In this document: piece after piece, positions 1 through 64,000 of the stretch
Layout of the letters: each line of letters opens with the position of its first letter
Position numbering within the stretch: the stretch's first letter is position 1
Notes under the pieces: generated by a model
Seen by the model: only the letters and a program-made list of their open reading frames with translations
Database searches by the model: none
What the model was told of the DNA's origin: nothing
Program-made: the position numbers and the translations under genes
NCBI GenBank assembly: GCA_963774325.1
Contig: CAVZEF010000002.1
Span: forward strand, 108 to 64,107
From: an uncultured Pseudomonadota bacterium
Lineage (GTDB): Bacteria > Myxococcota_A > Polyangia > Fen-1088
Direction of reading: 5' to 3'
Length of the DNA stretch: 64,000 nucleotides

Positions 1-1
1 T

Positions 2-1467
2 ACGCCGGCGCGGCGGGTCGTGGCGCTCGGCGCCGACGGCGACGGAGGCCTGACCTTGCGCAGCACGCCCACCGCGCGCGGCGTGGTCGCGGCGGTGCCT
101 GCGCCCGACGGCAGGAAGCTCTACTTGCTCAGCGCCGGCCACCGCGCGGCGCTCGGCGACTCGATCCCCGACGAAAAGCCACGCCTGACCGCTTTCGACG
201 ATGGCCCGGCGGCGCCGGTCGAGATCGATCTCGGCCTCACCGACCCGCTGGATGGATTGATCGTCGACCCGACCGGACGCTGGGCGGTGGTGTACGCGGC
301 CGCGAAGACCAGCCAGGCGCTGGTGAGCAACCCCAACGAGCTGGTGATCGTCGACCTCACGGCCGGCACCGCGCGCCATCACACCTTGCACAGCTTCGGC
401 GGCCGGCCGCAGCAGCTGACGATCACGCCGTCGCTGTCGCTGCCCGGGGGCCCGAGCCAGCTGCTGATCGTGCAGAGCGATCAGGAGATGGCGCTGCTGC
501 CGCTCGACGGCGACCCGGCCGCCGACGCCGAGATCACCGTGCGCCTCGACGACGGCGGCGCCACGCAACGCCCGCCGCCGGCGGCGATCGTCGTCGACGA
601 CGGCGACCCGACCGACACCGGTGACGCGCGCATCGGCATCCGCTTTCAGGGCGACCGCAACGTCATGACGTTGCAGCTCGCGCCCGCGCCGGGCGGCGCC
701 GCCGGGTTCCTGCCGTCGATCAACGTGGCCGACGCGGGCGGTGTCCCCACCGACATCGCGTTCGTGCGCACCGACGGTGGCTTGCGGCTGGCGGCGCTGG
801 TCCCGAGCGCGGGCGCCGCGGTGCTGATCGATCCCGCGACCACGGTGACCACGACGGTGGCGCTGCCGGCGCCGTACCAGCGGCTCTCGCTGGTGACCGC
901 GGGCGCGGGTGGCACCAGCGCCGACGTCGCGCTGCTGTGGCAAGGGGGCACCGCGGGCGCCGGCGTCGCGTTCTGGGAGCTGGGGCAGGCGGCGGGCCGG
1001 CCGTTCCGCAGCATCGAGACCGTCGCCGTCGGCGCCAAGGTCGGCGCGGTGCTCGACGTGCCGCTCGTGGGCGCGGCGCTCAAGGTCCTGGCCGCCGCGA
1101 GCACCCAGACGTTCTACGTGCTCGATCTGGCGGCGCGCACCGCCGCGCCGCTGTCGACCTCCGCGCCGGGCACCACGTTGACGGTCTCGCCGACCGGCGC
1201 GCGCGTCTGGACGTTCCTGCCGGGCGGCTCTGCCCTGGCCGCGACCGACGTGCTCTCGAAGCAGGTCTGGACGCTGCAATCCGATACGCCCATCGACCTC
1301 CGTCTTTGAAATTGGACACACCGCGAACGATCTCCGGACGCAGCCTGATCGCGCTGCACGAGACCGGCAACCTGGGCGTGACCGTGTACGACGCCGACGC
1401 CCCCGACGACAGCACACGCCGGATCTACGGCGGTCTCCTCGAGGAGGGCTCCGATGGCAACCCGTGA
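2..1467 (+). pseudogene. hypothetical protein, 5' end beyond the window, with one frame change near 1300
   Basis: ORF 20..1309 stays open to the window edge. After its TGA a GC3-rich coding signal continues in the frame of ORF 937..1467 (GRSLIALHETGNLGVTVYDADAPDD...) to the stop at 1465-1467. The protein is Ala/Gly/Thr/Pro-rich and I recognise no family. Confidence 0.4.
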
Positions 1468-2233
1468 TACTGGAAGAGGTCGGCGATGGCGCGCGGGGTT
1501 CGCCGCGCTGGCGATGGCCGGCACCATCACGGCGATCGCGCCGCGCGCGAACGCCCAGGTGTACCCGCCCGGCGCCCCGAGCGTGAGCGCGCCCAGGCCC
1601 TTCGCCGCGCGTCCGCCCGAGACGGCACCGCCCGAGCGGGGCTCCGATCGATGGCAGGCGGCGCTCGGTGTGCGCACCTCGGTCGTGCGCGATGCCGGCT
1701 TCGACCCGTTCTCGACGGGCGATGTGCTGCCGCAGTTCTCGGTCGTGGTGACGCATACGCTGCGGGCTGGCACGGGCTTCGTCCCGGCGCTGGGCCTGGC
1801 GGCGGACTTCGGAAGCAGCTCAGCCAACGCGCGCGGAGCCGACGCGCAGTTGCAGACCTGGCGGCTCGCGATCGTTCTCGAGCCGCGCTTCGTTCCGGCG
1901 TCGGGATTCTACGTGGGCGCTCGCATCGCGCCCGGATTGCTGCACACGTCGGCGCGGTTGCTCGATACGTCGGCGCCGGCCCCGCTCGCGGCCGCCTTCA
2001 CGACGGCGTCGATCGACGCGAGCCTGGTGGCGGGCGTGCGGCTCAATCCCGGGATGGGGCCGATCGGTTTGTGGCTCCTCGCAGACGCCGGCTACGGCTG
2101 GGCGCCGCGACGCGATCTCACGCTGGTGCCGGAGCTGCCGGCGCGCGACGCGAGCAAGGCCGGCACGACCGAGCTCGGATCGCTGTCGCCGCGCGGGATG
2201 TTCGGGCGCGTGAGCCTGGCCATCGGCTACTGA
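1454..2233 (+). CDS. putative secreted / outer-membrane beta-barrel-like protein
   Basis: Intact 259-aa ORF. The N-terminus (RGRRWRAGFAALAMAGTITAIAPRANA/Q) reads as a Sec signal peptide. Gly/Ala/Ser-rich alternating segments and the C-terminal ...VSLAIGY are compatible with a small OM barrel. The ATG overlaps the previous gene end by 14 nt. Family not recognised. Confidence 0.4.
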   Translation: MATRDTGRGRRWRAGFAALAMAGTITAIAPRANAQVYPPGAPSVSAPRPFAARPPETAPPERGSDRWQAALGVRTSVVRDAGFDPFSTGDVLPQFSVVVTHTLRAGTGFVPALGLAADFGSSSANARGADAQLQTWRLAIVLEPRFVPASGFYVGARIAPGLLHTSARLLDTSAPAPLAAAFTTASIDASLVAGVRLNPGMGPIGLWLLADAGYGWAPRRDLTLVPELPARDASKAGTTELGSLSPRGMFGRVSLAIGY

Positions 2234-2240
2234 ACCGCGT

Positions 2241-2585
2241 TCAAGCCGCGACGACGACGGTGTCGTTCGCGGGCGCGGTGCGCGAGGGATCGGGCATGCC
2301 GCGGAGCAACGCCGCGAACTGCGTCGCGCCCAGCTTGCGCACGATCTTGAGCGGCCGGTCGCGCAGGCGCGCCTCGCGCCGGGCGGCGCGCACGGCGTTG
2401 TGACTGTTGATCTCCGTGATGATGACGACCAGCTGCGATCGCGCCACCAGCGAGCGGAGCGCCAACGACGACGCAGGCCCTGCCATGACGCCGGTGTGAA
2501 ATCCGACCTCATGCCCCTGCGTCTCCGCCAGCGTCTGCAGCGCGGCCACGTTCCGGTCCAATCCGCCGATCACTCCGATGCGCAT
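2241..2585 (-). CDS. DUF2325-like small protein
   Basis: Intact 114-aa ORF (MRIGVIGGLDR...LVVIITEINSHNAVRAARREA...). The layout matches my memory of DUF2325. An AT-rich TATATAA box at 2625-2631, about 40 nt upstream of the ATG, is a possible -10 element. Confidence 0.5.
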   Translation of the reverse strand: MRIGVIGGLDRNVAALQTLAETQGHEVGFHTGVMAGPASSLALRSLVARSQLVVIITEINSHNAVRAARREARLRDRPLKIVRKLGATQFAALLRGMPDPSRTAPANDTVVVAA

Positions 2586-2699
2586 GATTCGTGTCTCCTC
2601 GCGCGCCCGCGCGAATGCATGTCTTATATAACAGACACGCCGGCAACTTCAAGGACGGGCGCCGGATATCGGCGGATGGCGGGCGCGCGGTCGCGCGGT

Positions 2700-5158
2700 T
2701 CAGATCTGCAGGCCGAGCAGCAAGCCCGGGTAGTGCCGCACCGTCGTCGTGCCGCTCTTCGAGACGCTCTGCAGGAAGCCGCTACCGATGTCGAGATCCT
2801 TCCCGTCCCAGGCGATGGTCGCGTTGTCGGAGATGCCGGCGATGGCGGAGAGGCCGGGGATGATCTGGAAGCCCGCCACGGCGCGCATCGACGCCCACAG
2901 CGGCGTGTTGTCGTAGTGAGAGAAATCCGACACGATGCTCATCGCGCTGGCTTCGATGGCCAGGAAGCGCAGCGGACCGAAGCTGACGGGCTGTCGGTAG
3001 CCGATGCCCAGGCCGGAGCCGATGCGGCGCGTGCTGCGGTGGAACTGATCGGGGCCGGCGCCGGTGACGAGCGCGTCGCCCGGCTGGTAGGCGAAAGTGT
3101 ACGAGGTGTACACGTGGCGGCTGCCGAGCTGGAGCTCGAAGTTGGAGAGCATGGTGTCGGTCGCGTATACCGCGACGCTGTGGATGCCGTTGCCGATGAC
3201 GTTCAACAGTCCGAGCGTGTCGCCGTCGTGCGCGCCGGCGATGTTGACCACGCCCAGCTTGAATCCGCGGCTGTGCTTGGCGACGTTGGCGACGCCAAGC
3301 TGCACGCCGTTCTGATCGCCCGCGACGTTGACCACGCCCAGCTGGGCGCCGTTCGACACCGAAGCGATGTTGAGCGGGGCCAGCTGCGCACCCGAGATCT
3401 CCCCGGCCAGGTTGGCGCCGCCGGCCAGCTGCGCGCCGTTCCAGCGGCCGAGGGTCAGGTTCAGGCCGCCCGCGAGCTGCGCGCCGCGACCGCCGCCGCG
3501 GGCGAAGTTGACGCCGGCGCCGAGCTGCGCGCCGTACGTGTCGCCGTCGACCCAGTTGACGCCCGCGGCGAGCTGCGCGCCGTGGAAGTCGCCGAGCACG
3601 ACGTTGGCGCCCGAGGTCAGCTGCGAGCCGCGGAACGCTTCGGTCGCGAGGTTGGCGCCGACCGCGAGCTGCGCGCCGCGCCCCGGACCGCGCAGCAGGT
3701 TGGCTCCGACGGTGAGCTGCGTGCCGTACATGAACTGATCGGCGATGTTCGCGCCGAGGGACAGCTGCAGTCCCGACGACAGGCCGCCGACGCGGTCCGC
3801 AAGGAAGCTGAACGAGAGGCCGTGGACGTCGACCTGCGAGTCGCCCGGCATGGGGACCAGACCCGAGGTGCACCGGGACCGCGCGTAGGGGGGTGCGAAG
3901 TGGCGCCAGCGGCGGTGAGGCGGCGGTGGCGGTGACGCTGGTGTCGGGCGCGGGGGCGTCGCCGCGCGTGGCGACGACCTCGAGAGGGCGGCCCGGGTGG
4001 AACGCGAGGCGAGCGAGCTCGGCGCGCTGGCCGAGCGCGAGCGTTGACGTTGGCTTCGAACACGGTGTTGCCGCCGCCGTCCATGGTGACGAGGTAGGGG
4101 CCGGCTTCGAGGCCGAGCTCGATGCCGTGGCCACCCATCTTGCGCAGCTCGACGACCAGGTTGCCGGCGGCGTCGCGCACGCCGATGCGGCCCGAGAGGT
4201 CGGAGGCGAGCGCCAGCGTCGCCTGTGTCGAGCGGACGTCGGTGACCACCAGGTCGGATGTGCCGACGAGGTCGAATTCGTAGGCGGCGTGCTGGGGACC
4301 ACCCTGGGTCTTCTCGGTGCGCGCGAGGGTCTCTTGCGCCGCGAACTCGAAGGCCTCCTGGAGGGTGACGCGGCGGTCGCGGTTGACGTCGGCGGCGCCG
4401 CGCAGGCCCGAAACCAGGTAGTGGGTGAAGAACGAGGCGCCGATGCGATCCGATTCCTGGGCGACTTCGTTGATGGCGCTCGAGGCGAGGTAGGCGTGGC
4501 CCTTGGTGTCGGCCGAGGAGTCCATCAGGAAGGGCGCGCGGCGCACGCCGCCCTTGCGACGCGTGAAGGCCCCGGAGGCGCAGGAGTCGAGGATCGCCAG
4601 GCGGACCTCGGCGGGGATGGCCTGGATGCGGGTGCGGAGCTCGTCGTAGCTGACGCGGTCGTTACCGATGAGCAGGCCGTCTTCGTCGGAGTGTCCAGAA
4701 TAGTAGATGACAACCTCGCGGCGGACCCCGGCGCGCTGGCCCGCGGCCACCAGGCGGCCCAGGCGGTCGAACGCGCCCAGGAACGCGAGGCGGGTCGCGT
4801 CGGAGACGAACACGACGTCGTCGGGGGCGACGCCGCCCAGGCTCTCGAGCACGCGGCTCATCGCGTGCGCGTCCGAGGTTGCGTAGCGCAGCTGCGGGCG
4901 GGTCGGGCCGCCGTCGTTGAAGCCGGCCATGAGCGCGAACCGCCGCAGCCGGACTCCGTCGATGGTGGCGGTCGGAGCGGTGGGGGTGGCGGCGAACGCG
5001 CCGCTCGGCAGGAGCGCGCCGGCGACCGCCAGCGCGATCCCAAGAAGGGCTGCCAGCTTCGCCGCTCGCAAGGCCTGCCCTCTCCCCGACCCTCCCCCGC
5101 AGACGGGAGAGGCAGAAAGAAAGGAAAGGCGGCGGGCGATTCTGCGACGAGAGGTCAT
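2700..5158 (-). pseudogene. caspase-family (peptidase C14) protein fused to a Gly-x-Gln-Leu repeat domain and a C-terminal beta-rich domain; two frame changes
   Basis: ORF 3617..5158 carries a signal/TM segment (LAALLGIALAVAGALL) and the C14 His/Cys dyad motifs (VVIYYSGHS, LAILDSCASG). Natural-looking sequence continues from ~4045 in the frame of ORF 2782..4302 (TLALGQRAELARLAFHPGRPLEVV...) and from ~3880 in ORF 2700..3851. The span is 2459 nt (3n+2). ATG 5158 overlaps the anti-sigma stop (ATGA). It could instead be two genes if a stop codon was lost. Confidence 0.7.
3207..3773 (-). repeat. about 12 tandem 14-16-aa coding repeats (G-[AST]-Q-L-x-x-G-x-N...) inside the caspase-linked ORF
   Basis: The protein reads GAQLAVGANLATEAFR / GSQLTSGANVVLGDFH / GAQLAAGVNWVDGDTY / GAQLGAGVNFARGGGR / GAQLAGGLNLTLGRWN and so on, shortening to 14-aa units (GAQLGVVNVAGDQN). 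On the + strand the DNA shows a recurring ...agctgcgcgcc... every 42-48 nt. Confidence 0.75.
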
Positions 5159-6042
5159 GGATTTCCCTTGCTGGTCTTCTGCAACAAGACCGACGTCTGA
5201 TGAAAGGCGGGCAACATCGGAAGTGGGGCCGTGCGGGCGCTCGGCCCTCGTCCGGCGAGAGAGCGCGCGGCATCGAGCGCCGCCGCGACGGGAAATGGTT
5301 GGGTCGAGGTGATGAGCACGAAGCGTTCGAAGCCGGGAGCGTCGTCGAGCTCGTAGGCCGACGGCAGATGGATCTCGTGGGGCGAGCGCAAGGAGGCCGC
5401 GGCGCTGGCGCCCGGCTCGGGCAAGTGCTGGGTCACGCGGCCGGCGCCGTCGATCGACAGCAGCACGCCGTAGCGCCCATCGCGCCCACCGGCATAGGCC
5501 AGCTGCAGCAGATCGCCGCGTGCGGCGCGCGCGCCGTCGCTCAGCCGCTCCGGCTGCTCCTGATTTGCCACCGTCCGCTGCCGGTACACCCAGAGCCGCG
5601 GCGACACCGACGGTTCACTCCCCTTGAAGTTGACATGCTCTTCCGGCTCGCCGCCGCCCGGCTGAGCCACGGCGGTCGAACCACCTTGATGAGACGGCGA
5701 CACCCCGTGCCCCGACCGCAACAACAAGAGGCCGATCCCCAGCGAGCCCGCGAGCGCCAGCGGCGCGATCCATAAGTTGACGCTCCGGCGCTGCGACGGC
5801 GTCTCCGCGGGGCGCGACGCGCGCCGGCGAATCTCCGCCATCGTCCGATCCTTGTCGACCTGGGAGTGGATCTCCTGGTTCGACGTCGTCAGCGCCGCAA
5901 GCTCGGTCTCGAGCGACCGGCCCTCGGCTGCCAGACGCGTTCGGAGCTCGTCGACCTGGGAGGCAGCCAGCTCGCCTTGTGCCGCGCGCTCCAGCAACCA
6001 GGTCGGGACTTTCTTCGATGCATCGTCGTGCGTTGAGCTCAT
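5155..6042 (-). CDS. putative anti-sigma factor (single-pass membrane protein)
   Basis: Intact 295-aa ORF. ATG 6042 overlaps the sigma stop (ATGA) and its own stop overlaps the caspase ATG. It has a cytoplasmic N-domain, one TM helix (LWIAPLALAGSLGIGLLLL) and a periplasmic domain (RLWVYRQR...YGVLLSIDGAGRV...FERFVLITS). That domain is tentatively reminiscent of the DUF4384-type domain often found with caspases. Confidence 0.5.
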   Translation of the reverse strand: MSSTHDDASKKVPTWLLERAAQGELAASQVDELRTRLAAEGRSLETELAALTTSNQEIHSQVDKDRTMAEIRRRASRPAETPSQRRSVNLWIAPLALAGSLGIGLLLLRSGHGVSPSHQGGSTAVAQPGGGEPEEHVNFKGSEPSVSPRLWVYRQRTVANQEQPERLSDGARAARGDLLQLAYAGGRDGRYGVLLSIDGAGRVTQHLPEPGASAAASLRSPHEIHLPSAYELDDAPGFERFVLITSTQPFPVAAALDAARSLAGRGPSARTAPLPMLPAFHQTSVLLQKTSKGNP

Positions 6043-6576
6043 GTTGGTACAGCTCCTTCCAACTGCGTGAGGCGGGCGCGCGCGGTGCGCAGGCGCTTGC
6101 GGACGCCCGAGACCGACAGACCCGCCTCGCGGGCGACCTCTTCCAGGGTCATTCCATCGACCAGATGCATGACCGCGATGGTCTGCGTGCTCGCCGCCAG
6201 CGGGTCATCCGTGCGGAAGAGCTTGGCGAGCAGATCGCGCGCCAGCGTGCGCCCATCGCCCTCGGTGTCCGAGGTTCCGGCGATCTGCCAGAATTCGCTC
6301 GTCGTCGGCGTCTTCGGGCCGGCGCCGTTCCGTGCGCAGGCGGTTCAGGCAGACGTTGGTGGCGACGCGCAGGAGCAGCGCCGCGGGTGCCTCGTCCTGG
6401 AGGCGGTCTTGATGGCGCAGCAGGGCCACGAAGACGTCCTGCATCGCGTCCTGCGCCTTCGCGTCATTGCGCAACAGCGCCCGACAACGCCTCAGGACCA
6501 TTGGGCCATACCTCTGGTAGAAGCCTTCGATATCGACTGGCACGTTTGGATTGCCTCCCGCATGTCCAGGGAACAC
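6039..6576 (-). pseudogene. ECF (group IV) sigma-70 factor, one frame change near 6300
   Basis: Region 2 (DAMQDVFVALL..., LLLRVATNVCLNRLR) lies in ORF 6205..6576. The next frame then reads EFWQIAGTSDTEGDGRTLARDLLAKLF...VMHLVDGMTLEEVAREAGLSVSGVRKRLRTARARL (region 4 HTH) to TGA 6039-6041. The span is 538 nt (3n+1). The start codon is uncertain (6576 or ~6543). Confidence 0.75.
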
Positions 6577-6660
6577 CGGCTGCGGTCGGATCTGTCACCG
6601 GGGAAGCGCAGATTGCACGATTTTCGAGAGGTCCGTCACGGGTAGGCCTCTCGGGGCCGT

Positions 6661-6784
6661 CGGCTCCCCCGTAGGCTCCCCCGCAGGCGTCGGCGTCGGC
6701 GTCGGCGTCCGAAGAAGGCGCGAGGTCTGATCGCCCACGCGCGACGCCGACGCCGACGGGGGAGCCGACGCCGACGCCGACGCC
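6661..6784. repeat. nested imperfect inverted repeat built from GGCGTC/GACGCC hexamers (possible terminator or REP-like element)
   Basis: cggctccccc (6661-6670) pairs with gggggagccg (6758-6767). (GGCGTC)x4 at 6686-6709 pairs with (GACGCC)x2+GACG at 6743-6758. A further (GACGCC)x3 tail lies at 6767-6784. The element sits downstream of the GH28 gene and upstream of the sigma gene, both on the - strand. There is no T-tract. Confidence 0.5.
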
Positions 6785-6812
6785 CGGAACGCTCGAGGTC
6801 AGAGGCCCGAAG

Positions 6813-8301
6813 TTAGAACGTGACCCAGACGTTCGTGCAGTCGCGCGGAGCGGCGGCGCCCGTGACCTGGTTATTCACGGTGACGTTGGTCGTCCCCGTG
6901 GGCACGATGTTCGTGACGGGGTTCGGACCCATGTTGAGCACGACGTTGCTGGCGTTGATGCTGCTGGGCGCGGTGTCGAGGACGACGTTGTCGAGCCACA
7001 ACGCTTCGGTGTGGACGGCATCCCAGCCGCGGAAGATCAGCTTGCCACCGGTCAGGCTGTGCACGTTGCGGATGGTGATGTCCTTGAACCAGGGAATCAG
7101 CAAGCCGGTAGCGCTGCTGTAGTAAGAATCGAAGACCAGCGGATCGCTCACGTTGCGCATGCACACGTCGGTGTAGCTGACCTGCTGGACGATACCGCCG
7201 CGGCTGGCGTCGGACTTGATGCGCAATCCGTTCTGGGCCCCGTCGATCGTCAGATCGCACACCACGACGTTCTGGACGCCGGCGTTGGTCTCGCTGCCGA
7301 TCGACATACCGTGGCCATGGCCAAAGTGGTTGTGCGCGATGACGATGTTGTTGACGGTCGGCGGCCCCGACGCCTTGATGGCGATGTTGTCGTCGCCGGT
7401 GCTGATCTTGTTGTACGCGATGATGCCGTTTGTCGACGCCGACGGGTCGACGCCGTCGGTGTTGACCGAGGTGGCAGGCGTGTTGATGGTGATGCCCCAG
7501 ACGGTGAAACCGTTGGTCCGCTCGATGACGACGTGGAACTTCGGCGCGTTCTTGAGCGTCACGCCCGAGAGCACGAAGCCGTTGCCCGGGCCGCACCCAG
7601 ACCATGCGCGGCGCGACCAGGTTTCCGTGGTCGGCGTCCTCGAGGTCCCACCAATTCAGGGTGCCCCCGATGATCAGCTCACCGCCGCGCCCGTCGAGGG
7701 TTCCGGTCCCCATCACCGCCGCGTTCTGCGAACCGAGGACGTTGATGAGCGCGTTGCAATCGCTGTTGCCGCCGGTCAAGCCGCACTTCCCGTTACCGGG
7801 CGTGCTGTCAAAATCGCGCGGGTCGCGCGAGCCAAACACCGTGACGCCGTCGTCGAGCCACAACGTCACGCCGTTCCTCAGGAACAGGCCGCCGACCAGA
7901 AACGCGACGTTGTCACCGGCGGTCACCAGGCGGACCGCTTGCCCCGCGGGACAGGCGTCGAGAGCGCTCTGGATGGCCACCGTGTCGAGAGTCGATTCGT
8001 CGGTCGGAATCCCGGTGGTCACCGTCTTGGTCGCCATCACGGTGGCGCACGTCGTGGCGGGAAGCACCGGCGCCGTGCCGATCGCGTCGCACGAGGCCGT
8101 CGGCAGCACCGGGCCCGTCGCGCCATCGGCCGCCGCGTCCGTCGTCATTCCCGCGCCCGCGCCGCCGAGGCCGGTCGAGGCGCCACCACCGGCGCCGGTG
8201 ACGATGTCGATCCCGGCGTCGTTGCCGCCCGACGGCGCCGCCCGCCAGCAGCCCGCTTGAAGCGCGACCGCGCTCGCGGCCAGCGTCAGCGCGACGCGCA
8301 A
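6813..8301 (-). pseudogene. glycoside hydrolase family 28 (polygalacturonase) lipoprotein, one frame change near 7590
   Basis: ORF 6871..8301 gives the lipoprotein signal (LTLAASAVALQAGC) and the N-terminal half. ORF 6813..7574 carries the GH28 motifs NTDGVD, GDDNIAIK, GHGMSIGSE and RIKS. The span is 3n+1. Confidence 0.8.
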
Positions 8302-8664
8302 CCCGTCCCGCGCGAACCACGGGAAAGATCGAAACAGCGAAGTGAAACGATCCGCGCAACGGAACGGCGGGATTCAGCGGCGACGATCATGAGGTTAGTC
8401 TCCGAAGGCGCAATTCGACCCACAGACAGGGTGTTCGCGACCCGCTGGAACGGCTCACAATTTCACGGGCTGTCGCGCCTGCACGCCGCCGCGTCGGGAA
8501 CGTGACGCGCCAAGCATCGCGTCGTCCAGACGCCATCGCCGCACTGCTCAAGCTCCATTTGCGGATCCCAGTGCTCGAGTCGGTAGGGGTCCGCTCTTGC
8601 GGTGCTCGCCGGCGGATGCAGGTTGGAGGGGAGGCGACCTGTTGTCTTGTCGCGCCCACCAGCC

Positions 8665-9054
8665 ATGACGAACCTGGGCACCGAGAATCGATCGGGACTG
8701 GACGGGGCCGATATCGTGCGGCTGCGCGATCGCCTGCTCGAGCTGCGCCAGAAGCTGCTCGAACGGCTGGCCGACGACCAGTCGACCATGCGCGAGGCGG
8801 AGCCACAAACCGAGCCGCTCGACGCCGCGGAGCAGACGCGCGAGCAGGACGACAGCGTCGCGTTCGCGGGCCGCGATCAGGCGTTGCTCGCCGAGATCGA
8901 GCGCGCGCTCGCCAAGGTCCAGACCGGTAGCTACGGCCTGTCCGAAGCGTCGGGCGAGCCGATCGGGCTGCGACGGCTGATGGCCGTCCCCTGGGCGCGC
9001 TACACCGTCGACGAAGAGCAAGAGACAGGCACGTTCAACGACGGCGACGGCTGA
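8665..9054 (+). CDS. DksA/TraR-family protein lacking the four zinc-finger cysteines
   Basis: ATG 8665 lies inside ORF 8602..9054. A coiled-coil region is followed by KVQTGSYGLSEASGEPIGLRRLMAVPWARYTVDEE. By eye alignment this is the DksA C4 finger segment with all four Cys positions substituted (S, S, T, E). Confidence 0.55.
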   Translation: MTNLGTENRSGLDGADIVRLRDRLLELRQKLLERLADDQSTMREAEPQTEPLDAAEQTREQDDSVAFAGRDQALLAEIERALAKVQTGSYGLSEASGEPIGLRRLMAVPWARYTVDEEQETGTFNDGDG

Positions 9055-9108
9055 CCAAGGCGGGTGCGCGCTCCGACGCCCCGCGCGCGTGGCACAATCC
9101 CGCGGCCG

Positions 9109-10529
9109 ATGTACCCGCTCACTGCTTCGCTGATCGCCCTGCCCGCTCTGCTGGCCGCAACACCCGCCAAGTTGCCGGCGGCACCGCACGCCGCCGCCCG
9201 CCGAGCGCCAGACCGCGCTCGACATCTTTCGCGAGCTGGTCGAGATCGACACGACCCACGAGCACGGCAGCACGGCTCCCGCCGCTGAAGCGATCGCCAG
9301 ACGCCTGCGCGCGGCCGGCATCCCCGACGCCGACATCCGGATCCTCGGGCCTTCGCCCACGAAGCAGAATCTGGTGGCGCGACTCCGTGGCGCGGGCCGG
9401 CGCCCGCCGCTCCTGCTGCTCGGCCACCTCGACGTGGTCGAGGCGCGCCGCGCCGACTGGACCCTCGAGCCGTTCCGCCTGACCGAACGCGACGGCTACT
9501 ACTACGGGCGCGGCACAGCAAGACATGAAGTCGCTCGACGCCTACTGGGTCGCGCACTTCCTGCGCCTGCACCGCGACCGGCGGCCGCTGGACCGTGACG
9601 TCATCCTGGCACTGACCGCCGACGAAGAAGCCGGCGACGCAAACGGCGTCGAATGGCTGCTGGCCCACGCGCCCGAGCTGATCCGCGCCGCCTACGCGCT
9701 GAACGAGGGCGGCGGCGGCGAGCTCAAGTCCGGGCTCCGCCGCGCCAACGACGTGCAGGCCAGCGAGAAGGGCTATTTCACCTTCCGCCTCGAGGTGCAC
9801 AACAAGGGCGGCCACAGCTCACTGCCCGAGCGCGACAACGCGATCGTGCGCCTGGCGCGCGCGTTGATCGCCGTGCACGACCACGTCTTCGACGCGCGCC
9901 TGACGCCGGTGACCCGCGCCTATTTCGTGCGCCTCGCCTCCCTCGAGAGCGGCGCGGTCGCCGCGGATCTGCGTACGCTCGCCTCGACGGAGGCCGGCAA
10001 ACCGATCGACGCGGCGGCGGCGATGCGCCTGTCGGCGCTGCCGTTCTACAACGCGCGCCTGCGCACGACCTGCGTACCGACGCGCGTGCAGGCCGGGCAC
10101 GCCGACAACGCGCTCCCGCAGCTGGCGACCGCGATCGTGAACTGCCGCCTCTTGCCGGGCGATTCGGTCGACGACGTCCGGCGCGCGCTCGAACACGCGA
10201 TCGCCGACGACGCCGTCAGCGTCGCGCCCGTCGGCCGCGTCGACTTCGGCCCCGACTCGCCGCTCTTGCCCGAGCTCTTCCAGGCGGTCACGGCGGTCAC
10301 CGCGCATCTCTGGCCCGGTGTCCCGGTGCTGCCGGTCATGAGCACGGGCGCCACCGACGGCCGCTTCCTGCGCGCGGCCGGCATCCCGACCTACGGTGTC
10401 TCGGGGCTGTTCGGCGACGTCGACGACGTGCGCGCGCACGGGCGCGATGAACGGGTGGGCGTGCAGGCGTTTTACGAGGGACAGGAGTTCACGTGGGAGC
10501 TGCTGCTGGCGCTGAGCGTCCCAAATTGA
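9109..10529 (+). pseudogene. M20-family metallopeptidase (ArgE/DapE/CPG2-like), secreted; two frame changes
   Basis: A signal-like N-terminus (MYPLTASLIALPALLAATPA) lies in ORF 9064..9288. It is followed by FRELVEIDTTHEHG and LLLLGHLDVVEA (ORF 9374..9598), then LTADEEAGDANG, GATDGRF and DVRAHGRDERV (ORF 9525..10529). The frames step +1 near 9190 and 9515. The span is 3n+2. Confidence 0.75.
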
Positions 10530-10585
10530 TTCTTTGCCCTCACCTCCCGTCCGCCGGGGAGAGCATAGGGGTGAGGGGGCTCCGC

Positions 10586-12192
10586 TCAATCGGGTATCGG
10601 CACGTTCGTCTGCACCTCGGGCATCGGATCGATCGCATCCGCGGGGAACGCGCGGACTTCCGGCGGGGTCCTCGGCTTGCGCCGTCGGGTCACGGGCGCG
10701 CGCGCGGCGCCGGCGGAATTGCGACGCAACGATCGCGCAGCCGGCTGGCCGACGGCGGGCGGGATTGCGACCGGAGCGCGGTGATTCGGGAAGCGCGGGC
10801 GCCGCGGGCGCCGGCGCAACCGTCCCAGCAAGCGCCGCGCGCCGGCTCAACCGTCGCGCGCAACCGCACGCGCGGCGCCGACGCCGACGCCGACGCCGAC
10901 GCGGCCACCGATTCCGCGGGCTCCGTCGGAGCTGCCGTCCGCCGCACGCCGCTCACGATCGCCGCCACGACCGCCACCAGCGCGACCCCCACCGCCACGA
11001 CCCGCGGCGCGCGCGACCGCAGCGCGCGACGCTCGTCGGCGTCAGCGTCGGCGTCGCGCCGGCGTCGCCTCCGCGTTAGCGTCGACCTCGCCCTCGACCT
11101 CGACCTCGCGGCCCGGCGGATACGTCGCCGTCCCCAGCCGCGCGCCGCCCGCCGCGGGCAGCAACATCGTGGCGGTGCCCGCGCGCACCGGCGCCTCGAG
11201 GTCGCCGCGCGCCTCGATACCACTCGCGCCAGCGCCGCCACCGTGACCGCCGGCGTCGCCGCCCGCCTCCTCGAACACCGGCGTCCAGATCGCGCGCACC
11301 GGCGGGCTCGCGTGCGGCAGCAACTCGGCGCCGAGCAAGCGCACCGACGCGAAGCGCGCCGCCGGATTCAAGCGCATCGCGCGATCGATCGCCGTCTCGA
11401 GCCGCGGCGGCAGATCCGGCCGCCACGAGCGCGCGGGCGGGTAGACGCCCTCGGCGACGCTCTTGAGCACGCCGTAGATGCTCGTGCCCTCGAACGCGCG
11501 GTGCCCGGTCACGCACTCGTACAGGATCGCGCCCAGCGCGTACTGATCGCCGCGCGCGTCGGCCTCGCGCGACCCGCCCAGCTGCTCGGGCGGCAGGTAG
11601 AACATCGTGCCGAACACCGCCGACGTCGCCGTGAGCGCGATGGCCGTCGGATCGCCGAGCACCTTCGAGATCCCGAAGTCGACGACCTTGGGACACGGGC
11701 CACCGAAGCTGCGTCCGCGCCAGGAAGATGTTCTCGGGCTTGAGGTCGCGGTGAATCACGCCCAGCTCGTGCGCCGCCGCGATCGCCGCGATCACCGGCA
11801 GCAGCACGTCGGCCGCCTCCGCCGAGCGGCAGCGCGCCCTGGCGCTCGATGAGCGACGACAGATCCTCGCCCTCCAGGTACTCCATCACCAGGTAGCTGG
11901 TCGGCCCCTCGGCCACGACGTCGGTCACGTCGACGACGTGCGGGTGGCGGATGCGCGACGCCGCCTGCCCCTCGCGCAGAAACCGCCCGCGCGCCTCCTG
12001 GCTGGCCGCCAGCGACGGCAGCAACGTCTTGATCGCGACCCGCTTCCCGAGATCGCGATGAACCGCCTCGTACACGCATCCCATCCCGCCGCGCCCGATG
12101 AGCCGCGTGATCTCGTAGCGGCCCAGGAACTTCCCGGGTGCCAGATCGTTCAACGAATCATCGGGATCGCGGTGTTCGAAAGTCGAAGTCAT
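10586..12192 (-). pseudogene. membrane-anchored Hanks-type Ser/Thr protein kinase next to the T6SS (PpkA-like position); at least 3 frame changes; 3' end uncertain
   Basis: Kinase motifs are GRGGMGCVYEA and VAIKTL (ORF 11509..12192), [11 protein letters not shown] (ORF 11076..11807), and VVDFGISK and [11 protein letters not shown] (ORF 11042..11662). The frame of ORF 10690..11241 adds a TM helix (VVAVGVALVAVVAAIVSGV). The true stop could be at 11042, 10690 or 10586. The gene is divergent from tssJ. Confidence 0.75.
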
Positions 12193-12320
12193 GGGCGGCC
12201 CTTTCGCAAGGAACTTCCGTCGGAACAGCGGCCGGCACGGCCGTCATAGAGGTTTCGTGCGTCCCTCTTTCGCAGTTGCGCGGTGCGACCGTTTGCTGGC
12301 AAGCTCCGCAGCGCGGCGAA

Positions 12321-12938
12321 ATGGGGCTAAAGTGCTTTGGATACGAGGGATTCTTTGGGGCGACGGTGTCGGCGGTCGCGCTTTTCGCGCTGGTTCCCGC
12401 GCTGGCAACCACGTTCGGCTGCTCGCACGACCCACCGCCGCCGCCCGCAGCGCCGCCCGCGCCCTGCCCCACCCCGGAGCCGCTGCACGTGAGCCTGCAG
12501 GCTTCGCAGCGCCTCAACCCGGGTGAGCACGGCGAGGCGCTGGCGACGGTGGTGCGGCTCTACCAGTTGAAGGGGACGGCGAAGATCGCCAACGCGTCGT
12601 TCGACGATCTGCTCGACCACGATCGCGACGCGCTGGGCGAGGACTTCCTGGCGGTGCAGGAGGTGACGATCAACCCGGGCGACCGGCTCGACCCGCCCAT
12701 CCCGCGCAACCCCGACACGACCGACGCTGGGCGCGGTGGCGCTGTTCCGGCAGCCGGCCGGCACGACCTGGCGCGCGATCGTCAAGCTGCTCGCCGCCCG
12801 ATCGCGCAGTACTGCCATCCGAGCGCCAAGGACAACAAGGACGGCAAGGACTCGAAAAATAGCGCGAAGAACGATGCGAAGCTGGTCGACAACGTCACGC
12901 GCATCTTCCTCGACGAGAACCGGCTCGAGCTTCGCTAG
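12321..12938 (+). pseudogene. tssJ: T6SS outer-membrane lipoprotein TssJ (VasD/SciN), two compensating frame changes
   Basis: ATG 12321 and lipobox LATTFGC. The TssJ-like core is LHVSLQASQRLNPGEHGEALATVVRLYQLKGTAKIANASFDDLL. The middle part reads correctly only in the frame of ORF 12736..13074 (ALFRQPAGTTWRAIVKL), between ~12725 and ~12790. Confidence 0.8.
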
Positions 12939-12958
12939 CAGAGACAGACGAGGACGCC

Positions 12959-14352
12959 ATGAAAGCACCGCAACGAGTGGTCTGGTCGGAAGGGATGCTG
13001 GTCTCGCCGCAGCACTTTCAGCAGCAGGACCTGTATCACGAGGCGCTTGCTCGACGAGCGGATCGCCGCGCTGACGCCGTACCGCTGGGGCGTGGCCGCG
13101 GTCGACGTCGATGCGGGCGCGCTCGGCTCCGATCAGCTGCGCATCACGCGCTTCGTCGGCATCCTGCCCGACGGCCTGTTACGCGGCGTTCGAGGGCGGC
13201 GATCCCGAGTGCCCCAAGGCGCGGCCGATCGGCGCGCACTTCGCGCCGACGCAGGCCGCGTGCGACGTCTACCTGTGCCTGCCCAAGGAGCGCGCCGGCG
13301 TGCCCAGCGTGTTCGCTCCGCAGGAGGCGCGGCGGCGCCGACGGCTCGACGATCGCGGCGCGCGCGCGCTTTCGCGCGTCGCCGCGCAAGGTCGCCGACC
13401 TGACCGGCAACGGCCAGGACCTGACCATCGCGTTCGCCCACCGCAACACGGTGGTGCTGTTCGGCGACGAGCCGCGCGACGACTTCGATGCGATCAAGAT
13501 CGCCGAGATCGTGCGCGACAGCACCGGCGCGCTGCTGGTCAACGAGGCGTACATCCCGCCCGCGTTGCGCATCGACGCGTCGGTCGTTCCTGATGGGCGG
13601 CGTGCGGCGCATGCTGGCGCTGATGGTCGCCAAGCAGCGCCAGCTGGCGGGCGACCGCCGCCAGCGCGACGGCGCGTCGATCGAGTTCAACTCCGCCGAC
13701 GTCACGCGCTTCCTGCAGCTCAGCACGGTCAACACGGCGATCCCGGTGCTCACCTACGCGGCGTCGAACGGCGAGATCAGCCCGACGCACCTCTACTTGT
13801 TGCTGGTCCAGGTCGCCGGCCAGCTCGCGACGTTCTCGCCCGACGTCGACCCCTCGAAGCTGCCGATCTTCCAGCACACCAACCTGCGCGCGACCTTCGA
13901 GGAGCTGTTCGCGCGCGTGACGTACCTGCTGCGCAACACCGTGCGCGAGACCTATCTCACGCGTGCCGCTCGACACGTCGGAGGGGATGCACGCCGGCCA
14001 CCTCGACGACGAGCGCTTCCTGCGCGCGCCGCACTACGTGCTGTCGGTCGCCTCGGACATCCCGACAGATCTGCTGGCGCAGCGGCTGCCGGGGTTGTGC
14101 AAGATCGCGTCGCGCACGCAGCTGCCGTCGATCATCCGCTCGTCGTCGACGCCGGGCGTGGCGATCCAGGTGACCCACCGGCCGCCGCAGGAGATCCCGA
14201 TCCGCGCCGGCATCACCTACTTCACGATGAACGCGTCCGGCGAGTACTGGCGGCAGATCTCCGAGGAGCGATCGATCGTCATCTACCTGCCGCCGCCGTA
14301 CGGGCCCGACAAGGTGAAGATCGAGCTCCTGGTCGTACCCCGGACGAGCTAG
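12959..14352 (+). pseudogene. tssK: T6SS baseplate protein TssK, five +1 frame changes
   Basis: The N-terminus is MKAPQRVVWSEGMLVSPQHFQQQDLYHE. LTPYRWGV, IAFAHRNTVVLFGDEP, FNSADVTRFLQLSTVNTAIPVL and ITYFTMNASGEYWRQI then read successively in the frames of ORFs 12959, 13047, 13111, 12959, 13488 and 13963. The span is 1394 nt, and 1394 minus 5 equals 3 x 463. Confidence 0.88.
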
Positions 14353-14396
14353 GCCGCCAACGACCCACCGAAAAGAAGGGGTAGGCAGGGAATCGC

Positions 14397-15068
14397 ATGG
14401 ACAACGTCAACCAGATCACCGCCGAGTGCTTCAACGCCATTCGCCAGCTGCGCGAGCTCGATGGGCCGATCCGCTCGCCCGAGACGATCCACGAGCGCCT
14501 GGGCGGCTTCATCGAGGCGATGCGCGAGCGCGCGCGCGAGCTGGGCATGGCCCAGCGCGACGCCGACGACGTCGCCTACGCCATCGTCGCGCTGGCCGAC
14601 GAGATCGCGATGGGCAAGACCGAGCCGCTGCGCGGCTACTGGATGAACCGGCTCTTGCAGCTGCAGTTCTTCAACGAGTCGCTGGCCGGCGAAGGCTTCT
14701 TCACGCGGCTGCAGCAGATCCGGCGCGACGGCCGGCGGCAGGACGTGCTGCGCGTCTACTACCAGTGCCTGCTCTTCGGCTTCCAGGGCAAGTACAGCAT
14801 CCGCGGCGGCGAGCTCGAGCTGATGAAGATGATCGACGCGCTCCGCCCCGAGGTCGAGCGCAACATCGAGGCGCCCGAGCAGCTGTCGCCGGCCGGCGAG
14901 CCGCCCGACGAGCCACAGGTGCGGCCCGGACAGCGGAACCTCTTCCTCTGGATCGCGCTCGGCGTGTTCGCCGTGGCCATCGCGGTCTTCATCGGCCTGC
15001 GCGTCAACCTGGACCGTCAGGTCTCCAATCTGTCCGACCGGGTCGAACAGCTGAACATGAGACGCTGA
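14397..15068 (+). CDS. tssL: T6SS membrane-complex protein TssL (DotU family)
   Basis: Intact 223-aa ORF. It has a DotU-like cytoplasmic domain (VAYAIVALADEIAM, LLQLQFF, VYYQCLLFGFQGKY) and one C-terminal TM helix (LFLWIALGVFAVAIAVFIGL). Confidence 0.88.
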   Translation: MDNVNQITAECFNAIRQLRELDGPIRSPETIHERLGGFIEAMRERARELGMAQRDADDVAYAIVALADEIAMGKTEPLRGYWMNRLLQLQFFNESLAGEGFFTRLQQIRRDGRRQDVLRVYYQCLLFGFQGKYSIRGGELELMKMIDALRPEVERNIEAPEQLSPAGEPPDEPQVRPGQRNLFLWIALGVFAVAIAVFIGLRVNLDRQVSNLSDRVEQLNMRR

Positions 15069-15078
15069 GGAAATCGCG

Positions 15079-18000
15079 ATGCTGAAGTATATCTTTGCCG
15101 CCGTTTTCATCGCGCTCGCCTGGGCGCTGGTCCTGGTCTTCCACGACATCGATCCCGATGTGGCCGGCGATCGTCGTCACCGTGGTCATCGTCCTCGCGC
15201 TGATCGCGCTGGCGATCTATCGCGTGCTGGCGGCGAAGAGCGCGGCGACCAAGATCGAGAAGGGTCTGCGCGATCAAGCGGCGCAACACAGCGAAGGCAT
15301 CCGCCCCGACATGGCGGCCGAGATCGCCGCCATGGAGTCCGAGTTCCAGAAGGGCGTGCAGGCGCTCAAGGGCTCGGCGGCCGGGCGCAGCGGGCGCGAC
15401 GCGCTGAGCGTGCTTGCCCTGGTACGTGATGATCGGCCCGTCGGCGTCGGGCAAGACCACGGCGATCCGCAGCTCGGGGCTGAAGATGCCGGCCGGCAAG
15501 GCGGGCAAGGTGCGCGGCGTCGGCGGCACGCGCAACTGCGACTGGTGGATGACCAACGAGGCGATCCTGCTCGACACCGCCGGGCGCTGGAGCACCGACG
15601 ACGACGACCGCGAGGAGTGGCTGGCGTTCCTCGATCTGCTCAAGAAGACGCGGCCCAAGAAGCCCATCAACGGCATCCTGCTGGCGATCAGCGCCACGGA
15701 TCTGCAGGGCAACGAGGAGCAGATCGGCGAGCTGGCGACGACGCTGCGCGAGCGCATCGACGAGGTGATCGCGCGCCTCGAGATGGTCGTGCCGGTCTAC
15801 CTCATCATCACCAAGTGCGACCTCGATCTCGGGCTTCGTCGAGACCTTCGGCGAGCTCAAGGATCGCGAGCGCGGCCAGATCCTCGGCTTCAGCCTGCCG
15901 CTCATCCGCCAGCACGACGACCACGTCGACGCGTTCGCGCAGCACTTCGACGATCTGACCGAGGTGCTCGAGCGCAACGCTCTGCTGCGCATGGGCGCAG
16001 GAGCGGCGCACCGACGCGCGCGAGTGGATCTACGCCTTCCCGCAGGAGTTCGATTCGCTGCGCCAGGGGCTGGTCGATCTGGTCGCGAACCTGTTCGACA
16101 AGAGCGTGTACCAGGACGCGCCGATCATGCGCGGCGTGTACTTCACGAGCGGCACGCAAGAGGGGCGGCCCGTCGACCGCGTCATGGCCAACATGGCCGC
16201 GGCGTTCGGCGTCACCCCGCGCGTCACCGGCGCGCCGCCGACCAAGCCCAAGAGCTACTTCGTGCGCGACGTCTTCCAGCGCGTGGTCTTCCCCGACCGC
16301 GACGTCGCCGTGCGCAGCGCAGCGCTGCTGAAGAAAGAGCGCATGGTGCGCTGGGTGACCGCGGGCGTGGCGCTGGCGCTCTCGGCGCTGCTGCTGGTGC
16401 TGCCGATCTCGTCGTACCTCGAGAACCAGCAGCTGGTCGACCGAGTCGCAAGGACTTCGTCGAGAAGCTGAACGCGGCGCGCGCGGCGCACAACGTCCCC
16501 GGTCCGTTCGCGACGGCGCCGATCGAGGCGGCCGAGCCGACGGCGACGCGGCTGGCCGACGTTCATGGCCAACGGGCCCGACGTCGCGCTGCGCTTCGGC
16601 CTTTACCCCGGCGAGCGCTTGATGGACCCGCTGCACCTCGCGGTCGAGCGGCTCGTGATCCGGCCGCTGCTCGACACCGACGGCGAGCTGCTGCTGGCGT
16701 ACGCGCGCGGGCAAGCGGTCGCCGACTCGGAGAGCGCGGTCCACGGCCTGATGTTCCACCTGCTGCTGACGCAGCCCAAGGCCGCCGACGAGCCGGCGCC
16801 CGAGAGCGATCACTGGCGCGACAAGACCGTCGACATCGCGGCCGAGCTGGCGAGCGACCGCTGGGGCGCGCTGGCCGGCGACGCGGCGACGACGCGCGGG
16901 CGCAAGGCGCTGGAGAGCGCGGTGCGCTTCTACCTGCTCGACATCGAGTCGACCGGCGATCTCGAGGAGCGCAAGCCGCTGGTGGTGTCGCGCGTGCGCT
17001 CGGCGCTGCTGGGCGCGACCGAGGGCGATCCGCTGGCGGACCTGCTGCGCGACCCGCAGATGCCGCGCGACGTGCGTCTGTTCGACATCGTCGCGGGCGC
17101 GGTCACGGTGTTTCAGTCGGGCGGCGATCGCAAGAGCGGACCGTTCGTCCCGGGCGCGTTCACGCCGGCCGGCTGGGAGATCGTCAAGGGGCGCATCCAG
17201 CGGCTCACCGCCGATCGCGAGCACGACGAGAACGCGTGGGTGCTGGCGGCGCCGCGCAAGCGCGAGGGGGCTGACGCCGATGCGCTGCGCGCGGCCTACT
17301 TCCGGCGCTACGTCGACGCGTGGAAGACGTTCCTGGTGTCGCTGTCGGTGAAGGAGCCGACCAACATCGAGGAGGTCCGGTCGCTGCTGAAGGCGTTCCT
17401 GACGGATCGGCCGCTGGATTCGATCTGGCGCAACGCCAGCAAGGATCTGATCTTCAAGGACGAGTCGCTGTTCCGAAGATCGGCGGCAAGGCCAAGGCGG
17501 GCATCGGCGGCAAGATCAAGAAGATGTTCGGCCAGGGCGCCGATGGCGAGGGCGGCGACGGCGACCAGGGTGCGCCGCAGGGCAAGGGCGGCAAGCAGAC
17601 CAGCGACGATCCGATGACCCCCGAGGACGTCGGCAAGGAGTTCGGGTCGTTCCTGAGCTTCGGCATGACCAAGCCGACCGGGCTCGAGACCTACGGGCAG
17701 ATCCTGGCCGAGCTGCAGGGCGCCGTCGGCGAGTCGGGCGCGCCCGACTCCGTGGCGTTCCAGACGACGGTCAAGGCGCAGCGGGTGAAGCTGCAGAACC
17801 TGATCAGCAGCTACAACGAGAACGGCTGGGAGGCCGGGCTGCTCGAGAAGATCCTGATGCCGCCGCTGCGGGGCGCGGAGGTCGCGGTCAACGGCGCGAC
17901 CGGCGATTCGGCGAACCGCAAGTGGTGCGACAGCATCGTGGTCGTCTACGACCAGCTGCTGCGGGGAAGTATCCGTTCGTGCGCTCCAAGGGCGCGCGCG

Positions 18001-18621
18001 ACGCGCACGTCGACGACGTGCAGAAGTTCTTCCAGCCCAAGACCGGAACGCTGTGGCAGTACTTCTCCGAGTCGCTGCAGGCCGACATCGATCACCCGGC
18101 GGGAACGACGGTGTTCCACGTCGCGCGACGGCGCGAGCGTCAAGTACAAGCCCGGGCTGACGGTGTTCCTCAAGCGCGCGCAGGAGATCACCGATCTGCT
18201 GTTCGCCAAGGATCCGGCGAAGCTGGGCTTGACCGCGCAGGTGCGCATCCGCCCGTCGGCGCCGTACAACAAGATCGTCTTCGAGAGCGGCGGCAAGAAG
18301 ATCACCTACTTCAACGCCAAGGAGCGCTGGGACGACGTCCCGTGGCCGGGGCGCGGCGCGCTCTTTCACTTCTACTATCCGAAGGGGGGCGAGGGCGACC
18401 TCGGCTACACCGACGGCGAGTGGGCGCTCTTGCACCTGCTCGAGGACGGCAAGCTCGCGACGTCGTCGGAGGGCGAGGAGTACCTGGCCGGATCGTGGAC
18501 GCCGCCGCTGGGCGACGGCGTGATTCACGCCGACGTCAGGCCGGCGGCGCTGCTGCGCGCGTTTCGCGGCGTCGAGATGCCTCGATCGGTCGTCAACGGC
18601 GCGGGAGGGTGCGGGCGATGA
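15079..18621 (+). pseudogene. tssM: T6SS membrane-complex protein TssM (IcmF family), about nine frame changes
   Basis: It has N-terminal TM helices, the P-loop MIGPSASGKTT, LLDTAGR, PINGILLAISATDL and an IcmF-like C-terminal region. The pieces lie successively in the frames of ORFs 15079, 15095, 15414, 15964, 16106, 15964, 16565, 17320, 17922 and 17320. The stop overlaps the tagF ATG (ATGA). Confidence 0.88.
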
Positions 18622-19571
18622 GCGCGGACATGGGCATGGGGACGACCGGGGGAATGGCGATCGGCGTTTATGGCAAGGTGCGAAGCCAGCCGGACTTCTT
18701 GCGCGCCAACGCGGGCGAGTTTTCGCAGGCGGGGCTCGATCGCTGGTTCCAGGACGCGATGGAGATCATCCGCACCGAGAAGACGGCGCTGCCGCCCGGC
18801 CCGACGGCGTTCGTGCTGACGCCGCCCGACTCGGGCTACGCATTCGTGGGCGCGTTCGTGCCGGGGACGGACGCGGCGGGGCGGCTGTTCCCGCTGTCGG
18901 TCTTCGCGACCTTGCCGGCGGTCGGGCTCTTCGAGGAGCTGCCGGCGATGCCGGCGGCCTACGAGCGCTTCATCCAGGCGGCGGGAGCGGTGGCGATGGC
19001 GGGGGCGGAGCTGAGCGGGCCGGATCTGGTGGCACACGCGCAGGCGCTGGGGCTGGACGCGCCGGCGCACCCGACGGAGGCGGACGCGCGGGCGGCGGTG
19101 GCGACGCTGGGGCAGGAGAACGCGCAGTCGCTCGCGGGGGCAATGGGAGCGTCGCGCGCGTCGCTGGGGTACGCGCTGCGGACGTTCGGCATGGCGTGCG
19201 ACCAGGCGGCGAAGACCGGTCCGGCGGGACAGGGCGGCGTCATCACGGTCGACGCGCCGGCGCCGAGTGGCGCGGCACGCACGCTGTGGCTCGAGCTGGC
19301 GCGACGCCGGCTCAAGTGGCGGGACAACTCGCCGTCGCTGCTCTGGACCGGCGGCGAGGCCTCGCGCCTGCTGATGACGCTCGGGCACCCGGCGCCGGCC
19401 GCGCTCGCCTACCTGGCGAACCCGCGCCACCGCGCGCCGCGCTTCTGGCCGCTGCGCACCGAGGTCGGCGCGGCGCTCGACGCCGCCCTCAAGGCGCTCA
19501 ATCCCGAGCAGCGCCGCCTGGTGGAAAACCCCGGTTCCACCCTGGCCGAGCTCCTGACCGCCTTCGGCTGA
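18618..19571 (+). CDS. tagF: T6SS-associated protein TagF (DUF2094)
   Basis: ATG 18618 lies within ORF 17922..19571. IGVYGKVRSQPDFLRANAGEF...LDRWFQ matches the TagF N-terminal GxxGKxxxxGDF signature. The 954 nt are intact. Confidence 0.8.
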   Translation: MSADMGMGTTGGMAIGVYGKVRSQPDFLRANAGEFSQAGLDRWFQDAMEIIRTEKTALPPGPTAFVLTPPDSGYAFVGAFVPGTDAAGRLFPLSVFATLPAVGLFEELPAMPAAYERFIQAAGAVAMAGAELSGPDLVAHAQALGLDAPAHPTEADARAAVATLGQENAQSLAGAMGASRASLGYALRTFGMACDQAAKTGPAGQGGVITVDAPAPSGAARTLWLELARRRLKWRDNSPSLLWTGGEASRLLMTLGHPAPAALAYLANPRHRAPRFWPLRTEVGAALDAALKALNPEQRRLVENPGSTLAELLTAFG

Positions 19572-19579
19572 TCGTCGCG

Positions 19580-20360
19580 ATGGAGGTGGTGATCCTTTCC
19601 TCGGCGGACGAGGTGGGAGCGACGGGAGCGCGACTGGTGGCCGGGCTGCTGGGGCGCAAGCCGGACGGCGGTTCTGGCGCTGCCGACGGGACGGACGCCG
19701 CAGCCGCTCTACGCCGAGCTGGTGCGGCTCCACCGCGAGGAGCGCCTCTCGTTCGCGCGCGCGACCACGTTCAACCTCGACGAATACGTCGGCCTGGCCG
19801 CGGACCACCCCGCGTCGTTCCGCCACTACATGGAGCAGGCTCTGTTCAACGAGGTCGATCTCTCGCCGCAGCGGATCCACGTGCCGGACGGGTTGGCGGC
19901 GGACATCCCCGCGACGTGCGCCGCCTACGAAGCCGCCATCGCCGCGGCCGGCGGGCTGGATCTGGCGCTGCTGGGACTGGGCGCCGACGGCCACATCGCG
20001 TTCAACGAACCAACCTCGTCACTGGGCTCGCGCACGCGTTTGAAGACGATCTCGGACGGGACGCGCGCCGCCAACCAATCGGCGTTTGGCGCCGAGCCGG
20101 TCCCCCCTCACGTCATCACCGTGGGAATCGCGACGATTCTCTCGGCGCGACGCTGCGTGCTGCTCGCCACCGGCGGGCGCAAGGCTGCCGCGCTCGCCAG
20201 GACCGTCGAGGGGCCGCTCACGGCGATGGTGCCGTCCTCGGCGCTGCAGCTTCACCCGCACGCGACCGTGCTGTGCGACGAAGCCGCCGCGTCGGCGCTC
20301 GCGCTCTCCGACTACTACCGCGCGGTCAGCGCCGCGAAACCCGCCTGGCAGCGGGAATAG
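19580..20360 (+). pseudogene. nagB: glucosamine-6-phosphate deaminase (NagB family), one frame change near 19665
   Basis: MEVVILSSADEVGATGARLVAG is in the frame of ORF 19196. FNLDEYVGL, LLGLGADGHIAFNEP and VITVGIATIL follow in ORF 19722..20360. The span is 781 nt (3n+1). The gene starts 8 nt after the tagF stop. Confidence 0.8.
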
Positions 20361-20362
20361 CC

Positions 20363-20794
20363 GTGGACATCCGACGCTTCGAGGACAGCGACGAGCCGGC
20401 AGTGATCCAGCTCTGGGATCGTTGCGGCCTGCTTCGGCCCTGGAATGATCCGCGCAAGGACATCGCCCGCAAGAGACGCGTGCAGCGAGAGCTGTTTCTC
20501 GTCGGAACGATCGACGGCGCGATCGTCGCGTCGGCGATGGCGGGATACGACGGCCACCGCGGCTGGATCAACTACCTGGCCGTCGACCCGACCCGGCGGC
20601 GGCAGGGCCTGGCGGTTGCGCTGATGAGCGAGCTCGAGCGCAAGCTCCGCGAGCTGGGCTGCGCCAAGATCAACTTGCAGATCCGCCGCGACAACCTCGA
20701 AGCCATCACGTTCTATCAGCGGATCGGCTTTTTCGAAGATGCGGTGCTCAGCTTTGGCAAGCGTCTGGAGCGCGACGACGACCCAAAGGAATGA
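20363..20794 (+). CDS. GNAT-family N-acetyltransferase
   Basis: GTG 20363 lies in the tail of ORF 19196..20794. VDIRRFEDSDEPAVIQLW...GWINYLAVDPTRRRQGLAVALMSELERKL...ITFYQRIGF is the typical acetyl-CoA-binding motif A (Q/RxxGxG/A). It starts 2 nt after the nagB stop. Confidence 0.75.
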   Translation: MDIRRFEDSDEPAVIQLWDRCGLLRPWNDPRKDIARKRRVQRELFLVGTIDGAIVASAMAGYDGHRGWINYLAVDPTRRRQGLAVALMSELERKLRELGCAKINLQIRRDNLEAITFYQRIGFFEDAVLSFGKRLERDDDPKE

Positions 20795-20812
20795 CGATAT
20801 AGTGAGGGTGTC

Positions 20813-21535
20813 ATGGCGCGGATGACAGTGGTGGTGTCGATCGGCGTGGGCCTCGCAAGCTTGGCCGGCGCGTGCGCGACGCCGGCGCTGGCGCCGGGCC
20901 CCCGGACGCAGGCGGTCACCATGCAGCAGGCGCCGCCGCCGCCCGAGGCGCCACCGGCGACCGCGCCCGTTCACCCCGCCGACCCGCCCGCGGTCCTGAC
21001 CGGCGAAGGAGAGCTCCACTGCACGATCGACGCGCGCACCAACGGCCACCAGCGGCTGGAGATCACGTCGGGCGGCGGCCTGGAATTCGACGCCGTGGTG
21101 AGCCCGATCGTCGACGGCACCGTGACCACGAACGGCCCCGACAAGGGCGGCGCGTATCGCTTCACGTCGCATCTCGCCGCACCGGCCAAGGGCAAGCTCC
21201 CGGGCGCGGGCGACGTCGAGATCGACGAGCTCGAGACCAAGGTCGCCGTCGAGATGAATCGTTACCAGCAGCCGGGCGGCCGCGGTACGAACCTGACGTT
21301 CACATCGGGGGACATGAGCCGTCGGGGGATCTACGTCGAATTCGCCGGTAAAGCGCACTCGTCCCGCGGTGAGCGCTACTCGTTCCGCGTGAACCTGGGC
21401 GCGCCCATCGAAGGCTCGGGCAAGGTGACCCCCGCCAACGACAACGCGATCGCGCCGATGGCCTCGAAGATGGTCTACATCCGCGCGCCGGTCAGCACCG
21501 TGCTGGTCACGACGTCTCTGCAACGCATTCCCTGA
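20813..21535 (+). CDS. hypothetical lipoprotein
   Basis: Intact 240-aa ORF with lipobox LASLAGAC, a Pro-rich linker and then a beta-rich domain. No family recognised. Confidence 0.45.
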   Translation: MARMTVVVSIGVGLASLAGACATPALAPGPRTQAVTMQQAPPPPEAPPATAPVHPADPPAVLTGEGELHCTIDARTNGHQRLEITSGGGLEFDAVVSPIVDGTVTTNGPDKGGAYRFTSHLAAPAKGKLPGAGDVEIDELETKVAVEMNRYQQPGGRGTNLTFTSGDMSRRGIYVEFAGKAHSSRGERYSFRVNLGAPIEGSGKVTPANDNAIAPMASKMVYIRAPVSTVLVTTSLQRIP

Positions 21536-21548
21536 GGCGACCGCCGAC

Positions 21549-22814
21549 GTGCGTGCCGCCGCGTTCGTTTTCACGCTGCTCGTCGCCGCGCCGGCGCCAC
21601 CGCCCGCGGCGCCCCCGCCACCGCCTTCGCCCATGCCGCCGCGCTACCTGCGCACGCTGGCGCACGATCCCGGCGGCTACGATCCCGCGCGCGGCGGCGG
21701 TGTCAGCGATCTGCTGCTGGGCGATCTGCTGTTCCACTCGCCGCGCACCCTGGGTCCGGCGGCGCAGCGTCTGGGGCTGTCGTGCGCCGCCTGCCACCCG
21801 AGCGGCGCCGCGCACGGCACGCTGCGGTTGCCACCGGAGATCAGCGATCGCCCGGGCAACGTCGATCTGTCGACGGCGTACTTCCGCGCCGGCGCCGACG
21901 ATCACGTGCGTGACTTCGTGAACATCCCGTCTTTGCGCGGCGCCCGCTTCACGCCGCCCTACGGACGTGACGGCCGCGCCGCTTCGCTGCGTGAGCTCAT
22001 CAGCGACGTCGTCGAGGCCGAATTCGGCGGCGAACCACTGCCTGCCCAGCAATTGCGTGCTCTGCTTCGCTACGTCGAGGATCTCGACTTCCTGCCCAAC
22101 CGGCTGCTCGACACCCACGGCCACCTGACCGCCGCCGCCAGCGCATCGGCGCGGCGCGGAGAGCGGCTGTTCGCGCAACCGCGCGCCGCCTTCGACGGCG
22201 GCAGCTGCGCCACGTGCCACCCACCATCGTCATTCTTCAGCGACGGGCGAACCCACCGCCTGGGCTCGGGCCAGCCACCGTCGCCACACGCGATCGACGA
22301 CGGCTTCGACACACCGACGTTGCTGGGCACCGCAGAGACCGCTCCCTACTTCCACGATGGCCGATGCGCCACGCTCGCGGAGGTCGTCGCCTGGTTCGAC
22401 CGATCCTTCGCGCTCGGCCTGGGCCCGGCCGGCGAGGCTGATCTCACCGCATACCTGGCCGCCGTCGGCGCGAGCGACCGCACCGCCGACGACCGCCCGC
22501 CGGCGCAGGTGATGATCGACAGCTTCGTCTACCTGGAGCTGCTGCTCGACGGCGAAGCCCGTGACGACCGTCGCATCTGGATCGCGGCGCTCGAAGCCAG
22601 CGGCGACGAGCTGGCACGCCACCCCGAGGCGCCGTCCGTCGCGCCAGCAATTGCCGGCGCTCGCGCCCAGGTGGCGGCGTTGATCACGCGCATGCATGCG
22701 GGCGCGCCGCTCGCGCCGTTGCGTCCCGAGGTCGCCACGCTCCGCCGCGATCTCTTCCGCCTCGCCGCTGATTGGGCCGGCGCGCTGGCCGCGGACGCGC
22801 GCCGCGATCGCTGA
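21549..22814 (+). CDS. di-haem cytochrome c peroxidase / MauG-family protein with a C-terminal extension
   Basis: Intact 421-aa ORF. It has two CxxCH motifs (CAACH, CATCH), IPSLRG, DTPTLLG and APYFHDGRCATLAEVVAWF, all typical of the CCP/MauG family. About 120 extra C-terminal residues are of unknown function. Confidence 0.75.
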   Translation: MRAAAFVFTLLVAAPAPPPAAPPPPPSPMPPRYLRTLAHDPGGYDPARGGGVSDLLLGDLLFHSPRTLGPAAQRLGLSCAACHPSGAAHGTLRLPPEISDRPGNVDLSTAYFRAGADDHVRDFVNIPSLRGARFTPPYGRDGRAASLRELISDVVEAEFGGEPLPAQQLRALLRYVEDLDFLPNRLLDTHGHLTAAASASARRGERLFAQPRAAFDGGSCATCHPPSSFFSDGRTHRLGSGQPPSPHAIDDGFDTPTLLGTAETAPYFHDGRCATLAEVVAWFDRSFALGLGPAGEADLTAYLAAVGASDRTADDRPPAQVMIDSFVYLELLLDGEARDDRRIWIAALEASGDELARHPEAPSVAPAIAGARAQVAALITRMHAGAPLAPLRPEVATLRRDLFRLAADWAGALAADARRDR

Positions 22815-22876
22815 CCCGTATGCGCGCCGCCACCGCGGGTTTGACCCGAAAAAACCTATGCTAGTGTTTCTGGGCC

Positions 22877-23662
22877 ATGGATGGTGGGTATGGGGAGAGG
22901 CCGCGCGGGTCAGCAGCGCGGTCCGCGGGGAGGTCGGCGATTCTGGTCGGCATCGGCGTCAGCACGATCGCGGGAATCGCGCTCGGCGGGTGCGGCGACG
23001 ACGGCGTGCCCCGACCGACGCTCGAGATCGGCATGGGAGTCGACTGGAACTGGAAGGCGACGTCCGCCGATGAGGTCGGCTTCGTCTACACCATGGTCGT
23101 CGAACAGAAGAAGAACAGCGACGGGAGCTGCGACGATCTGCCGGCGTCGCTGCAGCTCTTTGCCTTCGACCAGCTCGTGCCCCTCGAGCGGGACGCGAAC
23201 AATTGCGTTTGCGCCAACCTCGTCGCAACGCCGACCATGACGCCATCGTCGGTCACCGTCACCGCCGAGCGAGACGGCGAGGTGCTCGCCAAGGGCACGT
23301 TCGACAATCTGATCCCCGGGCTGGGCGCCACGCTGGTGGCCCCCGCCGACGGGTTGGTTCATGCCGGCGACGAGATCGTGGTCGCTGCCACGCCATTGCT
23401 GCCGAGCAGCACGCCAGGGATCGGATGGGTTTTTCCCCTCGAGGGAACGCCCTGGCCCGGCTCCGAGTACGTCGCGGGAATTCCCACGCGATTTCCCGAC
23501 GGCGTCCACGCCAAGATGCCGGCGTTCAGCGGACGGGCCGCCGTCGTGCTGGATGGGAGGCCGTCCGCGCCACAGGTAACCGTCGATTGCCAGGGGTTCG
23601 CGGTCTGCGTGGGGGACGCCAGCAACGTGCTGGGTCCGGTGTTCGTGACGGAGGCGATGTGA
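22877..23662 (+). CDS. hypothetical lipoprotein (paralog A)
   Basis: Intact 261-aa ORF with lipobox IALGGC. It shares GTFDNLIPGLGATLVAPADGLVHAGDEIVVA with the next gene. Confidence 0.45.
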   Translation: MDGGYGERPRGSAARSAGRSAILVGIGVSTIAGIALGGCGDDGVPRPTLEIGMGVDWNWKATSADEVGFVYTMVVEQKKNSDGSCDDLPASLQLFAFDQLVPLERDANNCVCANLVATPTMTPSSVTVTAERDGEVLAKGTFDNLIPGLGATLVAPADGLVHAGDEIVVAATPLLPSSTPGIGWVFPLEGTPWPGSEYVAGIPTRFPDGVHAKMPAFSGRAAVVLDGRPSAPQVTVDCQGFAVCVGDASNVLGPVFVTEAM

Positions 23663-24429
23663 CGCGCGCGCGGATCCCTCGGCCGGCGGCGCGCGGCTCG
23701 CTCATTCGCCTCGCCGCGTGCCTGGCGGCGATGGCGGGCGCCGCCCGCTGCGGGTCCGATGCGCCCCCTCCGATCGCGCTGCTCACTCACGCGGAGTGGA
23801 ACGACAATCCGTCGACGCTCGATGCGATCGGATACCGGGTCTCGGTCGACTTCGGATGGCCGAGCCGCGCCAAGGACTGCTTCTCACTGCCGTCGGATCT
23901 GACCGTCACCATGAACGAGCGCCAGGCGACGCCCACCGAGATGGGCGAGTGCGTGTGGGACATCGTGGCGAACTTCGACGCCGTGCCACCGGACGCGCCG
24001 GTGCATGTGCGCGTGGCCGGCGGCGGCCGCGTGTACGGCGAAGCGACGTTCGACAATCTGTTCCCCGGTTTCGGCGCGCATCTGGTTCCTCCCGGCGACG
24101 GCACCGTTCAGGCGGATAGCCAGTTCACGGTCGCCTTGCCCGCGACCGCGGTCCCGGTGACCCAGAATCTCAGCGCCGGTCATTTCTTCTGGCTCGACAC
24201 CCCGCCATCGCAGGTGCCGTTCTTCACGTTCGCGCGCGGTATGGACGGATCGGATCCGCAGACGGTCGTGATCACGGCGCCGGCGACCGCCGGTCGAGCG
24301 GCCCTGGTCGTGAGCAGCGTGTTCCAGGGCGGTTATGCGAGCGCGACGTCGTGCACCGGATTCGAGAGCTGCACGTCCTGGCCCAGCTCCGACGCGGCGG
24401 GACCGATCGTCGTCGACGTCGTCCCGTGA
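23659..24429 (+). CDS. hypothetical lipoprotein (paralog B)
   Basis: GTG 23659 is in the frame of ORF 23203..24429 and overlaps the paralog A stop. The lipobox is MAGAARC. ATFDNLFPGFGAHLVPPGDGTVQADSQFTVA parallels paralog A. Confidence 0.45.
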   Translation: MTRARIPRPAARGSLIRLAACLAAMAGAARCGSDAPPPIALLTHAEWNDNPSTLDAIGYRVSVDFGWPSRAKDCFSLPSDLTVTMNERQATPTEMGECVWDIVANFDAVPPDAPVHVRVAGGGRVYGEATFDNLFPGFGAHLVPPGDGTVQADSQFTVALPATAVPVTQNLSAGHFFWLDTPPSQVPFFTFARGMDGSDPQTVVITAPATAGRAALVVSSVFQGGYASATSCTGFESCTSWPSSDAAGPIVVDVVP

Positions 24430-24457
24430 GACGCCCGCTGTGCGACGCCCCGCCCGA

Positions 24458-25807
24458 TCAACGCGCGGCGAGGCGCGCGCTGACCAGGAACCCCGCGACC
24501 GGCACCTTCAGCTCTTGTCGCAGGATCACGCGGTCGATGAGCGGCTCGGCGAAGCCTGCCGCTGCGAGCCCGCCGCGTAGGTACGCCTCGGCGTGGCTGT
24601 AGCGGCCGTGCGGATTCAAACGGAAACCGCCAAGCGTGTCGTCGGTTGCCTGCTCGACGGTGAACACCAGGTGGCCGCCGGGGCGCAGCGCGCCGGCCGC
24701 CGCCAGCAGCACCTCTTCGAGCGGCCCGAAGTAGACCAGCGTGTCTGCCGAAACGCAGAGATCGAACCCGCGCGGGCGCGCGCGCATGAACGCGGTCAGC
24801 TCGCCCTCGCAGAGCTCGTCGTAGGTCGGGCGGTCGTCGATGCGGCGCTCGCGCGCCTTGCGCAGCATCTCGGGCGAGAGATCGACGCCGACCAGCGTGC
24901 GGGCGAACGGCCGCAGGTCGGCGCCGCACCAGCCGGTGCCGACGCCGGCGTCCAGCACCGCCAGCGCGCGCGCCGGCTCCCCAGCGAGCGTGCGGACCGC
25001 CTGCGCCACCAGCGCCGGCGCGCGGTAGTCGAGCCGCGTGAGGATCTGGTCGAAGCCGTCGGCGAACGTCTCGAACGTGCGGCGCACGAACTCGTCGGCG
25101 GCGCGCGACGGCGGCGCCTCGCCCGAGCACGACGCGATCATGTGGCGCGCCGAATCGCTGTGCGGCTCGACCTCGAGCCAGCGGCGATAGATCGCCAGCG
25201 CCTCGGGGACGCGGCCGTTGGCGTAGAGCAAGGCGCCCACGGCGCGGTAGGCCTCACCCTCGTAGGGGCGCAGCTCCAGCGCCTTGCTCGACACGTCCAG
25301 CGCCTCGTCGTCGCGGTCCAGGTCGCGCAAAACGTTGGCCAGGTTGTGGTACGCCTCCCCGTGGTCGGGCGCGAGCGCGATCGCCCGCCGCAGCGCCGAC
25401 TCGGCGCCGGCGAGATCGCGCCGCCGCCGCAGCACCGAGCCCAGGTTCGCGTGCGCGTTGACGTAGTCGGGCGCTCGTTCCAGCACCTGCCGAAACGCCG
25501 CCTCGGCCTCCTCGAAGCGCCCGCGCGACGACAGCATGTTGCCCAGGTTGTTGCGCACGTCGACGTTGTCGGGCGCCAGCTCCAGCGCGCGTCGCACCAG
25601 AGCCAGCCCCTCGTCGTGCTCTCCGCGGTGGTGCCGGCAGATGCCCAGGAAGTGGAGCGCGTCGACCTGATCGGGCACCGCCGCCAGCACGCGGCGGTAG
25701 ATCTCCTCGGCGGCGTCGAGGCGCCCGCGCTGCTGGATCGCCAGCGCGAGCTCGATCGCCTGCTCGACGGTCAGCTCGCGCGGCGCCTCCTCGAGGGGTT
25801 CAGTCAA
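24458..25807 (-). CDS. TPR-repeat protein fused to a class I SAM-dependent methyltransferase
   Basis: Intact 449-aa ORF with a TTG start in the ORF track. The first ~220 aa hold about six TPR units. The MTase motifs are VLDAGVGTGWCG, VGVDLSPEML and LRPGGHLVF. Its start overlaps the clpV stop (25800-25802) by 8 nt. Confidence 0.75.
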   Translation of the reverse strand: MTEPLEEAPRELTVEQAIELALAIQQRGRLDAAEEIYRRVLAAVPDQVDALHFLGICRHHRGEHDEGLALVRRALELAPDNVDVRNNLGNMLSSRGRFEEAEAAFRQVLERAPDYVNAHANLGSVLRRRRDLAGAESALRRAIALAPDHGEAYHNLANVLRDLDRDDEALDVSSKALELRPYEGEAYRAVGALLYANGRVPEALAIYRRWLEVEPHSDSARHMIASCSGEAPPSRAADEFVRRTFETFADGFDQILTRLDYRAPALVAQAVRTLAGEPARALAVLDAGVGTGWCGADLRPFARTLVGVDLSPEMLRKARERRIDDRPTYDELCEGELTAFMRARPRGFDLCVSADTLVYFGPLEEVLLAAAGALRPGGHLVFTVEQATDDTLGGFRLNPHGRYSHAEAYLRGGLAAAGFAEPLIDRVILRQELKVPVAGFLVSARLAAR

Positions 25808-28521
25808 ACGCGTACTCGAAGTCGCCCGCCGGCGCCGTGACCGCCACCTTGGTCACGGGCCGCCCCTCCATCGTGCGCGTGAGGATCTCCTTGCTCACGC
25901 GCGGCAGCATGGTGTTGGTGAGGATCGCGTCGATCATGCGGCCGCCGCTCTCCAGCTCGGTGCAGCGGCTGACGATCAGCTTGACCGACCGCGTCGTCGT
26001 AGGTGAACGGGATCTTGTGCGATCCGCGCGACCCGCTTCGCGACGCGCCCGAGCTGCAGGCGCACGATGTTGCCGATCATCGCGTCGCTGAGCGGGTAGT
26101 ACGGGATGGTCGACGATGCGGCCGAGCAGCGCCGCCGGGAACGACCTTGAGCAGCGGCTCGCGCAGCGCCTTGGCGATCCCTTCGGGCTCCGGCAGCAGC
26201 TCCGGGTCCTTGCACATGTTGGCGATGAGCTCGGTGCCGACGTTCGACGTCAGCAGGATCAGCGTGTTCTTGAAGTCGATCGAGCCGACCCTCGCCGTCC
26301 TCCATGCACGCCCTTGTCGAACACCTGGAAGAAGATCTCGTGCACGTCCGGGTGCGCCTTCTCGACCTCGTCGAGCAGCACGACGCGTACGGCCGGCGCC
26401 GCACCGCCTCGGTCAGCACGCCGCCCTCGCCGTAGCCGACGTAGCCGGGCGGCGCGCCCTTCAGCGTCGAGACGGTGTGCGCCTCCTGGAACTCGCTCAT
26501 GTTGATCGTGATCAGGTTCTGCTCGCCGCCATACAGCGCCTCGGCCAGCGCCAGCGCCGTCTCGGTCTTGCCGACGCCCGACGGGCCGGCACAGCATGAA
26601 GACGCCGATCGGCTTCGTCGGGTTCTCGAGCCCGGCGCGCGACGTCTGGATGCGCCGGGCGATCATCTCCAGCGCGTGGTCCTGGCCGATGACCCGCTGG
26701 CCCAGCGTGTCGGCCAGCTTGAGCACCGTCTCGATCTCGTCCTTGACCATGCGGCCGACCGGGATGCCGGTCCAGTCCCGACGACCGCGGCGACCGCCTG
26801 CTCGTCGACGCTCGGCAGGATCAGCGGCGTGCTCGCCCTGGCAGCGTCGCGAGCTCCGCCTGCAGCGCGCTGCAGCTTCGTCGAGCATCGCCGACCTCGG
26901 TCGCCGGCGCCGGTGCGTCGCGCAGCGTCCGGCGTCGGGCTTGCCGGCGCGCGCCCTCGACGGCGCGGCGTCGCGCGCAGCGTCGCGCGGCTCGAGGATC
27001 TTGTCGACCAGCGCCTTCTCCGCCTTCCAGCGCGCCTCCAGCTCCGCCAGCGCCGCTTGTCTCGCGTCACGCAGCGCGTCGCTGCGCCGCAGTCTCGCGT
27101 CGCCGGCGTCCCGATGCCGACCGCCTGCTCGCGCCCGATGATCGCCAGCTCGGTCTCCAGCGCCTCGATGCGGCGGCGGCAGTCCTCCACCGTCGGCCGG
27201 CACCGCGTGCTGGCTGACGGCGACGCGCGCGCACGCCGTGTCGAGCAGGCTCACCGACTTGTCGGGCAGCTGGCGCGCCGGGATGTAGCGATGCGAGAGC
27301 TTGCACCGCCGCCTCGAGCGCCTCGTCGAGGATCTGCACGCGGTGGTGCTTCTCCAGCGTCGACGCCGATGCCGCGCATCATGCAGGATCGCCTTGTCCT
27401 CGGTCGGCTCGTCGACCTGCACGACCTGGAAGCGGCGCGTGAGCGCCGGGTCCTTCTCGATGTGCTTCTTGTACTCGGCCCAGGTCGTCGCCGCGATCGT
27501 GCGCAGCGTGCCGCGCGCCAGCGCCGGCTTCAGCAGGTTCGCCGCGTCGCCGGTGCCGGCCGCGCCGCCCGCGCCGATCAGCGTGTGCGCCTCGTCGATG
27601 AACAGGATGATCGGCTTGGGCGAGGACTGCACCTCGTCGATGACCTGGCGCAGGCGGTTCTCGAACTCGCCCTTCATGCTGGCGCCGGCCTGCAGCAGGC
27701 CCGACGTCGAGCGCGCGCAGCGATCACGTCCTTGCAGCGGCGGCGGCACGTCGCCCGTGGCGATGCGCAGCGCGAAGCCCTCGACGACCGCGGTCTTGCC
27801 GACGCCGGCCTCGCCGGTGAGGATCGGGTTGTTCTGGCGGCGGCGCATCAGGATGTCGACGATCTGGCGGATCTCCTCGTCGCGGCCCGACGATCGGATC
27901 GATCTCGCCGTCGCGCGCGCGCTCGGTCAGGTCGACCGAGAACTTCGCCAGCGCCTCCTGCTTGCCCATCGCCGCCGGCGCGATCGCGCCGCTCGCCTCG
28001 CCGGGCGCGGCCGCCGTGCCCGTCGCGCGCAGCGACGTCTCCGGCGAGCCCGCCGACGATGGCGTCGAACTCCTCGCGTCAGCGCGTCGGCCTTGACCTT
28101 CTCGAACTCGCGCGAGATCGCGGAGAGCGCGTTGCGCAGCGTCGGCGTCTTGAGCGCGCCGACGATCAGGTGCCCGGTGCGCACCTGCGCGTCGCCGAAC
28201 ATCAAGCGTGGCGTAGACCCAGCCGCGCTCGACCGCCTCCTCGACGTGCGCCGACAGGTCGGAGATCGACGTCGCGCCGCGCGGCAGGCGATCGAGCGCC
28301 TCGGTGCACGTCCCCGGCCAGCCGCGACGGGTCGAGCTCGAAGTGCGCGCACGATGCGGTGCAGGTCGGAGTCCTGCGTGCTGCAGGATCTGATGGAACC
28401 AGTGCACCAGCTCGACGTAGGGATTGCCGCGCATCTTGCAGAAGACGGTCGCGCTCTCGATCGCCTTGTACCCGACGCTATTCAGCTTCCCGAACAGCTT
28501 GACGCGGCTGATCTCCGACAT
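25800..28521 (-). pseudogene. tssH: T6SS AAA+ ATPase ClpV (TssH), heavily frame-shifted
   Basis: The N-domain is MSEISRVKLFGKLNSVGYKAIESATVFCKMRGNPYVELVHWFHQIL. D1 has the Walker A GEAGVGKTAVVEG and IILFIDEAHTLIGAG. D2 has [25 protein letters not shown]. The C-terminus ends GDFEYAFD*. The sequence is spread over all three frames with well over ten changes, six of them in the first ~800 nt. Confidence 0.88.
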
Positions 28522-28579
28522 TTGTCTCTCTCCCGTCCCAGCTAACGTTGATGACTGCGATGACTGCGTTGATGACCGC

Positions 28580-29602
28580 TCATGCAGCCGTCTGATGACC
28601 TTCCGACATCGGATCCAATATCAGATCCTCGCGTTTCCCGCGCTTGGGCTGCCTGCCCAGCCACGACGTCCAACCCAGCAGCGAGCGGCCGAGACGGCAC
28701 GGCTCCTCGGTCTGCTCGTCGAGGATGAGACGCACGTCCCACGCGTGCTCGTCGCCGGCGTAGTTGCGCACCAGCGACGTCAGCTTCTTGAGGCTGTCGT
28801 GGCCGGGCAACATGCGCGTGAACTGAGCGCGATTGAGCGGCCCCAGCACGACGCGGAACTTCTGCTGGCGGCTCCACACGCGCTGGCCGGCGATCGTCGA
28901 GCCGCCGAGCGCGCCGCCGCGCGTGCCACCGGCACCCAGCCGCCACTGGTGCCCGGGGGGATCAAGAGCCAGCTGCCCATGAACGGCTCGACGTGCGCCG
29001 GCATCTTGAAGAAGTCGCCGACCATCGCCGCCAGACCGTCGGCGTTGCGCGTCTGGCCGCTGAGGCGGCCGGCGTAGAACAGCTTCGCCGAGTCGGGGAA
29101 ATCGTCACGGTTGCGCGTCGACGCCGAGGCCCAGCCCCTCGAGCGCTCCGATGTAGAGCAGGAACCGATTGGTCGCCGGGTGGTCCTGGCCCACCGTCGG
29201 CTGCGCCGTCGACCAGGCGCGATAGAACAGCAGCATCAGACGGTGGTGGAACAGGTCGAAGAACCGACTCATCGTCGGATCCTCGGCGTGACGCTGGCGC
29301 TCGTTCGCGTACTCGGTGATGTGCAGCGGCATCGGGCCGTTGGGCCCGAGCAAGCCGAAGAAGTTGAGCGACAGCCGCGGCGGTGTGCCGTTCTTGCCGG
29401 CGGTCAGCCCGCCCAGGTTGCGCGGCGCGAAGACCAGCGACGGATCCTGGCCCAGGCGGATCGGCTCGTCGGCTGGACGCGCGCCCGCGCCGAACCGCGG
29501 GCGTTCGGGCCGATCGCAGTACAGGCTCTCCAGCCGCCGCATCACTTGATAGAAGTCGAACGCGTGAGGCGCCCGCGCGACCTGGTCGAAGATCGCGTTC
29601 AT
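28580..29602 (-). pseudogene. tssG: T6SS baseplate protein TssG, about three frame changes
   Basis: The N-terminal part is MNAIFDQVARAPHAFDFYQVMRRLE...RLGQDPSLVFAP...LNFFGLLGPNGPMPLHITEY (tail of ORF 29105..32032). It continues through MVGDFFKMPAHVEPFMGSW (ORF 28780..29025) and RVWSRQQKFRVVLGPL...AWDVRLIL (ORF 28580..28879). An alternative in-frame start at 29824 would add an Ala/Pro-rich extension. Confidence 0.85.
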
Positions 29603-29787
29603 CGCCGCCGACTTCTCGCGCGGCAGCGAAGCGCGCGCCGCCGCCGACAGCCCGGGCGCGGACGGAGCACTGGCGTTCGCGGGCGCACCCGCCGTGGGCG
29701 GAATGATCGGCCCCGACGCCGCGCTCGGCTGCGCGCCGCCGTTGCGCGCCGCCGCGGGGGCGGCGGCGGGCGGAGCGACGGCAGCCG

Positions 29788-31666
29788 CTAGATTGCCTGC
29801 CGGAGCCCCGTCCTCGCCTGCCATCGCATGATCTCCCCGCGCTGCACGGTGCGCAGCACGGTCTCGGTGAACGAATTGATCGAGACGTACTTCGCGAAGA
29901 AGCGCTCCAGCACCGCCCCCAGCAAGAAGACGCCGCTGCCCTCGAACGCCGACTCGTCGCAGGTGAGCGAGATCTCCAGGCCGCGGCCGAACGTCGTCGG
30001 CCCCGGCACCGGCAGCGCGCGCGTGATTCCCGACGAACCCGTCTCGCGCACGCCCTCGATCTGCTTGCGCGTGTTCGAATCGTTGAGGTCGCAGTAGAGC
30101 GACAGCAGCTCGCGCAGCGCTCCCGCCTTCTCGCCCGCGCCCGCGTTGGCGTCGACCAGCGACAGGTAGTTGAGCGACAGGTGGCTGATGAGCCGCCAGC
30201 TGGCGTCGGCGTCGGCGTACGACGCGCGCGGCGTCGTCGGTCCGGCCAGGCAACGCGCCGACTCGACCGGCGCGCCCGACTCCAGCGTGAAGTCGGTGTG
30301 CGCCTGGCCCACCGGCAGGTGCAGCGGCAGGTCGCGGTTGGTGCACAGGGTCTCGATCGCGAGCTGGCGCAGGCTCGAACGGTACGGCCCCTCGTTGGGA
30401 TCGACCAGCGCCATGAAGACCTCGCTGCCGACGTAGCTCGACCGCGTTCCACTCTGGCGCTGCCGCGCCGACAGCATGCGCGGCTGTCGCTGCAGCGTGT
30501 AGTACGCCGGCGCTTCCTCGACGGTGGTCTGGTCGTTCCAGGCGAAGAACGGGTGAAACGTCTGCTTCAGCTCCGAGCTCGAGCCGTAGCCGACGACCTC
30601 TTTCACCGTGTGGACCTCGAAGTCCATCGGCCGCGTGCGGTCGGGCACGATGTGATACTCGGTCTCCGCCTCGTTCAGGTGGATGCGGTCGGCGCGGCGC
30701 GGGAACAGGTTGATCGCGGGCGCGCAGAACATCGCGAAGTTCTCCGGGCTGACCGCGCCGTCGAGCCCGCGGTCGTGCGCGTCGGTGAGGAGCACGATCT
30801 CGATCTCGTTGGCGTTGCACCGGCGAACCGCGTCGGCCAGACCCTTGAGGCGCACGAAAAGGAAGCGCGACGGGAACGCGAAGTATTCCTGAAGCAGGCG
30901 GTAGCCCTGGAACGAGCGCGGGCCATAGGGCAGCAGCGCCTCTTCGTCGGCGAAGCCGACGCTCTCGATCGGGTTCTCGGTGACCACGTGCTGCCACGGC
31001 GCGGGCCGCGTCGTCGGGCGCGCCACGATCGCCACCGCGTGCGCCATGATCTGCTCGTAGATCTTCATCGGCAGCTCGTCGGCGCCGCGGATGAAGAGCG
31101 GCAGATCGTCGAGCGCCAGGTCCGAGAAATTGAGCCCCGCCGTGGTGCGCAGCTTGAACCGGATCGCGCCGCGCGCCCGCGCGGACAGCTTCACCTCGCC
31201 GATGTCGCCGACGTAGCCGGTGTACTCGGCGTGGGTCAGCTCCAGCGGCCACAGCGTCACGTCCTGCGACGTCCGGTACTCGCACGGCGTCTGCTCGCCG
31301 CGCCCGAGCAGGCTGCGCAGCGCCGTGCCGCGCGGCACCCGGTAGCCCTTGCGCCAGCGTGCCCTCGGCCAGGTTCGGCCGCATCTGCACCACCGCCATC
31401 GACGGCGTCGGCGCCAGGTAGTGCGGGTAGACGATCTCGAGCAGGTGCTGCGTGAAGCGCGGGAACTCCGAGTCGATGCGCAGGTGCACGCGCGCCGACA
31501 GAAAGGCGAACCCCTCGAGCAGGCGCTCGACGTAAGGGTCAGAGCACTCGAAGGTGTCGAGGCCGAGCCGACCCGCGATCTTGGGGAAGTCGCGCGCGAA
31601 CTCCGCGCCCAGCTCGCGCACGTACTGGAGCTCGCGACCGTAGTAGCGAAGAAGCCGAGGATCCAT
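29788..31666 (-). pseudogene. tssF: T6SS baseplate protein TssF, one frame change near 31340
   Basis: MDPRLLRYYGRELQYVRELGAEFARDFPKIAGRLG... is in the frame of ORF 29105..32032. The gene then continues in ORF 29788..31338. The span is 1879 nt (3n+1). The ATG overlaps the tssE stop by 1 nt (TAATG). Confidence 0.88.
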
Positions 31667-32178
31667 TAACCGCGCTGACCGTCGACTTCCGACACCTTCA
31701 CGCCGCCGTTCTCGAGATCGATCTCCGTTCGCAGGAACAGGCGCAGCGGCAACGGCTGCGCCCAAAGCTCGGCCTCGATGTCGAACCACATGGCGTTGGG
31801 ATCCATCTTCTTCTCGTCGACCACCAGCTTGACCTTGACCGAGCTCTTGATGAGCCGCGGCTCGAAGTCCCAGATCACATTGGACAGCAGCCGTTCCATG
31901 GCGCGCACGTCGACGCTGGAAGCGGTGTGGCCGGCCAGATCCGGCATGCCGTAGTTCAGCACCGAGCGGGCGACCTGCGGGTGGTCGTCGAGGTCCTCGA
32001 CGGCCGCCAGGTTGGTGGTGTTGAGCAGCCACGTCAGGTCACGCCGCACGCATTCGCGCAGCCGCGACGGCGAGATCACGTGCTTGTCGCGCGACTCGCG
32101 CCGCTCGGCCGGACTGTCGTCGGTCAGCCGATCCAGCAACGAAGGCTGTAACCGCTCCTTCTGGGTCAGCTCGGCCAT
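31666..32178 (-). CDS. tssE: T6SS baseplate protein TssE (gp25-like)
   Basis: ATG 32178 lies inside ORF 31666..32589. MAELTQKERLQPSLLDRLTDD...VRRDLTWLLNT...SVLNYGMPDL is typical of TssE. It is intact at 170 aa. Confidence 0.85.
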   Translation of the reverse strand: MAELTQKERLQPSLLDRLTDDSPAERRESRDKHVISPSRLRECVRRDLTWLLNTTNLAAVEDLDDHPQVARSVLNYGMPDLAGHTASSVDVRAMERLLSNVIWDFEPRLIKSSVKVKLVVDEKKMDPNAMWFDIEAELWAQPLPLRLFLRTEIDLENGGVKVSEVDGQRG

Positions 32179-32183
32179 GAAAC

Positions 32184-33014
32184 CTAGGCCTCGGGCGCGG
32201 GCTCGGCGGCGGGTTCCCCGTCGTTGGTCGAGTCGAGCCGGATCTGACGGACGTCCATCAGCGCATGCTCGGTCTCGTTGGTGGCCAGCAACCGCTGGCC
32301 GAGCCCGACGAACGTGCCCCCCGGCGTCTCGCTCCACTCGGTGCCTCGCGCCATCACCAGCGCCGGGTTCGACGACTTCTCCGATCCCGGATAGCGCGTC
32401 GGGATCAGGCCGACGGTCTCGCCGCCGTTGGCCAGCGTCAGGAACGCCGGCGTCCAGGCGACGTCGCGCAGGTCGGCCGGCTTTTCCATCCGCACCTCGC
32501 TCAGGCGCCCGAACGGAATCCAGTAGTAGCGACCGTTGACGATCGCCTCCAGCATCGGACCGATTCGCTGGTCGGCGTCGCTGATCCACTCGAACGGCTT
32601 GTCATCGATGGCGCCCGACGTCGTGGGCGCGCCTTCCAGCGCCTGCTCGCGCAGCTTCGCCGCCTCTTCGAATTTCTGTTCGCCGGACAGGCGCAACGCC
32701 TCGACCAGCAGCGCCATCCACTCCGCGGGCTTCCCGAAGAGCAGCGGCCGCTGCTTGCCCGCGAAGACCTCGGCGCGCAGCATCTCGCAGCGGAGAACTT
32801 CCTTGTAGGTCGCCATCATCGTGGCGGCGTTGGCATCCATGTCGCCAGCGACCTTGAGCTGGGTCAGCGCCCGGTCCCACTGTCCCATGACCGACAGGAG
32901 CTGGAACAAGAAGATCCGCAGCTTGGGATCCGCCGGCTGCTTGCGCACCTGCGCCTGAAGCTCCGCCAGAGCCTCATCGAGACGCCCCGCGCGCACGCTC
33001 TCTTCAGCGGTCAT
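32184..33014 (-). CDS. tagJ: T6SS accessory protein TagJ (ImpE family)
   Basis: Intact 276-aa ORF. It has an N-terminal TPR-like helical domain and an ImpE-like C-terminal domain (NGRYYWIPF...LSEV...P.DLRDVAW.PA). Confidence 0.75.
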   Translation of the reverse strand: MTAEESVRAGRLDEALAELQAQVRKQPADPKLRIFLFQLLSVMGQWDRALTQLKVAGDMDANAATMMATYKEVLRCEMLRAEVFAGKQRPLLFGKPAEWMALLVEALRLSGEQKFEEAAKLREQALEGAPTTSGAIDDKPFEWISDADQRIGPMLEAIVNGRYYWIPFGRLSEVRMEKPADLRDVAWTPAFLTLANGGETVGLIPTRYPGSEKSSNPALVMARGTEWSETPGGTFVGLGQRLLATNETEHALMDVRQIRLDSTNDGEPAAEPAPEA

Positions 33015-33119
33015 GGCACCCTTTCGTGACGATGGAAGTACCGCGTCCGCCCCGGCGGTCGGACGCGATACTCCTCGTGGCCTGGAGACTGGAGAGGTTC
33101 CCCCCTTCCCAGCGTCCTT

Positions 33120-33613
33120 TTACAGCTTCTTGCCGGCGACGATGTCCCAACCCGACTGGATCGTCGCGTCGGGCGTCCCGTCGGATTTCATCGGGGTGTA
33201 GGCCGTCTGCACCGCGCCGAAGTTCAGCGTGATCGTCTCGGTGTGCGTATCACTGCCGCCCGAGCCGCCGATGGAGTACGACGAAACCAGCACGTCCTTC
33301 AGAATGATCTTCAGGTACTGAACCGCCTTCTTGCCGTTGCCGGCCGACTTCTCGCAGATCAGCGTCGCAGTCGGATACGACGTGCCCGCGCAGCACGGCT
33401 CCGATGTGGTTCGGCGTCGCGGTGTCGACCAGCTTGGTGAAGGTCAGGTCCTGAACATTCACCTTGCCGGCGGTCGAGACCGCTGATGCCGCGGGTCGAG
33501 CCCGACTGAGTCGCGCCCCAGCTCCACGACATGAGCTCGATTTCGCCAGCGTGACCATCCACCTTCGATTCGCCCTTGATGTCGCCCAGTTTCAAAAACA
33601 TATCGCCGGACAT
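33120..33613 (-). pseudogene. hcp: T6SS tube protein Hcp (TssD), two +1 frame changes
   Basis: MSGDMFLKLGDIKGESKVDGHAGEIELMSWSWGATQSGS (ORF 33359..33613) is followed by TAGKVNVQDLTFTKLVDTATPN (ORF 33250..33558). A third frame then reads ...KAVQYLKIILKDVLVSSYSIGGSGGSDTHTETITLNFGAVQTAYTPM...GWDIVAGKKL*. The span is 494 nt, and 494 minus 2 equals 3 x 164. An AGGAG RBS lies 8 nt upstream of the ATG. Confidence 0.88.
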
Positions 33614-33746
33614 GAACGCTCTCCTTGTTTGATGTGACTGCCAGATCCCCAGCCCAATCCGAGGACGGTGCTGCTACTTTTCAGCTGCTTCGAAACAACC
33701 AGTCTGACGATGTCGTCGCGAATCCGACGCGAATCAGCCCGGCAAA

Positions 33747-35241
33747 TCAGCCGGCCTTGGCCGACGGCAGCTTCGAGGTGAGCCGCAGCGAGACGGTCAA
33801 CCCCTCGAGCTGGTAGTGCGGCCGCAGGAAGAACTTCGACGTGTAGTAGCCGGGGTTGCCCTCGACCTCTTCGACGACGACCTCGGCGCGCCGCGAGCGG
33901 CATGCGCGCCTTGGTCTCTTCGCTCGAGTGCTGCGGATCGCCGTCGACGTACTGCATGATCCAGGTCGAGCAGCCAGCTCTGCACCTCTTCGCGCTCCTT
34001 GAAGGATCCGATCTTGTCGCGAACGATGCACTTCAGGTAGTGCGCGAAGCGGCAGGTCGCGAACAGGTACGGCAGGCGCGCCGCCAGGTTCGCGTTCGCG
34101 GTCGCGTCCGGATCGTCGTAGACGCTCGGCTTCTGCAGCGACTGCGCGCCGATGAAGGCGGCGAAGTCGGAGTTCTTCTTGTGGATGAGCGGCATGAAGC
34201 CGTTCTTGGCCAGCTCCGCCTCGCGGCGATCGCTGATCGCGATCTCCGTCGGGCACTTCATGTCGACGCCGCCGTCGTCGGTCGGGAAGGCGTGCGTCGG
34301 CAGCCCCTCGACCGCGCCGCCGGCCTCGATGCCGCGGATGCGCGAGCACCAACCGTACATCTTGAACGACCGGTTGATGTTGGTCGCCATCGCGTAGGCG
34401 GCGTTGGCCCACGCGTACTTGTTGCTGTCGGCGCCCGCGGTGTCCTCCTCGAAGTCGAAGGCCTCGACCGGGTTGGTCTTCGCGCCGTAGGGCGCGCGCG
34501 CCAGGAAGCGCGGCATGGCCAGGCCGAGGTAGCGCGCGTCGTCCGACTCACGCAGCGATCGCCAGCCCGCGTACTCGGGCGTGGTGAAGATCTTGGTGAG
34601 ATCGCGCGGATTCGACAGCTCCTGCCACGACTCCATCTGCATCAGCGTCGGCGACGTGCCCGCGATGAACGGCGCGTGAATCGCCGCCGCGATCTTCGAC
34701 ATCTCACCGAGCAGCTCGACGTCGGGCGCGCTGTGATCGAAGTAGTAGTCGCCGACCAGGCAGCCGTAAGGCTCGCCGCCGAGCTGGCCGAACTCTTCCT
34801 CGTAGAGCCGCTTGAAGATCGGGCTCTGATCCCAGGCCGCGCCCTTGAACTTGCGCAGCGTCTTGTGCAGCTCCTTCTTCGAGATGTTCATCACGCGGAT
34901 CTTCAGCATCTCGTCGGTCTCGGTGTTGTTGACGAGATAGTGCAGGCCGCGCCACGCGCTCTCGAGCTGCTGGAAGTCCTTGTGGTGGATGATCGCGTTG
35001 ATCTGCTCGCTCATCTTCTTGTCGATCTGCGCGATCATCGCGTTGATCGACTCGACGACGTCCGAGCCGATGACGGTGGTCTTCTCCAGCGCCTGCTGCG
35101 CCATGGTCCGGACCGCCGCCTCGACCTCGTCGCGGGCGCGATCGGTCTGCGGCTTGAACTGCTTCGTTCAGCAGCGACGCGAACTCACTGGTTTCAGCGG
35201 TCGTCCGTCGCGGCTTCTTTGGTTTGCTGTGTCTCGGCCAT
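33747..35241 (-). pseudogene. tssC: T6SS sheath large subunit TssC, four +1 frame changes
   Basis: ATG 35241 sits 1 nt after the tssB stop. MAETQQTKEAATDD / AETSEFASLLN / KQFKPQTDRARDEVEAAVRTMAQQALEK... runs into ORF 33797..35104. It then continues as IMQYVDGDPQHSSEETKARMPLAA (ORF 33592..33957) and RRAEVVVEEVEGNPGYYTSKFFLRPHYQLEGLTVSLRL (ORF 33747..34412). The span is 1495 nt, and 1495 minus 4 equals 3 x 497. Confidence 0.9.
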
Positions 35242-35242
35242 G

Positions 35243-35776
35243 TTACTTGTCCTTATCGGCCGAGCCTTCGGCCGGTTGCGCGTCATCAGCCGGTTTCGGT
35301 GCCGAAGCCAAGGTCTTCAGCAATGTCGGGTCGCGCAGTACGTTTCCGATCAGCTCCTCGGCCCCGGTCTTACCGTCCATGTAGGTGACCAGGTTCGACA
35401 GCTGCTGACGCGCCTCGAGAAGCTCGCGAAGCGGAGCCACCTTTCGAGCGATCGCAGCCGGGGAGAAGTCATCCATGTTGTCAAACGTGATGTCGACGGA
35501 CATATTCCCCTGCCCGGTCAGCGTATTCGGCACCTGGAACGCGGCGCGCGGCTTGATGCCCTTCATGCGCTCGTCGAAGTTGTCGACCGAGATCTCGAGG
35601 AACTTACGGTCGGCCACGGCGGGCAGCGGCTCCTTCGGGTTGCCCGACAAATCCGACATGACCCCCATGACGAACGGGAGCTGCACCTTCTTCTGGGCGC
35701 CGTAGAGCTCGACGTCGTATTCGATCTGGACGCGTGGCGCCCGATTCCGTGCGATGAACTTTTGACTGCTGCCCAT
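35243..35776 (-). CDS. tssB: T6SS sheath small subunit TssB
   Basis: Intact 177-aa ORF. PRVQIEYDVELYGAQKKVQLPFVMGVMSDLSG...FLEISVDNFDERM is the canonical TssB/VipA pattern. An AGGAGAG RBS lies upstream. Confidence 0.92.
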   Translation of the reverse strand: MGSSQKFIARNRAPRVQIEYDVELYGAQKKVQLPFVMGVMSDLSGNPKEPLPAVADRKFLEISVDNFDERMKGIKPRAAFQVPNTLTGQGNMSVDITFDNMDDFSPAAIARKVAPLRELLEARQQLSNLVTYMDGKTGAEELIGNVLRDPTLLKTLASAPKPADDAQPAEGSADKDK

Positions 35777-35859
35777 GTGATCTCTCCTGTTGAGAAAAAC
35801 GCTGAAGCGCTACCTGAGTTCCCCTAGCCGCGCCACTTCCCCCCGCCTTCATGCTTGCG

Positions 35860-36897
35860 TCAACCTTCGCTTTGACCGCGCAGCATGTCGACCTTGGAGA
35901 GGCCTTCCGGCACCAGCTCCTTGATCAGGTCGACGAAGCTCATCATGACGAGCTTCTTGCTGCGCTCCATGAACATGGGAATCGGGCTCGATGGCTCGTT
36001 TCTGGCGTAATAGGCGCAGATGGCGTCGAGCGCCCGGATGACGTCCTCGCGCGAGCTGATGGCGCCGCCGAAGGCGCGCGCGGGCGCGGCGCCGTTGCTG
36101 CCGTTCTGCGCCACCGCTCCGTCGGCGGCGGGCGCGTCGGCGCTGGTGGCGGTGCGCTGCGCCAGCTTGCCGGCGACGTAGTTGTCGGCCCTGCGCAGCA
36201 GCGCCGGCAGCTTGCCGAAGCTCGCCGCTGCCGAAGCGTCGACGCGCGACGCGATCGCCTCCTCGAGCCCCTTCAGCGACTCGACGCAGGCGTGCAGTGC
36301 CTTGGCGGTCTCGTCGAGCCCGGCGAGGTCGACCTCCATCGCCGCGCCGTCGATCGTCGCCATCGTCGCCGGCGACGGCGCGCCGTCAGCGGCCGCGGGC
36401 GGGGGCACGTCGCCGCCGGCGATCTCGAGATCGCGCAGCGAAAAGCGACCGAGCGCACGCGACGAGATGATCGGAGTCGCGCGCACCGCGGCCAGCATCG
36501 GCGTATCCGAGAAGCTGGAGAAGACGTTCACGCGCATCGTCGGGTCGTTGTCGTCGGAGGGATCGAGGCGTGGGTGCACGCCGTCCCAGTAGCGTTCGAC
36601 GAGGCCGCGCAGCAGGCCGAGCCCCGTCGCCAGCCCCGACCAGCCGTTGTTGCGCAAGAGCGCGCGCGTCAGATGGCCCGCGACGCGCAAGTCCTTGCTA
36701 CGCGCGAGGAACTCGGTGGTCTTTTTCTGGAGAGTCTTCCAGTCCGGCTCCTCGGCGGGGACGATGGTGGTCCCGATCTGCTGCTCAGGTTTACCCTGGG
36801 ACAGCCGATCGATCTCCGAGAACGAAGCGTCGTACTCCAGATCGACCCCGCACTGGTCATCGGGGCTCACGGGGGCTAGTAGGGTTTCGAGATCCAT
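35860..36897 (-). CDS. tssA: T6SS protein TssA (ImpA N-terminal domain)
   Basis: Intact 345-aa ORF. LLAPVSPDDQCGVDLEYDASFSEI...EPDW is the ImpA_N signature. The C-terminal EPSSPIPMFMERSKKL is typical of short TssA proteins. Confidence 0.85.
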   Translation of the reverse strand: MDLETLLAPVSPDDQCGVDLEYDASFSEIDRLSQGKPEQQIGTTIVPAEEPDWKTLQKKTTEFLARSKDLRVAGHLTRALLRNNGWSGLATGLGLLRGLVERYWDGVHPRLDPSDDNDPTMRVNVFSSFSDTPMLAAVRATPIISSRALGRFSLRDLEIAGGDVPPPAAADGAPSPATMATIDGAAMEVDLAGLDETAKALHACVESLKGLEEAIASRVDASAAASFGKLPALLRRADNYVAGKLAQRTATSADAPAADGAVAQNGSNGAAPARAFGGAISSREDVIRALDAICAYYARNEPSSPIPMFMERSKKLVMMSFVDLIKELVPEGLSKVDMLRGQSEG

Positions 36898-36927
36898 GGT
36901 GGTCGCAGCTCTGCTAGTAAATCGTGC

Positions 36928-36958
36928 ATATTAGCCTTTACCTTCCGCCGGTTGTCAA
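36928..36958 (-). promoter_or_regulatory. candidate sigma70-type promoter of the tssA operon
   Basis: The - strand reads TTGACA (36958-36953), 19 nt, then TAATAT (36933-36928). Alternatively TTGACA-17 nt-GCTAAT. The -10 ends 30 nt upstream of the tssA ATG and lies in an AT-rich patch that stands out from the GC-rich background. Confidence 0.35.
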
Positions 36959-36975
36959 TCAGGTTGCGCTTCGCC

Positions 36976-37034
36976 ATGCGCTCCGCGGTGCGCTCCGTGG
37001 TGCGCTCCGTGGTGCGCTCCGTGCCCGCTCCGGA
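36976..37034. repeat. 12-bp direct tandem repeat array (gtgcgctccgtg x3 perfect plus flanking degenerate copies) in the tssA/tagH divergent intergenic region
   Basis: The units are 36976 atgcgctccgcg, then gtgcgctccgtg at 36988, 37000 and 37012. A fifth CGCTCCG core lies at 37026-37032. A CGGTTGTCA motif flanks the array on both sides (36949-36957 and 37048-37056). Confidence 0.85.
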
Positions 37035-37100
37035 TCTGCGCGCGCGGCGGTTGTCACGATCGGCTATGATGACGGCCTCCGTCCTGCAGGGCGCTGACTG

Positions 37101-38259
37101 ATGATTCTCGAGGTTCAGATAACCGACCCCAAGACCGGCTCGAGCCGGAAGATGCGTTTCTCCCACTCGCCGGTCCGCATCGGGCGCAACCAGCTGAACG
37201 ATCTGTCGCTCGACACGCCGTTCGTCTCGGAGTGGCACGGGACGATCCGCTTCGACAATCGCAGCGTCGCGTACTTCGACCTCGGCTCGACCAACGGGTC
37301 GAATGCTCGACGGGAAACGCCTGACCAAGAACGTCGCCGTGGAGCTGACGGAGGCGTCGCGCCTACAAGTGGGTGGCCTCGAGCTGTCGGTCTCGGTGCA
37401 ACAGGCGGACAGCGGGCTCGGCAAGACGCTGGGATGGGGCCGGCCCGACGATCGCCCCTCGCAACCGGCGCCGGCACCGGCGGTGATCCGCTCGCCCGAT
37501 CGTCCGAAGTCCGGTGGGCCGGGCTCGGCGTCGCCGTTCGCGAGCTATCACCCCGACGTCAGCAGCCCGGGGCTGCGGCCGTCGCCTGTCGGGGATGCCT
37601 CACGCGACGCCACCGCACGGGCCGGGCCCGTCGCCGGCGGGCCACGCGGGCGCGCGCGGATCGATGCATGGCCCCTCGCCGGGCGCCGGTCGCGTCGGCG
37701 CCCGGTGTCGGTCCATCGCCGGCGGCCTGCGCGCAGGCTCGGCCGACCTGGTCGCGCGCCAGCGCCAGCTGCTGGAGGCGTTCGCCGAGTCGTTCGTCGG
37801 CCTGCGCAAGGGCTACGAGCAGTTCGGCGCCGAGGTCGGCGTTCGCACGATCCACGGCAAGTCGGCGCTGCATCGGGCGCGCACCGCCGTCCGAGATCCT
37901 CGACTACCTGCTGCAGCCCAACCTGGATCCGGCGGCCGCGGCGCGCGAGCTCATCGCCGTGTTCGCCGACCTGGGCATCCACCACATCGCGATGATGGAG
38001 GCGATCACCGAGGGCGTGCGCTGCGGTGCTGCAGTCGCTCGATCCGCGCGCCAACGAGCTGGACATCGGCGCGGGCGGGATCCTGTCGCGCGGCAAGACC
38101 AAGGCGCAGTGGAAGAGTTACCTGGAGCGGTTCGATCAGCTGGTCACCGACGACGACGAGCTGCACACGGCGATCTTCAGCGACGACTTCGCGCGCGCCT
38201 ACGCCAGCGTCACGCTGGGCGAAGAGGGCGTGCGCCGGAAAAAAGAGGACAAGAAATGA
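37101..38259 (+). pseudogene. tagH: T6SS-associated FHA-domain protein (TagH/Fha-like), four +1 frame changes
   Basis: The N-terminal FHA domain reads MRFSHSPVRIGRNQLNDLSLDTPFVSEWHGTIRFDNRSVAYFDLGSTNGS / MLDGKRLTKNVAVELTEASRLQVGGLEL. A Pro-rich linker follows, then the C-terminal region LVARQRQLLEAFAESFVGLRKGYEQFG..., ILDYLLQPNLD...IAMMEAITEGV and MLQSLDP...WKSYLERFDQL. The frames run 37101, 37303, 37514, 37101, 38026. The span is 1159 nt, and 1159 minus 4 equals 3 x 385. Confidence 0.8.
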
Positions 38260-39228
38260 ACCTTGCCGCGCGCGCCGGCCGCGCCTCTGCGCGCAGGCCG
38301 GCCCTGGGGATCTGTCTCGCCGCCGCGCTCGCCGTCACCGGCGTCGTCCCGGGGTCGCGGATGCCAGCCGCGCGCGCGCCCGATGGTGGCGGGCCCGGCG
38401 CGCCCGTGCACGGTCGCCACGACCATCGGCGCCGACAAGCCGATGCGCGACCGCGTCTTCCCGTCGCAGTACTGGTTCGCGCTGCTGCTGCAGGGCTATC
38501 AGATGACCGGCGAGCTGGCGCGACCGGCGCTGAGCTGCAGCGGCACACCGATCAATCTCGAAGGCGACGGCTGCCCCGGTGAGACGTCGGCCGTGCGGGT
38601 CAACCCGGGCGCGATCGTTTCGAACCGCGACGTGACGGTGGTCAACATCACCGACTCGCGGCGGCTGGTGTGGGCAGTGACCGATCGCTACGCCGACGGC
38701 CAGGGCGAAGGCCCGGTCGCGCTCGTCGACATCGAGCCGCAGGGGCTGGCGGTGCGCGCGAGCGGCGTGCTGCGCGCCTATCCCGAGAACCCGTCGCTGC
38801 GACTCGCGCGCCTCGGGACCGGAACGGTGCTGGTGGCGGACGGCGAGTACTGCTCGAAGCCGGCGTCCTGCGAGCGCGCGACGCGCATCATGCCGCTGGT
38901 CGGCGACCACTTCGTCAACAAGCCGCTGGTCGACGACAAGGCCGCGTGCCTGGGCCCGGCGTTTTTCCCGATGCACCAGGCCGGCGTCGCCCACGGGCGC
39001 AAGCGCGCGAAGTACGACATCTCGGTGTCGATCACCTACGGCCCCGACAACATCTCGGTCCGCGAGCAGCTGGGGCTGAGCGGCGCGGAGCCGGCATCAG
39101 ACACGGGAACGGGATCCTTCGTGACGCGCGTGCAGTCGGAGCGGCAGGTGACGTTGAAGGACGGGAGCCTGGTGGCGACGGCGCCGTCGATCCTGGCGCG
39201 CTGGCTGGCGCAGCAGCAGCAGCTCTAG
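38256..39228 (+). pseudogene. hypothetical exported Cys-containing protein translationally coupled to tagH; one frame change near 38405
   Basis: ATG 38256 overlaps the tagH stop (ATGA). A signal-like N-terminus (RRPALGICLAAALAVTGVVPG) is in the frame of ORF 37101. The rest is in ORF 38263..39228 (...YWFALLLQGYQMTGELARPALSCSG...CPGE...). The span is 973 nt (3n+1). No family recognised. Confidence 0.5.
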
Positions 39229-41160
39229 TTCCTCTGGCGGGCGACTCGGCGGCCGTCGTGCGGCCTCGGCCGGAGCTGGGCTCGCTCGACAGGTTGCCGG
39301 CGCTCGCCGACTTGAAGATGAAGAGGCCGTCGCCGATGCCGATGGTCTCGCCGTCGGTGAGCGGGCAGCGCTTGTCGACCGCGGAGCCCTCGACGGTGAC
39401 CGGACCGCCGAGCGGCGCGATCGCGAACTCGCCGCCGTCGAGCGTGATCTCGGCGTGCTCGGCGGCGACGGTGTGATCCTGCGACAGGCGGATCTGAGCA
39501 ACTCCCCGACGAGACCGATGACCGTGCGCTGCGTCGCCGAGCCGCAGCGTCTCGCCGCGCCGGCCGGCGCCGCCCGCGCGCACCAGCCAGCCGACGACGA
39601 TGCCCAGCGCGCCGACGCGCGTGCGCAGCGTGTCCTGGATCGCGACCACGGCGCCGCGCGCGCGCGGCGTGCCCAGCGCCGGGTGCGACGACGCGGCGGC
39701 GCGCAGCGCCTCGGCCAGGCGATCCAGGCCCAGGCTGGTGAACGCGGTGCACTCGTCGGCGCCCACGCGCGCCGCCACCGTGGCCGCCGCCTGATCCGGC
39801 GGCGTGCGGTTGCTGACCGCATCGGCCAGCACCGCCGCCAGCGCGTCGTCGAGCATCGGGCTGTCGACGGACTTCTTCGCGAGCAGGTCGCGGATCTCCT
39901 GCATGCGCAGCCGGCCGGGGCGCGTGCGGAAGTACGGGAAGCGCGGATCGGAGAAGACCTCCTGATCCAGGTTCGCGAGCTCGCCGATCGACTCCGGGAT
40001 AGTTGCGCGTCAGCTCGTCGACCGCTCGCCGGGGCGAGGCGCCGCGCCGGATGAGATCGTGCGCCGCCTGCAGGATCTCGTCGTCGCCGCCGCCGCCGCT
40101 CGCCGGTCGCCGGCGCATGAAGACGATCACCCGCCGGCCAGCAGCGCCAGCACGCCGACGCCGCCGAGCAGCAGCGAGCGCAGCTTGCCGGGGCCGATCG
40201 AGACCGCGCCCATGTCGGCGCCGAGCCGCTGCCCGCCACCGACGTTGAGCCGTGACGGACAGGTGGTGCGAGCCGCCCAGCAGGTGCCAGCCGAACGGCG
40301 TCGCCACGCGGACACGCAGCAGGTCGGCGATGCCCTGCCCCAGCGACTCGAGCGCGTTCTCGAGATCCTGCGGCTGGTCGAGCATGCGCAGCACGCCGCC
40401 CGCGGCGTCGTGGAAGTCGCTGAGGTTCGACGTCGCCTGCGCGCGATCGGCGTCGGGCGCCGGGAACGCCACCACCAGCGGCGTGACCCCCGCCTTGCGG
40501 ATCTCGCGCCCGAGCGCCGCGAAGTCGCCCGGCCCCTCCCCCTTGGGATCGGCGAAGTCGCGCCCGTCGGTGACCACGACCAGGATGCGCAACGGCGCCG
40601 GGTCGGCCGCCAGGTCGGCGAGATCCAGCCGCACCGCTTCGATCAGGTTGGGGCGGTTGCCGTCGATGTACGGCACGTCGCCGAGGCGGCTGACGTCGGC
40701 GGCGGTCAGGCGCGCGCGGCCCTGGCGCATGCGCCCGTAGACGGTCGGGATAGACCACGGTCCGCGAGGGCACGCGCTGGAAGAACGCCTGGATACCGTC
40801 GAGCACGCCGGGCGGGATGTGCTCGATCCAGAGGTAGACCAGGCCGACCGACACCGGCGGCTTCCAGGTCTTGTTGCCCTCGGCGGCCGTCGTCGACCAG
40901 TCGGACAGCGACTGGGTCACCGGCGGCGCGTCCGACTTCTGCCCGTCGATGGTCAGCTCCAGGCTGGTCGGCTTCAGCGAACGGCCGGCGTCGTTGAAGC
41001 CGCCCACGAAGAACGTCAGCTCGTCGGTCTCGGCGTCCACGACCGGCCGCGTGGTGATCAGCGCCGGCCCGACGGCCGCCGCCGTGCCCGGCAACATCGG
41101 GAGCACGAGCGCGAGCGCCGTGGCGATCGCAGCGGGGGTTCGCCGTCGGCTGATGGTCAT
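39225..41160 (-). pseudogene. signal peptide - vWA-like periplasmic domain - TM - cytoplasmic FHA domain protein; many frame changes; 3' end uncertain
   Basis: The parts are a signal peptide (MTISRRRTPAAIATALALVLPMLPGTAAA) and a vWA-like half (LRILVVVTDGRDFADPKGEG...GVTPLVVAFP). A TM helix LLLGGVGVLALLAGGVIVFM is followed by RRR. A C-terminal FHA domain follows (AEHAEITLDGGEFAIAPLGGPVTVEGSAVDKRCPLTDGETIGIGDGLFIFKSA). I could not see a MIDAS DxSxS motif. ATG 41160 overlaps the upstream stop (ATGA). Confidence 0.65.
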
Positions 41161-41946
41161 GGGGTTCGAACGCCGACCGGAGGAAGCCACAGCGACTTGA
41201 ACAGCAGCTCGGTGGTCCCGACCTTGATGATGTCACCGTCGGCCAGCCGGACGATCTCGCCCTTGACCAGCTTGTGCGAGTTGACGAAGGTGCCGTTCGC
41301 CGACGGCCCGGGCCGATCGCGGTCGCGGATCGTGAACGCATCGGTGCGCTCGCCGGTCATGCGGGCGGCTCAGCACGGCGTGCCCGCTCGACATGAAGCC
41401 GTCGTCGAAGGCGACCAGCTTGGCGGAGCCGATCGGCGGCGCGTCGGCGCGCGACAGCACGGCGTCGGCGTCGAGCTCGACGAGCGTCCCCTTCTTCGAC
41501 TCGTCGCCGGTGCGAATGACGATCAGCCAGCCCAGCGTCATGCCGCGCCGCCGCGTGCGATGCCGGCAGCTCGACCTGCCCGGGCGCGAAGAACATGGTC
41601 TTGGCGCCGACCAGGTTGGGCCGGCACTTGCCGCAGGTGGTGCCCCAGCCGGCCAGCATCGGCTCGCCGCAGTTGGGGCACGGGATCTCCGCGGGCGCCG
41701 ATTCCTCCGGCGGCTCCAGCGGCTCGAAGGCCCCGCTTGGCCCGCGCGAGCGTGCGCCGGCTCCCGTCCCGAGCCCGGGGTCGGACAGCGGGCTGCGCGG
41801 GCGCGCCGGCCTCCGCGGGGGCCCGCCCGACGAGACGCTGGCCCGCGGCGACCGCGCGGCGGCGTCGGCGACTCCGGCTGCTGGGGCGGCTGATTGCCGA
41901 GAAGATTTTTCAGCTTATCGAACACGCGGTTAGCGATGGTCATCAT
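41157..41946 (-). pseudogene. zinc-ribbon plus FHA domain protein, three frame changes
   Basis: The N-terminus MMTIANRVFDKLKNLLG is followed by a Pro/Arg-rich linker. The zinc ribbon is EIPCPNCGEPMLAGWGTTCGKCRPN (CxxC...CxxC). The FHA domain reads LGWLIVIRTGDESKKGTLVELD...SSGHAVLS...IRDRDRPGPSANGTFVNSHKL...LADGDIIKVGTTELLFK. Frame changes lie near 41800, 41560 and 41365. Confidence 0.7.
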
Positions 41947-42106
41947 AGGTTCGCGATCGGAGAGGGTCAAACAAGGATCGCGTGACGCCCCTTCCGCATC
42001 GCGCCCCGGCCGGCGAACCCCATCCGGCGCCGGTCACGTCGTATGAAGGAAGTGGCCTCAGGATCTTTCCCAGTTGGCCGGCCGGCCGCTAACATCACGG
42101 CCTTCG

Positions 42107-44169
42107 ATGGCCAGCCGAAGATTCGCGCTCACGACCCACCCGACGCTCGCCGCCGCGTTCGCCGTGGCCGTCGCGGGCGGCGGCATCGCCGCGGTCGTCG
42201 ACGCTGCCGACCCGGCCGGCGCCGGCAGCCGAATCAGCGGGCGCGCAGTCCACCGCCATCATCGTCGCGGGCCAGCCGTTCGACGTCGGGCGCACGGTCG
42301 TGCTGTGGAAGGATCCGCAAGGGTTCGACGCCTACCAGGTCCGCTGCATCGACCAGCACGGCGGCTGCTGCGACACCGACTCCAAGCGCTACGGCTCGCG
42401 CAAGCTGGAACACGACTCTGTCGAGGACATGCAACAGCAGGTCTCGCAGCTGGTGCTGCACTTCGACGGCTGCGTGAACTCGCGCTCTTGCTTCAAGTCG
42501 ATGCACAACCGCACGCGCCCCAGCGGCGCCGGCTGCGGGCTGTCGGCGCACTTCATGATCGACGCCGACGGCACGATCTACCAGACGCTGGATCTGGTCG
42601 AGCGCGCGTTCCACGCCGAGGAGGCCAACGCCACCTCGATCGGCGTCGAGATCTGCAACCGCGGCAAGGTCGACCGCAGCGAGTGGCCCAAGCTGCCCGC
42701 CGAGTACCGCACGCGCCCCACGCGCGACGTGGTCATCAACGGCGAGCACCACGAGGCCTACGACTTCCGCCCCGAGCAGTACGATTCGCTGGTCGCGCTC
42801 GCGCGCACGCTGCTGCGCGTGTTCCCCAAGATCAAGCCGGTGATCCCGGAGCGCAACGGCCAGGTCATCATGGACACGCTGCCGGATCCGATGAGCTTCG
42901 CCGGCATCCTCGGCCACCTGCACGTCGATCTGCAGAGGCAAAAGTGGGATCCGGGCGCGCTCGACTGGCACCGGCTGATGCGCGCGCTCAACGGCTTCGA
43001 GCTGCCGGTGCAGATCCGATCCTTCACCGATCTGCCGCGCACGCAGCAGGATCTGGTGTCGGCGCGGCGCGCGGCGTTCTACAACGCCGAGGAGCGCGCC
43101 ACCGGGTTCTTCCCGGTCGCGCCCGGGCGCCTGTGGCACTCGGGCGTGCACATCCGCGCGGCGCTCGGGTCGAGCGTGCACGCGCCGACGCGCGGCCGCA
43201 TCATCGCCGCGCGCAACGCGACCGCGGGCGCGTCGTCGCGCTCGTTCGTGCTGATCCGCCACGACCTCGACGTCGACGACGAGCCGGTGACGTTCTACTC
43301 GCTGATCGCCCACATCGCGCTGCCGTCGGTGGGCTCGTACGAGGCCAACACCATCCCCTGGCTGCAGTCGGTCGCGCACGGTCCGGTGGCGATCCGGGCG
43401 GCGCTCGAGGCCGGCGAGGTCGTGAACATCGACGAGCGCGTCGAGGCCGGCGACGTCATCGGCCACGTCGGCACCGTGAGCCGCGGCCCCGAGCAGGGCC
43501 CCGAGATCCACTTCGAGATCTTCACCACCGAGCGTCTGGGCGGCGACTTCGGCCGCGCGTTCCACTACATCAACGCCGCCGGCGACGGGCCGATCACCCG
43601 GCGCGCCGACCTCATCAACATGGCCGACCGCAACGGCGACCAGGAGCTGTCGGCCGACGAGCTGCGCCAGTTCTTCCGCTCGGGCGACCTCGACAAGCGC
43701 CAGGCGCTTGCGCCGCGTGGTCGTGCGCCACCGCCACGAGTGGGGCGACCGCACCACCGAAGCCGAGTTCGTCGAGCCTGCGCGAGCTGGCCGGCATCCC
43801 GGAAGCCGAGCGCAGGCGCCTGTACGAGATCGCCATCGCGCCCTACATCTTCTGGACCGACGAGCTGTCGCGCGTCACCGGCCTGCCCGCCAACCAGACC
43901 ATCTACTCGTACAACGCGCTGACGTTCCTGCTGGAGCTGGCGTCGCGCGCCGCGCGCGTCGAGCTGCCCAAGACGCGCGGCCGCTGCGGTCGGCGAGAGC
44001 GGCGTCGAGCCGCGCAAGCTCGCCTCCGTGCCGGTGACCGACTGGACCGAGCCCAAGGCGACGCCCGGTCGAGGCCCCGCTGTTCGGCCCCCTCATCGGC
44101 GTGCGCCTCGGCCCGCGCCGCCGCGACGACATCCCGCTCATCGAGCTCGCGCCGACCGACAACCGGTGA
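42107..44169 (+). pseudogene. multidomain peptidoglycan hydrolase: signal peptide, Amidase_2 (MurNAc-L-Ala amidase/PGRP fold), variant M23/LytM domain, EF-hand-like loop, unknown C-terminal domain; five +1 frame changes
   Basis: The signal-like N-terminus is MASRRFALTTHPTLAAAFAVAVAGGGIAAV. Amidase_2 motifs are QLVLHFDG, SAHFMIDADGTIYQTLDLVERAFHA, NATSIGVEICN and ILGHLHVDLQRQKWDPG. M23-like motifs are WHSGVHIRAALGSSVHAPTRGRI, GDVIGHVGT and GPEIHFEIF. The EF-hand-like loop is DRNGDQELSADE. The frames run 42074, 42300, 43708, 42074, then two more to TGA 44167-44169. The span is 2063 nt, and 2063 minus 5 equals 3 x 686. Confidence 0.75.
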
Positions 44170-44245
44170 GCCCGCCCTGAAATGAACCCTGCACGAAGCA
44201 GCGGTATGAGCCGTCCGCCGAACGGCGGAACACCTTAACTGCACC

Positions 44246-45413
44246 GTGGTCACGCGGCTCTGGATAGGGGTGTGTTCGCGAGCGCGCTGGGCGTTGCTGG
44301 CACTGGTTGCGGGCTGCTTTTCGAGCGCCCCGACCACCACCCTGTCGGCCAACAGCGACCCATACGGACTCTGTCCTCCGATCGATGCCGGCATGACCGG
44401 GAGCGGTGCCGGCAACGGCGAGACGCCGCCTTCCTGCGATGCGCCACCGCCGGCAAGCCCGCTCTCCGGCTGGGCCACCGTGTCCGGCATGGGCAACGGC
44501 ACGGTGTCGGTCGATACGACGACCGGCGGCGACCCCGCGGTGCCGATCAGCGTGACCACGCTGGCCGACCTCAACACCGCGCTCGCGGGCACGACGCCGG
44601 CGGTCGTGCAGATCGTCGGCATGACGATCAGCGGCAACGTGCGCGTCGGCTCGAACAAGACGCTGGTCGGCGTCTGCGGCGGCGTGGTTCAGGGCAACAT
44701 CAAGATCTCGGGCTCGTACAACGTCATCGTCCGCAACCTCAAGATCGTCGGCTACAACTGCAAGGATCCCGCCGCGGTCAACGCCAAGGACTGCTCGGCG
44801 GGCGCCGACGCGGTCACGATCAGCAACTCGCACCACGTCTGGTTCGATCACGACGACATCTCCGACGGCTCCGACGGCAACCTGGACATCAACCTGGCCT
44901 CCGACTTCATCACGCTGTCGTGGACCAAGTTCTATTACTCCGGGTCGCGCGTCGACCCGGCGGGCGCCGCCGGCGGACACGAGTTCTCGGACCTGATCGG
45001 CAGCTCCGACAACTCGACGACGGATGCGGGCCACCTGCGCGTGACCTGGCACCACGACTGGTGGGGCGCCAACGTGCACGAGCGCGAGCCGCGCGTGCGG
45101 TTCGGCGAGATTCACCTCTACAACAACCTGTGGACGTCGGTCAGCAACTCGTACTGCGTCGGCCTCGGCGTCGGCGCGAGCATCCTGGCCGAGAACAACG
45201 TCTTCCGCGGCGTGAACATTCCGTTCAACATCACCTCCTACGCCGACACCACCAGCGTGCTCGAGCCGCGCGCCAACCTGCTTCGAGGGGGTCACCGGCA
45301 ACACGGACGGCGTCGGCGGCGCGGCCTTCACGCCGCCCTACGACTACACCGTCGAAGAACCCTGCACCGCCGTCGCCGAGATCCTCACGCAGGCGGGACC
45401 GCAGTACGCGGGC
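44246..45413 (+). pseudogene. pectate lyase (PL1 family) lipoprotein; frame change near 45280; true stop not identifiable
   Basis: The lipobox is LALVAGC. PL1 motifs are HVWFDHDDISDGSDGNLDI, LRVTWHHDWW and REPRVRFGEIHLYNN (ORF 44246..45652). The natural C-terminus FEGVTGNTDGVGGAAFTPPYDYTVEEPCTAVAEILTQAGPQY reads in the third frame from 45282, which has no nearby stop. The end coordinate is approximate. Confidence 0.75.
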
Positions 45414-47162
45414 TCAGAATCCGCCTTGCGGATCGACGTGCGGCGCGGGGTCGGCGTCGGCGAGACCGCCCGCATCTTTCTCGTCGCGGATCTGCGTCAC
45501 CAGGCGGCGCAGCTGCTCCTGGTACATCGCCACCGCCGGCGCGAGCGCGACCGCGCGCTCCCAGTAGAGCACGGCGTCCAGCGGACGGCGCTCCGAGACC
45601 AGCGACAGGCCGCGATCGAAGCAGGCGGCGGCGACCGCCTCGTCCTCGCTGAGGTTGTGCGTCGGCGGCGACTGCGGCAGCGCCGATTCGGGCGGCGCGC
45701 CGCGCACCCACGCGGCGACCGGATTGACGCCCGCGCGGCGCACGACCGAGAACGGATCCGACAGCGCCGCCGGCGTAGGCACCCGCGTACCAGGCGCGGG
45801 CACCCGCGTACCAGGCGTGGGCAACCGCGCCGCAGGCGTCGGCAACCGCGCCGCAGGCGTCGGCAACCGCGCCGCAGGCGTGGGGATGAACGGCGGGCGG
45901 GGCGGGGCCGCGGCGACCGGCGGCTGCGCGGTCGGGCCGCCGGGAACGCGCGGCACAACCGGGGGCGTCGCCTGCTGCTGCAGCACCGAGAGGTCGTCGA
46001 GGCTGATCGCCGGCTTCACCGCCGTGGGCGTCGGACGCGGCGTGCGGCGGGCGGCGGCGCGCGCATCAACCTGCGGGTCCGCCGGCGGCGCGAGCACCGG
46101 GGGCGCCGCCGGTCGCGCAACCGCGGGTGCTGCGACCGAGGGCAAAATGCGCAGGCGCGCCGCCTGTCCCTCGGGCGTAGCCGGCATCTCGTGCACCGCC
46201 GCGCCCGCCTTGCGCAGGTGCTCGAGCACGTCGCCCTCGTCGGCGGCGTAGGGGTCGTTGCCGAGGTCGCTGGCCAGGAGTTGTAGAAGCTCGTCGGCCA
46301 GCCGATCCGCCCACCCGTAACGCTTGCGCAGGTCGGCGGCCATCGCGCGCCGCACGACGCGCGCGACCGACATCGGCACGTTGACCTTGGTGGTGATGTC
46401 GGGCGCCTGGCCGTCGATGATCTTCTTCACCATGTCCTGGCCGTCGAACGGGCTGATGCCGGCCAGGTACTCGTAGAGCATGATGCCGACCGAGTAGAGA
46501 TCGCTCCGCGCGTCGCCGACGTTTCCGCGCAACCGCTCGGGGCTCAGGTAGCGCAGCTTGCCGACCACCGAGCTCGACGGCGGCGGCGTGTTCGTGGTCG
46601 CCGCCGCGCCGAAGTCGATCAGCTTGGTCGCGCCCGCGTACGAGATCATGACGTTCTCGGGGCTGACGTCGCGATGGACGAATCCGACCGGTACGCCGTT
46701 TTCAGTCAGCGCGTGACCGTATGACAGCGCACGAACGACATCGAGCATGGCGCGCAGGAAAAAATTTCGCGGCAGCCGGCGCTGTTTGAGACGAAACGAT
46801 CGCCCGAGCTGGCGCAACGACCGCCCCGGCACGTACTCCATCGCGATGAAGTAGCGCCCCTCGTACTGGCCGAAATCGAAGACCTGGACCATGCCAGGAT
46901 GGTTCATGCGCGCGGCGATCTCCGCCTCGTTGATGAACATGCGCACCAGATCCGGCGTGTCGGCGAGCTCGGGCCTCATCGTCTTGATGACGATGTCCTT
47001 CTGAAAGCTCTCGACGCCGAGAACGCGGGCGCGCCAGACCTCCGCCATACCACCGGCGGACAGTCGGCCGAGTATCTCGTACCGACTGAAGTGCGATCCA
47101 GCTTTCCAAGCAAAGTGCCCGAGTGGCATCCGTCCCCCTGGTGGACGCTCTCCGCGATCCAA
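45414..47162 (-). CDS. Ser/Thr protein kinase with a Pro-rich repeat linker and a TPR-like C-terminus
   Basis: Intact 582-aa ORF. The kinase motifs are LSAGGMAEVWRA, IVIKTM, HRDVSPENV, DFGAA and LRYLSPE. The linker has PTPAARL x3 and PxPGTRV x2 repeats. The C-terminus (VLYWERAVALAP) looks TPR-like. Confidence 0.8.
   Translation of the reverse strand: MDRGERPPGGRMPLGHFAWKAGSHFSRYEILGRLSAGGMAEVWRARVLGVESFQKDIVIKTMRPELADTPDLVRMFINEAEIAARMNHPGMVQVFDFGQYEGRYFIAMEYVPGRSLRQLGRSFRLKQRRLPRNFFLRAMLDVVRALSYGHALTENGVPVGFVHRDVSPENVMISYAGATKLIDFGAAATTNTPPPSSSVVGKLRYLSPERLRGNVGDARSDLYSVGIMLYEYLAGISPFDGQDMVKKIIDGQAPDITTKVNVPMSVARVVRRAMAADLRKRYGWADRLADELLQLLASDLGNDPYAADEGDVLEHLRKAGAAVHEMPATPEGQAARLRILPSVAAPAVARPAAPPVLAPPADPQVDARAAARRTPRPTPTAVKPAISLDDLSVLQQQATPPVVPRVPGGPTAQPPVAAAPPRPPFIPTPAARLPTPAARLPTPAARLPTPGTRVPAPGTRVPTPAALSDPFSVVRRAGVNPVAAWVRGAPPESALPQSPPTHNLSEDEAVAAACFDRGLSLVSERRPLDAVLYWERAVALAPAVAMYQEQLRRLVTQIRDEKDAGGLADADPAPHVDPQGGF
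45778..45882 (-). repeat. five tandem 21-bp coding repeats within the kinase linker
   Basis: The + strand units are ggcacccgcgtaccaggcg(cg/tg) at 45778 and 45799, and ggcaaccgcgccgcaggcgt(c/c/g) at 45820, 45841 and 45862. They are in frame (7 aa each). Confidence 0.85.
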
Positions 47163-47270
47163 CGTTTTTGTGGCGCTGGCAAGCTATCACAAGCCGTCGC
47201 GAAACACGTGACAATTCAAGGTGCCGCGGGTTAATGACTCCGTCGAGGATGACGCATCGACTTCCGTTTC

Positions 47271-47318
47271 TTTCGGTTCCTGTTTCGGTTCCTGTTTCGG
47301 TTCCTGTTTCGGTTCCTG
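47271..47318. repeat. perfect 12-bp x4 direct tandem repeat (tttcggttcctg) in the kinase/kdgK divergent intergenic region
   Basis: The units start at 47271, 47283, 47295 and 47307. They are preceded by the related cttccgtttc. The array lies 80-127 nt upstream of the kdgK ATG and 109-156 nt upstream of the kinase ATG. Confidence 0.9.
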
Positions 47319-47397
47319 GACCAACGAACGCGACGACGCGCACCGCCGCGGAGGCCCCCACGCGTGACGCGGCGATTGTGGCATCCTCGCAACCGAC

Positions 47398-48508
47398 ATG
47401 AGCAACCTCGCGATCAAAACGGCGGCGCAATGCCGCTTCGATGAAGTGAGTCTGGGCGAGGTGATGCTGCGCCTCGATCCCGGTGAAGGGCGGATTCACA
47501 CCACGCGCAGCTTCACCGCCTGGGAAGGCGGCGGCGAGTACAACGTCGCCCGCGGGCTGCGCCGCTGCTTCGGCCTGCGCACAGCGATCGTCACCGCGCT
47601 GGCCGACAACCCGGTCGGGACGCCTGGTCGAGGATCTGATGTTGCAAGGTGGCGTCGACCTGTCCTTTCTCCGATGGGTGAAGTACGACGGCGTCGGGCG
47701 CGAGAGCCGCAACGGGCTCAACTTCACCGAACGCGGCTTCGGCCCGCGCGGCGGCGTCGGCTGCTCCGACCGCGGCCACACCGCGATCGCCCAGCTCGCG
47801 CCGGGCGCCGTCGACTGGGACGCGATCTTCGGCGGCGCCGGCCAGGGCGCGCGCTGGCTCCACACCGGCGGCATCTTCGCCGCGCTGTCGGCCACGACAC
47901 CGGCGGTCGCGCGCGAGGCGATGGAGGCGGCGCGCCGGCACGGCACGCGCATCTCGTACGATCTCAACTACCGCGACTCGCTGTGGCGCGCCAACGGCGG
48001 ACAGGCGCGCGCGCGCGAGGTCAACCGCGCGCTGATGCCGTTCGTCGACGTGCTTTTCGGGAACGAGGAGGACTTCTCGGCCGCGTTGGGGTTCGAGCTG
48101 GACGGCGTCGATCCGGAATTCAAGGACCTGCCGACCGCGAGCTTCCGCGGCATGATCGGCAAGGTCGTCGCGGCGTTCCCCAACATCCAGGCCGTGGCCA
48201 CCACGCTGCGCACGGCGCGCTCCGCCAGCGCCAACGGCTGGGGCGCGATCGCCTACGGCGGCGGCGCGTTTCACGAGGTGCCCCAGCGCGACGTCGAGAT
48301 CCTGGACCGCGTCGGCGGCGGCGACTCGTTCGCGTCGGGGCTGATCTACGGCCTGCTCGCCGGCAAGGACCTGCCCTGGGCGCTCCGCTGCGGCGTCGCT
48401 CACGGCGCGCTGGCGATGACGACGCCGGGCGACACGACGATGGCGACGCTGCCCGAGGTGCTGCGCGCCATGGACGGCCCCAACGCCCGCATCGATAGAT
48501 GCAGATGA
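47398..48508 (+). pseudogene. kdgK: 2-dehydro-3-deoxygluconokinase (PfkB family), one frame change near 47620
   Basis: FDEVSLGEVMLRLDPGEGRI...WEGGGEYNVARGL (ORF 47398) is followed by ORF 47483..48508 with DRVGGGDSFASGLIYGLL and TPGDTT. The span is 1111 nt (3n+1). Confidence 0.75.
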
Positions 48509-48515
48509 GGCTCGC

Positions 48516-49186
48516 ATGAAGGCATCGACGAAACGCGAAACCATCCGTCGCTACATCGAGGAGATCGGGATCGTCCCCGTGGTGCGCGCTCCCTCGGCCG
48601 AGCTGGCCTGCGCGCGGCCGAGGCCGTGCTGGCCGGCGGCATCTCGGTCTTCGAGATCACCATGACCGTGCCCGGCGCCGTCGACGTGATTCGCGAGCTG
48701 TGCGAGCGCTTCCGCGGCCGCGCGCTCATCGGCGCGGGCACGGTGCTGAACCCCGACGACGCGCTGACCTGCATCGACGCGGGCGCGCAGTTCATCGTCG
48801 GCCCCGGGCTGAACCTGGCGACGATCGCCGCCGCGCACGCGCGCGAGGTGCCGGCGATGCCGGGCGCGCTGACACCGACCGAGGTGATCACCGCCTGGGA
48901 GGCCGGCGCCGACATGGTGAAGATCTTCCCCTGCGGCGCGGTCGGCGGCGCGAAATATCTGCGCGCGCTGCGCGGGCCGCTGCCGCAAGTTCGCATGCTG
49001 CCGACCGGCGGCGTGAGCGCGGTGACCGCCGGCGACTACATCGCCTCGGGCGCGTCGGCGCTGGGCGTCGGCTCGGAGCTCATCGACCCGGCGGCGCTGG
49101 CGGCCGGCGACGACCACGTGCTGACCGAGCGGGCGAGCGAGCTGGTGGCGGCGGTGAAGGCCGCGCGAGCAAAGCTGATCGCGTAG
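48516..49186 (+). pseudogene. eda: KDPG / KHG aldolase (Eda family), one frame change near 48600
   Basis: ATG 48516 gives MKASTKRETIRRYIEEIGIVPVVRAPSAE. ORF 48626..49186 then has GGISVFEITMTVPGA, IGAGTVL, PGALTPTEV, VKIFP and PTGGV, which are Eda motifs. Confidence 0.75.
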
Positions 49187-49392
49187 GCCGCCGCCGAGTC
49201 GGAGGGGACGGACACGAGCACCTGGCCGGTCTCCGAGCACGCTGGCCGGTCCTAGTACCCGGTTCCCCCAACAAGGCCCTCGTCCACTCCGTGGCGTTGA
49301 TGTTATGGTCCCGGCCATGAAACGGATGGCCCCCTTCAGGCTCGTGCTCGGCTCGAAGCGATGGCGGTGGTGGCGGTGGCGGCGGTGGTCGC

Positions 49393-51720
49393 GTGATCTC
49401 GGTGACTTCTGCAACGGCACCGCGCATCGCCGCGGCCGAGCGGCCGGCGCGCCCGCCGAAGAACGCGCGCTATCGGGACGCGAAGGCGCCGATCGCCGAG
49501 CGCGTCGCCGACCTGCTGGCGCGCATGACGCCCGCGGAGAAGGTCGCGCAGCTCCTGTCGGTCAACTGGGAGCACACCCATCTCGACGACGCGAAGACCC
49601 ACCAGCTGTCGCTCGAAGCGGCGAAGAAGCTGATCGGCAACGGCATCGGCGAGATCACGCGTCCGTCGGACCGCCACGCCGACGCCAAGAGCGCCACCGA
49701 GTTCGCCAACGCCATCCAGAAGTATCTGGTCGAGCAGACGCGCCTCGGCATCCCGGCGCTGATGCACGAGGAGGCGCTGCACGGCTTCGCGGTGCCGTCG
49801 GCGACCAGCTTCCCGCAGGCGATCGCGCTCGCGGCCACGTTCGATCCGGATCTGGTCGAGCAGGTGTTCACGGTCGCCGCGCGGCAGGCGCGCGCGCGCG
49901 GCGTGCAGCACGTGCTGGCGCCGGTGGTCGACGTCGCGCGCGACCCGCGCTGGGGCCGCATCGAAGAGACCTACGGCGAGGATACCTACCTGGTCAGCCG
50001 CATGGGCGTGGCCGCCGTGCGCGGCTTCCAGGGGCGGCGCGGGCCCGATGCGCCGATCGACGCCGCCCACGTCGCCGCGACCGCCAAGCACTTCAGCGGC
50101 CATGGCACGCCCGAGGGCGGGCGCAACACCGCGCCCGGCAACTACTCGATGCACGTGCTGCGCGAGGTGTTCTTCCCGCCGTTCGAGGCGGTCGTGCGCG
50201 AGGCGTCGATCGCCAGCGTCATGCCGAGCTACAACGAGGTCGACGGCATCCCCTCGCACGCCAACCGCTGGCTGCTCGGGAGCGTGCTGCGCGCCGAGTG
50301 GGGGTTTCGCGGCTTCATCGTCTCCGACTACTTCGGCGTCGCCGAGCTCGAACGCAAGCACCACGTGGTCGCCGATCTGCGCGCGGCCGGCCTCAAGGCG
50401 CTCAACAGCGGCGTCGATCTCGAGGTTCCCGAGGGCGAGGGCTACCCGACGCTGGTCGAGGACATGAAGTCCGGTCTCGTCCCCGCCGCCGAGGTCGACC
50501 AGGCGGTCGCGCGCCTGCTGCGCGCGAAGATGCAGCTCGGCCTGTTCGACCAGCCGTACACGCTGTCGCCGGTGCCCGAGGCCGAGCGCCCCGGCGATCG
50601 CGCGCTGGCGCGTCACGCCGCCGAGGAGGCGATCATCTTGCTGCGCAACGAGGGCAACCTCTTGCCCCTCGATCCGGCGCATTACAAATCGATCGCCGTG
50701 ATCGGCCCCAACGCCGACGTGGTGCGCCTCGGCGCCTACAGCGGCAAGCCGGATCGCGTGGTCAGCATCGCCGAAGGGATCAAGTCGCGCGCCGGGGGGC
50801 ACGTCATGGTGAGCACCGCGCCCGGCTGCGGCCTGACCAAGGGCAATCGCGGCTGGGCCGACGATCTGATCGAGATGGCGGACCCCGCCGACGACGCCAA
50901 GCTGATCGCCGAGGCCGACAAGCTGGCCGCGCAGGCGGATCTGACCGTGCTGGTGCTGGGGCAGAACGAGCAGCTCTCACGCGAGGGCTGGGCCGACAAC
51001 CACCGCGGCGATCGCATGGACCTGGGGCTGGTCGGCCGGCAGATGGACCTGGCGCGCGCGGTGATGGCGCACAAGAAGCCGGTGGTGCTGGTGCTGATCC
51101 ATGGCGGGCCGCTGGCGACCCCGGAGCTGGTGAAGACGGTGCCCGCGATCCTCGACGGGTTCTACCTGGGCGAGGAGACCGGCACCGCGGTCGCCGAGGT
51201 GCTGTTCGGCGACGTCAGCCCGGCGGGCCGCCTGCCGGTGAGCGTGCCGCGCCAGGTCGGCGCCATCCCCGCTTACTACAACTACAAGCCCTCGGCGCGG
51301 CGGCTCTACCTCGGCGAGGAGCCCGGGCCGCTCTGGCCGTTCGGGTTCGGGCTCTCGTACACCACCTTCAAATACGAGAAGCCGGCGGTGACGCCGGCCC
51401 GCATCACACCCGACGGCAAGGCGACCGCGTCCGTGACCGTGACCAACAGCGGCAAGGCCGCCTCCGACGAGGTCGTCCAGCTCTACATCCACGACGTGGT
51501 CAGCTCGGTGACCCGTCCGATTTCTGAGCTGAAAGGGTTCCGGCGAATCCACCTTAAGGCAGGCGAATCGAAGAAGGTCGAGTTCCCCATCGGACCCGAC
51601 CAGCTGGCGTTCTTCGATGAAGGGATGAAGCGGGTGGTCGAGCCCGGCCGCTTCGAAATCATGGTTGGCGGGAGCTCGGCGGATACGAAGAAGGTGGATC
51701 TCGACGTGGCGGCGCGCTGA
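49393..51720 (+). CDS. glycoside hydrolase family 3 (beta-glucosidase/xylosidase-like)
   Basis: Intact 775-aa ORF. GH3 motifs are KHFSGHG and GFIVSDY (nucleophile Asp), plus a C-terminal FnIII-like domain. The start is uncertain. A (GGC/GGT)n tract at 49360-49390 and an upstream ATG at 49317 in another frame could hide a signal peptide behind indels. Confidence 0.85.
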   Translation: MISVTSATAPRIAAAERPARPPKNARYRDAKAPIAERVADLLARMTPAEKVAQLLSVNWEHTHLDDAKTHQLSLEAAKKLIGNGIGEITRPSDRHADAKSATEFANAIQKYLVEQTRLGIPALMHEEALHGFAVPSATSFPQAIALAATFDPDLVEQVFTVAARQARARGVQHVLAPVVDVARDPRWGRIEETYGEDTYLVSRMGVAAVRGFQGRRGPDAPIDAAHVAATAKHFSGHGTPEGGRNTAPGNYSMHVLREVFFPPFEAVVREASIASVMPSYNEVDGIPSHANRWLLGSVLRAEWGFRGFIVSDYFGVAELERKHHVVADLRAAGLKALNSGVDLEVPEGEGYPTLVEDMKSGLVPAAEVDQAVARLLRAKMQLGLFDQPYTLSPVPEAERPGDRALARHAAEEAIILLRNEGNLLPLDPAHYKSIAVIGPNADVVRLGAYSGKPDRVVSIAEGIKSRAGGHVMVSTAPGCGLTKGNRGWADDLIEMADPADDAKLIAEADKLAAQADLTVLVLGQNEQLSREGWADNHRGDRMDLGLVGRQMDLARAVMAHKKPVVLVLIHGGPLATPELVKTVPAILDGFYLGEETGTAVAEVLFGDVSPAGRLPVSVPRQVGAIPAYYNYKPSARRLYLGEEPGPLWPFGFGLSYTTFKYEKPAVTPARITPDGKATASVTVTNSGKAASDEVVQLYIHDVVSSVTRPISELKGFRRIHLKAGESKKVEFPIGPDQLAFFDEGMKRVVEPGRFEIMVGGSSADTKKVDLDVAAR

Positions 51721-51803
51721 CGGCCACGTGAAACCAAGACAAAAACCACTGTCTGAACACAACGAACGATAGAAGACGACCGGTCCGGTCCAGGAGAAAC
51801 CTC

Positions 51804-52826
51804 GTGAAGAACAAGACACTCGCTCTCGCGCACAAGAGCCTGCTCACCTGCCTGCTCGCCGGCATGGTCATGGCCGGCGCCGGTTGCACCAAGAAGAAGC
51901 CCGAGGGCGAGGGCGGCGGCGCCGCGCCCGCCGCGGCCAAGATGGTCAAGCTGGCGTTCGTCACCAACAACACCAGCGAGTTCTGGAAGATCGCCGCGGC
52001 CGGCGTGCACAAGTACGAGAAGGAGGGCAAGGTCCAGGTCGACATCAAGCTGCCGCCCAACGGCACGACCGAGGATCAGAACCAGATCCTCCAGAACCTG
52101 TCGAGCCAGGGCTACGACGCGATCGCCGTGAGCGTGATCGCGCCCAACGACCAGACCGGCGTGCTCAACAAGATCGCCGAGAAGAGCGCGCTGCTGACGT
52201 TCGACTCGGATGCCGCGAAGTCGAACCGCCTGCTCTACATCGGCACCAACAACTACGAGGCCGGCAAGACGCTGGGCGCGGAGATGGTCAAGCTGCTGCC
52301 GCATGGCGGAAAGATCGCGGTCTTCGTCGGGACATTCTCGGCGGACAACGCCGCGCAGCGCCTGAAGGGCATCGAGGACGCGATCGCCGGCTCCGGCATC
52401 ACCATCATCGACAAGCGCGAGGACAACACCGACCGCGCCAAGGCGCGCTCCAACGTCGAGGACATCGTCAACGCCAACCACGATCTCGCGATGGTCGTCG
52501 GCCTCTACAACTACAACGGCACGGCGATCGCGGCGGCGCTGGATGGCCTGGGCAAGAAGGGCAAGGTGCTGGCGGCGGTGTTCGACGAGGACGACGGTAC
52601 GCTGGACGGCATCGCCGCCGGATCGATCCAGGTGACGGTGGTCCAGAAGCCGTTCCAGTTCGGCTACCTGGCGTCGAAGTGGATGCACGAGCTGGCGACC
52701 GACCCGGCCAAGGCCAAGGCAGCGCTGCCCGCCGACCACATCATCGACACCGGCGTCGACGTCATCAACAAGGCCAACGTCGCACCGTTCCGCGCGCAAC
52801 TTGCCGAGATGAAGAAGGGCGCCTAG
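51804..52826 (+). CDS. sugar ABC transporter substrate-binding lipoprotein (ribose/galactose-type PBP)
   Basis: Intact 340-aa ORF with a GTG start and an AGGAG 7 nt upstream. The lipobox is MAGAGC. It has a type I periplasmic binding protein pattern and an operon context with the ATPase and permease. Confidence 0.8.
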   Translation: MKNKTLALAHKSLLTCLLAGMVMAGAGCTKKKPEGEGGGAAPAAAKMVKLAFVTNNTSEFWKIAAAGVHKYEKEGKVQVDIKLPPNGTTEDQNQILQNLSSQGYDAIAVSVIAPNDQTGVLNKIAEKSALLTFDSDAAKSNRLLYIGTNNYEAGKTLGAEMVKLLPHGGKIAVFVGTFSADNAAQRLKGIEDAIAGSGITIIDKREDNTDRAKARSNVEDIVNANHDLAMVVGLYNYNGTAIAAALDGLGKKGKVLAAVFDEDDGTLDGIAAGSIQVTVVQKPFQFGYLASKWMHELATDPAKAKAALPADHIIDTGVDVINKANVAPFRAQLAEMKKGA

Positions 52827-52889
52827 CGCCCGCGTTCCGCGGATCGTTCGCAGGGTTTGCTAGAAGAAGTCGTCGAGACACGGTAGTTC

Positions 52890-54479
52890 ATGGCTGAAGG
52901 CTCGAATCGTCCCCCGCTCCTGCAGATGCGGGGGATCACCAAGCGGTTCCCCGGCGTGACCGCCCTCGACGGCGTGTCGCTGCACCTCGACCCCGGCGAG
53001 GTGCTGGCGCTGATGGGCGAGAACGGCGCCGGCAAGAGCACGCTGATGAAGATCCTCGGCGGCGCGCAGCAGCCCGACGCGGGGGAGATCCTCATCGACG
53101 GGAAGCAGACGGTGCTGGCCGGCGTCGGCGAGGCCAAGCGCCTGGGCATCGCGCTCATCCACCAGGAGCTGATGCTGGCGCCGAACCTGGACATCGCCGC
53201 CAACATCTTCCTGGGGAACGAGCGCGCCGCCAGCTTGCTGCAACCGCTGAACCGCCGCGAGCTGAACCGGCGCGCCGAGGCGCTGCTGGCGCGCACCGGG
53301 CTCACGCTGGCGCCGACCACGCCGGTCTCGACGCTGACCGCGGGCACCATGCAGATGGTCGAGGTCGCGAAGGCGCTGTCGCTGGACGCGCGCATCATCA
53401 TCATGGATGAGCCGACGTCGTCGCTGACGGCGGGCGAGTCGGCGCACCTGTTCGCGATCATCCGGCAGCTCAAGGCCGAGGGGATCGGCATCGTCTATAT
53501 CTCTCACCGCATGGAGGAGGTGCTGACGCTCGCCGACCGCATCACCGTGCTGCGCGACGGGCGCTACGTCGGCGACGTCGCGCGCGCGGCGGCGACCACC
53601 GACAGGATCGTCGCGATGATGGTGGGGCGCGAGCTCAAGGGGCAGTACTTCCCGCCCAAGGGCCCCACCGGCGTCGACGTCCCCGCTCCGTCGGCGTCGG
53701 CGCCCGCGACCGAGACCGCCGCCGATCCGGTCCTCAAGGTCGAGGACCTGCGCGTGCCCGGCACGCGCGCCGGCGTCAGCTTCACCGCGGCGCGCGGCGA
53801 GATCCTCGGCTTCGCCGGCCTGGTCGGTTCGGGGCGCACCGAGCTGATGGAGACGATCTTCGGCGTGACGCCCGCCGAGAGCGGGAAGATGATCCTCGAC
53901 GGAAAGCCGTACCTGCCGCGCGCGCCGCGCGACGCGATCCAGCGCGGCGTCTACCTGGCGCCCGAGGACCGCAAGCGCCACGGCCTGGTGCTGCCGATGT
54001 CGGTCGCCGAGAACACCTCGCTTCCCAACGTCGGCAGCTACAACCGCTGGGGCTGGCTCGATCGCGCGACCGAGAAGCGCGTCGCCGAGACCGAGGTCGC
54101 GCGGCTGCGCACCAAGACGCCGAGCATCCGCCAGAAGGTCGTCAACCTGTCGGGCGGCAACCAGCAGAAGGTCGTGCTGGCGAAGTGGCTGGCCATGAGC
54201 CCCAAGGTGCTGATCCTCGACGAGCCGACGCGCGGGATCGACGTCGGCGCCAAGGCCGAGATCTACCGCCACATGGCGGCGCTGGCCGAGCACGGGATCG
54301 CGATCATCATGGTGAGCTCGGACATGGAAGAAATCATCGGCATGAGCGACCGGGTCGTGGTCATGCACGAACGCCGCATCCGGGGCGTGCTCGCGCGACG
54401 CGAGCTCACGCAGGAGCGCATCGCGCGCCTCATGACCGGACACGTCGACGAACGAGGAAAAGGGGACGCCGCCGCATGA
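52890..54479 (+). CDS. sugar ABC transporter ATP-binding protein (duplicated ABC cassette)
   Basis: Intact 529-aa ORF. It has two Walker A sites (GENGAGKST, GLVGSGRTE), the LSGGNQQKV signature and Walker B sites IIIMDEPT and VLILDEPT. Confidence 0.9.
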   Translation: MAEGSNRPPLLQMRGITKRFPGVTALDGVSLHLDPGEVLALMGENGAGKSTLMKILGGAQQPDAGEILIDGKQTVLAGVGEAKRLGIALIHQELMLAPNLDIAANIFLGNERAASLLQPLNRRELNRRAEALLARTGLTLAPTTPVSTLTAGTMQMVEVAKALSLDARIIIMDEPTSSLTAGESAHLFAIIRQLKAEGIGIVYISHRMEEVLTLADRITVLRDGRYVGDVARAAATTDRIVAMMVGRELKGQYFPPKGPTGVDVPAPSASAPATETAADPVLKVEDLRVPGTRAGVSFTAARGEILGFAGLVGSGRTELMETIFGVTPAESGKMILDGKPYLPRAPRDAIQRGVYLAPEDRKRHGLVLPMSVAENTSLPNVGSYNRWGWLDRATEKRVAETEVARLRTKTPSIRQKVVNLSGGNQQKVVLAKWLAMSPKVLILDEPTRGIDVGAKAEIYRHMAALAEHGIAIIMVSSDMEEIIGMSDRVVVMHERRIRGVLARRELTQERIARLMTGHVDERGKGDAAA

Positions 54480-55582
54480 GACGCGAGCTCAGTATGTTCG
54501 GAGCGCTGGTGCTGATGTGCATCGCGCTGACCATCTCCAACCCCGACTTCGCGGGACACTCGAACGCGATCAACACCATCCGGCAGATCTCGATGCTGGG
54601 CATCTACGCCATCGGCAGCGGCTTCGTCATCGTCACCGGCGGCATCGACCTGTCGGTCGGCTCGATGGTCGGCCTGACCGGCGTGATCATCGCGAAGGTC
54701 TCATCGCAGGCGCAGGGCGGCATGGGCCTCTCGCTGGGGCTGGGCATCGTCGTCGCGCTCGGCGTGGTGCTGCTGATCGGCCTCGGCCAGGGCCTGCTGA
54801 TCACCCGCCTCAAGCTGCAGCCGTTCATCGTGACGCTGGGCGGAATGCTGCTGATCCGCGGCGTCTCGCAGACGATCGTGCAGGGCGGCACGCTGAGCAT
54901 GGGCTCGTCGCCGTTGCTCAAGCTCGCCAACGAGGGGTTGTTCAACGTCGGCGGCGATCCGCTGCTGCCCTACCCGGCGCTGATCTTCATGGGCGTGATC
55001 GCGCTCGCCACCTACCTGTTGCACTTCACCGTGTTCGGCCGCTACGTCTACGCCATCGGCGGCAACCGCGACGCCGCCCAGTACTCGGGCATCAACGTGA
55101 ACAAGGTCGAGACGTCGACCTACGTGATCTCGGCGGGCCTCGCCGGCGTCGCCGGTATCTGCTACGCGGCCTACATCGGCCAGATGTCGCAGCAGGTCGG
55201 CGTCGCCTACGAGCTCTACGCCATCGCCGCCGTCGTGCTGGGCGGCTGCTCGCTGCGCGGCGGCGAGGGCACCGTGCTGGGCATCGTGATCGGTTCGGCG
55301 ATGATGCGGGTCATCGACAACGGCATCAACATGTTCCAGGTCCGCTACCAGGACACCGACGGCATCGCGCGCCTGTGGCGCCTGAACCCGAACTGGACCT
55401 TCATCATCGTCGGCGCGGTCATCCTGATCGCGGTGATCCTCGACCAGGTCGTGCACATCGTGCAGTCGGCGCGGCGCGTGCGGCACGGCGCGGGGCAGAC
55501 GCCGCTGGCCAGCGGTGGCTCGCCGCCATCCCAGGCGCCACACGAGCACGCGGCGGCGCCGGAAACCGCGCGCTCCCCCTGA
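54476..55582 (+). CDS. sugar ABC transporter permease (RbsC/AraH-like)
   Basis: ATG 54476 overlaps the ATPase stop (ATGA). The 368-aa protein has multiple TM helices and the RYVYAIGGN motif typical of this permease family. Confidence 0.85.
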   Translation: MRRELSMFGALVLMCIALTISNPDFAGHSNAINTIRQISMLGIYAIGSGFVIVTGGIDLSVGSMVGLTGVIIAKVSSQAQGGMGLSLGLGIVVALGVVLLIGLGQGLLITRLKLQPFIVTLGGMLLIRGVSQTIVQGGTLSMGSSPLLKLANEGLFNVGGDPLLPYPALIFMGVIALATYLLHFTVFGRYVYAIGGNRDAAQYSGINVNKVETSTYVISAGLAGVAGICYAAYIGQMSQQVGVAYELYAIAAVVLGGCSLRGGEGTVLGIVIGSAMMRVIDNGINMFQVRYQDTDGIARLWRLNPNWTFIIVGAVILIAVILDQVVHIVQSARRVRHGAGQTPLASGGSPPSQAPHEHAAAPETARSP

Positions 55583-55603
55583 GCGCGCGGCCTCCGGACG
55601 CCG

Positions 55604-56161
55604 TCACAGATTGTGCGCCATGCCGTCGAGCAAGGTGCCGAGCTGGTCGAGCTGGCCGGAGTCGACATAGTGCGCGTAGAGCTTTTCACACGCGTAGAAG
55701 TCATCGCCGTACAGGGCCGAGCCGGACGTCCCGACGATTTCGAGCGTGACGGTTGGCTTGTCGGCTCCGCAGGTCATTCGATCAGAGACGGTCACCTCGC
55801 GGGTCGCGGCCGTGGCTTGCGCGCGTTCATCGGGCGCCAGCACGCGCGAGCCGGTCTCGGTGTTGTAGGCGTCGGGGTTGGAGTAGTCGTTGCCGGTGAT
55901 TCTGCAGACATTCCACCCCAGCGTTCCAGCGCCGAGATCGAAGTCGTAGCTCGCTTTTACAGAGCATGAGGCGCCCGCGGGGATCGGAATGGCGAAGCCA
56001 CCCCCTAGATTGTTCCAGACGACGTGCTGCGCGCCTGCGACGAGGACGCTCTCCCCGGGGTTGGTGCCGCTGCCCTGGCTGCTGCAGGCGCCCAGACCGG
56101 CGCTAGCGAGCGATGCGAGCGCGAGTGACAATCGTGCGGTGCGAGCGGGATGGCGATGCAT
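55604..56161 (-). CDS. hypothetical lipoprotein (paralog 1, YGDDFYAC motif)
   Basis: ATG 56161 is in the frame of ORF 55604..57991. The lipobox is SAGLGAC. The 185-aa protein shares its layout with the next gene (...TLGWNVCRITGNDYSNPDAY..., YGDDFYAC, ...LGTLLDGMAHN). Confidence 0.55.
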   Translation of the reverse strand: MHRHPARTARLSLALASLASAGLGACSSQGSGTNPGESVLVAGAQHVVWNNLGGGFAIPIPAGASCSVKASYDFDLGAGTLGWNVCRITGNDYSNPDAYNTETGSRVLAPDERAQATAATREVTVSDRMTCGADKPTVTLEIVGTSGSALYGDDFYACEKLYAHYVDSGQLDQLGTLLDGMAHNL

Positions 56162-56178
56162 GGTGGCTCCTCCAGGGA

Positions 56179-56724
56179 TCAGGGTGAATGGGCCATGCCG
56201 CGAAGCACGTCGCCCAGGTTGGCGAGCTGCTCGAAGACCACGTAGCGCTGGTACTGCATCTGGCAGGCGTAGAAGTCGTCGCCGTAGGTGACCGAACCCG
56301 CGGTGTCGTCGACCTCCAGGCTGCGTCCTTCGAGATCGGCGCCGCGGCAGAGCGTGCCGGACGAGACCTTGACCGCGGAGGCTGCCGCGGTCGCCTGGCT
56401 CTTCTCGTCGTTGGTCAGCGTGCGCGAGCCGATCACCGGGACGTAGGCGCCGGGATCGGAGAAGTCCGTGCCACTGAAAGTGCAGAAACTCCAGGCGAGC
56501 GTCCCCGCGTGCACATCCAGATCGTAGGTCGCATCGAAGTGGCAGGGGACATTGGCAGGGAGCTCGATTTGACCGGTGCCGTCGCTCTTCCAGATGACAT
56601 GGCTCGTCTCCGCGGACACGACGCTGTCGCTCTCTTGCGTGCTGCAGGCGCCAAGGCCGGCGGCGCTGCCGATCGACACGAGCGTGAAAAGCAACGATGA
56701 GGTCCGGGCTGGAGTGCGGGGCAT
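56179..56724 (-). CDS. hypothetical lipoprotein (paralog 2, YGDDFYAC motif)
   Basis: ATG 56724 is in the frame of ORF 56179..57264. The lipobox is AAGLGAC. The 181-aa protein has ...TLAWSFCTFSGTDFSDPGAY..., YGDDFYAC and ...LGDVLRGMAHS. Confidence 0.55.
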   Translation of the reverse strand: MPRTPARTSSLLFTLVSIGSAAGLGACSTQESDSVVSAETSHVIWKSDGTGQIELPANVPCHFDATYDLDVHAGTLAWSFCTFSGTDFSDPGAYVPVIGSRTLTNDEKSQATAAASAVKVSSGTLCRGADLEGRSLEVDDTAGSVTYGDDFYACQMQYQRYVVFEQLANLGDVLRGMAHSP

Positions 56725-56932
56725 GATTGGCTCCTTGCCGTCGGGCAGAACGCGATCGCTCAACTGCAATCCCGGCGCCATCAATCCGAATCCAGCGGTG
56801 GGGCCACGAATCCAGCCATTTGCCCGCATCGGGCATGCCCGGACCTGGGTGGATTGATCTGCCAAACCTCGGAAATCTGAGAGGGCCCGACGCCGGTGTT
56901 CCGGTGCGGTCGAAACCGGATAATCTGCGCGC

Positions 56933-59314
56933 ATGCGGACGTCCCCCTCCCCTATCCTGCGTTCCTCGAGCTCTGCCGCGCGTTGCGCCGCCGCGTGCCT
57001 GGCGGCCGGCATCGGCGCCACGTTGACCCTGGCCGGCGCCGCCTGCATCAAGCGCACGGCGCCACCGTCGTCGGGCGGGACGGCGGCAGCACCGGGCTCG
57101 GCGCCGGTGAAGACCTCGGCGGCGCAAGAAGCCGCCAACGCGCGAATCGCGGGCGTCCCGCGCGCCGATCTGCTCGGCGGCCAGGGCGTGGGCGCGTTCA
57201 AGGTCAGCGGCGACGCGCGCAAGGTCGACTTGACGACGATTCCGGTCACGGGGCAGCCGTTCAACGAGGCCGTGCAGCTGGCCGTGAAGGACGCATCGGA
57301 TCACGAGTGGGCGGTGCAGCTCGAGGCGATGAACGCGGCCGACGTCGACAGCGGCGACGCGATCCTGGCGACGTTCTACCTGCGCAGCGAGAAACCCCAG
57401 CCAGCATCGGTCGGCGAGACCGAGCTGGTCTTCGAGCTGGCGCAGTCGCCGTACTCCAAGTCGATCCAGTATCCCATCAAGGCGGGCAGCGACTGGATCA
57501 AGGCGCAGGTGCGCTTCAAGGCGGCGCGCGCGTATCGCGCCGGCGAGGCGCATATCCTGTTCCGCCTCGGCTACGAGCCCCAGGTCTTGCAGCTGGCGGG
57601 CGTCAGCATCGAGAGCTTCGGCAAGCAGGTGCCGGTGAGCGCGCTGCCGACGACGCAGGCGACCGACCGGCGGCGCGAGCACACGCTGGTCGCCGCGGCG
57701 ACGGCGACCGCGACCGCGGCGCTGAGCGGCCCGCCCATCGAGGGCGGCGATCTGCGGCTCGAGGTCAACGCCGCGCAGGTGATCCGTCCCATCAGCCCCT
57801 ACGTCTACGGCATCAACTCGCAGCCGGGCGAAGGCACCGGCGTCACCGTGCGCCGCATGGGCGGCAATCGCGGCACCGCGTACAACTGGGAGCTCGACGT
57901 CTCCAACGCCGGCAACGACTACAAGCACAGCAGCGACAACTGGTCGTGCACGGTCATGGGCTACCAGACGTGCGGCCAGCCCGCGGCGCAATATCTAGAG
58001 TTCGCGGCCTCCAACCGCCGCGCCGGCTGGGAGTCGGTGGCGACGGTGCCGCTGGTCGACTTCGTGACCGCAGACAAGGACGGCCCGGTTGCGGAGACCG
58101 AGAAGGCGCCGAGCAAGCGCTGGGTGCGCTCTCTGCCGCAGAAACCCAGCCCGTACGCCTCCGCGCCCGATCTCCGCGACGGCGTCGTCTACGAGGACGA
58201 GTTCGTCAACTACCTGGTCCAGAAGATGGGCGCGGCAGCAAAAGGCGGCATCAAGTTCTACGCGCTCGACAACGAACCCGCGCTGTGGCCGTCGACGCAC
58301 CCGCGCGTGCATCCCGAGAAGACCACCTACGCGGAGATGGTGACCCGAACAACCGCAACCGCCGCCGCCATCACCAAGATCGATCCCTCGGCGCAGGTCA
58401 TCGGCGGCACGATGTTCGGCTGGTCCGAGTACATGACGCTGCAGGACGCGCCCGACGCCAAGGCGGAGAACGCCAAGCTGGCGGGGGGCGCCGGCACCTA
58501 CGTCGATTTCCTGCTGGCGGGGATGAAGCGCGCCGAGGAGCAGAACCACCGCCGGCTGCTGCATCTGCTGGATGTCCACTGGTATCCCGAGGCGCGCGGC
58601 TCCGTCCGCATCACCGACAAGGACGTGTCGCCCAAGACCATCGACGCGCGCCTGCAGGCGCCACGCAGCCTGTGGGATCCGACGTATCTCGAAAAGAGCT
58701 GGATCGCGGCGACCTGGGGCAAGCCGATCCGCCTTTTGCGCTGGTTGAAGGAGCGGATCGACGCCAACTATCCCGGCACCGAGCTGGCCATGACCGAATA
58801 CAACTACGGCGTCGGCGACCACATCTCCGGCGGGCTCGCGCAGGCCGACGTGCTGGGCGTGCTCGGCCGCGAGGGCGTCTACCTGGCGACGTACTGGGGC
58901 GACGGCGCCGGCAACCAGCCGTTGCCGAAATACATCAAGACGGCGTTCCAGATCTTTCGCAACTACGACGGCAAGGGCGGCGCTTACGCCGACACCGCGG
59001 TGCAGGCCATGCCGTCGGCGGCCGGCGATCTCGACAAGATGTCGGTCTTCGCCGCGATCGATTCGAAGCGCCCCGGAACGCTGACCGTGCTGGTCATCAA
59101 CAAGGAGCAGCACACCGCGTTCAACGGCAGGATCGAGATCACGCCCGAAGGCAAGGCAAGCCCGACGTCCGGGCCGTATACCAGGGCCGAGGTCTTCGGC
59201 TTCGACGCGAGCGCCGCCGCGGTGCGGCCCTTGCCGCCCGCCGAGATCGCCAACAACCAGATCAGCTACCGCCTGTCGCCGCTGTCGGCTACCCTCTTCG
59301 TCTGCCACCGCTAG
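56933..59314 (+). CDS. glycoside hydrolase family 44 (endoglucanase/xyloglucanase-like) lipoprotein with an N-terminal CBM-like domain
   Basis: Intact 793-aa ORF with lipobox LAGAAC. GH44-like motifs are RRMGGNRGTAYNW, YALDNEPALW, LDVHWYPE and AMTEYNYG. Confidence 0.75.
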   Translation: MRTSPSPILRSSSSAARCAAACLAAGIGATLTLAGAACIKRTAPPSSGGTAAAPGSAPVKTSAAQEAANARIAGVPRADLLGGQGVGAFKVSGDARKVDLTTIPVTGQPFNEAVQLAVKDASDHEWAVQLEAMNAADVDSGDAILATFYLRSEKPQPASVGETELVFELAQSPYSKSIQYPIKAGSDWIKAQVRFKAARAYRAGEAHILFRLGYEPQVLQLAGVSIESFGKQVPVSALPTTQATDRRREHTLVAAATATATAALSGPPIEGGDLRLEVNAAQVIRPISPYVYGINSQPGEGTGVTVRRMGGNRGTAYNWELDVSNAGNDYKHSSDNWSCTVMGYQTCGQPAAQYLEFAASNRRAGWESVATVPLVDFVTADKDGPVAETEKAPSKRWVRSLPQKPSPYASAPDLRDGVVYEDEFVNYLVQKMGAAAKGGIKFYALDNEPALWPSTHPRVHPEKTTYAEMVTRTTATAAAITKIDPSAQVIGGTMFGWSEYMTLQDAPDAKAENAKLAGGAGTYVDFLLAGMKRAEEQNHRRLLHLLDVHWYPEARGSVRITDKDVSPKTIDARLQAPRSLWDPTYLEKSWIAATWGKPIRLLRWLKERIDANYPGTELAMTEYNYGVGDHISGGLAQADVLGVLGREGVYLATYWGDGAGNQPLPKYIKTAFQIFRNYDGKGGAYADTAVQAMPSAAGDLDKMSVFAAIDSKRPGTLTVLVINKEQHTAFNGRIEITPEGKASPTSGPYTRAEVFGFDASAAAVRPLPPAEIANNQISYRLSPLSATLFVCHR

Positions 59315-59338
59315 GTGCCCTGATGGACGCCGGGCACC
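59314..59338 (+). terminator. stem-loop immediately after the GH44 stop (possible terminator)
   Basis: ggtgccc (59314-59320) pairs with gggcacc (59332-59338), with an 11-nt loop. A relatively T-rich stretch follows (cttgattctcatattg). Confidence 0.35.
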
Positions 59339-59384
59339 CGCGGCGCTTGATTCTCATATTGTCTATTGGTCGGAGTCAGCAGTC

Positions 59385-60842
59385 ATGAAGCAACGTGGTT
59401 TGATTGCACGCGGGTTGCTGCCCTCGTTGCTCGTCGCTGCCGGCTGCGGTGCGAGCGGTCAAAATGAGCCGTCTGATCCGACGGTGGCTCCGTTCAATGT
59501 GGGCGTGACCATCGATCCCAGCACGCTCTACCAGACCATGGTCGGTTTCGGGGGCGCCGTTGCGTTCGAGATTGGATCGCTCTCCAATCAACCCAACCGC
59601 GCGGACATCTACAATGCGCTGTACCTCGACGGCGGCTTCCAATTGTTGCGCATCGCCAACTGGTATCAAAACAGCCAGGCCGGCGATCCCACCCGCATGG
59701 GCCAGTCCAGCGACCCCAACGACATGGGCGACTTCAACGCGACGGTGTCGGTGGTCACGGACGTCCGCGCGGCGCTGGGACACGACCCGGTGATCCTGAT
59801 GTCGTCGTGGTCGCCGCCGCCGTCGATGAAGAGCATCAACAAGTACCTGGGCGGCACGCTGGGGCAGAGCAACGGCGCCTACCGGTATGCCGACTTCGGG
59901 CAGTGGTGGCGCGCCTCGCTGGACGCGTACGCCGCCGCGGGCGTGGTGCCGGCGTACGTGAGCATCCAGAACGAGCCCGACTTCATGCCGACAGGGAACA
60001 ACGTCTGGTCGGCCTGCCTCATCGACGCGACCGAGGACCTGACCAAGCACGCTGGCTACGGGCCGGCGCTGAGCGCCGTCGCCGGCGCGATCGCCGATCT
60101 GCCGTCGAAACCGACACTGATTGGCCCCGAGGTCTCGGGGATCGGCAACTCGACCATCGAGAACTACTTGCTGGCGCTGCGCGACGCGGGCGATCTCGCC
60201 CAGCTGGGTGGCGTCGCGCACCACCTCTACAACGGCGGAAGCTCGTCGGCGCCGTCGACGTTCAACAGCGGGATGAGCAGCCTGGCCACGGCGGCCGCCG
60301 GCCTCCCCCTGTTTCAAACCGAGTTTGGACCGAACCCGAGCGACATGTTCAACACCGCCTGGCTGATCGACAACGCGGTCACGATGGAAGGTGTCACCGC
60401 GTATTTCTACTGGGATCTGATCTGGGACGAGAGCGCGTCGTCGACCAACCCACAGGGGCTGATCAGCATCGAAACCGCGCCGCCGGCGCGGTGGCAGACG
60501 CCCAAGGGCTACAAGATCAACGACACCTACTACGCCGTCCGCCACTTCGCGAAGTGGATCGACGTCGGATGGCAGCGCGTGGGCGCGACGCCGGACTCGA
60601 CGGTGATTCGCGCGTCGGCGTTCGCGTCGCCCGATGGACAGAGCGTGACGCTGGTGGTGCTCAACACCGACAGCGCCGAGCACACGGTCACGCTCGATCC
60701 CGGCACCTTCGCTTTCGGCACGTCGGCGGTCTATCGCACGTCGGGGACCGACGAGCGCACCGCGCCGCTGGGGCCGCTGCCCGCCGGTAACGTCATCGAC
60801 ATGCCCGGCCGTTCGCTGGCGACGGTCACGCTCACGCCCTGA
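59385..60842 (+). CDS. glycoside hydrolase family 30-like lipoprotein
   Basis: Intact 485-aa ORF with lipobox LVAAGC. It has FGGAVAF, VSIQNEPDF (acid/base Glu) and FQTEFG (nucleophile Glu), followed by a C-terminal beta-sandwich. Confidence 0.7.
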   Translation: MKQRGLIARGLLPSLLVAAGCGASGQNEPSDPTVAPFNVGVTIDPSTLYQTMVGFGGAVAFEIGSLSNQPNRADIYNALYLDGGFQLLRIANWYQNSQAGDPTRMGQSSDPNDMGDFNATVSVVTDVRAALGHDPVILMSSWSPPPSMKSINKYLGGTLGQSNGAYRYADFGQWWRASLDAYAAAGVVPAYVSIQNEPDFMPTGNNVWSACLIDATEDLTKHAGYGPALSAVAGAIADLPSKPTLIGPEVSGIGNSTIENYLLALRDAGDLAQLGGVAHHLYNGGSSSAPSTFNSGMSSLATAAAGLPLFQTEFGPNPSDMFNTAWLIDNAVTMEGVTAYFYWDLIWDESASSTNPQGLISIETAPPARWQTPKGYKINDTYYAVRHFAKWIDVGWQRVGATPDSTVIRASAFASPDGQSVTLVVLNTDSAEHTVTLDPGTFAFGTSAVYRTSGTDERTAPLGPLPAGNVIDMPGRSLATVTLTP

Positions 60843-60864
60843 CGTCCCGGCCCCCGACCGCGCA

Positions 60865-61782
60865 CTACTGCGTGACGAACTTGACGTCGTCGATGCGGAT
60901 CTCGACGGTGCAGCCGATTTGCATGCCACCGTCGGGGTCGAGCGGCGGAGCCGAGTTCGCCTGCCACTGAATGCCCACCAGCTGCGACGCCATCGGAGCG
61001 ACCGACGGATTGTGCGAGAAGTCCGTGAACGGCACGGTGATCGTCATCGCCGTGGCCGTCGGAACCGCGAGGTTCGTCGCGGCGGGGAAGGCGTAGCACG
61101 AGCCGGCGGTCGTATCGCACTTGCCGCCGGTCGGGTTGGTCTGCGTCGTCGGCCGTTGCTCCTGCGTCTGCAGCTGCACCTGCCAGACGCAACCATCCAG
61201 GCTGCCCGACGTGATCGAGGCGCTGAACTGAAGCGCGTTGTACGTCGACGCATCGACGCAGGACGCGAAGGAGATGCCGGCGCCCGCGTAGCTGCCCGGC
61301 GCCACGCCCAGGGTCAGCTTGAGGTTGCGCGCGGCCGTGTCGACGCTCGCCATGCCGAGGGGCGCTGGTCCCGCGTCGGTGGTCGAGACGCCGGCAAAGC
61401 CGAACGGACTGCCGCTGAGGCCGCTCGAATCACAGTACTTCCCGCTGGCGGTGCTCCACTGCATCGCCGAAAAATCAGTGACCACACCGTCGCCCAGCGT
61501 GAGGGGAGCCGTGCAGTCGAGGTTGCCGCCGAGCGGACACGAGTTCACGACGACGCCGCCAGTGCCGCCACCGGTCATGCCTCCGCTGCCGCCGCCGGTG
61601 GTTCCGCCCAATCCGGGCGTGGTCGAGCCGCCGAAGCCGGTGGTGCCGCCCGCTCCCGGGCGCGGGCCGCCGCTCGACCCACCGCAGTTGGTCGCCACGG
61701 CCAGGGCGGCCAGCCCGCCCGACACGGCCACGAACATCGAGACCCTCAAAAGACCGGTCAATGGCGTTTTCATCGGCGTCAT
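60865..61782 (-). CDS. hypothetical lipoprotein with a Gly-rich linker and a carbohydrate-binding-module-like domain
   Basis: ATG 61782 (or 61773) lies within ORF 60865..62220. The signal and lipobox are LAALAVATNC. A GGxTGG linker is followed by a beta-rich Cys-containing domain ending IRIDDVKFVTQ. The neighbourhood is glycoside hydrolases. Confidence 0.5.
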   Translation of the reverse strand: MTPMKTPLTGLLRVSMFVAVSGGLAALAVATNCGGSSGGPRPGAGGTTGFGGSTTPGLGGTTGGGSGGMTGGGTGGVVVNSCPLGGNLDCTAPLTLGDGVVTDFSAMQWSTASGKYCDSSGLSGSPFGFAGVSTTDAGPAPLGMASVDTAARNLKLTLGVAPGSYAGAGISFASCVDASTYNALQFSASITSGSLDGCVWQVQLQTQEQRPTTQTNPTGGKCDTTAGSCYAFPAATNLAVPTATAMTITVPFTDFSHNPSVAPMASQLVGIQWQANSAPPLDPDGGMQIGCTVEIRIDDVKFVTQ

Positions 61783-61849
61783 CCCTCGTTGCGTGGGTGA
61801 AAACGCATTTCTATCAACATTCCCCGCGCCGAGACAAGTGATCGCGCGG

Positions 61850-63316
61850 TCAGGGCGAACGCCAGAGCACGGCCGTCGCCGCCGATCGAGGCGGCAGAGG
61901 GATCGCGCGCTCGCCGCTCGCACCGCCGGGGTCTTTCCACACGTCGACCCAGACTTTGGAGCTCCCGGGCCGAAACGTCGTGACGTAGGCGGCAGAACGC
62001 GCGAAGGCGAAGCCGCCGGCGTCGAGGCGGACGCTCGCCGGCGCGGCCCCGGTGTTGAGCACGACGATCGTGAGCTGATCGCCCGACGGCGATTCATAGG
62101 CCGACGCACGGATGGCCGCGTGATCCGCGCGGGCGCCGATCCGGACGAAGCCGGGGTCGGTGAAACGCGCGTAGTGCTTGAGCGCGTAGTACTGGTCGCG
62201 CGCGTGGTAGTTCCCGTCATTGACGGAAACCAGCCCGCCGCGGCCGGTCCAGATCAAGTCCCAGTACAAAAAGGCGACCACCCCCTCTTCGACGAGCGAG
62301 TTGTGGATCAACCACGCGGTCTCGAAGCCGCCGTCGATTCCGCGATCCTCGTCGGTCTGAAACTCGGTCTGGTAGAGGGGCTTCCGGGTTGCGGCGGCGG
62401 CCGCCTGCATCTCGTCGATGAAGCTGTCGGGACCCGGATTGCGCCAGTCCCAGATATTGTCGGGCCCGCGTTCGTAAAGATGGTGCGCCACGCCGTCGAC
62501 CAGGTTCATGTCCATGTGGTCGAGGTACTTCTGCAAGAGGCCCCAGTGAATCCCCAGCACCTCGGGCGCGAGCAGTCGCGGCCGCTTCGGGAAGCCAACC
62601 AGGCGCGCGTGGACGGCGGCGAGCGCGCGATCGAAGCCAGGGTACTGGGCGCTCTCGACCGGATCGAACTTGCAGCCTTCCCAGGACGGTGGGATGAACG
62701 ACAGCTCGTTCTCCAGCGTGATGTAGTCGGGCACGATCCCCAGCGTGGCGTAGTGGCGCAACGAATCGATCCAGTACGCGGCGAACTTGTCGTAGACGAA
62801 CTGTCCGTTTTCGCGCGCGAGCGTGCAATCGAGGTTGTTGTTGCAGTCCTCGCGGTGATCCGCCTTGAGCGGCGCCGGCGGCGACCAGGACGACAGCATG
62901 ATCTTGGGCGCGTGCCCGAGCGCCTGGGTTGCGCGGCGCAGGATCTCCACTTCTTGCGACAGATTGCCGTCTTCGGGCTTGCTGCGTTGGTAGCGATTGC
63001 GAAAGCGCAGGATGTCCAGCCCCAATTCGGGAAAGATGAGGTCGTAAATCCCTGCCGGCGGATTGCCGGTCACCTTTTCCAGGTGCCAGGCCAAAGACGC
63101 GCCGAACCCCTCCAGCGTCTGGTGCCGTTCGCCGGGGGCAACCTGAACCGATGCTGAAATCGTGCTCGCACCGTGATCAGCAGCGGTATTTGCGGGAATG
63201 CGCGTCTCACTGCGCCGAATACATCCGGGTGCGAGGGCTCCCGTGACACCCATCGCGAAGGCGACGGCCATCGCGCAGGCGAACGCGACCATCGATCGGA
63301 CAGGCGCGCGCTTCAT
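61850..63316 (-). CDS. glycoside hydrolase family 30-like lipoprotein (second copy)
   Basis: ATG 63316 lies within ORF 61850..63424. The lipobox is ALAPGC. It has EGFGASLAW, ITLENELSF and YQTEFQ, and is clearly paralogous to 59385..60842 (WSPP, VAHHLY, YWDLIW). Confidence 0.7.
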   Translation of the reverse strand: MKRAPVRSMVAFACAMAVAFAMGVTGALAPGCIRRSETRIPANTAADHGASTISASVQVAPGERHQTLEGFGASLAWHLEKVTGNPPAGIYDLIFPELGLDILRFRNRYQRSKPEDGNLSQEVEILRRATQALGHAPKIMLSSWSPPAPLKADHREDCNNNLDCTLARENGQFVYDKFAAYWIDSLRHYATLGIVPDYITLENELSFIPPSWEGCKFDPVESAQYPGFDRALAAVHARLVGFPKRPRLLAPEVLGIHWGLLQKYLDHMDMNLVDGVAHHLYERGPDNIWDWRNPGPDSFIDEMQAAAAATRKPLYQTEFQTDEDRGIDGGFETAWLIHNSLVEEGVVAFLYWDLIWTGRGGLVSVNDGNYHARDQYYALKHYARFTDPGFVRIGARADHAAIRASAYESPSGDQLTIVVLNTGAAPASVRLDAGGFAFARSAAYVTTFRPGSSKVWVDVWKDPGGASGERAIPLPPRSAATAVLWRSP

Positions 63317-63422
63317 TGCTGGGCATTTATCCCGTGCAGCCGCCCGTCGACAAGCAGATTGTCGCGCGCGTGAGCCATGAGGCTTGACCCCAAACAACCC
63401 GGATGGGAAGCTGCGCTCGCTC

Positions 63423-64000
63423 ATGAATCAAGGTCGCCGCCCGATGCACGCGCGGGCTCGCGCGTCGGTCTCAGGCGCCTCCTTCCACGCGGCGGTGTCG
63501 GCCGTCGCCGTCGCCGGGCTGAGCGTCGGTTGCATCCCCACGGCGCCCCGTCCCGACGGCGGCGTGGTGCCGGTGAATCCAAGCTTCGAGGTCCGGCTTG
63601 GCGATTGCGCCACGGCAGAGGCGGGACTGGAGTTCGCGCCGTTCGTGATCGACGACTTCGAGGCGGGGCACGAAACATTCCTGTACACGTACACCGACAA
63701 CACGTCGGTGATTGTACCGAGCGGCTATGAGCAGCCCACCGAGCCGGGAAAGCATTGCACCTCGGATCCGGGCAACAGCGTCTATCACGAGCGGGGTGGA
63801 CCATTCCTGGGCTGGGGTGGTGGCCTGGGCGTTGGCATGCAGCACCTCGTGCAGAAGTACTGCGTTGGTTCACCGCTGCCCGACTACTGCGTTCCGCCGG
63901 GCGCCGAGCCCGAGGTCACCGGACTCTACCTGGACGCCAGTCAATGGGACGGCGTCGCCGTCTGGGCGCGCCGCGGGGCGGGCGGCCAGCCGCTGCTGCG
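63423..64000 (+). CDS. hypothetical lipoprotein, 3' end beyond the window
   Basis: ATG 63423 opens a frame with no stop to the window end, so it is absent from the ORF track. It reads MNQGRRPMHARARASVSGASFHAAVSAVAVAGLSVGC (lipobox) then ...FVIDDFEAGHETFLYTYTDNTS...GWGGGLGVGMQH. The codons are GC3-rich. Confidence 0.5.
   Translation, partial: MNQGRRPMHARARASVSGASFHAAVSAVAVAGLSVGCIPTAPRPDGGVVPVNPSFEVRLGDCATAEAGLEFAPFVIDDFEAGHETFLYTYTDNTSVIVPSGYEQPTEPGKHCTSDPGNSVYHERGGPFLGWGGGLGVGMQHLVQKYCVGSPLPDYCVPPGAEPEVTGLYLDASQWDGVAVWARRGAGGQPLL

Follow-up and report, generated by a model that had tools for sequence, protein, structure and literature searches.

The many single-base frame changes in the 64,000-nt stretch of DNA analysed here (the window) are very probably errors of the assembly consensus and not mutations of the organism, because the insertions extend across the whole genome and essential genes are broken by them. 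They are almost certainly not a real biological feature, but the product of a noisy consensus prone to insertions, probably built from long reads and possibly from a mixed population.

Pairwise blastn comparison of the window with syntenic DNA from four genomes of the same genus identified 67 insertions and 13 deletions of one base that are private to the window, an insertion being private when the base is absent from every relative covering the site (2-4 per site). A stricter four-way alignment, covering ~42 kb of the window, contained 63 insertions and 8 deletions. These counts bear out the initial annotation, in which following the proteins had required about 70 frame switches, mostly insertions, and the counts per gene agree closely with its arithmetic, which had explained the spans of tssK, tssC, hcp, tagH, and the amidase gene by pure insertions. 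Four -1 sites had also been proposed; one was recovered by alignment (17475) and two by the codon-bias frame tracker (16445 and 17965), while the fourth (41800) was not recovered. All 67 insertions lie before 47.7 kb, and no private insertions occur within 19.7-25.9 kb, 31.4-33.4 kb, or 35.2-37.3 kb, or beyond 47.6 kb. The uneven density described earlier is thus reproduced, with about one change per 105 nt in clpV and stretches free of private insertions elsewhere. The frame changes exceed chance, since the frame tracker registered 39 events over the window's first 51 kb but only one along the 69 kb of the syntenic contig of a 750-contig relative (G002). The affected and unaffected features are as follows.

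1-48700, no single strand: stretch with frame changes, carrying the 67 private 1-nt insertions and ~8 private 1-nt deletions, in type VI secretion (T6SS) and non-T6SS genes alike
2703-12192, no single strand: upstream non-T6SS genes, also affected, for a caspase-domain protein (3 changes), a GH28 protein (2), a 478-aa protein (1), and a Ser/Thr kinase (1)
12366-12935, + strand: tssJ (T6SS-SciN lipoprotein), 3 private insertions; Pfam match on the G002 orthologue
12977-14349, + strand: tssK (T6SS_VasE), 5 private insertions; dN/dS 0.08
14397-15056, + strand: tssL (DotU), frame unbroken
15055-18618, + strand: tssM (IcmF-related), 5 insertions and 1 deletion; dN/dS 0.10
18609-19568, + strand: tagF, frame unbroken
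25803-28521, - strand: clpV/tssH (AAA+ ATPase), 23 insertions and 3 deletions, the densest patch (~1/105 nt); dN/dS 0.19 and no stop codons
28583-29956, - strand: tssG, 1 insertion and 1 deletion
29791-31666, - strand: tssF, 1 insertion; dN/dS 0.05
31669-32337, - strand: tssE (gp25-like), frame unbroken
33123-33589, - strand: hcp, 2 frame changes, one from alignment and one from tblastn and the frame tracker
33750-35286, - strand: tssC (VipB), 3 insertions; dN/dS 0.07
35246-36804, - strand: tssB (VipA) and tssA (ImpA_N), frame unbroken
37098-38256, + strand: tagH-like FHA protein (FHA and T6SS_FHA_C), 2 insertions by alignment and a third from the frame tracker
39233-41190, - strand: 651-aa protein without a Pfam match, 5 insertions and 1 deletion
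41160-41925, - strand: FHA-domain protein, 1-2 frame changes
42107-44169, + strand: Amidase_2 and M23-like protein, 4 insertions by alignment and a fifth from the frame tracker
44270-48499, no single strand: non-T6SS genes, also affected, for a pectate lyase (1), a Ser/Thr kinase (1+1), and a PfkB sugar kinase (1)
49400-64000, no single strand: stretch without frame changes, one among many such stretches in the genome

Between the frame changes, the coding sequence is under normal purifying selection. Selection was assessed by reading codon by codon through the DNA alignment and not by plain tblastn of the G002 proteins, since in DNA of 70% GC the tblastn matches overrun into wrong frames and produce spurious stops. 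Read in this way against the G002 orthologues, every gene has a dN/dS of 0.03-0.23, and the values of the broken genes (clpV, tssK, tssM, and tssC) fall within the range of their unbroken neighbours. The largest tblastn frame piece of tssC (399 aa) is 97% identical in amino acids to its G002 counterpart. At most one stop codon was found in ~15,000 codons aligned to the intact G002 orthologues, in keeping with the absence of nonsense mutations noted from the sequence. Private substitutions have nearly the same codon-position ratio in the window's genome (G000, 0.49) as in G002 (0.45); they do not correlate with insertion density, and the dense patches are not enriched in them. Pfam searches of the intact G002 orthologues recognized tssA, tssB, tssC, hcp, tssE, tssF, tssG, clpV, tssJ, tssK, tssL, and tssM, together with tagF and tagH; neither VgrG nor PAAR was found among the proteins scanned by Pfam, which cover part of the window's ORFs. 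Judged from sequence, the secretion cluster may well be complete, and since it also appears to be under purifying selection, the organism probably has a working T6SS.

The frame changes are not confined to the window. Across the genome (8.57 Mb in 6 contigs, ~69% GC), a codon-bias Viterbi frame tracker registered no fewer than 2,800 switches resembling frameshifts (an average of 3.3 per 10 kb); they occur in every contig, and 82% are of the insertion type. Their counts are over-dispersed, with 1 to 57 switches per 50-kb bin (39 in the first bin of the window), autocorrelation over ~1-5 kb, and 85 event-free gaps longer than 20 kb. Patchiness is therefore equally genome-wide, and the unevenness within the window is not special to the T6SS locus. 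Essential genes are interrupted as well: rpoC is in 4 frame pieces in the window's genome and intact in a 7-contig relative (G001), and fusA of the str operon is in 3 frame pieces and intact in both G001 and a 9-contig relative (G004). Conversely, rpoB is intact in the window's genome and in 3 pieces in G004. Since the frame changes are genome-wide and essential genes are broken, the locus is almost certainly not decaying.

Comparison with the three same-genus assemblies indicates that the defect presumably tracks the type of assembly and not phylogeny, the long- or short-read status of each assembly being deduced from contig numbers only. Over the common four-way aligned 42-44 kb, private insertions and deletions number 63 and 8 in the window's genome, 36 and 5 in G004, 35 and 9 in G001, and 1 and 1 in the 750-contig G002. 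No insertion position is common to any two genomes in this comparison. In the syntenic DNA, the codon-bias tracker likewise registered 45 events in 72 kb of G004 and 22 in 73 kb of G001. Completeness estimates are 78, 78, and 67% in the three few-contig genomes, compared with 91 and 96% in fragmented ones. Bin-wise correlation of insertions between assemblies is not significant, except for a peak shared by two of them: the clpV-tssG region is the densest patch in both the window's genome and G001, and is clean in a third assembly.

Several biological readings of the frame changes were weighed against this evidence. Recent genuine pseudogenisation of the T6SS locus, with real insertions accumulating after selection was lost, would fit the heavy damage to the locus (26 changes in clpV alone), the dispensability of T6SS clusters, which are often lost, and the fact that clpV-tssG is also densest in G001. 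However, it is very unlikely, given that the same changes are found throughout the genome, at no fewer than 3.3 per 10 kb, and that they interrupt rpoC and fusA, that neighbouring non-T6SS genes are equally affected, that stop codons are virtually absent and dN/dS remains low, and that private substitutions are not in excess. Bacterial gene decay is usually deletion-biased, and the ~5:1 insertion bias observed here is the opposite. A real mutational state of the whole genome, with thousands of +1 insertions truly present in the sequenced population (e.g., through hypermutation or reductive decay), would account for an insertion-biased pattern that spans the genome, but broken rpoC and fusA are incompatible with a living cell, and the sequence between the insertions is still under purifying selection. 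Such a state would also be needed separately in three assemblies and yet be absent from G002, and it is regarded as just as improbable as decay of the locus. The fallback of the initial annotation, that the locus might be truly hypermutated or decaying, thus finds no support, as the same changes and the same unevenness are genome-wide and selection is not relaxed. What it favoured, a consensus left unpolished and prone to insertions, is upheld by the genome-wide spread, the broken rpoC and fusA, the clean G002 assembly, the occurrence of such changes at other positions in G001 and G004, and the unrelaxed selection.

The perfect conservation of the sequence between frame changes, as in genes that are still expressed, could also be expected if the extra bases were real and bypassed by programmed +1 frameshifting, transcriptional slippage, or RNA editing. 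Such recoding would require thousands of sites, but no slippery run or common motif is present at the sites, most of which fall outside homopolymers, none of the sites is conserved among the relatives, and the G002 orthologues are plain open frames; this explanation is therefore considered extremely improbable. An equally negligible chance is given to the window being correct and the relatives carrying one-base deletions, or to misplaced alignment gaps. Gap polarity is indeed arbitrary in any single pairwise alignment, but at each site the window stands alone against as many as four independent assemblies, and the G002 frames are uninterrupted with full-length Pfam matches while those of the window switch. 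Each of these four alternatives was rejected on the evidence given for it.

The reading as an artefact draws on comparative and genome-wide evidence. Under a consensus-error origin, a noisy-read and most likely long-read assembly would have received insufficient polishing or coverage, leaving residual errors that are almost purely single extra bases in kilobase-scale patches throughout the genome; the T6SS cluster happens to lie within one of the denser 50-kb stretches, at the very start of its contig. Local read depth or mixed strains may be the source of the patchiness. Errors in long-read consensus sequences are known to be mainly indels and to create false pseudogenes (PMC8445201; PMC8692599), and collapsed allelic variants add further indel errors, as described for a diploid parasite genome (PMC8445201). 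The frame changes resemble the consensus errors of noisy long-read (PacBio CLR or Nanopore) assemblies in being single-base indels that occur genome-wide without accompanying substitutions, in leaving ORFs in pieces and lowering marker-gene completeness, and in sparing the independent 750-contig assembly. The interruption of many genes by frameshifts also recalls the pseudogene-rich genomes of recently host-restricted bacteria undergoing reductive evolution. In those genomes, however, nonsense mutations, deletions, and insertion sequences are found, dN/dS is relaxed, and essential genes are spared, none of which applies here. Until the assembly is polished, genes of this genome that look like pseudogenes or seem split, and elements that seem 'decayed', should consequently all be viewed with suspicion, and the same caution applies to at least two few-contig assemblies of the same genus (G001 and G004).

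The bases inserted in the window mirror the composition of the genome, and no sequence motif was found at the insertion sites. Only ~25-31% of the insertions extend a homopolymer, as against ~49% expected, and 50 of the 67 sites lie outside any run. It is possible, if on balance doubtful, that part of the insertions arose from a mixed population, its reads disagreeing at a single site and both alleles being written consecutively into the consensus. Among non-homopolymer insertions, 21 of 46 (~46%) match the relatives' allele at the adjacent site (20% under the null, p = 7e-5); the same match is seen at 9 of 20 in G004 (p = 0.01) and, with a similar but non-significant trend, at 6 of 16 in G001 (p = 0.08). 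This repetition of the adjacent alternative allele and the patchy distribution are features shared with collapsed-variant consensus sequences, although the present case differs from those described in that the mixed population is deduced and no single known relative accounts for the second alleles. A codon-slot test of two alleles in tandem placed 25 of 33 insertions next to a third codon position, compared with 67% expected, a non-significant difference with 30 sites unmapped. Patchiness correlates weakly with GC content (rho 0.27), a relation confounded with coding density, and the only internal repeat in the genome longer than 1.5 kb at no less than 94% identity is essentially gap-free and uninformative as an error yardstick.

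Some observations count against an artefact. The clpV-tssG peak shared by the window's genome and G001 is not predicted by random fluctuation of read depth, and the insertions outside homopolymers come without extra substitutions, unlike typical nanopore consensus errors. Typical residual consensus errors of nanopore assemblies are homopolymer deletions, and the changes described here depart from these best-known errors in that insertions prevail by ~5:1, mostly outside homopolymers. A real minority of changes, with clpV variable or being inactivated in natural myxobacterial populations, or with the insertion map tracing strain-level polymorphism, is improbable, if a little less so than decay of the whole locus. 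The signature itself, consisting of pure insertions that are mostly non-homopolymer and often repeat a neighbouring variable site, may be of interest to those who build consensus callers.

Alignment of the window to the syntenic DNA of each of four same-genus genomes reveals 67 one-base insertions and 13 one-base deletions that are private to it, an insertion being counted as private when the base is missing from every covering relative (2-4 per site). The private insertions are confined to ~1.3-47.6 kb, and none were found by this alignment at 19.7-25.9, 31.4-33.4, or 35.2-37.3 kb, or past 47.6 kb. A codon-bias Viterbi frame tracker, independent of any alignment, reproduces this pattern: of the 39 frameshift-like switches that it places in the first 51 kb, 33 are insertion-type. 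Codon-by-codon reading of the window via DNA alignment to one relative (G002) encounters at most one stop in ~15,000 codons. The initial annotation had described ~70 or more frame changes that were insertion-biased, unevenly spread, and free of nonsense codons; all of these features hold, and its length arithmetic for individual genes agrees closely with the aligned counts listed below. The observation is real, yet it describes the assembly rather than the organism.

Private one-base changes per gene, from the alignment to relatives
tssK: 5 insertions
tssM: 5 insertions and 1 deletion
clpV: 23 insertions and 3 deletions, ~1 per 105 nt
tssC: 3 insertions
amidase gene: 4 insertions

Across the whole genome (G000), the tracker detects at least 2,800 frameshift-like switches (3.3 per 10 kb; 82% insertion-type), a lower bound given that roughly half of the window's alignment-defined events were picked up by the tracker. 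Individual 50-kb bins contain between 1 and 57 of these switches, and the window's first such bin, with 39, lies in the top few per cent of bins without being the maximum. The switches are over-dispersed (no switch falls in 48% of 5-kb bins, where a Poisson distribution predicts 20%), their autocorrelation reaches over ~1-5 kb, and 85 switch-free gaps longer than 20 kb amount to 2.7 Mb. The unevenness that had been left unexplained is thus the look of the whole assembly, and the frame changes are not a property of the type VI secretion (T6SS) locus. The only long near-identical repeat in this genome (contigs C3:1350822-1354855 and C4:186289-190272; 2.4 kb at 99.8% plus 1.6 kb at 98.5%; a single gap across both) probably represents two rRNA operon copies.

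The window occupies bases 108-64107, the very start of a contig of 3.17 Mb, in an assembly of 8.57 Mb, 6 contigs, and ~69% GC, for which completeness is estimated at only 78%. Completeness is similarly low in two other few-contig genomes of the genus (G001, 7 contigs, 78%; G004, 9 contigs, 67%) and higher in two fragmented ones (G002, 750 contigs, 91%; G003, 250 contigs, 96%); the contig numbers suggest that the former are long-read and the latter short-read assemblies. Applied to the syntenic DNA of the relatives, the tracker registers a single event in G002 (69 kb) and 4 in G003 (21 kb); G004 (72 kb) yields 45 and G001 (73 kb) yields 22, both of these sets being mostly insertion-type. A symmetric four-way comparison over ~42-44 kb yields private insertions/deletions of 63/8 (G000), 36/5 (G004), 35/9 (G001), and 1/1 (G002), and no insertion position is common to any two of these genomes. 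These controls indicate that the defect goes with assembly type (low contig number and low completeness) rather than with phylogeny or the T6SS locus. In both G000 and G001, private one-base insertions are densest over the clpV-tssG stretch (window 25800-30000 and its homologue in G001), with positions that differ between the two; G004 has no such insertion there.

Essential genes are also broken. In the window's own genome, rpoC lies in 4 frame pieces (a single open frame in the G001 orthologue) and the str-operon fusA in 3 (intact in G001 and G004). The rpoB gene is intact in G000 and in 3 frame pieces in G004 (G004:C4:16386-20464), and the G004 assembly carries the same defect as that of G000. 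One frame change is present near the start of the G004 rpoC (G004:C4:20696-24767).

We consider the frame changes, with high confidence, to be a consensus artefact; the alternatives (real decay at this locus, hypermutation throughout the genome, and recoding) are, even taken together, very improbable. Real decay that produced ~80 indels would be expected to leave many substitutions and some stop codons, neither of which is observed. The dN/dS ratio relative to G002 is 0.03-0.23 across every gene, and the most broken genes fall inside that range (clpV 0.19, tssK 0.08, tssM 0.10, tssC 0.07). Private substitutions show comparable codon-position ratios, (1+2)/3, in G000 (0.49) and G002 (0.45), and their density in G000 is unrelated to that of insertions, the densest insertion bin containing few. 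In practice, the G000, G001, and G004 sequences should be polished before any apparent pseudogene in them is interpreted.

Residual errors in long-read assemblies are mainly indels, which fragment genes (PMC8445201; PMC8692599). No sequence motif was found around the insertions, and the inserted bases match the genome base composition. Approximately a quarter to a third of insertions extend a same-base run, rarer than the ~49% expected at random, indicating that they are not homopolymer errors. Amongst the non-homopolymer insertions in G000, 21 of 46 equal the allele of a relative at an adjacent site (expected 20%, p = 7e-5), as do 9 of 20 in G004 (p = 0.01); G001 is similar but non-significant (6 of 16, p = 0.08). 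The impression is of two variants of a single site written in tandem, a reading that the matches support in part. A codon-slot test of this idea was not significant, and the second alleles were traced to no single known relative. Indel errors have been reported when allelic variants collapse into one long-read consensus (PMC8445201), which these tandem-variant-like insertions resemble.

Genes in the window were named from Pfam matches in their intact orthologues from G002. The T6SS cluster comprises tssJ, tssK, tssL, tssM, and tagF on one strand and clpV, tssG, tssF, tssE, hcp, tssC, tssB, and tssA on the other, tssA being followed by a tagH-like FHA protein, a second FHA protein, and an Amidase_2/M23 protein. 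Unrelated genes flank the cluster (a caspase-domain protein, GH28, two Ser/Thr kinases, a pectate lyase, and a PfkB kinase). Within it, adjoining clpV downstream, an intact 449-aa protein with TPR repeats and a class I SAM methyltransferase domain is encoded at window 24458-25807 (minus strand) and kept in G002. Window 20400-24450 has no counterpart in the relatives (~20.4-23.0 kb missing in G002, 20.8-24.4 kb in G004, and 19.6-24.4 kb in G001) and contains no frame changes; it is a lineage-specific insertion within the cluster. Two ORFs lie in it, one of 240 aa that has no Pfam match and one of 421 aa that carries a di-haem cytochrome c peroxidase (CCP_MauG) domain. Two 2-kb bins, 26000-28000 (clpV) and 34000-36000 (tssC/tssB), have a strongly negative AT skew (~-0.165), probably reflecting minus-strand codon and amino-acid composition.

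Follow-up and report, generated by a model that had tools for sequence, protein, structure and literature searches.

Caspase-family proteases encoded next to ECF sigma factors raise a simple question, namely whether the protease is part of the switch that frees the sigma factor or one of the products that this switch turns on. We have addressed it for a minus-strand locus in a 64,000-nucleotide stretch of DNA from an uncultured bacterium of the Polyangia (hereafter, the window), where a preliminary description had seen a four-gene, translationally coupled operon.

A three-gene operon conserved across phyla

The locus consists of three genes rather than four (Table 1), which encode an ECF sigma factor, an anti-sigma factor and a caspase fused to a repeat region and a tail that form, in orthologues, one ORF of 750-830 aa. 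The coupling previously described is borne out, since the genes are joined by two ATGA overlaps, between the sigma stop and the anti-sigma start (CAACATGAGC at 6042-6039) and between the anti-sigma stop and the caspase start (TCCATGACC at 5158-5155). Intact orthologous operons with 4-nt gene overlaps are seen in other genomes, and the synteny that the preliminary description left to be checked holds widely: in 57 of 69 testable loci, which come from Myxococcota, Spirochaetota, Latescibacterota and other groups, the caspase gene directly follows the sigma and anti-sigma genes. The anti-sigma gene always sits between the other two, and the C-terminal domain of its product is present in 60/72 loci. 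In the other 12 testable loci (Myxococcaceae-type paralogues) the caspase protein comes without the sigma pair, which implies that the protease can function in another context. Because orthologues fuse the repeats to the caspase (a separate repeat gene had been considered), the synteny is conserved and the catalytic dyad is invariant (see below), the hard-wiring of an ECF sigma/anti-sigma pair to an exported caspase is real, and this is a true bacterial operon kept across several phyla.

Table 1. Features of the sigma/anti-sigma/caspase locus, in window coordinates
Feature	Position	Strand	Basis and remarks
Promoter-like motif GGTGACA-N15-GGTGTT (-35/-10 type)	6572..6599	-	Unique in window; kept upstream of sigma
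Shine-Dalgarno GGGAGG	6554..6559	-	Read from sequence; 10 nt before sigma GTG; conserved in L001-L005
ECF sigma gene	6039..6543	-	Pfam and TIGRFAM matches; 167 aa after removal of extra base ~6289
Single-pass anti-sigma factor gene	5155..6042	-	Intact ORF, 295 aa
Cytoplasmic sigma-binding region of anti-sigma, aa 13-78	5809..6006	-	AlphaFold2 and alignment; four helices, no zinc motif
Transmembrane segment of anti-sigma, aa 88-108	5719..5781	-	Sequence and alignment; preceded by Arg-rich stretch
F-K-G-S in periplasmic linker of anti-sigma	5617..5628	-	Alignment of 66 sequences; candidate cleavage site
Periplasmic beta-sandwich of anti-sigma, putative divergent DUF4384	5182..5601	-	PF14326 match; model pLDDT 85-98
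Caspase-repeat-tail fusion gene	2700..5158	-	tblastn and homologues; 818 aa after removal of extra bases ~4046 and ~3860
Signal peptide, aa 1-56, cut between ...GAFA and A	4991..5158	-	Judged by eye from sequence
Peptidase C14 (caspase/metacaspase-type) domain	4268..4954	-	Pfam, Foldseek and profile matches
Beta-sandwich after caspase, aa 300-389	3991..4261	-	Model and Foldseek
Pro/Ala-rich disordered linker, aa 390-424	3886..3990	-	pLDDT < 50 at P0001 379-404; variable in alignment
13-14 LA_2272-type repeats, 14-16 aa, G-x-Q-L-x-x-G-x-N	3186..3882	-	Repeat register; NF047436
All-beta C-terminal tail, ~161 aa, ending YPGLLLGLQI	2703..3185	-	Model; candidate outer-membrane barrel/anchor

Frame breaks

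The caspase gene had been traced through two frame changes without a stop, and tblastn with homologues confirms that it spans three reading frames (frame -1 at 5158-~3986, frame -2 at 4044-~3850, frame -3 at 3863-2703), but relative to two unshifted orthologous loci (L001, L002) the changes are single extra bases at ~4046 and ~3860. A third extra base, overlooked until now and located against the same loci, lies at ~6289 in the sigma gene, whose listed ORF (6576-6205) ends early and leaves region 4 in another frame. Deleting bases 6289, 4046 and 3860 restores the full-length sigma factor and caspase protein. That the breaks are biological, reflecting a decaying pseudogene cluster or programmed frameshifting, is very improbable: although there are three of them in 3.9 kb, none at an obvious homopolymer run, single-base insertions within the first 12 kb (~1 per 1.5 kb) also disrupt a kinase (twice), an M20 peptidase, a GH28 enzyme and a hypothetical gene, and the breaks therefore belong to the assembly and not to the caspase operon. 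Frame switches are likewise frequent along the whole window in a GC3 frame plot, the genes are otherwise ~80-91% identical to orthologues that show no shift at the corresponding sites, the corrected frames are free of stop codons and the source contig, at 3.17 Mb, is typical of long-read metagenome assembly. The breaks are most likely assembly or sequencing errors.

The sigma factor and its probable promoter

The repaired sigma factor matches Sigma70_r2 (52.4 bits) and r4_2 (26.8 bits) in Pfam, and TIGR02937 (68.4 bits, cut-off 42.9), its nearest solved structures being CnrH, RpoE and SigW. Translation starts at GTG 6543; the GTG at 6576 was rejected as a start, as it sits inside a conserved -10-like element. 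This element belongs to a motif found in the search for an ECF-type promoter that the preliminary description had suggested, GGTGACA-N15-GGTGTT, which occurs once in the window where 0.04 chance matches are expected. In the form GT[GA]ACN-N16-GTGTT it precedes sigma, with invariant spacing, in 50 of 56 loci, and only 14 further sites are found outside these regions in 584 kb of loci (both strands counted). Where the sigma gene is inverted (L012, L036), a full copy precedes it and a one-base variant with equal spacing (GTAGCA-N16-GTGTT) precedes the anti-sigma-caspase unit. In Fibrimonas (L084) it is the caspase gene that directly follows the motif. Further genes behind the motif encode exported proteins. 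Conservation of this kind makes it very likely that the motif is the promoter of the operon's own sigma factor.

The anti-sigma factor

Searches gave 571 homologues of the anti-sigma factor, including a 100% identical protein encoded on a 3.17-Mb contig. AlphaFold2 models the helices of its cytoplasmic region at residues 14-21, 27-39, 44-61 and 64-76 (pLDDT ~90), and W15, E18, A21, E24 and L25 are invariant in the alignment. The Arg-rich segment ahead of the membrane helix places the C-terminal domain outside the cytoplasm. Residues 98-138 have pLDDT < 50, and in the 66 aligned sequences the linker is variable and disordered save for an invariant Lys140 and a nearly invariant Gly141 (which may perhaps be merely the first structural residues of the periplasmic domain). 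The only family that this domain matches is DUF4384, which had been tentatively proposed before: PF14326 aligns with residues 175-249 at 22.4 bits (E 1.3e-4), below the gathering score of 27, and 25 of the 66 orthologues match at E<=0.01, while nothing in the PDB is significantly similar to the anti-sigma model. These matches point, only weakly, to a divergent DUF4384 domain.

The caspase fusion

More than 2000 homologues of the caspase fusion were found, the best 120 mostly single ORFs of 730-850 aa, and aligned homologues have N-termini that are similarly hydrophobic. The protease domain matches Peptidase_C14 (39.5 bits, cut-off 21.4), profiles of metacaspase-1 and metacaspase-4 and, in Foldseek, MALT1, metacaspases, caspases and legumain (best E 2.5e-5). 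His156 (4691-4693) and Cys193 (4580-4582), the dyad described earlier as intact, are invariant among 82 homologues (numbering of the repaired protein). In the metacaspase alignment, LRYAxSDA pairs with LRGCxNDA and DSCASG with DSCHSG, and both acidic positions are kept that form the Arg/Lys-specific S1 pocket in metacaspase structures. As judged from these residues, the domain is catalytically intact. In the P0001 model it is followed by strands at 299-366 (pLDDT ~68-86), and MALT1 caspase-Ig3 is among the best Foldseek matches of the model.

The repeats are of the size previously given but slightly more numerous than the ~12 copies counted: 13 units carry G-x-Q-L (16 aa long in nine, then 15 and 14 aa), and one more is degenerate. 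They pass the NF047436 model of LA_2272 surface repeat proteins (34.5 bits, cut-off 25), a family for which we know of no function, and in the model each unit contributes two short strands to a solenoid-like arrangement (pLDDT 94-98). The tail, earlier estimated at ~170 aa and beta-rich, is slightly shorter and modelled as all-beta (pLDDT 83-97), its strands of 14-16 aa being joined by 2-aa turns that alternate with 10-20-aa loops. Its end resembles a beta-signal, as [YWF]P[GSA]xxxGx[QE] plus a hydrophobic residue forms the extreme C-terminus of 109 of the 115 homologues with this motif. Neither Pfam nor the PDB yields a sequence match to the tail, which forms a family of its own, and Foldseek with the whole fusion model matches the caspase domain only. 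Stand-alone proteins made of signal peptide, repeats and tail are common, and in one relative (P0314) the same module is preceded by STN, a domain that forms the periplasmic N-terminus of TonB-dependent transducers, and by CarbopepD_reg.

Switch or product?

We tentatively favour, although it is somewhat more likely to be wrong than right, a self-contained and autoregulated envelope signalling module in which the caspase cuts the anti-sigma factor to free the sigma factor. The repeat and tail module would anchor the caspase protein in the outer membrane with its head toward the periplasm, where it would meet the DUF4384-like domain of the anti-sigma factor. Upon an envelope signal, the caspase would cut the disordered linker, possibly after Lys140 (site-1 cleavage), and the remainder would be removed by intramembrane proteolysis of the RseP type and by proteases of the cytoplasm. 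The freed sigma factor would then transcribe from GTGACA-N16-GTGTT, amplifying its own operon and driving lineage-specific exported proteins.

Several observations are consistent with such a switch: (i) the caspase signal peptide and the external C-terminal domain of the anti-sigma factor would put both proteins in the same compartment, (ii) orthocaspases of other bacteria carry DUF4384 as a fusion partner (PMC6426788, PMC7475262), and the domain also ends some Csx30 proteins, the sigma-binding substrates of caspase-like Csx29, (iii) the likely specificity of the protease, given its acidic positions, fits cleavage at an invariant lysine in a disordered linker, (iv) to judge by the STN-headed relative, heads on the repeat/tail module would be periplasmic and (v) the confident model of the tail, its barrel-like alternation of turns and loops and its C-terminal motif make it a candidate outer-membrane anchor. 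Against it, one would expect co-transcription just as much of a caspase that is no more than a regulated product, the match to DUF4384 falls below the Pfam threshold, the anti-sigma model has no significant neighbour and there are the paralogues without a sigma pair. Moreover, protease head, solenoid and C-terminal beta domain, in this order, also look like a surface-displaying autotransporter, an arrangement that would put the caspase outside the cell, apart from the anti-sigma factor.

The last point leads to a serious competitor, which we nevertheless consider doubtful, namely that the caspase is a regulated output: the sigma pair would sense an envelope cue via the DUF4384-like domain by another route and induce an autotransporter-like surface protease acting on external or surface proteins (e.g. 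in predation, matrix remodelling or surface-protein processing). Such a role would suit the signal peptide, head, repeat stalk and beta domain, the 'surface repeat' in the NCBIfam name, the pertactin-like template (1dab) assigned to LA2272 by fold recognition in 2008 (PMC2387172) and the paralogues lacking the sigma pair. It would also suit the motif, which in loci with sigma missing or inverted lies directly before the caspase gene, marking the caspase as a transcriptional target, and which precedes other genes for exported proteins. However, the tail matches no autotransporter beta-domain and, with ~161 aa, falls short of the length of a 12-strand translocator, the STN-headed relative favours periplasmic heads, and an output role leaves unexplained why a domain otherwise fused to caspases sits on the anti-sigma factor and why the 4-nt anti-sigma/caspase overlap is kept across phyla.

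It is unlikely that the DUF4384-like domain is instead an inhibitor or docking partner that silences the caspase, so that signal-induced loss of the anti-sigma factor would free the sigma factor and unleash the protease on other periplasmic targets in a cell-fate or defence switch. Prokaryotic caspases can indeed have dedicated inhibitors, PCi of the Haliangium type III-B system being one (10.1101/2023.06.23.546230), the association of caspases with DUF4384 is documented and the 4-nt overlap is compatible with matched output of both proteins, but the best match of the anti-sigma domain to a protease inhibitor is not significant (3isy, E 0.16). The cell-fate or defence-like role of the preliminary description finds no support either: PADLOC gave only a marginal hit for the caspase (E 0.003, 14.9 bits) and nothing for the anti-sigma factor, and in the genomes examined the flanks are not defence islands but variable, ordinary genes (GH28, LigB, radical SAM).

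Related systems

The earlier failure to match a characterised system still stands for function, but the type of operon has been noted and analogous systems exist. Sigma-factor/metacaspase operons were noted in 2012 in Myxococcus, Anaeromyxobacter, Haliangium, Sorangium, Ralstonia and Fibrobacter (PMC3501461), and our locus very probably belongs or closely relates to them. That study (Asplund-Samuelsson et al. 2012) recorded co-occurrence only, leaving aside the anti-sigma factor, its DUF4384-like domain, the repeat/tail module and the promoter motif, and offered no mechanism.

The proposed sequence of events (envelope signal, site-1 cut of a single-pass anti-sigma factor, site-2 cut, release of an ECF sigma factor) is that of RseA (DegS then RseP) and FecA-FecR-FecI, and as in cell-surface signalling an outer-membrane partner would talk to the periplasmic domain of the anti-sigma factor. 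The site-1 protease would, however, be an operon-encoded caspase-fold cysteine protease rather than a serine protease (DegS, Prc), and no TonB-dependent transducer serves as the partner, even though an STN domain occurs in one relative of the anchor module.

In Craspase, the Csx29-Csx30-Csx31-RpoE system of type III-E CRISPR, caspase-like Csx29 cleaves the sigma-binding Csx30, and some Csx30 end in DUF4384 (10.1101/2022.08.17.504292), the family weakly detected here. A caspase-like protease would thus face the holder of an ECF-type sigma factor in both, but Craspase is cytoplasmic, activated by RNA-guided Cas7-11 and uses a TPR-CHAT protease, whereas our operon, which has no flanking Cas genes in the loci examined, would act in the envelope.

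The parallel within Myxococcota is DdvS/DdvA, where a periplasmic caspase-fold protease has been put forward for the site-1 cut of the M. xanthus anti-sigma factor DdvA and dependence on RseP has been shown (PMC11506125). In both systems an ECF sigma factor is combined with a single-pass anti-sigma factor and a periplasmic (in our case putatively so) caspase-fold protease with a His/Cys dyad, proposed to cut a flexible linker beside the membrane helix ahead of RseP-type intramembrane proteolysis, and both are, in our case probably, autoregulated. The present operon differs in that (i) the protease has a gene of its own and is of C14 (metacaspase-like) and not CHAT type, without TPRs, (ii) it bears its own repeat and beta-tail putative anchor, (iii) the anti-sigma factor has a DUF4384-like domain and no CHCC zinc motif, (iv) CBASS and CRISPR genes are absent from the operon and its immediate flanks in the loci examined and (v) it is found in at least four phyla, as against Myxococcota plus one record for DdvA.

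A three-gene operon in a frame-broken assembly

An ECF sigma factor, an anti-sigma factor and an exported caspase are encoded here by co-translated genes, and a promoter-like motif follows these genes from genome to genome. The operon occupies the minus strand of a region with a G+C content of ~70%. Three-frame translation and the ORF list give an intact anti-sigma gene, a sigma gene that is split between one frame for region 2 (ending at a premature stop) and another for region 4, and a caspase-like ORF leading into a plausible protein that passes via two further frames. Both junctions are ATGA overlaps, as a preliminary description of this DNA had it. The conceptually joined caspase protein has >2000 homologues, whose alignments to the window fall in three frames. 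Most of the top 120 are encoded by one ORF of 730-850 aa, and the closest is 91% identical; those with a name are recorded as "caspase family protein [Polyangia bacterium]".

In two orthologous contigs the genes are uninterrupted and run in the order GH28, sigma (153-167 aa), anti-sigma (288-294 aa), caspase (798-805 aa), DUF2325, with 4-nt overlaps between the three operon genes. DNA alignment against these contigs places single extra bases in the GH28, sigma and caspase genes of the window, none of the four within an obvious homopolymer run, and deleting the three in the operon (see table) yields a stop-free sigma factor and a stop-free caspase protein. The same single-base defect recurs in the genes for an M20 peptidase, a hypothetical protein and, at two places, a protein kinase, so that about half of the genes in the first 12 kb are broken, and a GC3 plot, in which frame switches are frequent all along the 64 kb, suggests that the problem extends over the whole window. 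A 100% identical copy of the anti-sigma factor sits on a 3.17-Mb contig, which suggests a long-read metagenome assembly. Because of these intact orthologues, the similar insertions in unrelated genes, the frequent GC3 switches and the long-read-type source, the breaks in the operon are treated as assembly artefacts; a programmed frameshift or a pseudogene is rejected, since insertions of the same kind disrupt unrelated neighbouring genes. The four genes and the two frame changes in the caspase that had been described thus become three genes, with caspase, repeats and tail in one 818-aa ORF. In practical terms, spurious inserted bases occur about every 1.5 kb in at least the first 12 kb of the window, and any frame change seen in the window is suspect.

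Features of the operon, its surroundings and orthologous loci (window positions unless a locus is named)
Feature	Position or locus	Strand	Remark
DUF2325 gene	2241-2585	-	downstream of the operon
Caspase-repeat-tail gene	5158-2700	-	818 aa after removal of extra bases
Conserved caspase loop	about 4480-4550	-	residues 185-208 of the modelled homologue P0001
Anti-sigma/caspase junction	5158-5155	-	TCCATGACC
Anti-sigma gene	6042-5155	-	295 aa, intact
Sigma/anti-sigma junction	6042-6039	-	CAACATGAGC
Sigma gene	6543-6039	-	167 aa after removal of the extra base
Listed ORF with sigma region 2	6576-6205	-	premature stop
Promoter-like motif	6599-6572	-	GGTGACA-N15-GGTGTT
Conserved box	6613-6626	-	CGAAAATCG(T/G)GCAA
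Inverted repeat	6700-6790		GGCGTC runs, then GACGCC runs
GH28 (polygalacturonase-like) gene	6813-8301	-	upstream of the operon
Extra base in GH28 gene	~7592
Extra base in sigma gene	~6289
Extra bases in caspase gene	~4046, ~3860
Other single-base insertions versus orthologous loci	~11820, 11712, 9519, 1331/1297
Sigma gene inverted relative to anti-sigma and caspase genes	L012 (1415-2100), L036 (1461-2120)		both MAGs
Second, divergent motif copy beside the sigma promoter	L051, L066, L070, L072 (~1405-1510, minus); L045, L048, L054; L040
Caspase-repeat genes without upstream sigma/anti-sigma (n=12)	L046, L049, L050, L053, L055, L058, L062, L064, L068, L074, L079, L084

Conservation of the operon

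With one genome scanned per species, 303 caspase-protein relatives came back, and the 80 loci kept from these were searched with HMMs for the sigma factor, both halves of the anti-sigma factor and the caspase, repeat and tail regions. Sigma and anti-sigma genes lie directly upstream of the caspase gene in 57 of the 69 loci with enough flanking sequence, which answers in the affirmative the earlier question of whether gene order is kept in other genomes, and the C-terminal domain of the anti-sigma factor is found in 60/72 loci. Carriers include Polyangia, Nannocystis, Bradymonadia, Spirochaetota, Leptospirales and Latescibacterota, and the genes beyond the trio vary among genomes. Nannocystis exedens and N. 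pusilla (L066, L071) and Lujinxingia are carriers that can be cultured. GH28 and DUF2325 are not part of the conserved module since they adjoin the operon only in close relatives (L001 and L002, the two reference loci, and for DUF2325 also L005).

The 12 exceptions come mostly from Myxococcaceae (Myxococcus, Pyxidicoccus, Corallococcus, Hyalangium and Citreicoccus), together with one MAG, a "Comamonas" record and a Fibrimonas MAG (L084). The one exception that was looked at, L046, has a TonB-dependent receptor and an unknown 306-aa gene upstream of the caspase gene. The copy of the caspase protein in L058 (BNCN01000015.1, 'Comamonas sp. KCTC 72670') is Myxococcus-like, and this genome may be mislabelled or contaminated; a single Comamonas is also listed as the only non-myxobacterial host of DdvA-like anti-sigma factors (PMC11506125).

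The sigma factor and its putative promoter

The repaired sigma factor is of the ECF (group 4) type, with regions 2 and 4 only, both scoring above family cut-offs (Sigma70_r2, 52.4 bits against 24; Sigma70_r4_2, 26.8 against 25.7; Sigma70_ECF, 21.5 against 21.1; TIGR02937, 68.4 against 42.9). Among solved structures, CnrH, RpoE and SigW are nearest to it. Comparison of upstream regions puts its start at GTG 6543, preceded by GGGAGG, and the GTG at 6576 previously taken as the start lies within a conserved promoter-like element.

This element occurs once in the window. In its general form, GT[GA]ACN-N16-GTGTT, it is present at most 170 nt upstream of sigma in 50/56 cases, with constant spacing throughout, and it has 14 other occurrences in the 584 kb of loci, both strands included; the comparison of upstream regions that had been proposed thus did reveal an ECF-type candidate. 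In the two loci with an inverted sigma gene, the full motif stands before sigma and the anti-sigma-caspase unit is preceded by a variant that differs in one base at unchanged spacing (GTAGCA-N16-GTGTT), and in a Fibrobacterota MAG the motif stands directly in front of the caspase gene. Judged by sequence, the motif matches what would be expected of a promoter recognised by the sigma factor that it precedes, which would make the caspase a direct target of that factor. A scan for conventional sigma-70 promoters found none, and the one terminator-like site, inside the anti-sigma gene, does not exceed chance expectation.

A further motif copy, in the opposite orientation, faces a gene for an exported protein in Nannocystis, some Spirochaetota and one other lineage; this gene is probably a lineage-specific member of the regulon. 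The protein in Nannocystis is a lipoprotein of 444 aa that has a CxxCH motif together with copper type II monooxygenase-like domains, and that in Spirochaetota is an exported beta-rich protein of ~190 aa.

The anti-sigma factor

The 66 anti-sigma orthologues are 46-83% identical and share invariant N-terminal residues (W15, E18, A21, E24 and L25). Behind the N-terminal region lie arginines and then a hydrophobic segment (aa 88-108), from which a variable linker leads to a conserved C-terminal domain; an AlphaFold2 model shows four N-terminal helices, disordered residues 98-138 (pLDDT <50) and a confident beta-sandwich. The otherwise variable linker holds an invariant Lys140 and an almost invariant Gly141 in the alignment of the 66 orthologues. 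The H-x3-C-x2-C zinc motif of ZAS class I is absent (no Cys occurs among residues 1-80, and Pfam gives no zf-HC2 match), so that only position and fold point to sigma binding.

The assignment of the periplasmic domain to the DUF4384 type stays tentative: PF14326 is the only family detected, in 25/66 orthologues at E<=0.01 (best 8.3e-6), and several orthologues carry a precomputed match, but the protein itself scores 22.4 bits (E 1.3e-4), below the gathering score of 27 bits. A fold search with the model gave no significant PDB neighbour; nothing fell below E 0.04, and the matches were generic Ig-like sandwiches. By hhalign, the middle beta-sandwich of the caspase protein is unrelated to this domain (probability 0.2%), and the caspase and tail domains are equally negative.

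The caspase as a candidate site-1 protease

The caspase domain is recognised by the Peptidase C14 Pfam model (39.5 bits against 21.4), and the His and Cys of its dyad, already described as intact, are invariant in 82 sequences. It falls far below the cut-off for the EACC1-associated type (NF047832, 63.1 bits against 140). In a model of the 91%-identical orthologue, the best Foldseek matches of this domain are MALT1 (caspase-Ig3), fungal metacaspases (Yca1), caspase-6, caspase-7 and legumain, and by sequence profile its solved relatives are metacaspase-1 and metacaspase-4 only. Alignment with metacaspases shows that the Asp of N-D-A/V (SDA versus NDA) and the Asp of D-S-C (DSC in both) are retained, two positions that we take to line the Arg/Lys-specific S1 pocket in metacaspase structures, and the protease may be Arg/Lys-specific at P1. 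Just after the catalytic Cys, P0001 has a strongly conserved, low-confidence loop, FTRxKGGVRRAPFLxD, in which K188 and R193 are invariant; since caspases have their intersubunit linker here, the loop may be an autoprocessing site.

DUF4384 is fused to orthocaspases in other bacteria (PMC6426788, PMC7475262), and in some Csx30 proteins, which are cut by the caspase-like Csx29 and bind an ECF sigma factor, it forms the C-terminal domain (10.1101/2022.08.17.504292). DUF4384 would thus be a recurrent partner of caspase-type proteases. This partnership, a compartment that caspase and anti-sigma C-terminal domain apparently share, a protease of putative Arg/Lys specificity and an invariant Lys in the linker lead to the simplest model, which we advance tentatively as a reasonable possibility short of an even chance: the caspase would be the site-1 protease of the neighbouring anti-sigma factor, with Lys140 in the disordered juxtamembrane linker as candidate site, and an RseP-type cleavage would then free the sigma factor. 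The anti-sigma factor DdvA of M. xanthus, for which the fused caspase-fold domain has been proposed to act likewise, has a demonstrated RseP dependence (PMC11506125). In DdvA, a TPR-CHAT is fused to the anti-sigma factor, whereas here the 295-aa anti-sigma factor has a DUF4384-like domain only and the protease is a separate C14 protein.

The candidate envelope anchor

Downstream of the caspase domain, the model shows first a beta-sandwich, then a disordered linker rich in Pro and Ala, and finally beta structure over ~400 residues at pLDDT 94-98; Foldseek with the whole caspase-repeat-tail model returned caspase-domain matches only. The repeats number 13-14 rather than the ~12 initially counted, the unit size of 14, 15 or 16 aa being as described, and the two short strands per unit in the model suggest a solenoid. 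The tail is all-beta in the model, as expected from the preliminary description, and slightly shorter than its ~170 aa: the last 161 aa form long strands in which 2-residue turns alternate with loops of 10-20 residues (pLDDT 83-97). The protein ends in YPGLLLGLQI, an equivalent motif is at the very C-terminus in 109/115 homologues carrying it, and the last residue is hydrophobic or aromatic (I, F, L, M, Y or V) in 130/148 representatives of the wider family. The tail thus resembles an outer-membrane barrel with a beta-signal and is a candidate for such a barrel. It has no match at E<=10 in a profile search of PDB sequences or, for 18 members, in Pfam. Tested on the operon's proteins, the VC2662 family (NF047437) scores far below its cut-off (28.9 bits against 140).

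An exhaustive search with the repeat and tail module at E<=0.001 returned 4913 representative clusters (at 50% identity). Among the top 148 representatives, 67 have a caspase head and most others show repeats and tail only, many starting with a signal peptide, so the LA_2272-type module appears to be a widespread envelope anchor with or without enzymatic heads. The papers found to name LA_2272 or VC2662 do so in passing, and neither has an assigned function. One relative, P0314 (781 aa), places STN and CarbopepD_reg-like domains ahead of the module and so has the N-terminus of a TonB-dependent transducer, with repeats and tail in the place of plug and barrel. STN is the periplasmic N-terminal domain of such transducers.

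Which way the caspase faces separates two readings. A protease tethered to the outer membrane, facing the periplasm and dedicated to site-1 cleavage in trans of a DUF4384-type anti-sigma factor, is rather unlikely when taken with all these specifics. The main rival, which we hold to be only a little less likely than the simplest model above, makes the caspase an output only, a surface-displayed protease on an autotransporter-like stalk; to be weighed with it are the match of the repeat units, in two stretches, to the LA_2272 surface repeat (NF047436, 34.5 bits, cut-off 25), the lack of any Pfam match to a classical (type Va) autotransporter beta-domain (about 250-300 aa) in the tail or the whole repeat ORF, and the hint from P0314, which is not proof, that heads on this module may face the periplasm. 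Less likely still, the caspase may be held in check by the anti-sigma domain within a cell-fate switch, but PADLOC finds no meaningful signature for the cell-fate or defence-like module once suggested (best E 0.003, 14.9 bits, and E 0.006, 14.8 bits; none for the anti-sigma factor).

Implications

Sigma factors were noted in 4/5 metacaspase operons of M. xanthus, and also in other myxobacteria, Ralstonia and Fibrobacter, with no mechanism proposed (Asplund-Samuelsson et al., 2012; PMC3501461). A review noted CHAT-domain proteins near ECF54 sigma factors, and caspases and DUF4384 both go unmentioned in the main text of the ECF reclassification (Casas-Pastor, 2021). The module is accordingly real and widespread, though uncharacterised, and adds a variant to protease-gated ECF signalling, not a new category.

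To our knowledge, bacterial caspase homologues are abundant and almost none has a known substrate or role. Should site-1 cleavage by the caspase hold, the operon would (i) give a bacterial caspase a role, with a substrate candidate next door, a candidate cleavage site at an invariant Lys and a conserved promoter as read-out, (ii) represent the first caspase-driven trans-envelope signalling pathway in which protease and anti-sigma substrate are separate proteins, spread over Myxococcota, Spirochaetota, Latescibacterota, Fibrobacterota and Bradymonadia, (iii) provide a concrete non-death function for metacaspase-like proteases in bacteria and (iv) tie two recent findings, the control of ECF sigma factors by caspase-fold proteases in Craspase and its proposed counterpart in DdvA, to a much wider, CRISPR-independent family.

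Sequences upstream of the operon

Two further elements lie between GH28 and the operon. The conserved box, ~14 nt upstream of the -35-like element, is common to L001, L002 and L005, is not in more distant loci, and may serve as an additional regulatory site. The stretch from the GH28 stop to the sigma promoter holds GGCGTC hexamer runs and, after them, runs of the reverse complement GACGCC; this long inverted repeat, which is not in the two closest orthologous loci, may be the GH28 terminator or a small repeat element.

Follow-up and report, generated by a model that had tools for sequence, protein, structure and literature searches.

A conserved accessory gene set beside a T6SS cluster

The DNA analysed here, a window of 64 kb from an uncultured myxobacterium of the class Polyangia, encodes three FHA proteins at 37101-41946, and Pfam recovered the FHA domain in 3/3 of them when frameshift-stitched translations were searched, in agreement with the initial annotation. 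One is a TagH orthologue on the plus strand (37101..38259, ~4 frame changes), in which the stitched translation matches FHA (E 2.9e-12) and T6SS_FHA_C (E 5e-11). Direct reading of the sequence shows that this FHA domain keeps the canonical GR, SxxH and STNG motifs, and an orthologue (L004:12895-14160) gives a full-length match to TIGR03354 (E 1.5e-28, below the curated cut-off). A conserved lipoprotein is encoded co-operonically with TagH (38263..39228, plus strand, start uncertain). It was recognised from an orthologue in locus L005 that is 92% identical and carries the lipobox AAAGC; neither Pfam nor NCBIfam returned a match for it, and its gene comes after TagH in many loci.

The remaining two FHA proteins are encoded on the minus strand by genes that are indeed translationally coupled, through a 4 bp ATGA overlap at 41160-41157. 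The first (41157..41946, ~3 frame changes), hereafter ZnR-FHA, has a canonical FHA domain (Pfam E 3e-9) and, as had been claimed, a CxxC-N12-CxxC zinc ribbon, read from the sequence as CPNCGEPMLAGWGTTCGKC (41624..41680, minus strand). Its true start is likely to be the GTG at 41925 rather than the ATG at 41946. A sigma-70-type promoter for this operon, TTGACC-17-TATGAT (41942..41970, minus strand), was assigned on conservation; it is the sole promoter-like site in 5.5 kb, with 10/12 consensus matches, and GTTTGACC and TATGATGA in the promoter region recur in 80% or more of the 25 loci aligned. The second gene (39225..41160, minus strand, ~5 frame changes) encodes a bitopic membrane protein of ~640 aa. 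Divergent from the pair lies the gene for a membrane-anchored periplasmic peptidoglycan hydrolase (42107..44170, plus strand) with one TM segment, at its N-terminus, in which Pfam finds Amidase_2 (E 1e-19) and Peptidase_M23 (E 2e-9) domains; the M23/LytM-like domain is non-canonical.

Among 37 loci examined for ZnR-FHA the protein was recovered in 35, one of the two exceptions being a very short contig. The motifs CPxCGxPML.GWG..CG.CRP, VLSR, FMSxGHA and PSxNGTFVN are common to 35/35 orthologues, although for the ribbon this count is partly built in, since ortholog recovery demanded a CxxC...CxxC match. The order amidase(-) | ZnR-FHA(+) large protein(+) is constant in ZnR-FHA loci with enough flank, and the divergent amidase is found in every such locus having enough upstream flank. 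About 33 loci have T6SS core genes no more than 10 kb away. The module takes one of two positions there, adjoining lipoprotein-TagH | TssA-TssBC or immediately following TssJKLM-TagF. This synteny in two arrangements argues against the FHA pair adjoining the T6SS by chance. In L012 and L041 the module is wholly embedded in the T6SS cluster, and in L041 it is inserted between TssEFG and TagH-TssJKLM.

The carriers are without exception uncultured Polyangia MAGs. The ZnR-FHA family comprises 259 proteins, unnamed throughout, and that of the large protein 168, confined in the searches made to genomes of the Polyangia clade. No NCBIfam or Pfam model names the module proteins, and the architecture has no entry among the TAGs named in Table 1 of PMC13584744. 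The amidase, ZnR-FHA and bitopic vWA-like/pseudo-FHA protein are an unnamed conserved accessory gene set adjoining the T6SS cluster.

All three FHA genes and most T6SS genes of the window contain uncompensated frameshifts, about 3-5 corrections being required per FHA gene. One reading is decay of the system in this genome, with real frameshifts and pseudogenes in an eroding T6SS island. Frame changes are dense across ~10.5-47 kb, yet intact ORFs of 523-738 aa stand at 49-60 kb, and homopolymers hold just 4 of 62 single-base indels, both of which would fit decay. We nevertheless regard it as improbable: split genes also occur in the related long-read MAG contigs L015, L042 and L043, the translated segments are 80-97% identical to intact orthologues, an informal rather than systematic look noticed no in-frame stops within them, and short-read assemblies of close relatives (L005) are intact. 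Since the relatives' ORFs are intact, the frameshifts are probably long-read assembly noise.

The large bitopic protein

Searches by tblastn with P0001, a clean orthologue that is 90% identical, and with the L005 orthologue covered residues 1-642 of the large protein, spread over three frames. Its domains run in the order signal peptide, beta-sandwich, MIDAS-less vWA fold, beta-hairpin, TM helix, helical domain and pseudo-FHA. Hydropathy shows a signal-like N-terminal segment at residues 12-30 and a single strong TM segment at 329-347 (Kyte-Doolittle peak 2.95 in P0001) followed by RRR, and the AlphaFold model (mean pLDDT 83) places a helix at 325-349; on the DNA this helix and the RRR lie at approximately 40116..40190 (minus strand) and span a frame change. 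Hydropathy and model thus bear out the topology first proposed, with a signal peptide, a periplasmic vWA-like domain, a TM helix with RRR and a cytoplasmic FHA domain.

The periplasmic region (approximately 40195..41070, minus strand) consists of a beta-sandwich (residues ~33-84), the vWA fold (~85-285) and a beta-hairpin (296-321), and was modelled separately with a pLDDT of 86 and a pTM of 0.87. All 50 PDB matches listed by Foldseek for this model are vWA or integrin I-domains, with E about 1e-6 and target TM-scores of 0.55-0.69, and a sub-threshold alignment to integrin alpha-M spans TDG...beta5...beta6. PF00092 matches 2/22 divergent family members (best E 6e-5), and Pfam gives no vWA match on the window copy. 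The model, Foldseek and Pfam searches of the kinases agree that the vWA fold sits on the periplasmic part of the FHA protein and not on a kinase. The MIDAS motif is absent; the DxSxS position reads VYLWxxGxP.

On the cytoplasmic side, model and conservation delimit an alpha-helical domain of ~160 aa (residues ~359-518; approximately 39610..40085, minus strand) that carries the motif [FL]R[TS]RxGR, near-invariant across the family, and found no match in Pfam or PDB sequence searches. A conserved threonine, T413, sits in a confidently folded helix of the AlphaFold model, a placement that is not typical of an FHA ligand and counts against the pathway proposed below.

The C-terminal domain (approximately 39300..39600, minus strand) has the FHA fold, superposing on the FHA domains of GarA and Rv0020c in Foldseek with an rmsd of 1.2-1.9 Å and matching Pfam FHA with an E of 1.2e-3 in the window copy and 2e-5 in P0001. 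In HMMER alignments GL stands in place of GR and AAEH in place of SRRH, and two residues are deleted at S-x-N. Across 53 family sequences the pThr-contacting Arg is retained in 8 and the Ser in 1; the S-x-N loop is two residues shorter, and its Asn occurs in none. Since the Arg, Ser and Asn for phospho-threonine are missing, this is a pseudo-FHA which, judged from its residues, is no longer able to bind pThr canonically. A role as pThr reader is accordingly not supported, the contacting residues being largely lost across the family. Domain architectures, this residue loss, conserved synteny and the topology seen in hydropathy and model are direct observations.

These counts do not support the readout proposed in the initial annotation, that a vWA signal is read through pThr binding by the attached FHA domain. 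In its full form this explanation splits the functions of PpkA between proteins: the periplasmic vWA senses, and the FHA of the same chain binds phospho-threonine on a kinase or substrate, transmitting the signal. One chain does hold a periplasmic vWA fold and a cytoplasmic FHA fold, the kinases of the locus lack a vWA domain, and Pseudomonas PpkA bears a periplasmic domain (PMC13584744). However, besides the loss of the pThr contacts, the MIDAS motif for ligand binding is missing and the Pfam model for T3SS YscD-type domains (Yop-YscD_cpl) matches as often as FHA (17/22 family members each), and we consider the explanation unlikely.

The pseudo-FHA with its Yop-YscD_cpl matches, reminiscent of YscD/PrgH of the T3SS, would suit a structural accessory. 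Here the bitopic protein would serve the T6SS membrane complex as a scaffold, bring in the amidase so that the wall can be opened, and have a phospho-independent function of its own. The strict coupling to the amidase and the subgroup adjoining TssJKLM point the same way, and GltG of the gliding machine offers a precedent (PMC11761067). Against this, the gene is constantly co-transcribed with that for ZnR-FHA, whose FHA domain retains every pThr-binding residue, kinases recur beside the module, and TagH and TagF are present. A purely structural role is possible but rather doubtful.

Kinases, the amidase and a candidate pathway

Two Hanks-type Ser/Thr kinases are encoded in the window, and at least 11 loci have a kinase near the module. 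Kinase 1 (10590..12192, minus strand, divergent from tssJ; Pfam Pkinase E 5e-40) has a TM stretch and no vWA domain. The initial annotation, which called it adjacent, was right that it is a kinase without vWA, but it adjoins tssJ, ~27 kb from the FHA genes, and its extracytoplasmic tail of ~125 aa is not as short as was stated. It is 66% identical to the L003 kinase in the best aligned segment (42-71% across segments); related kinases lie upstream of the amidase in L003, L004, L011 and L012, the L004 copy carrying a PEGA domain. Kinase 2 (45419..47129, minus strand; Pfam Pkinase E 2e-30) is soluble, with no TM segment by hydropathy, and lies ~3.5 kb from the FHA pair. It is 81% identical to L005:2558-4180, and its synteny is kept in L001, L005 and L015. 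Pfam searches that took in every coding segment with GC3 support across the 64 kb found no member of the PP2C/SpoIIE families, confirming the missing phosphatase. The co-conserved amidase, the cytoplasmic helical domain of ~160 aa, the MIDAS absence and the second kinase had all been overlooked earlier.

Dedicated cell-wall enzymes, MltE and TagX, are required by T6SS in other bacteria (PMC13584744). Among the matches listed (at least 120), the amidase family is 60-93% identical to the L005 orthologue, and in the same loci the amidase shows 61% identity against 43% for the FHA proteins. This higher conservation is unlike that of a variable effector. Other readings, which would count against the pathway proposed below, are that the amidase gene is a neighbour unconnected with the module or that it encodes an effector that is itself conserved. 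The trio might also be an envelope or peptidoglycan homeostasis module that merely neighbours the T6SS, akin to actinobacterial STPK-FHA control of cell-wall enzymes. It is conserved more strictly than any single T6SS neighbour, and T6SS context is missing from L035, an orphan paralogue, and from L037, with no T6SS genes in 8.5 kb downstream; cytoplasmic vWA-kinase-FHA-PP2C operons outside T6SS are described (10.64898/2026.01.23.701218). We find this very unlikely, as about 33 loci have T6SS genes flanking the trio, in two independent arrangements that include the L041 insertion, and the family is restricted to this Polyangia clade in the searches made.

The module probably contributes to controlling where or when the T6SS gets built. 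We see about an even chance that it is a clade-specific accessory of a T6SS-i-type system in which adaptor, amidase, ZnR-FHA, kinases and TagH belong to one pathway. For this variant form of T6SS post-translational control we infer the mechanism, including every interaction among the module proteins and the direction of signalling. The bitopic inner-membrane protein would act as an adaptor coupling a periplasmic event to the cytoplasmic face of T6SS assembly, with its helical and pseudo-FHA domains as a docking platform. The periplasmic event would most likely be that the partner amidase locally remodels the cell wall, or that the adaptor touches the membrane complex or lipoprotein of the T6SS. 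The Hanks kinases would lay pThr marks. If pThr is read at all, the readers would be ZnR-FHA and TagH with their canonical FHA domains, and reading would trigger or position T6SS assembly; repression would come from TagF, and dephosphorylation, if needed, from a phosphatase encoded elsewhere.

Comparison with known systems

The T6SS threonine phosphorylation pathway of Pseudomonas comprises TagQRST-PpkA/TagE-Fha1/TagH-PppA/TagG, plus TagF. The window shares with it Hanks kinases, a canonical-FHA TagH and TagF encoded with the T6SS, and a periplasm-facing vWA-type domain. In contrast to that pathway, the vWA fold belongs to a membrane protein of its own that is not a kinase, a Zn-ribbon-FHA reader and a dedicated amidase are added, and PP2C is absent from the 64 kb; Pfam found no ABC-transporter or other TagQRST-like match in the T6SS cluster of the window. 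Like MltE, which is recruited by TssM, and the L,D-endopeptidase TagX, the amidase is a peptidoglycan hydrolase with a genetic link to a T6SS cluster, but it belongs to another enzyme class, in which Amidase_2 and an M23-like domain are fused, and its coupling to two FHA proteins is unreported for MltE or TagX.

ArnA and ArnB of Sulfolobus are a zinc-finger-FHA protein and a vWA protein phosphorylated by ArnC (PMC12852372). As in the window, a Zn-binding domain precedes FHA and is encoded beside a vWA and beta-sandwich protein in a kinase-dependent system. The process there is archaellum regulation, and homology beyond the domain folds was not detected. ArnB is cytoplasmic and binds ArnA via its vWA-side domains (PMC12852372), whereas the vWA and beta-sandwich of the window protein are periplasmic by topology and so could not contact the cytoplasmic Zn ribbon.

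In membrane organisation the large protein resembles YscD/PrgH/MxiG and GltG/GltJ, bitopic inner-membrane proteins of trans-envelope machines with cytoplasmic FHA-like or Zn-ribbon domains as docking modules. T3SS inner-ring FHA-like domains generally lack pThr-binding residues. GltG and GltJ, of myxobacterial envelope machines, carry FHA and Zn-ribbon domains in the cytoplasm (PMC11761067). Ring formation is a trait of the T3SS inner ring of which the window protein gives no sign. Compared with all of these proteins the order is inverted, with the periplasmic part N-terminal and the FHA C-terminal, and what faces the periplasm is a vWA fold, where those proteins have ring-building motifs or a TonB-C-like domain.

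Gene content, frame changes and synteny of the T6SS region

Running Pfam on all GC3-supported coding segments of the window (G+C ~70%) recovered a complete T6SS-i-type gene set. A transmembrane Hanks kinase (kinase 1; ~10590-12192, -) lies divergent from tssJ and is followed by TssJ, TssK, TssL, TssM and TagF (12351-19568, +), non-T6SS genes (19650-25819, mixed strands), ClpV (26003-28014, -) and TssG, TssF, TssE, ImpE/TagJ, Hcp, TssC, TssB and TssA (28268-36876, -). The T6SS region continues with TagH (37101-38259, +), a lipoprotein (~38263-39228, +), a large FHA protein (41160-39225, -) and a Zn-ribbon-FHA protein (ZnR-FHA; 41946-41157, -), beyond which Pfam places an Amidase_2 and M23-like protein (42107-~44170, +), a pectate lyase (44474-45647, +), a second, soluble kinase (kinase 2; 47129-45419, -) and, from ~47479, sugar-utilisation genes on mixed strands. 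Upstream of the region, at 2244-6018 (-), are a Peptidase_C14 (caspase-like) protein, a long protein of GAQL-type short repeats and a DUF2325 protein.

Uncompensated frame changes break all three FHA genes and most of the T6SS genes, and the frames of the broken genes were resolved by GC3 frame plots, three-frame displays and tblastn with clean orthologues. The simplest reading of these frameshifts is assembly noise, since the ORFs of a close relative assembled from short reads (L005) are intact and split genes also occur in other long-read MAG contigs from the same clade. A T6SS island that is truly decaying in the source genome would fit the crowding of frame changes into the stretch from about 10.5 to 47 kb (ClpV by itself has about 9; ORFs of 523-738 aa are intact in the sugar-utilisation flank at 47500-61000) and the finding that the indels fall mostly outside homopolymers in DNA comparison with L005 and L015, where gap placement is ambiguous at 88% identity; given the intact short-read relative and the split genes shared by other long-read contigs, we consider such local pseudogenisation improbable. 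Three of the related loci (L015, L042 and L043) are 89-92% identical to the window.

Synteny was surveyed by tblastn and Pfam in five gene-called neighbourhoods and 37 genome loci. The order amidase (-), ZnR-FHA (+), large protein (+) was held wherever ZnR-FHA was present and the flank was long enough, and it recurs beside T6SS genes, so that the adjacency described in the initial annotation extends to related loci. In closer relatives the module is followed by the lipoprotein (-), TagH (-) and TssA, TssB, TssC and so on; L028, L029, L034 and L038, which form a divergent subgroup, have it directly after TssJ-K-L-M-TagF, and in L012 and L041 it sits mid-cluster. The exceptions are L037 and L035, the latter an orphan paralogue of the large protein (~10000-11830, +) that adjoins a trehalose synthase-like gene and has no ZnR-FHA, amidase or T6SS genes alongside; the MAG of L035 holds the full module as well (L028). 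All carriers are uncultured Polyangia/Myxococcales MAGs, and the ZnR-FHA and amidase families have an equally restricted distribution and carry no functional names. We consider the locus well supported as a conserved, unnamed T6SS accessory module. That it might instead be a cell-wall module unrelated to the T6SS is very improbable beside the recurring T6SS neighbourhood.

Architecture of the large protein

The large protein belongs to a family of ~620-670 aa with 168 matches, 51-93% identical among the 120 listed. A search of 1.84 billion cluster representatives gave ~60 matches at E <= 1e-30, roughly 20 of them full length, and beyond these the matches listed covered the FHA domain only. The AlphaFold model of a frameshift-free, 90%-identical orthologue (P0001, whose residue numbers are used here; mean pLDDT 83) consists of a signal peptide, a beta-sandwich (33-84), an alpha/beta domain (85-285), a beta-hairpin (296-321), a TM helix (325-349), a helical domain (359-518) and the FHA domain (521-620). 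Hydropathy analysis gave a single signal-like segment and, just ahead of the RRR, a single strong TM segment; in the topology predicted from this, the first 300 residues are outside and the remainder inside. This agrees with the arrangement originally proposed, of a signal peptide, an external vWA domain, a single TM helix with RRR and an internal FHA domain. The cytoplasmic helical domain carries a near-invariant motif, [FL]R[TS]RxGR, at residues 411-417 (window about 39930-39910, -), which is a candidate phospho-acceptor or interaction site, though it lies inside a confidently folded region.

The vWA-like character of the periplasmic region was recovered at the level of structure. Pfam found no vWA domain in the stitched window copy, and a profile search against PDB sequences returned integrin I-domains only below threshold (E about 0.2-0.6), with integrin alpha-M at E 0.2. 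Foldseek with the full-length model returned FHA matches alone, so a separate model of the periplasmic part was needed (pLDDT 86, pTM 0.87). All 50 PDB matches listed for this model were vWA/I-domains (probability 1.0, target TM-score 0.55-0.69), and two of 22 divergent members of the family match Pfam VWA PF00092 (best E 6e-5); on these grounds we consider the predicted vWA fold sound. A MIDAS site (DxSxS...T...D) was not found in the domain. After beta1 the family has an invariant VYLWxxGxP, with W111 and P116 invariant and no Asp or Ser, and the one MIDAS residue that survives is the Asp of the beta4 TDG.

The C-terminal domain departs from the initial annotation. PF00498 matches TagH, ZnR-FHA and the large protein, bearing out the count of three FHA proteins at the locus, and the FHA domain of the large protein superposes on those of GarA and Rv0020c with an rmsd of 1.2-1.9 A in Foldseek. 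In the HMMER alignment to these two proteins, however, its GR becomes GL, replacing the phosphate-binding Arg, SRRH becomes AAEH, replacing the Ser, and the S-x-N loop is two residues shorter. In a functional phospho-Thr reader the phosphate is contacted by the Arg of the beta3-4 loop, the Ser and His of beta4-5 and the S-x-N of beta6-7. Among members of the family this Arg is present in 8/53, the Ser in 1/53 and the Asn in 0/53. Judged by its sequence, the C-terminal domain is a pseudo-FHA domain.

The loss of these residues is the main correction to the mechanism first proposed, in which a periplasmic vWA signal would be read out by phospho-Thr binding of the attached FHA domain. Such a split form of PpkA draws on the vWA fold and the predicted topology, both of which hold, and the near-absence of the contacts makes it decidedly unlikely. 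Equal numbers of family members match the FHA model and the Pfam model of the T3SS YscD cytoplasmic domain (17/22 in each case). That the large protein is a purely structural scaffold strikes us as unlikely.

Genes encoded beside the large protein

The canonical phosphate-contacting residues are kept, on sequence grounds, by both of the other FHA proteins. TagH has FHA and T6SS_FHA_C (PF20232) domains, retains GR, SxxH and STNG, and in its orthologue the match to TIGR03354 spans positions 17-417 of 420; ZnR-FHA and the large protein match that model in the FHA part alone (17-18 bits), and neither is of the TagH type. ZnR-FHA has a CxxC-N12-CxxC ribbon ahead of a canonical FHA domain, as had been described. 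CPxCGxPML.GWG..CG.CRP, VLSR, FMSxGHA and PSxNGTFVN were present in 35/35 recovered orthologues, a count that for the ribbon is partly built in, as recovery demanded a CxxC...CxxC match. The FHA region of ZnR-FHA alone gave no PDB sequence match at E <= 0.01.

At 41970-41942 (-) there is a sigma-70-type promoter, TTGACC-17-TATGAT, which is conserved across loci and is the sole such site within 5.5 kb. The ATGATG that had been taken for the ZnR-FHA start codon shares bases with its -10 box, and this ATG is out of frame in most relatives. The start that is conserved is a GTG, that of 'VFDKLK' at 41925, 21 nt downstream, and the leader would accordingly be very short. The stop of ZnR-FHA overlaps the ATG of the large gene as ATGA.

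The amidase keeps motifs resembling the Amidase_2 zinc site (LHFDG, AFHAEEAN and GHLHVD..KWDPG), and in its M23 part the motifs are non-canonical (WHSGVH, EIHFE) and resemble regulatory LytM domains. Its C-terminal region of about 200 aa is conserved and without a family match. We considered whether it might be a T6SS effector. Its identity stays at 60% or more at loci where that of the large protein falls to 43%, and it has an N-terminal membrane anchor, both of which disfavour a variable effector; its fixed position, its 60-93% conservation among family members listed and the lack of a linked VgrG/PAAR gene in most loci also make an effector less likely. The lipoprotein (about 315-330 aa) has no Pfam or NCBIfam match, overlaps the TagH stop in relatives and occurs in many loci but not all; this could be a further T6SS accessory gene without a name. 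L005 encodes a fourth FHA protein (5434-6825, -), with sigma-54 activator and HTH domains, between its pectate lyase and amidase genes; this protein is absent from the window and is a possible transcriptional regulator of the module.

Neither kinase has a periplasmic vWA domain, as initially annotated for kinase 1: that protein has a TM segment and a ~125-aa tail, and kinase 2 is soluble. The relative of kinase 1 in locus L004 has a PEGA domain. In kinase 2 the catalytic loop reads HRDVSPEN where HRDLKPEN is usual, and the protein ends in a helical, TPR-like tail. At least 11 loci have a Ser/Thr kinase near the module. The proposed absence of a PP2C phosphatase was upheld by Pfam, which found no PP2C, PP2C_2 or SpoIIE domain across the 64 kb or in the Pfam lists of seven related loci; tblastn of 44 loci with an approximate PstP sequence, a weak test, gave no match. 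A PP2C hidden in the C-terminus of TagF, on the pattern of the Agrobacterium TagF-PppA fusion, was considered and rejected: in TagF Pfam shows TagF_N only.

A proposed adaptor role and its relation to known systems

The most likely mechanism, given the architecture, the synteny and the precedents of MltE/TagX, GltG/GltJ and ArnA/ArnB, is that the large protein would act as a transmembrane adaptor linking the periplasm to a cytoplasmic phospho-Thr relay. Its periplasmic input would be cell-wall remodelling or contact with the membrane complex, and the relay would be read by ZnR-FHA and TagH. A fuller version is offered tentatively, as one possibility: the trio may be a new form of T6SS post-translational control in which the vWA/pseudo-FHA adaptor couples the periplasmic amidase to the ZnR-FHA/TagH relay, so that wall opening and firing-site selection are licensed jointly, with neither a sensor kinase of the PpkA type nor a cognate PppA.

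What is known of T6SS regulation and of T6SS accessory genes comes, to our knowledge, almost entirely from Pseudomonadota. With this module, a large soil and sediment clade of predatory-type bacteria contributes three accessory genes that are conserved and unnamed. Here a vWA sensor domain occurs in nature apart from the kinase, and an FHA domain has clearly lost the phospho-Thr pocket that its operon partner keeps. The module also raises the idea, open to test, that cell-wall hydrolysis is tied to phospho-dependent T6SS assembly. Profile models for the three families could lift T6SS annotation in Myxococcota MAGs above the 'hypothetical' or 'FHA domain-containing protein' of the source annotations. 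That the architecture is undescribed, as first suggested, is in line with NCBIfam and Pfam, which have no model specific to it, with the T6SS and Myxococcota literature, in which we found nothing specific, and with Table 1 of an August 2026 review, which has no Zn-ribbon-FHA, vWA-TM-FHA or Amidase_2/M23 entry (PMC13584744); by its own statement that review's catalogue of T6SS-associated genes (TAGs) is biased to model organisms (PMC13584744).

Several known systems resemble parts of the module. MltE and TagX are cell-wall enzymes that serve the T6SS (PMC13584744), and in myxobacterial machines the FHA and Zn-ribbon domains of GltG and GltJ serve for docking (PMC11761067). ArnA/ArnB is a precedent for the ZnF-FHA/vWA pairing (PMC12852372), and both its architecture and its adjacency, a Zn-binding FHA protein beside a vWA protein, are seen here, but the predicted topology contradicts a shared compartment for the Zn ribbon and the vWA domain. 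In contrast to the PpkA/PppA pathway, the window has no vWA-bearing kinase and no cognate PP2C (PppA/TagG). The parts are all of known kinds (FHA, vWA, Zn ribbon, amidase, Hanks kinase, TagH and TagF); the novelty lies in their arrangement, which is a variant of T6SS post-translational control and not a categorically new system.

Follow-up and report, generated by a model that had tools for sequence, protein, structure and literature searches.

A predicted periplasmic Amidase_2 hydrolase with a variant M23 domain, linked to FHA-domain proteins at a type VI secretion locus of Polyangia

What does a peptidoglycan hydrolase with altered catalytic motifs do at the border of a type VI secretion system (T6SS) locus? 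The question is raised by a gene at 42107..44169 (+ strand) of a 64,000-nucleotide stretch of DNA from an uncultured member of the Polyangia, called the window below, whose product combines an Amidase_2 domain, a variant M23 domain and an EF-hand-like segment. The original prediction, made from the sequence of the window, offered three roles: a peptidoglycan remodeller for the T6SS, a secreted predatory lysin and a T6SS effector. The first is the best supported of the three, and the reading favoured here is that the hydrolase may remodel peptidoglycan in the periplasm as an accessory of the T6SS and be coupled to FHA signalling, with a rough probability of 0.45, somewhat short of even odds.

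First, the gene has to be a working one. Its ends are exact, with a start ATG at 42107 and a stop codon at 44167-44169, and five frame changes occur between them, as would be found in a pseudogene inactivated by five frameshifts. However, alignment to the intact gene of a related locus (L006, 93% identical) resolved all five into single-base insertions at 42200, 43708, 43775, 43986 and 44062. Comparison with related loci indicated that these insertions are private to the window. Two related loci from long-read MAGs (L001 and L010) show private indels of their own that differ from these, whereas the gene reads through intact in the two short-read loci compared (L006 and L007). With the insertions deleted, the product has 685 amino acids and aligns end to end with the protein P0001 (684 amino acids), the alignment having a single gap of 1 residue and few substitutions; the gene is then without stops, and GC3 is at least 0.9 throughout the inferred frame. 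The window's genes for Hcp, TssC, Fha, unk624 and FHA260 are likewise broken across frames, to an equal degree, and the frameshifts are therefore assembly noise and not gene-specific decay. The insertions look like long-read assembly errors, and the gene is probably real and intact; the pseudogene reading is barely credible and was dropped.

The Amidase_2 domain, preceded by a beta-hairpin, lies at 42246..43010, with its Pfam core at 42432-42956. The predicted presence of this MurNAc-L-Ala amidase domain was confirmed: Pfam Amidase_2 (PF01510) gives 73.5 bits and E 2.6e-20 for the window protein against a cut-off of 26, and 74.5 bits for P0001, and every motif quoted in the prediction was located (LHFDG at 42456-42470, SAHFMIDADG at 42543-42572, SIGVEICN at 42636-42659, GHLHVD at 42912-42929 and KWDPG at 42942-42956). 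The zinc ligands H117, H269 and D280 and the catalytic residues E180 and K278 in P0001 numbering, corresponding to H118, H270, D281, E181 and K279 of the window protein, are all present and are invariant in 114 of 114 sequences, a set made up of 38 members of the window clade and 76 outgroup members. The roles given to these residues are those of AmpD, assigned by motif position. AmpD is also the best structural match of the domain (2y2b, Foldseek E 2e-6, target TM 0.63-0.65); further matches are LysCS, PGRPs and T7 lysozyme, and the best PDB sequence match is AmpDh2. The domain most likely works as a zinc MurNAc-L-alanine amidase. It has the same catalytic residue set as AmpD, AmpDh2 and AmpDh3, but an M23 domain, an EF-hand and the C-terminal domain of the hydrolase are absent from all three, and AmpD, unlike the hydrolase, is a cytoplasmic single-domain enzyme.

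The altered motifs are those of the second domain, an M23/LytM fold at 43113..43535 (+). Pfam Peptidase_M23 matches at E 3.3e-10, with 40.5 bits against a cut-off of 28.7, the model has a pLDDT of about 93-98 across most of the domain, and Foldseek finds the M23 folds of StM23, EnvC, DipM, LytM and lysostaphin. The motifs were located at 43134-43151 (WHSGVH), 43305-43316 (AHI) and 43503-43523 (EIHFEIF). It had been claimed, by eye, that the first and last are substituted forms of HxxxD and HxH, and this register was borne out when the family profile was aligned to solved M23 sequences: HSGLD of 2hsi and HSGTD of 6jmx line up with H-x-G-x-H, and GPHMH and GPHLH of solved M23s with x-(Q/E)-x-H. 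Thus the HxxxD motif reads H-S-G-V-H, an HxxxH with His at the Asp position in 114/114 sequences, and the HxH motif reads E-I-H, an ExH in which the second His is invariant. All 38 clade members have Glu at the first position of HxH (residue 465), 73 of 76 outgroup members have Gln, and the replacement is hydrophobic in more distant relatives. The central catalytic His, equivalent to H260 of LytM, is kept as H401. Intact ligands elsewhere in the domain would have changed this picture, and the profile-to-PDB alignment revealed no second, canonical HxxxD/HxH pair in the M23 domain.

Comparison with active M23 endopeptidases (LytM, lysostaphin, StM23, ShyA and Csd3) places the hydrolase close to them in its fold, in its above-threshold Pfam match and in the first ligand His, the last ligand His and the central catalytic His. 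It differs from them by His for the Asp ligand, by Glu (Gln in the sister group) for the first His of HxH and by a helical insert of roughly 35 residues lying after the central His and before the last motif. The other known group is that of the degenerate LytM regulators EnvC and NlpD, to which the original prediction likened the domain. The fold is the same as in EnvC and DipM (Foldseek E 5e-4), the PQLHFE form of the last motif in DipM is common with the sister subfamily of the hydrolase, and EnvC, NlpD and DipM also act together with an amidase. However, their metal ligands are lost, and DipM has GLNIRA where HxGxD is expected, whereas the ligand positions of the hydrolase all hold conserved metal binders. 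H343, H347 and H467, the three ligand positions, together with H401, are invariant in the 114 sequences, which include a sister subfamily at 30-35% identity; therefore the domain is not a ligand-less LytM of the EnvC/NlpD type, and this reading was dropped. The analogy fails on the amidase side as well. The amidases that EnvC, NlpD and DipM activate belong to Amidase_3, have an autoinhibitory helix and are separate polypeptides, whereas the amidase here is an AmpD-type Amidase_2 on the same chain, and a search of the hydrolase gave no match to Amidase_3. Self-activation of the amidase by a fused LytM domain is therefore an idea without precedent.

As far as the alignments tell, the variant site is altered, not lost, and does not represent decay. 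The domain may either cut peptide cross-links with altered chemistry or hold the peptide stem; its catalytic competence is uncertain. In either case it amounts to a natural experiment, in which the metal site of an M23 domain appears to have been rebuilt as His3 and one catalytic His turned into Glu or Gln, and this His3 pattern, invariant over deep divergence, is intermediate between active enzymes of the lysostaphin type and LytM regulators without ligands.

The remainder of the protein was analyzed with an AF2 model built from the 114 sequences (pLDDT 88, pTM 0.84), which replaced an earlier run on 38 close sequences with a pLDDT of 62. The model implies a fixed interdomain arrangement in which the amidase would be rigidly packed against the M23 domain. 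Next to the latter, at 43554..43713 (+), is an EF-hand-like helix-loop-helix with a Ca-type loop, DRNGDQELSADE, at 43626-43661. Both Pfam matches are sub-threshold (EF-hand_6, 20.1 bits against 25; EF-hand_1, 18.4 against 25.4), and the loop claimed in the original prediction stands by its conserved acidic positions and by helices modelled on both sides (499-505 and 515-524). Loop positions 1, 5 and 12 are D, D and E in 105, 110 and 113 of the 114 sequences. Within the window clade, positions 1, 3, 5 and 12 are D (37/38), N (33/38), D (38/38) and E (38/38), with L, V or I at position 8; in the outgroup, positions 1, 5 and 12 are D (68/76), D (72/76) and E (75/76), and position 3 is variable. 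Its probable ligand is Ca2+, an ion available in the periplasm.

A conserved alpha/beta domain follows at 43714..43975 (+), modelled with a pLDDT of 92-98; three of the five insertions are assigned to it. It has an HRHEWGD motif, and H540, E543, W544, P577 and W581 are conserved across both subfamilies. Among the matches listed, none from Pfam, NCBIfam, PDB sequences or Foldseek (PDB, BFVD) covers this domain; the best 50 Foldseek matches are dominated by the amidase and M23 domains and could hide a weak one. The chain ends in a low-confidence tail (44089..44166, +; pLDDT about 50) that is acidic, probably flexible and closed by IPLIEL-x-P-TD, of which I673, P674, L675, I676, E677, L678, T681 and D682 are invariant within the clade. 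This motif is a candidate docking peptide.

Where the enzyme acts depends on its N-terminus. The region 42107..42236 (+; MASRRFALTTHPTLAAAFAVAVAGGGIAAVV...AAES) looks like a Sec-type signal peptide without a lipobox Cys. By a hydrophobicity scan and inspection by eye, a hydrophobic N-terminus or signal peptide is kept in nearly all members of the T6SS-linked clade, in line with the Sec-type signal claimed earlier. Tat export was ruled out: the window protein has SRRF, but an RR pair is found in just 12 of 87 relatives. From the predicted signal peptide, the hydrolase would be Sec-exported and periplasmic in its producer.

The gene map agrees with the predicted position at the T6SS border, divergent from FHA genes. 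A T6SS block occupies 29791..38226, with TssF, TssE, ImpE, Hcp, TssC, TssB and TssA on the - strand at 29.8-36.9 kb and Fha/TagH on the + strand at 37896-38226, and unk311 follows at 38401-39204 (+). Between these genes and the hydrolase gene is a pair of FHA genes on the - strand (39.3-42.0 kb), divergent from the latter. One of them, unk624 (39290..41106), encodes a bitopic protein with a signal peptide, a VWA-like periplasmic domain, a TM helix and a cytoplasmic FHA domain, and the other, FHA260 (41181..41970), a cytoplasmic protein with a Zn-ribbon and an FHA domain. Synteny was compared in 48 species-level Polyangia loci from uncultured myxobacteria, with denominators that vary by feature. 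The strongest signal, which the original prediction missed, is that the hydrolase gene is locked to both FHA proteins: the VWA-TM-FHA gene is adjacent in 37 of 37 loci and the Zn-ribbon-FHA gene is adjacent and divergent in 44 of 45. Of the 27 loci with a flank of 12 kb or more, 24 have one or more T6SS genes within 10 kb. In layout B, the hydrolase gene is situated between the FHA pair and TagF-TssM.

These features, above all the 24 of 27 loci, layout B and the conserved signal peptide, favour the remodelling role. In this mechanism, the hydrolase would be exported by Sec into the periplasm and operate as one unit with the two divergently encoded FHA proteins, the bitopic protein with periplasmic VWA and cytoplasmic FHA domains, to which it may be physically coupled, and the cytoplasmic Zn-ribbon-FHA protein. 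The unit would have been recruited into the T6SS locus within this Polyangia clade. Its most likely task would be to open or remodel the producer's own wall locally for assembly of the T6SS membrane complex, and the FHA proteins could tie the site and timing of wall opening to the phospho-threonine pathway of Fha/TagH and TagF, both of which these loci encode.

Peptidoglycan enzymes that aid T6SS assembly are known: TagX, which is encoded in a T6SS locus, and MltE (PMC13584744). TagX of Acinetobacter and Burkholderia is an L,D-endopeptidase and MltE of E. coli a lytic transglycosylase recruited by TssM; both cleave peptidoglycan in the envelope in support of assembly, the same job as is proposed for the hydrolase. 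However, the VanY-type fold of TagX and the transglycosylase fold of MltE are unrelated to Amidase_2 and M23, TagX is membrane-anchored, and for neither is there a link to an FHA or VWA protein. The words 'amidase' and 'M23' do not occur in a 2026 review of T6SS accessory factors (PMC13584744), and a literature search found no publication on an Amidase_2-M23 T6SS accessory or on its VWA-FHA pairing. Regulation of the T6SS through FHA-domain proteins has its counterpart in the PpkA-Fha1-TagF pathway of the P. aeruginosa H1-T6SS. PpkA has a periplasmic VWA domain and a cytoplasmic signalling domain and so resembles unk624, and Fha/TagH and TagF are shared with the hydrolase loci; but unk624 bears an FHA domain instead of a kinase, no kinase is conserved in the hydrolase module, and the Pseudomonas pathway includes no peptidoglycan hydrolase. 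The crossing of the producer's own wall by the T6SS is known in few proteobacteria only, through TagX and MltE. If the proposal is true, Myxococcota would provide a third, unrelated enzyme solution, and its built-in FHA link would make the place and time of wall opening testable.

The same neighbourhood bears on the other two roles first suggested, which can be taken together as a lysin with an antibacterial or predatory function, delivered as a T6SS effector or secreted by Sec and released onto prey. Myxobacteria are predators, M23 and Amidase_2 are combined in phage lysins, and VgrG is directly downstream in one locus (L003) and nearby in another (L005). Amidase_2 enzymes can also be T6SS toxins, as is the case for AmpDh3 with its immunity protein PA0808 (PMC10281587). 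Yet AmpDh3, although T6SS-associated, is delivered as a toxin and has an immunity protein, whereas downstream genes of the hydrolase vary between loci and include no conserved immunity-like gene, as the original prediction had noted for the window. Moreover, VgrG is adjacent in few loci only, neither a PAAR, MIX nor Rhs-type delivery domain was detected in the hydrolase, and its locking to FHA proteins is unlike an effector-immunity pattern. The conserved signal peptide of the T6SS-linked clade also argues against an effector, since T6SS effectors are described as being without canonical signal sequences (PMC11582642). As for the phage enzymes, actinophage Lysin A proteins do join the two peptidoglycan-cleaving folds in one polypeptide and are the top Foldseek matches in the viral library (Gordonia phage GMA6 lysin, E 5e-10; Arthrobacter phage Tweety19 endolysin, E 1e-9). 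However, they are 12-14% identical to the hydrolase, superpose poorly over the whole chain, lack the EF-hand and the C-terminal domain, and occur in a phage context without FHA or T6SS neighbours. A lysin is thus quite improbable.

The sister subfamily gives evidence against a role in T6SS assembly. Its gene is directly downstream of a homologous VWA-FHA gene (unk624 against outgroup VWA-FHA proteins, hhalign probability 96%, E 1.5e-9), but it has no signal peptide, and T6SS genes are nearby in 0/3 loci. Judging from this distribution, the VWA-FHA partnership predates the T6SS link, and the ancestral job of the module was therefore presumably not T6SS assembly; the compartment of the enzyme should likewise differ between the subfamilies. 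The association of the gene with T6SS loci thus stood for the orthologous clade and did not extend to the paralogous sister subfamily, which is T6SS-independent. Still, a signal peptide in the T6SS-linked clade and its absence in relatives with the same VWA-FHA partner make a clean evolutionary contrast. Four loci (L002, L008, L009 and L012) also speak against a T6SS accessory, having no T6SS gene in the flanks examined, although those of L009 and L012 reach only about 3 kb upstream.

Such cases would suit an FHA-controlled hydrolase for housekeeping or development (growth, division, sporulation or recycling), for which the T6SS position is inherited gene order and the functions are not shared. 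The two-gene core in the non-T6SS contexts of the sister subfamily, L002 and L008 without nearby T6SS genes, and an amidase fold closest to AmpD, a recycling enzyme, all fit this. But the T6SS neighbourhood is held in two gene layouts over 60-95% protein identity, which is hard to credit to inertia alone, and layout B puts the hydrolase gene between T6SS genes. This explanation is doubtful.

Another possibility is that the hydrolase belongs to a trans-envelope sensing module and is not a structural helper. It would bind or cut peptidoglycan or incoming damage products, and the VWA-TM-FHA protein would relay this state to the cytoplasmic phospho-threonine network, to control T6SS firing in this clade and different targets in the sister group. 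The pairing with the VWA-FHA protein goes back further than the T6SS link and is kept more strictly; the surroundings include two FHA proteins as well as Fha/TagH and TagF; a conserved His3 site with a variable 'catalytic' position fits binding as well as cutting; and the conserved C-terminal motif could dock on a partner. However, the amidase catalytic residues are all invariant, which argues for real substrate turnover, no kinase is conserved beside the module, and, with the VWA domain predicted to lie outside the membrane, the sister enzyme has no signal peptide, so that no single binding geometry would be common to both subfamilies. This sensing reading is unlikely, though not negligible. 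In a bolder version, rather unlikely too, hydrolase and VWA-FHA protein would form an undescribed trans-envelope device in which the peptidoglycan state, read or cut under Ca2+ control by the Amidase_2 and His3-type M23 domains, is coupled to cytoplasmic phospho-threonine signalling; this clade would have added the signal peptide and the second FHA protein and wired the device into T6SS assembly or firing, and the His-His-His/Glu site would define a new M23 subclass.

No Ser/Thr kinase is conserved beside the module in the loci compared, and the kinase at 45414-47162 of the window was dropped as a partner, being common only to the closest relatives. In the 136-bp divergent intergenic region, a search for a sigma-54 promoter gave no match, and the window as a whole has 35 sigma-54 matches, below the lowest count in 100 shuffles (mean 60).

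The hydrolase gene (42.1-44.2 kb, +) was originally predicted to lie at a T6SS border. Indeed, the window holds two T6SS blocks, one with TssK, TssL and TssM at 13.9-19.5 kb (13921-19500, +) and the other with TssF, TssE, ImpE, Hcp, TssC, TssB and TssA at 29.8-36.9 kb (29791-36909, -). Beside the latter and Fha/TagH, which occupies 37.9-39.2 kb (+) together with unk311, the genes for unk624 and FHA260 (39.3-42.0 kb, -) diverge from the hydrolase gene. unk624 carries a signal peptide, and its TM helix stands between a VWA-like domain in the periplasm and an FHA domain in the cytoplasm; FHA260 consists of Zn-ribbon and FHA domains. Synteny was counted over 48 loci at species level, each belonging to a MAG of uncultured Polyangia/Myxococcales. 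FHA260 is adjacent and divergent in 44/45 loci, and unk624 stands beside FHA260 in 37/37. Co-occurrence with T6SS in relatives is borne out as well: 24 of the 27 clade loci with at least 12 kb of flank carry at least one T6SS gene. Two gene layouts occur. In layout A, as in the window, the unit sits at the end of the TssA-to-TssF block; in layout B, whose members are ~60-64% identical, the hydrolase gene is placed between the FHA pair and convergent TagF-TssM, i.e., inside the cluster. A housekeeping enzyme that merely inherited this gene order is an unlikely explanation. The best reading, with a probability of about 0.45, is that the protein is a periplasmic peptidoglycan hydrolase serving the T6SS of its own cell, and that the FHA proteins would tie it to a phospho-threonine control layer. 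TagX and MltE, peptidoglycan enzymes that serve T6SS, would then be its functional analogues (PMC13584744).

The gene is broken in the assembly. Window G+C is ~70%, and the third-position G+C of at least 0.9 switches among reading frames across 42.1-44.2 kb. By tblastn, P0001, the best intact relative (684 aa), tiles the interval in frames 2, 0, 1, 2, 0, 1, in this order. Nucleotide alignment to the intact, 93% identical gene of locus L006 revealed five single-base insertions (42200, 43708, 43775, 43986 and 44062, +). When these are deleted, the frameshift-corrected translation proposed in the original prediction runs from the ATG at 42107 to the stop at 44167-44169 (+), exactly as predicted, and its 685 residues align with P0001 over the full length. 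The five insertions are private to the window; the related long-read MAG loci L001 and L010 carry other private indels, related MFD long-read MAG contigs likewise have their own, and the gene is uninterrupted in the short-read loci L006 and L007. Other window genes are split over frames too (Hcp 2, TssC 3, Fha 2, unk624 3, FHA260 3), so that indel-broken genes span 33141-41970 and 42107-44169. Since the insertions are private and the neighbours equally split, the frameshifts are taken for assembly errors and the gene is presumed intact in vivo; that it is a pseudogene is highly improbable. Under-calling of genes is to be expected from any ORF-based annotation of the window.

Amidase_2 (E 2.6e-20) and Peptidase_M23 (E 3.3e-10) score above their curated cut-offs in Pfam, EF-hand models just under theirs, and the last ~150 residues have no Pfam match. 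Every motif quoted in the original prediction was found. The AlphaFold2 model, built on a 114-sequence input, is confident (mean pLDDT 88.3, pTM 0.84). In P0001 numbering, it comprises a disordered N-terminus (1-45), the amidase domain (~46-300), a long helix (312-329), the M23 beta-domain (~335-475, helical insert 410-433), a helix-loop-helix (499-524), a compact alpha/beta domain (535-615) and a low-confidence C-terminal tail. By Foldseek, the amidase domain is nearest to AmpD (E 2e-6), and the M23 domain groups with StM23, EnvC-LytM, DipM-LytM, LytM and lysostaphin; the matches listed include none for the C-terminal domain.

Residue conservation was assessed in alignment A2, which combines 38 proteins of the clade with 76 from the sister group (30-35% identity). 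The complete Amidase_2 catalytic set (H117, E180, H269, K278, D280) is invariant (114/114), so that the amidase is by default expected to be active. H343, H347, H401 and H467 of the M23 domain are likewise invariant (114/114). Its register was set by aligning the M23-region profile to solved M23 sequences: H-x-G-x-H corresponds to HSGLD (2hsi) and HSGTD (6jmx), and x-(E/Q)-x-H to GPHMH and GPHLH. This scoring of ligand residues confirms in register the predicted replacement of the Asp ligand by His and of the first His of HxH by Glu. At the latter position, all 38 clade members have Glu and 73/76 sister-group proteins have Gln; more distant relatives have a hydrophobic residue. Judged from register and invariance, the M23 site is rebuilt rather than lost, with three His at ligand positions and one of the two canonical catalytic His; the odds that it cleaves peptide bonds are near even. 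In EnvC, NlpD and DipM, by contrast, the metal ligands are gone, and motif 1 of DipM reads GLNIRA in the same profile alignment instead of H-x-G-x-H. LytM activators act on Amidase_3 enzymes. Thus, neither ligand status nor amidase family supports the suggestion, drawn from these activators, that the fusion is self-activating. Five more distant and longer relatives (P0190, P0191, P0197, P0205 and P0225; 740-830 aa) have an extra canonical-looking HIGLD near the C-terminus besides the variant HGGVH; Pfam detected no second M23 domain in P0190.

In nearly all clade members, the N-terminus has an n-region that is short or positively charged and then a hydrophobic stretch of 10-20 residues, often followed by an AxA-like site, in agreement with the predicted Sec-type signal. 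RR pairs are rare (12/87), and Tat export was therefore rejected. That the hydrolase is instead a T6SS effector or lysin is quite unlikely: Amidase_2 toxins such as AmpDh3 with PA0808 do exist (PMC10281587), but this gene is locked to the FHA genes, and its product has a signal peptide, whereas T6SS effectors are described as being without canonical signal sequences (PMC11582642). As predicted, there is also no immunity candidate, since no downstream gene is conserved among the loci compared; a nearby Ser/Thr kinase is common to the closest relatives only.

Neither the sister subfamily nor the wider family has this signal peptide; their proteins start at the first conserved beta-strand (e.g., MGKIWIAG...). 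With 2-20 nt between the preceding stop codon and the start of sister-subfamily genes, an N-terminal extension is unlikely to have been overlooked. Seven cysteines (P0001 79, 86, 87, 121, 127, 142 and 182) are invariant in the exported clade; in the signal-less group only C121 and C127 are near-universal, and 87 and 142 are never Cys. This pattern is consistent with extra disulfides gained together with export. A cytoplasmic role for a signal-less Amidase_2/M23 protein is puzzling.

The EF-hand loop has D (37/38), N (33/38), D (38/38) and E (38/38) at positions 1, 3, 5 and 12 in the clade, with L/V/I at position 8. The sister group keeps positions 1, 5 and 12 in 68/76, 72/76 and 75/76, often has Gly at position 6 and varies at position 3. 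Helices flank the loop in the model, and it is likely a Ca2+ site. An invariant IPLIEL-x-P-TD motif (44128-44166, +; P0001 673-684) ends the protein within the low-confidence segment, and sister-group proteins end in a related L-x-L-[ED]-[DE]-L-x-x-G-[FY]. Such a tail has the hallmarks of a docking peptide, perhaps for the VWA MIDAS face; alternatively, it could be an autoinhibitory ligand of the M23 metal.

In three Haliangiales/Kofleriaceae-type loci of the sister subfamily (L055 8376-12004, L056 8415-11944, L057 8382-11932), where the M23 motif is HGGVH...QxHFE, the hydrolase gene directly follows a co-directional VWA-TM-FHA gene (3/3); T6SS genes are absent from the surrounding 10 kb, and FHA260 has no homologue there. 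Profile-profile comparison finds unk624 homologous to these VWA-FHA proteins over the extracytoplasmic domain and TM helix (probability 96%, E 1.5e-9), and an FHA domain stands at the end of both. Since both subfamilies share the hydrolase and a homologous partner, the pair is, on this comparison, an ancient unit. Among the loci examined, the T6SS link, signal peptide and FHA260 are confined to the clade of the window. The pair might rather be a wall-state sensor feeding the phospho-threonine layer, a close rival to T6SS service that we hold at fairly low probability. Taken singly, the folds are commonplace, and wall enzymes linked to T6SS are already known; three features appear undescribed in the literature searched, namely the His3/Glu M23 site in its strict conservation, the fixed architecture of four parts and the three-gene unit (hydrolase, VWA-FHA, Zn-ribbon-FHA) inside T6SS loci.

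About 10 kb of unrelated genes separate the two T6SS blocks, including a glucosamine-6-P isomerase-like gene (19593-20357) and a TPR-methyltransferase gene (24461-25852). A pectate-lyase-like gene (44246-45652, +), named from its L001 homologue, starts ~77 nt past the hydrolase stop and is followed by the Ser/Thr kinase gene (45414-47162, -). Together with a GH28 polygalacturonase-like gene further upstream (6816-7655, -), the pectate-lyase-like gene suggests a capacity for plant-polymer degradation in the organism. unk311 (38401-39204, +; L003 6272-7207), a 311-aa protein encoded after Fha/TagH in layout-A loci, has no Pfam match; many relatives retain it (38-48% identity), and its gene may be a T6SS-associated one not yet characterised.
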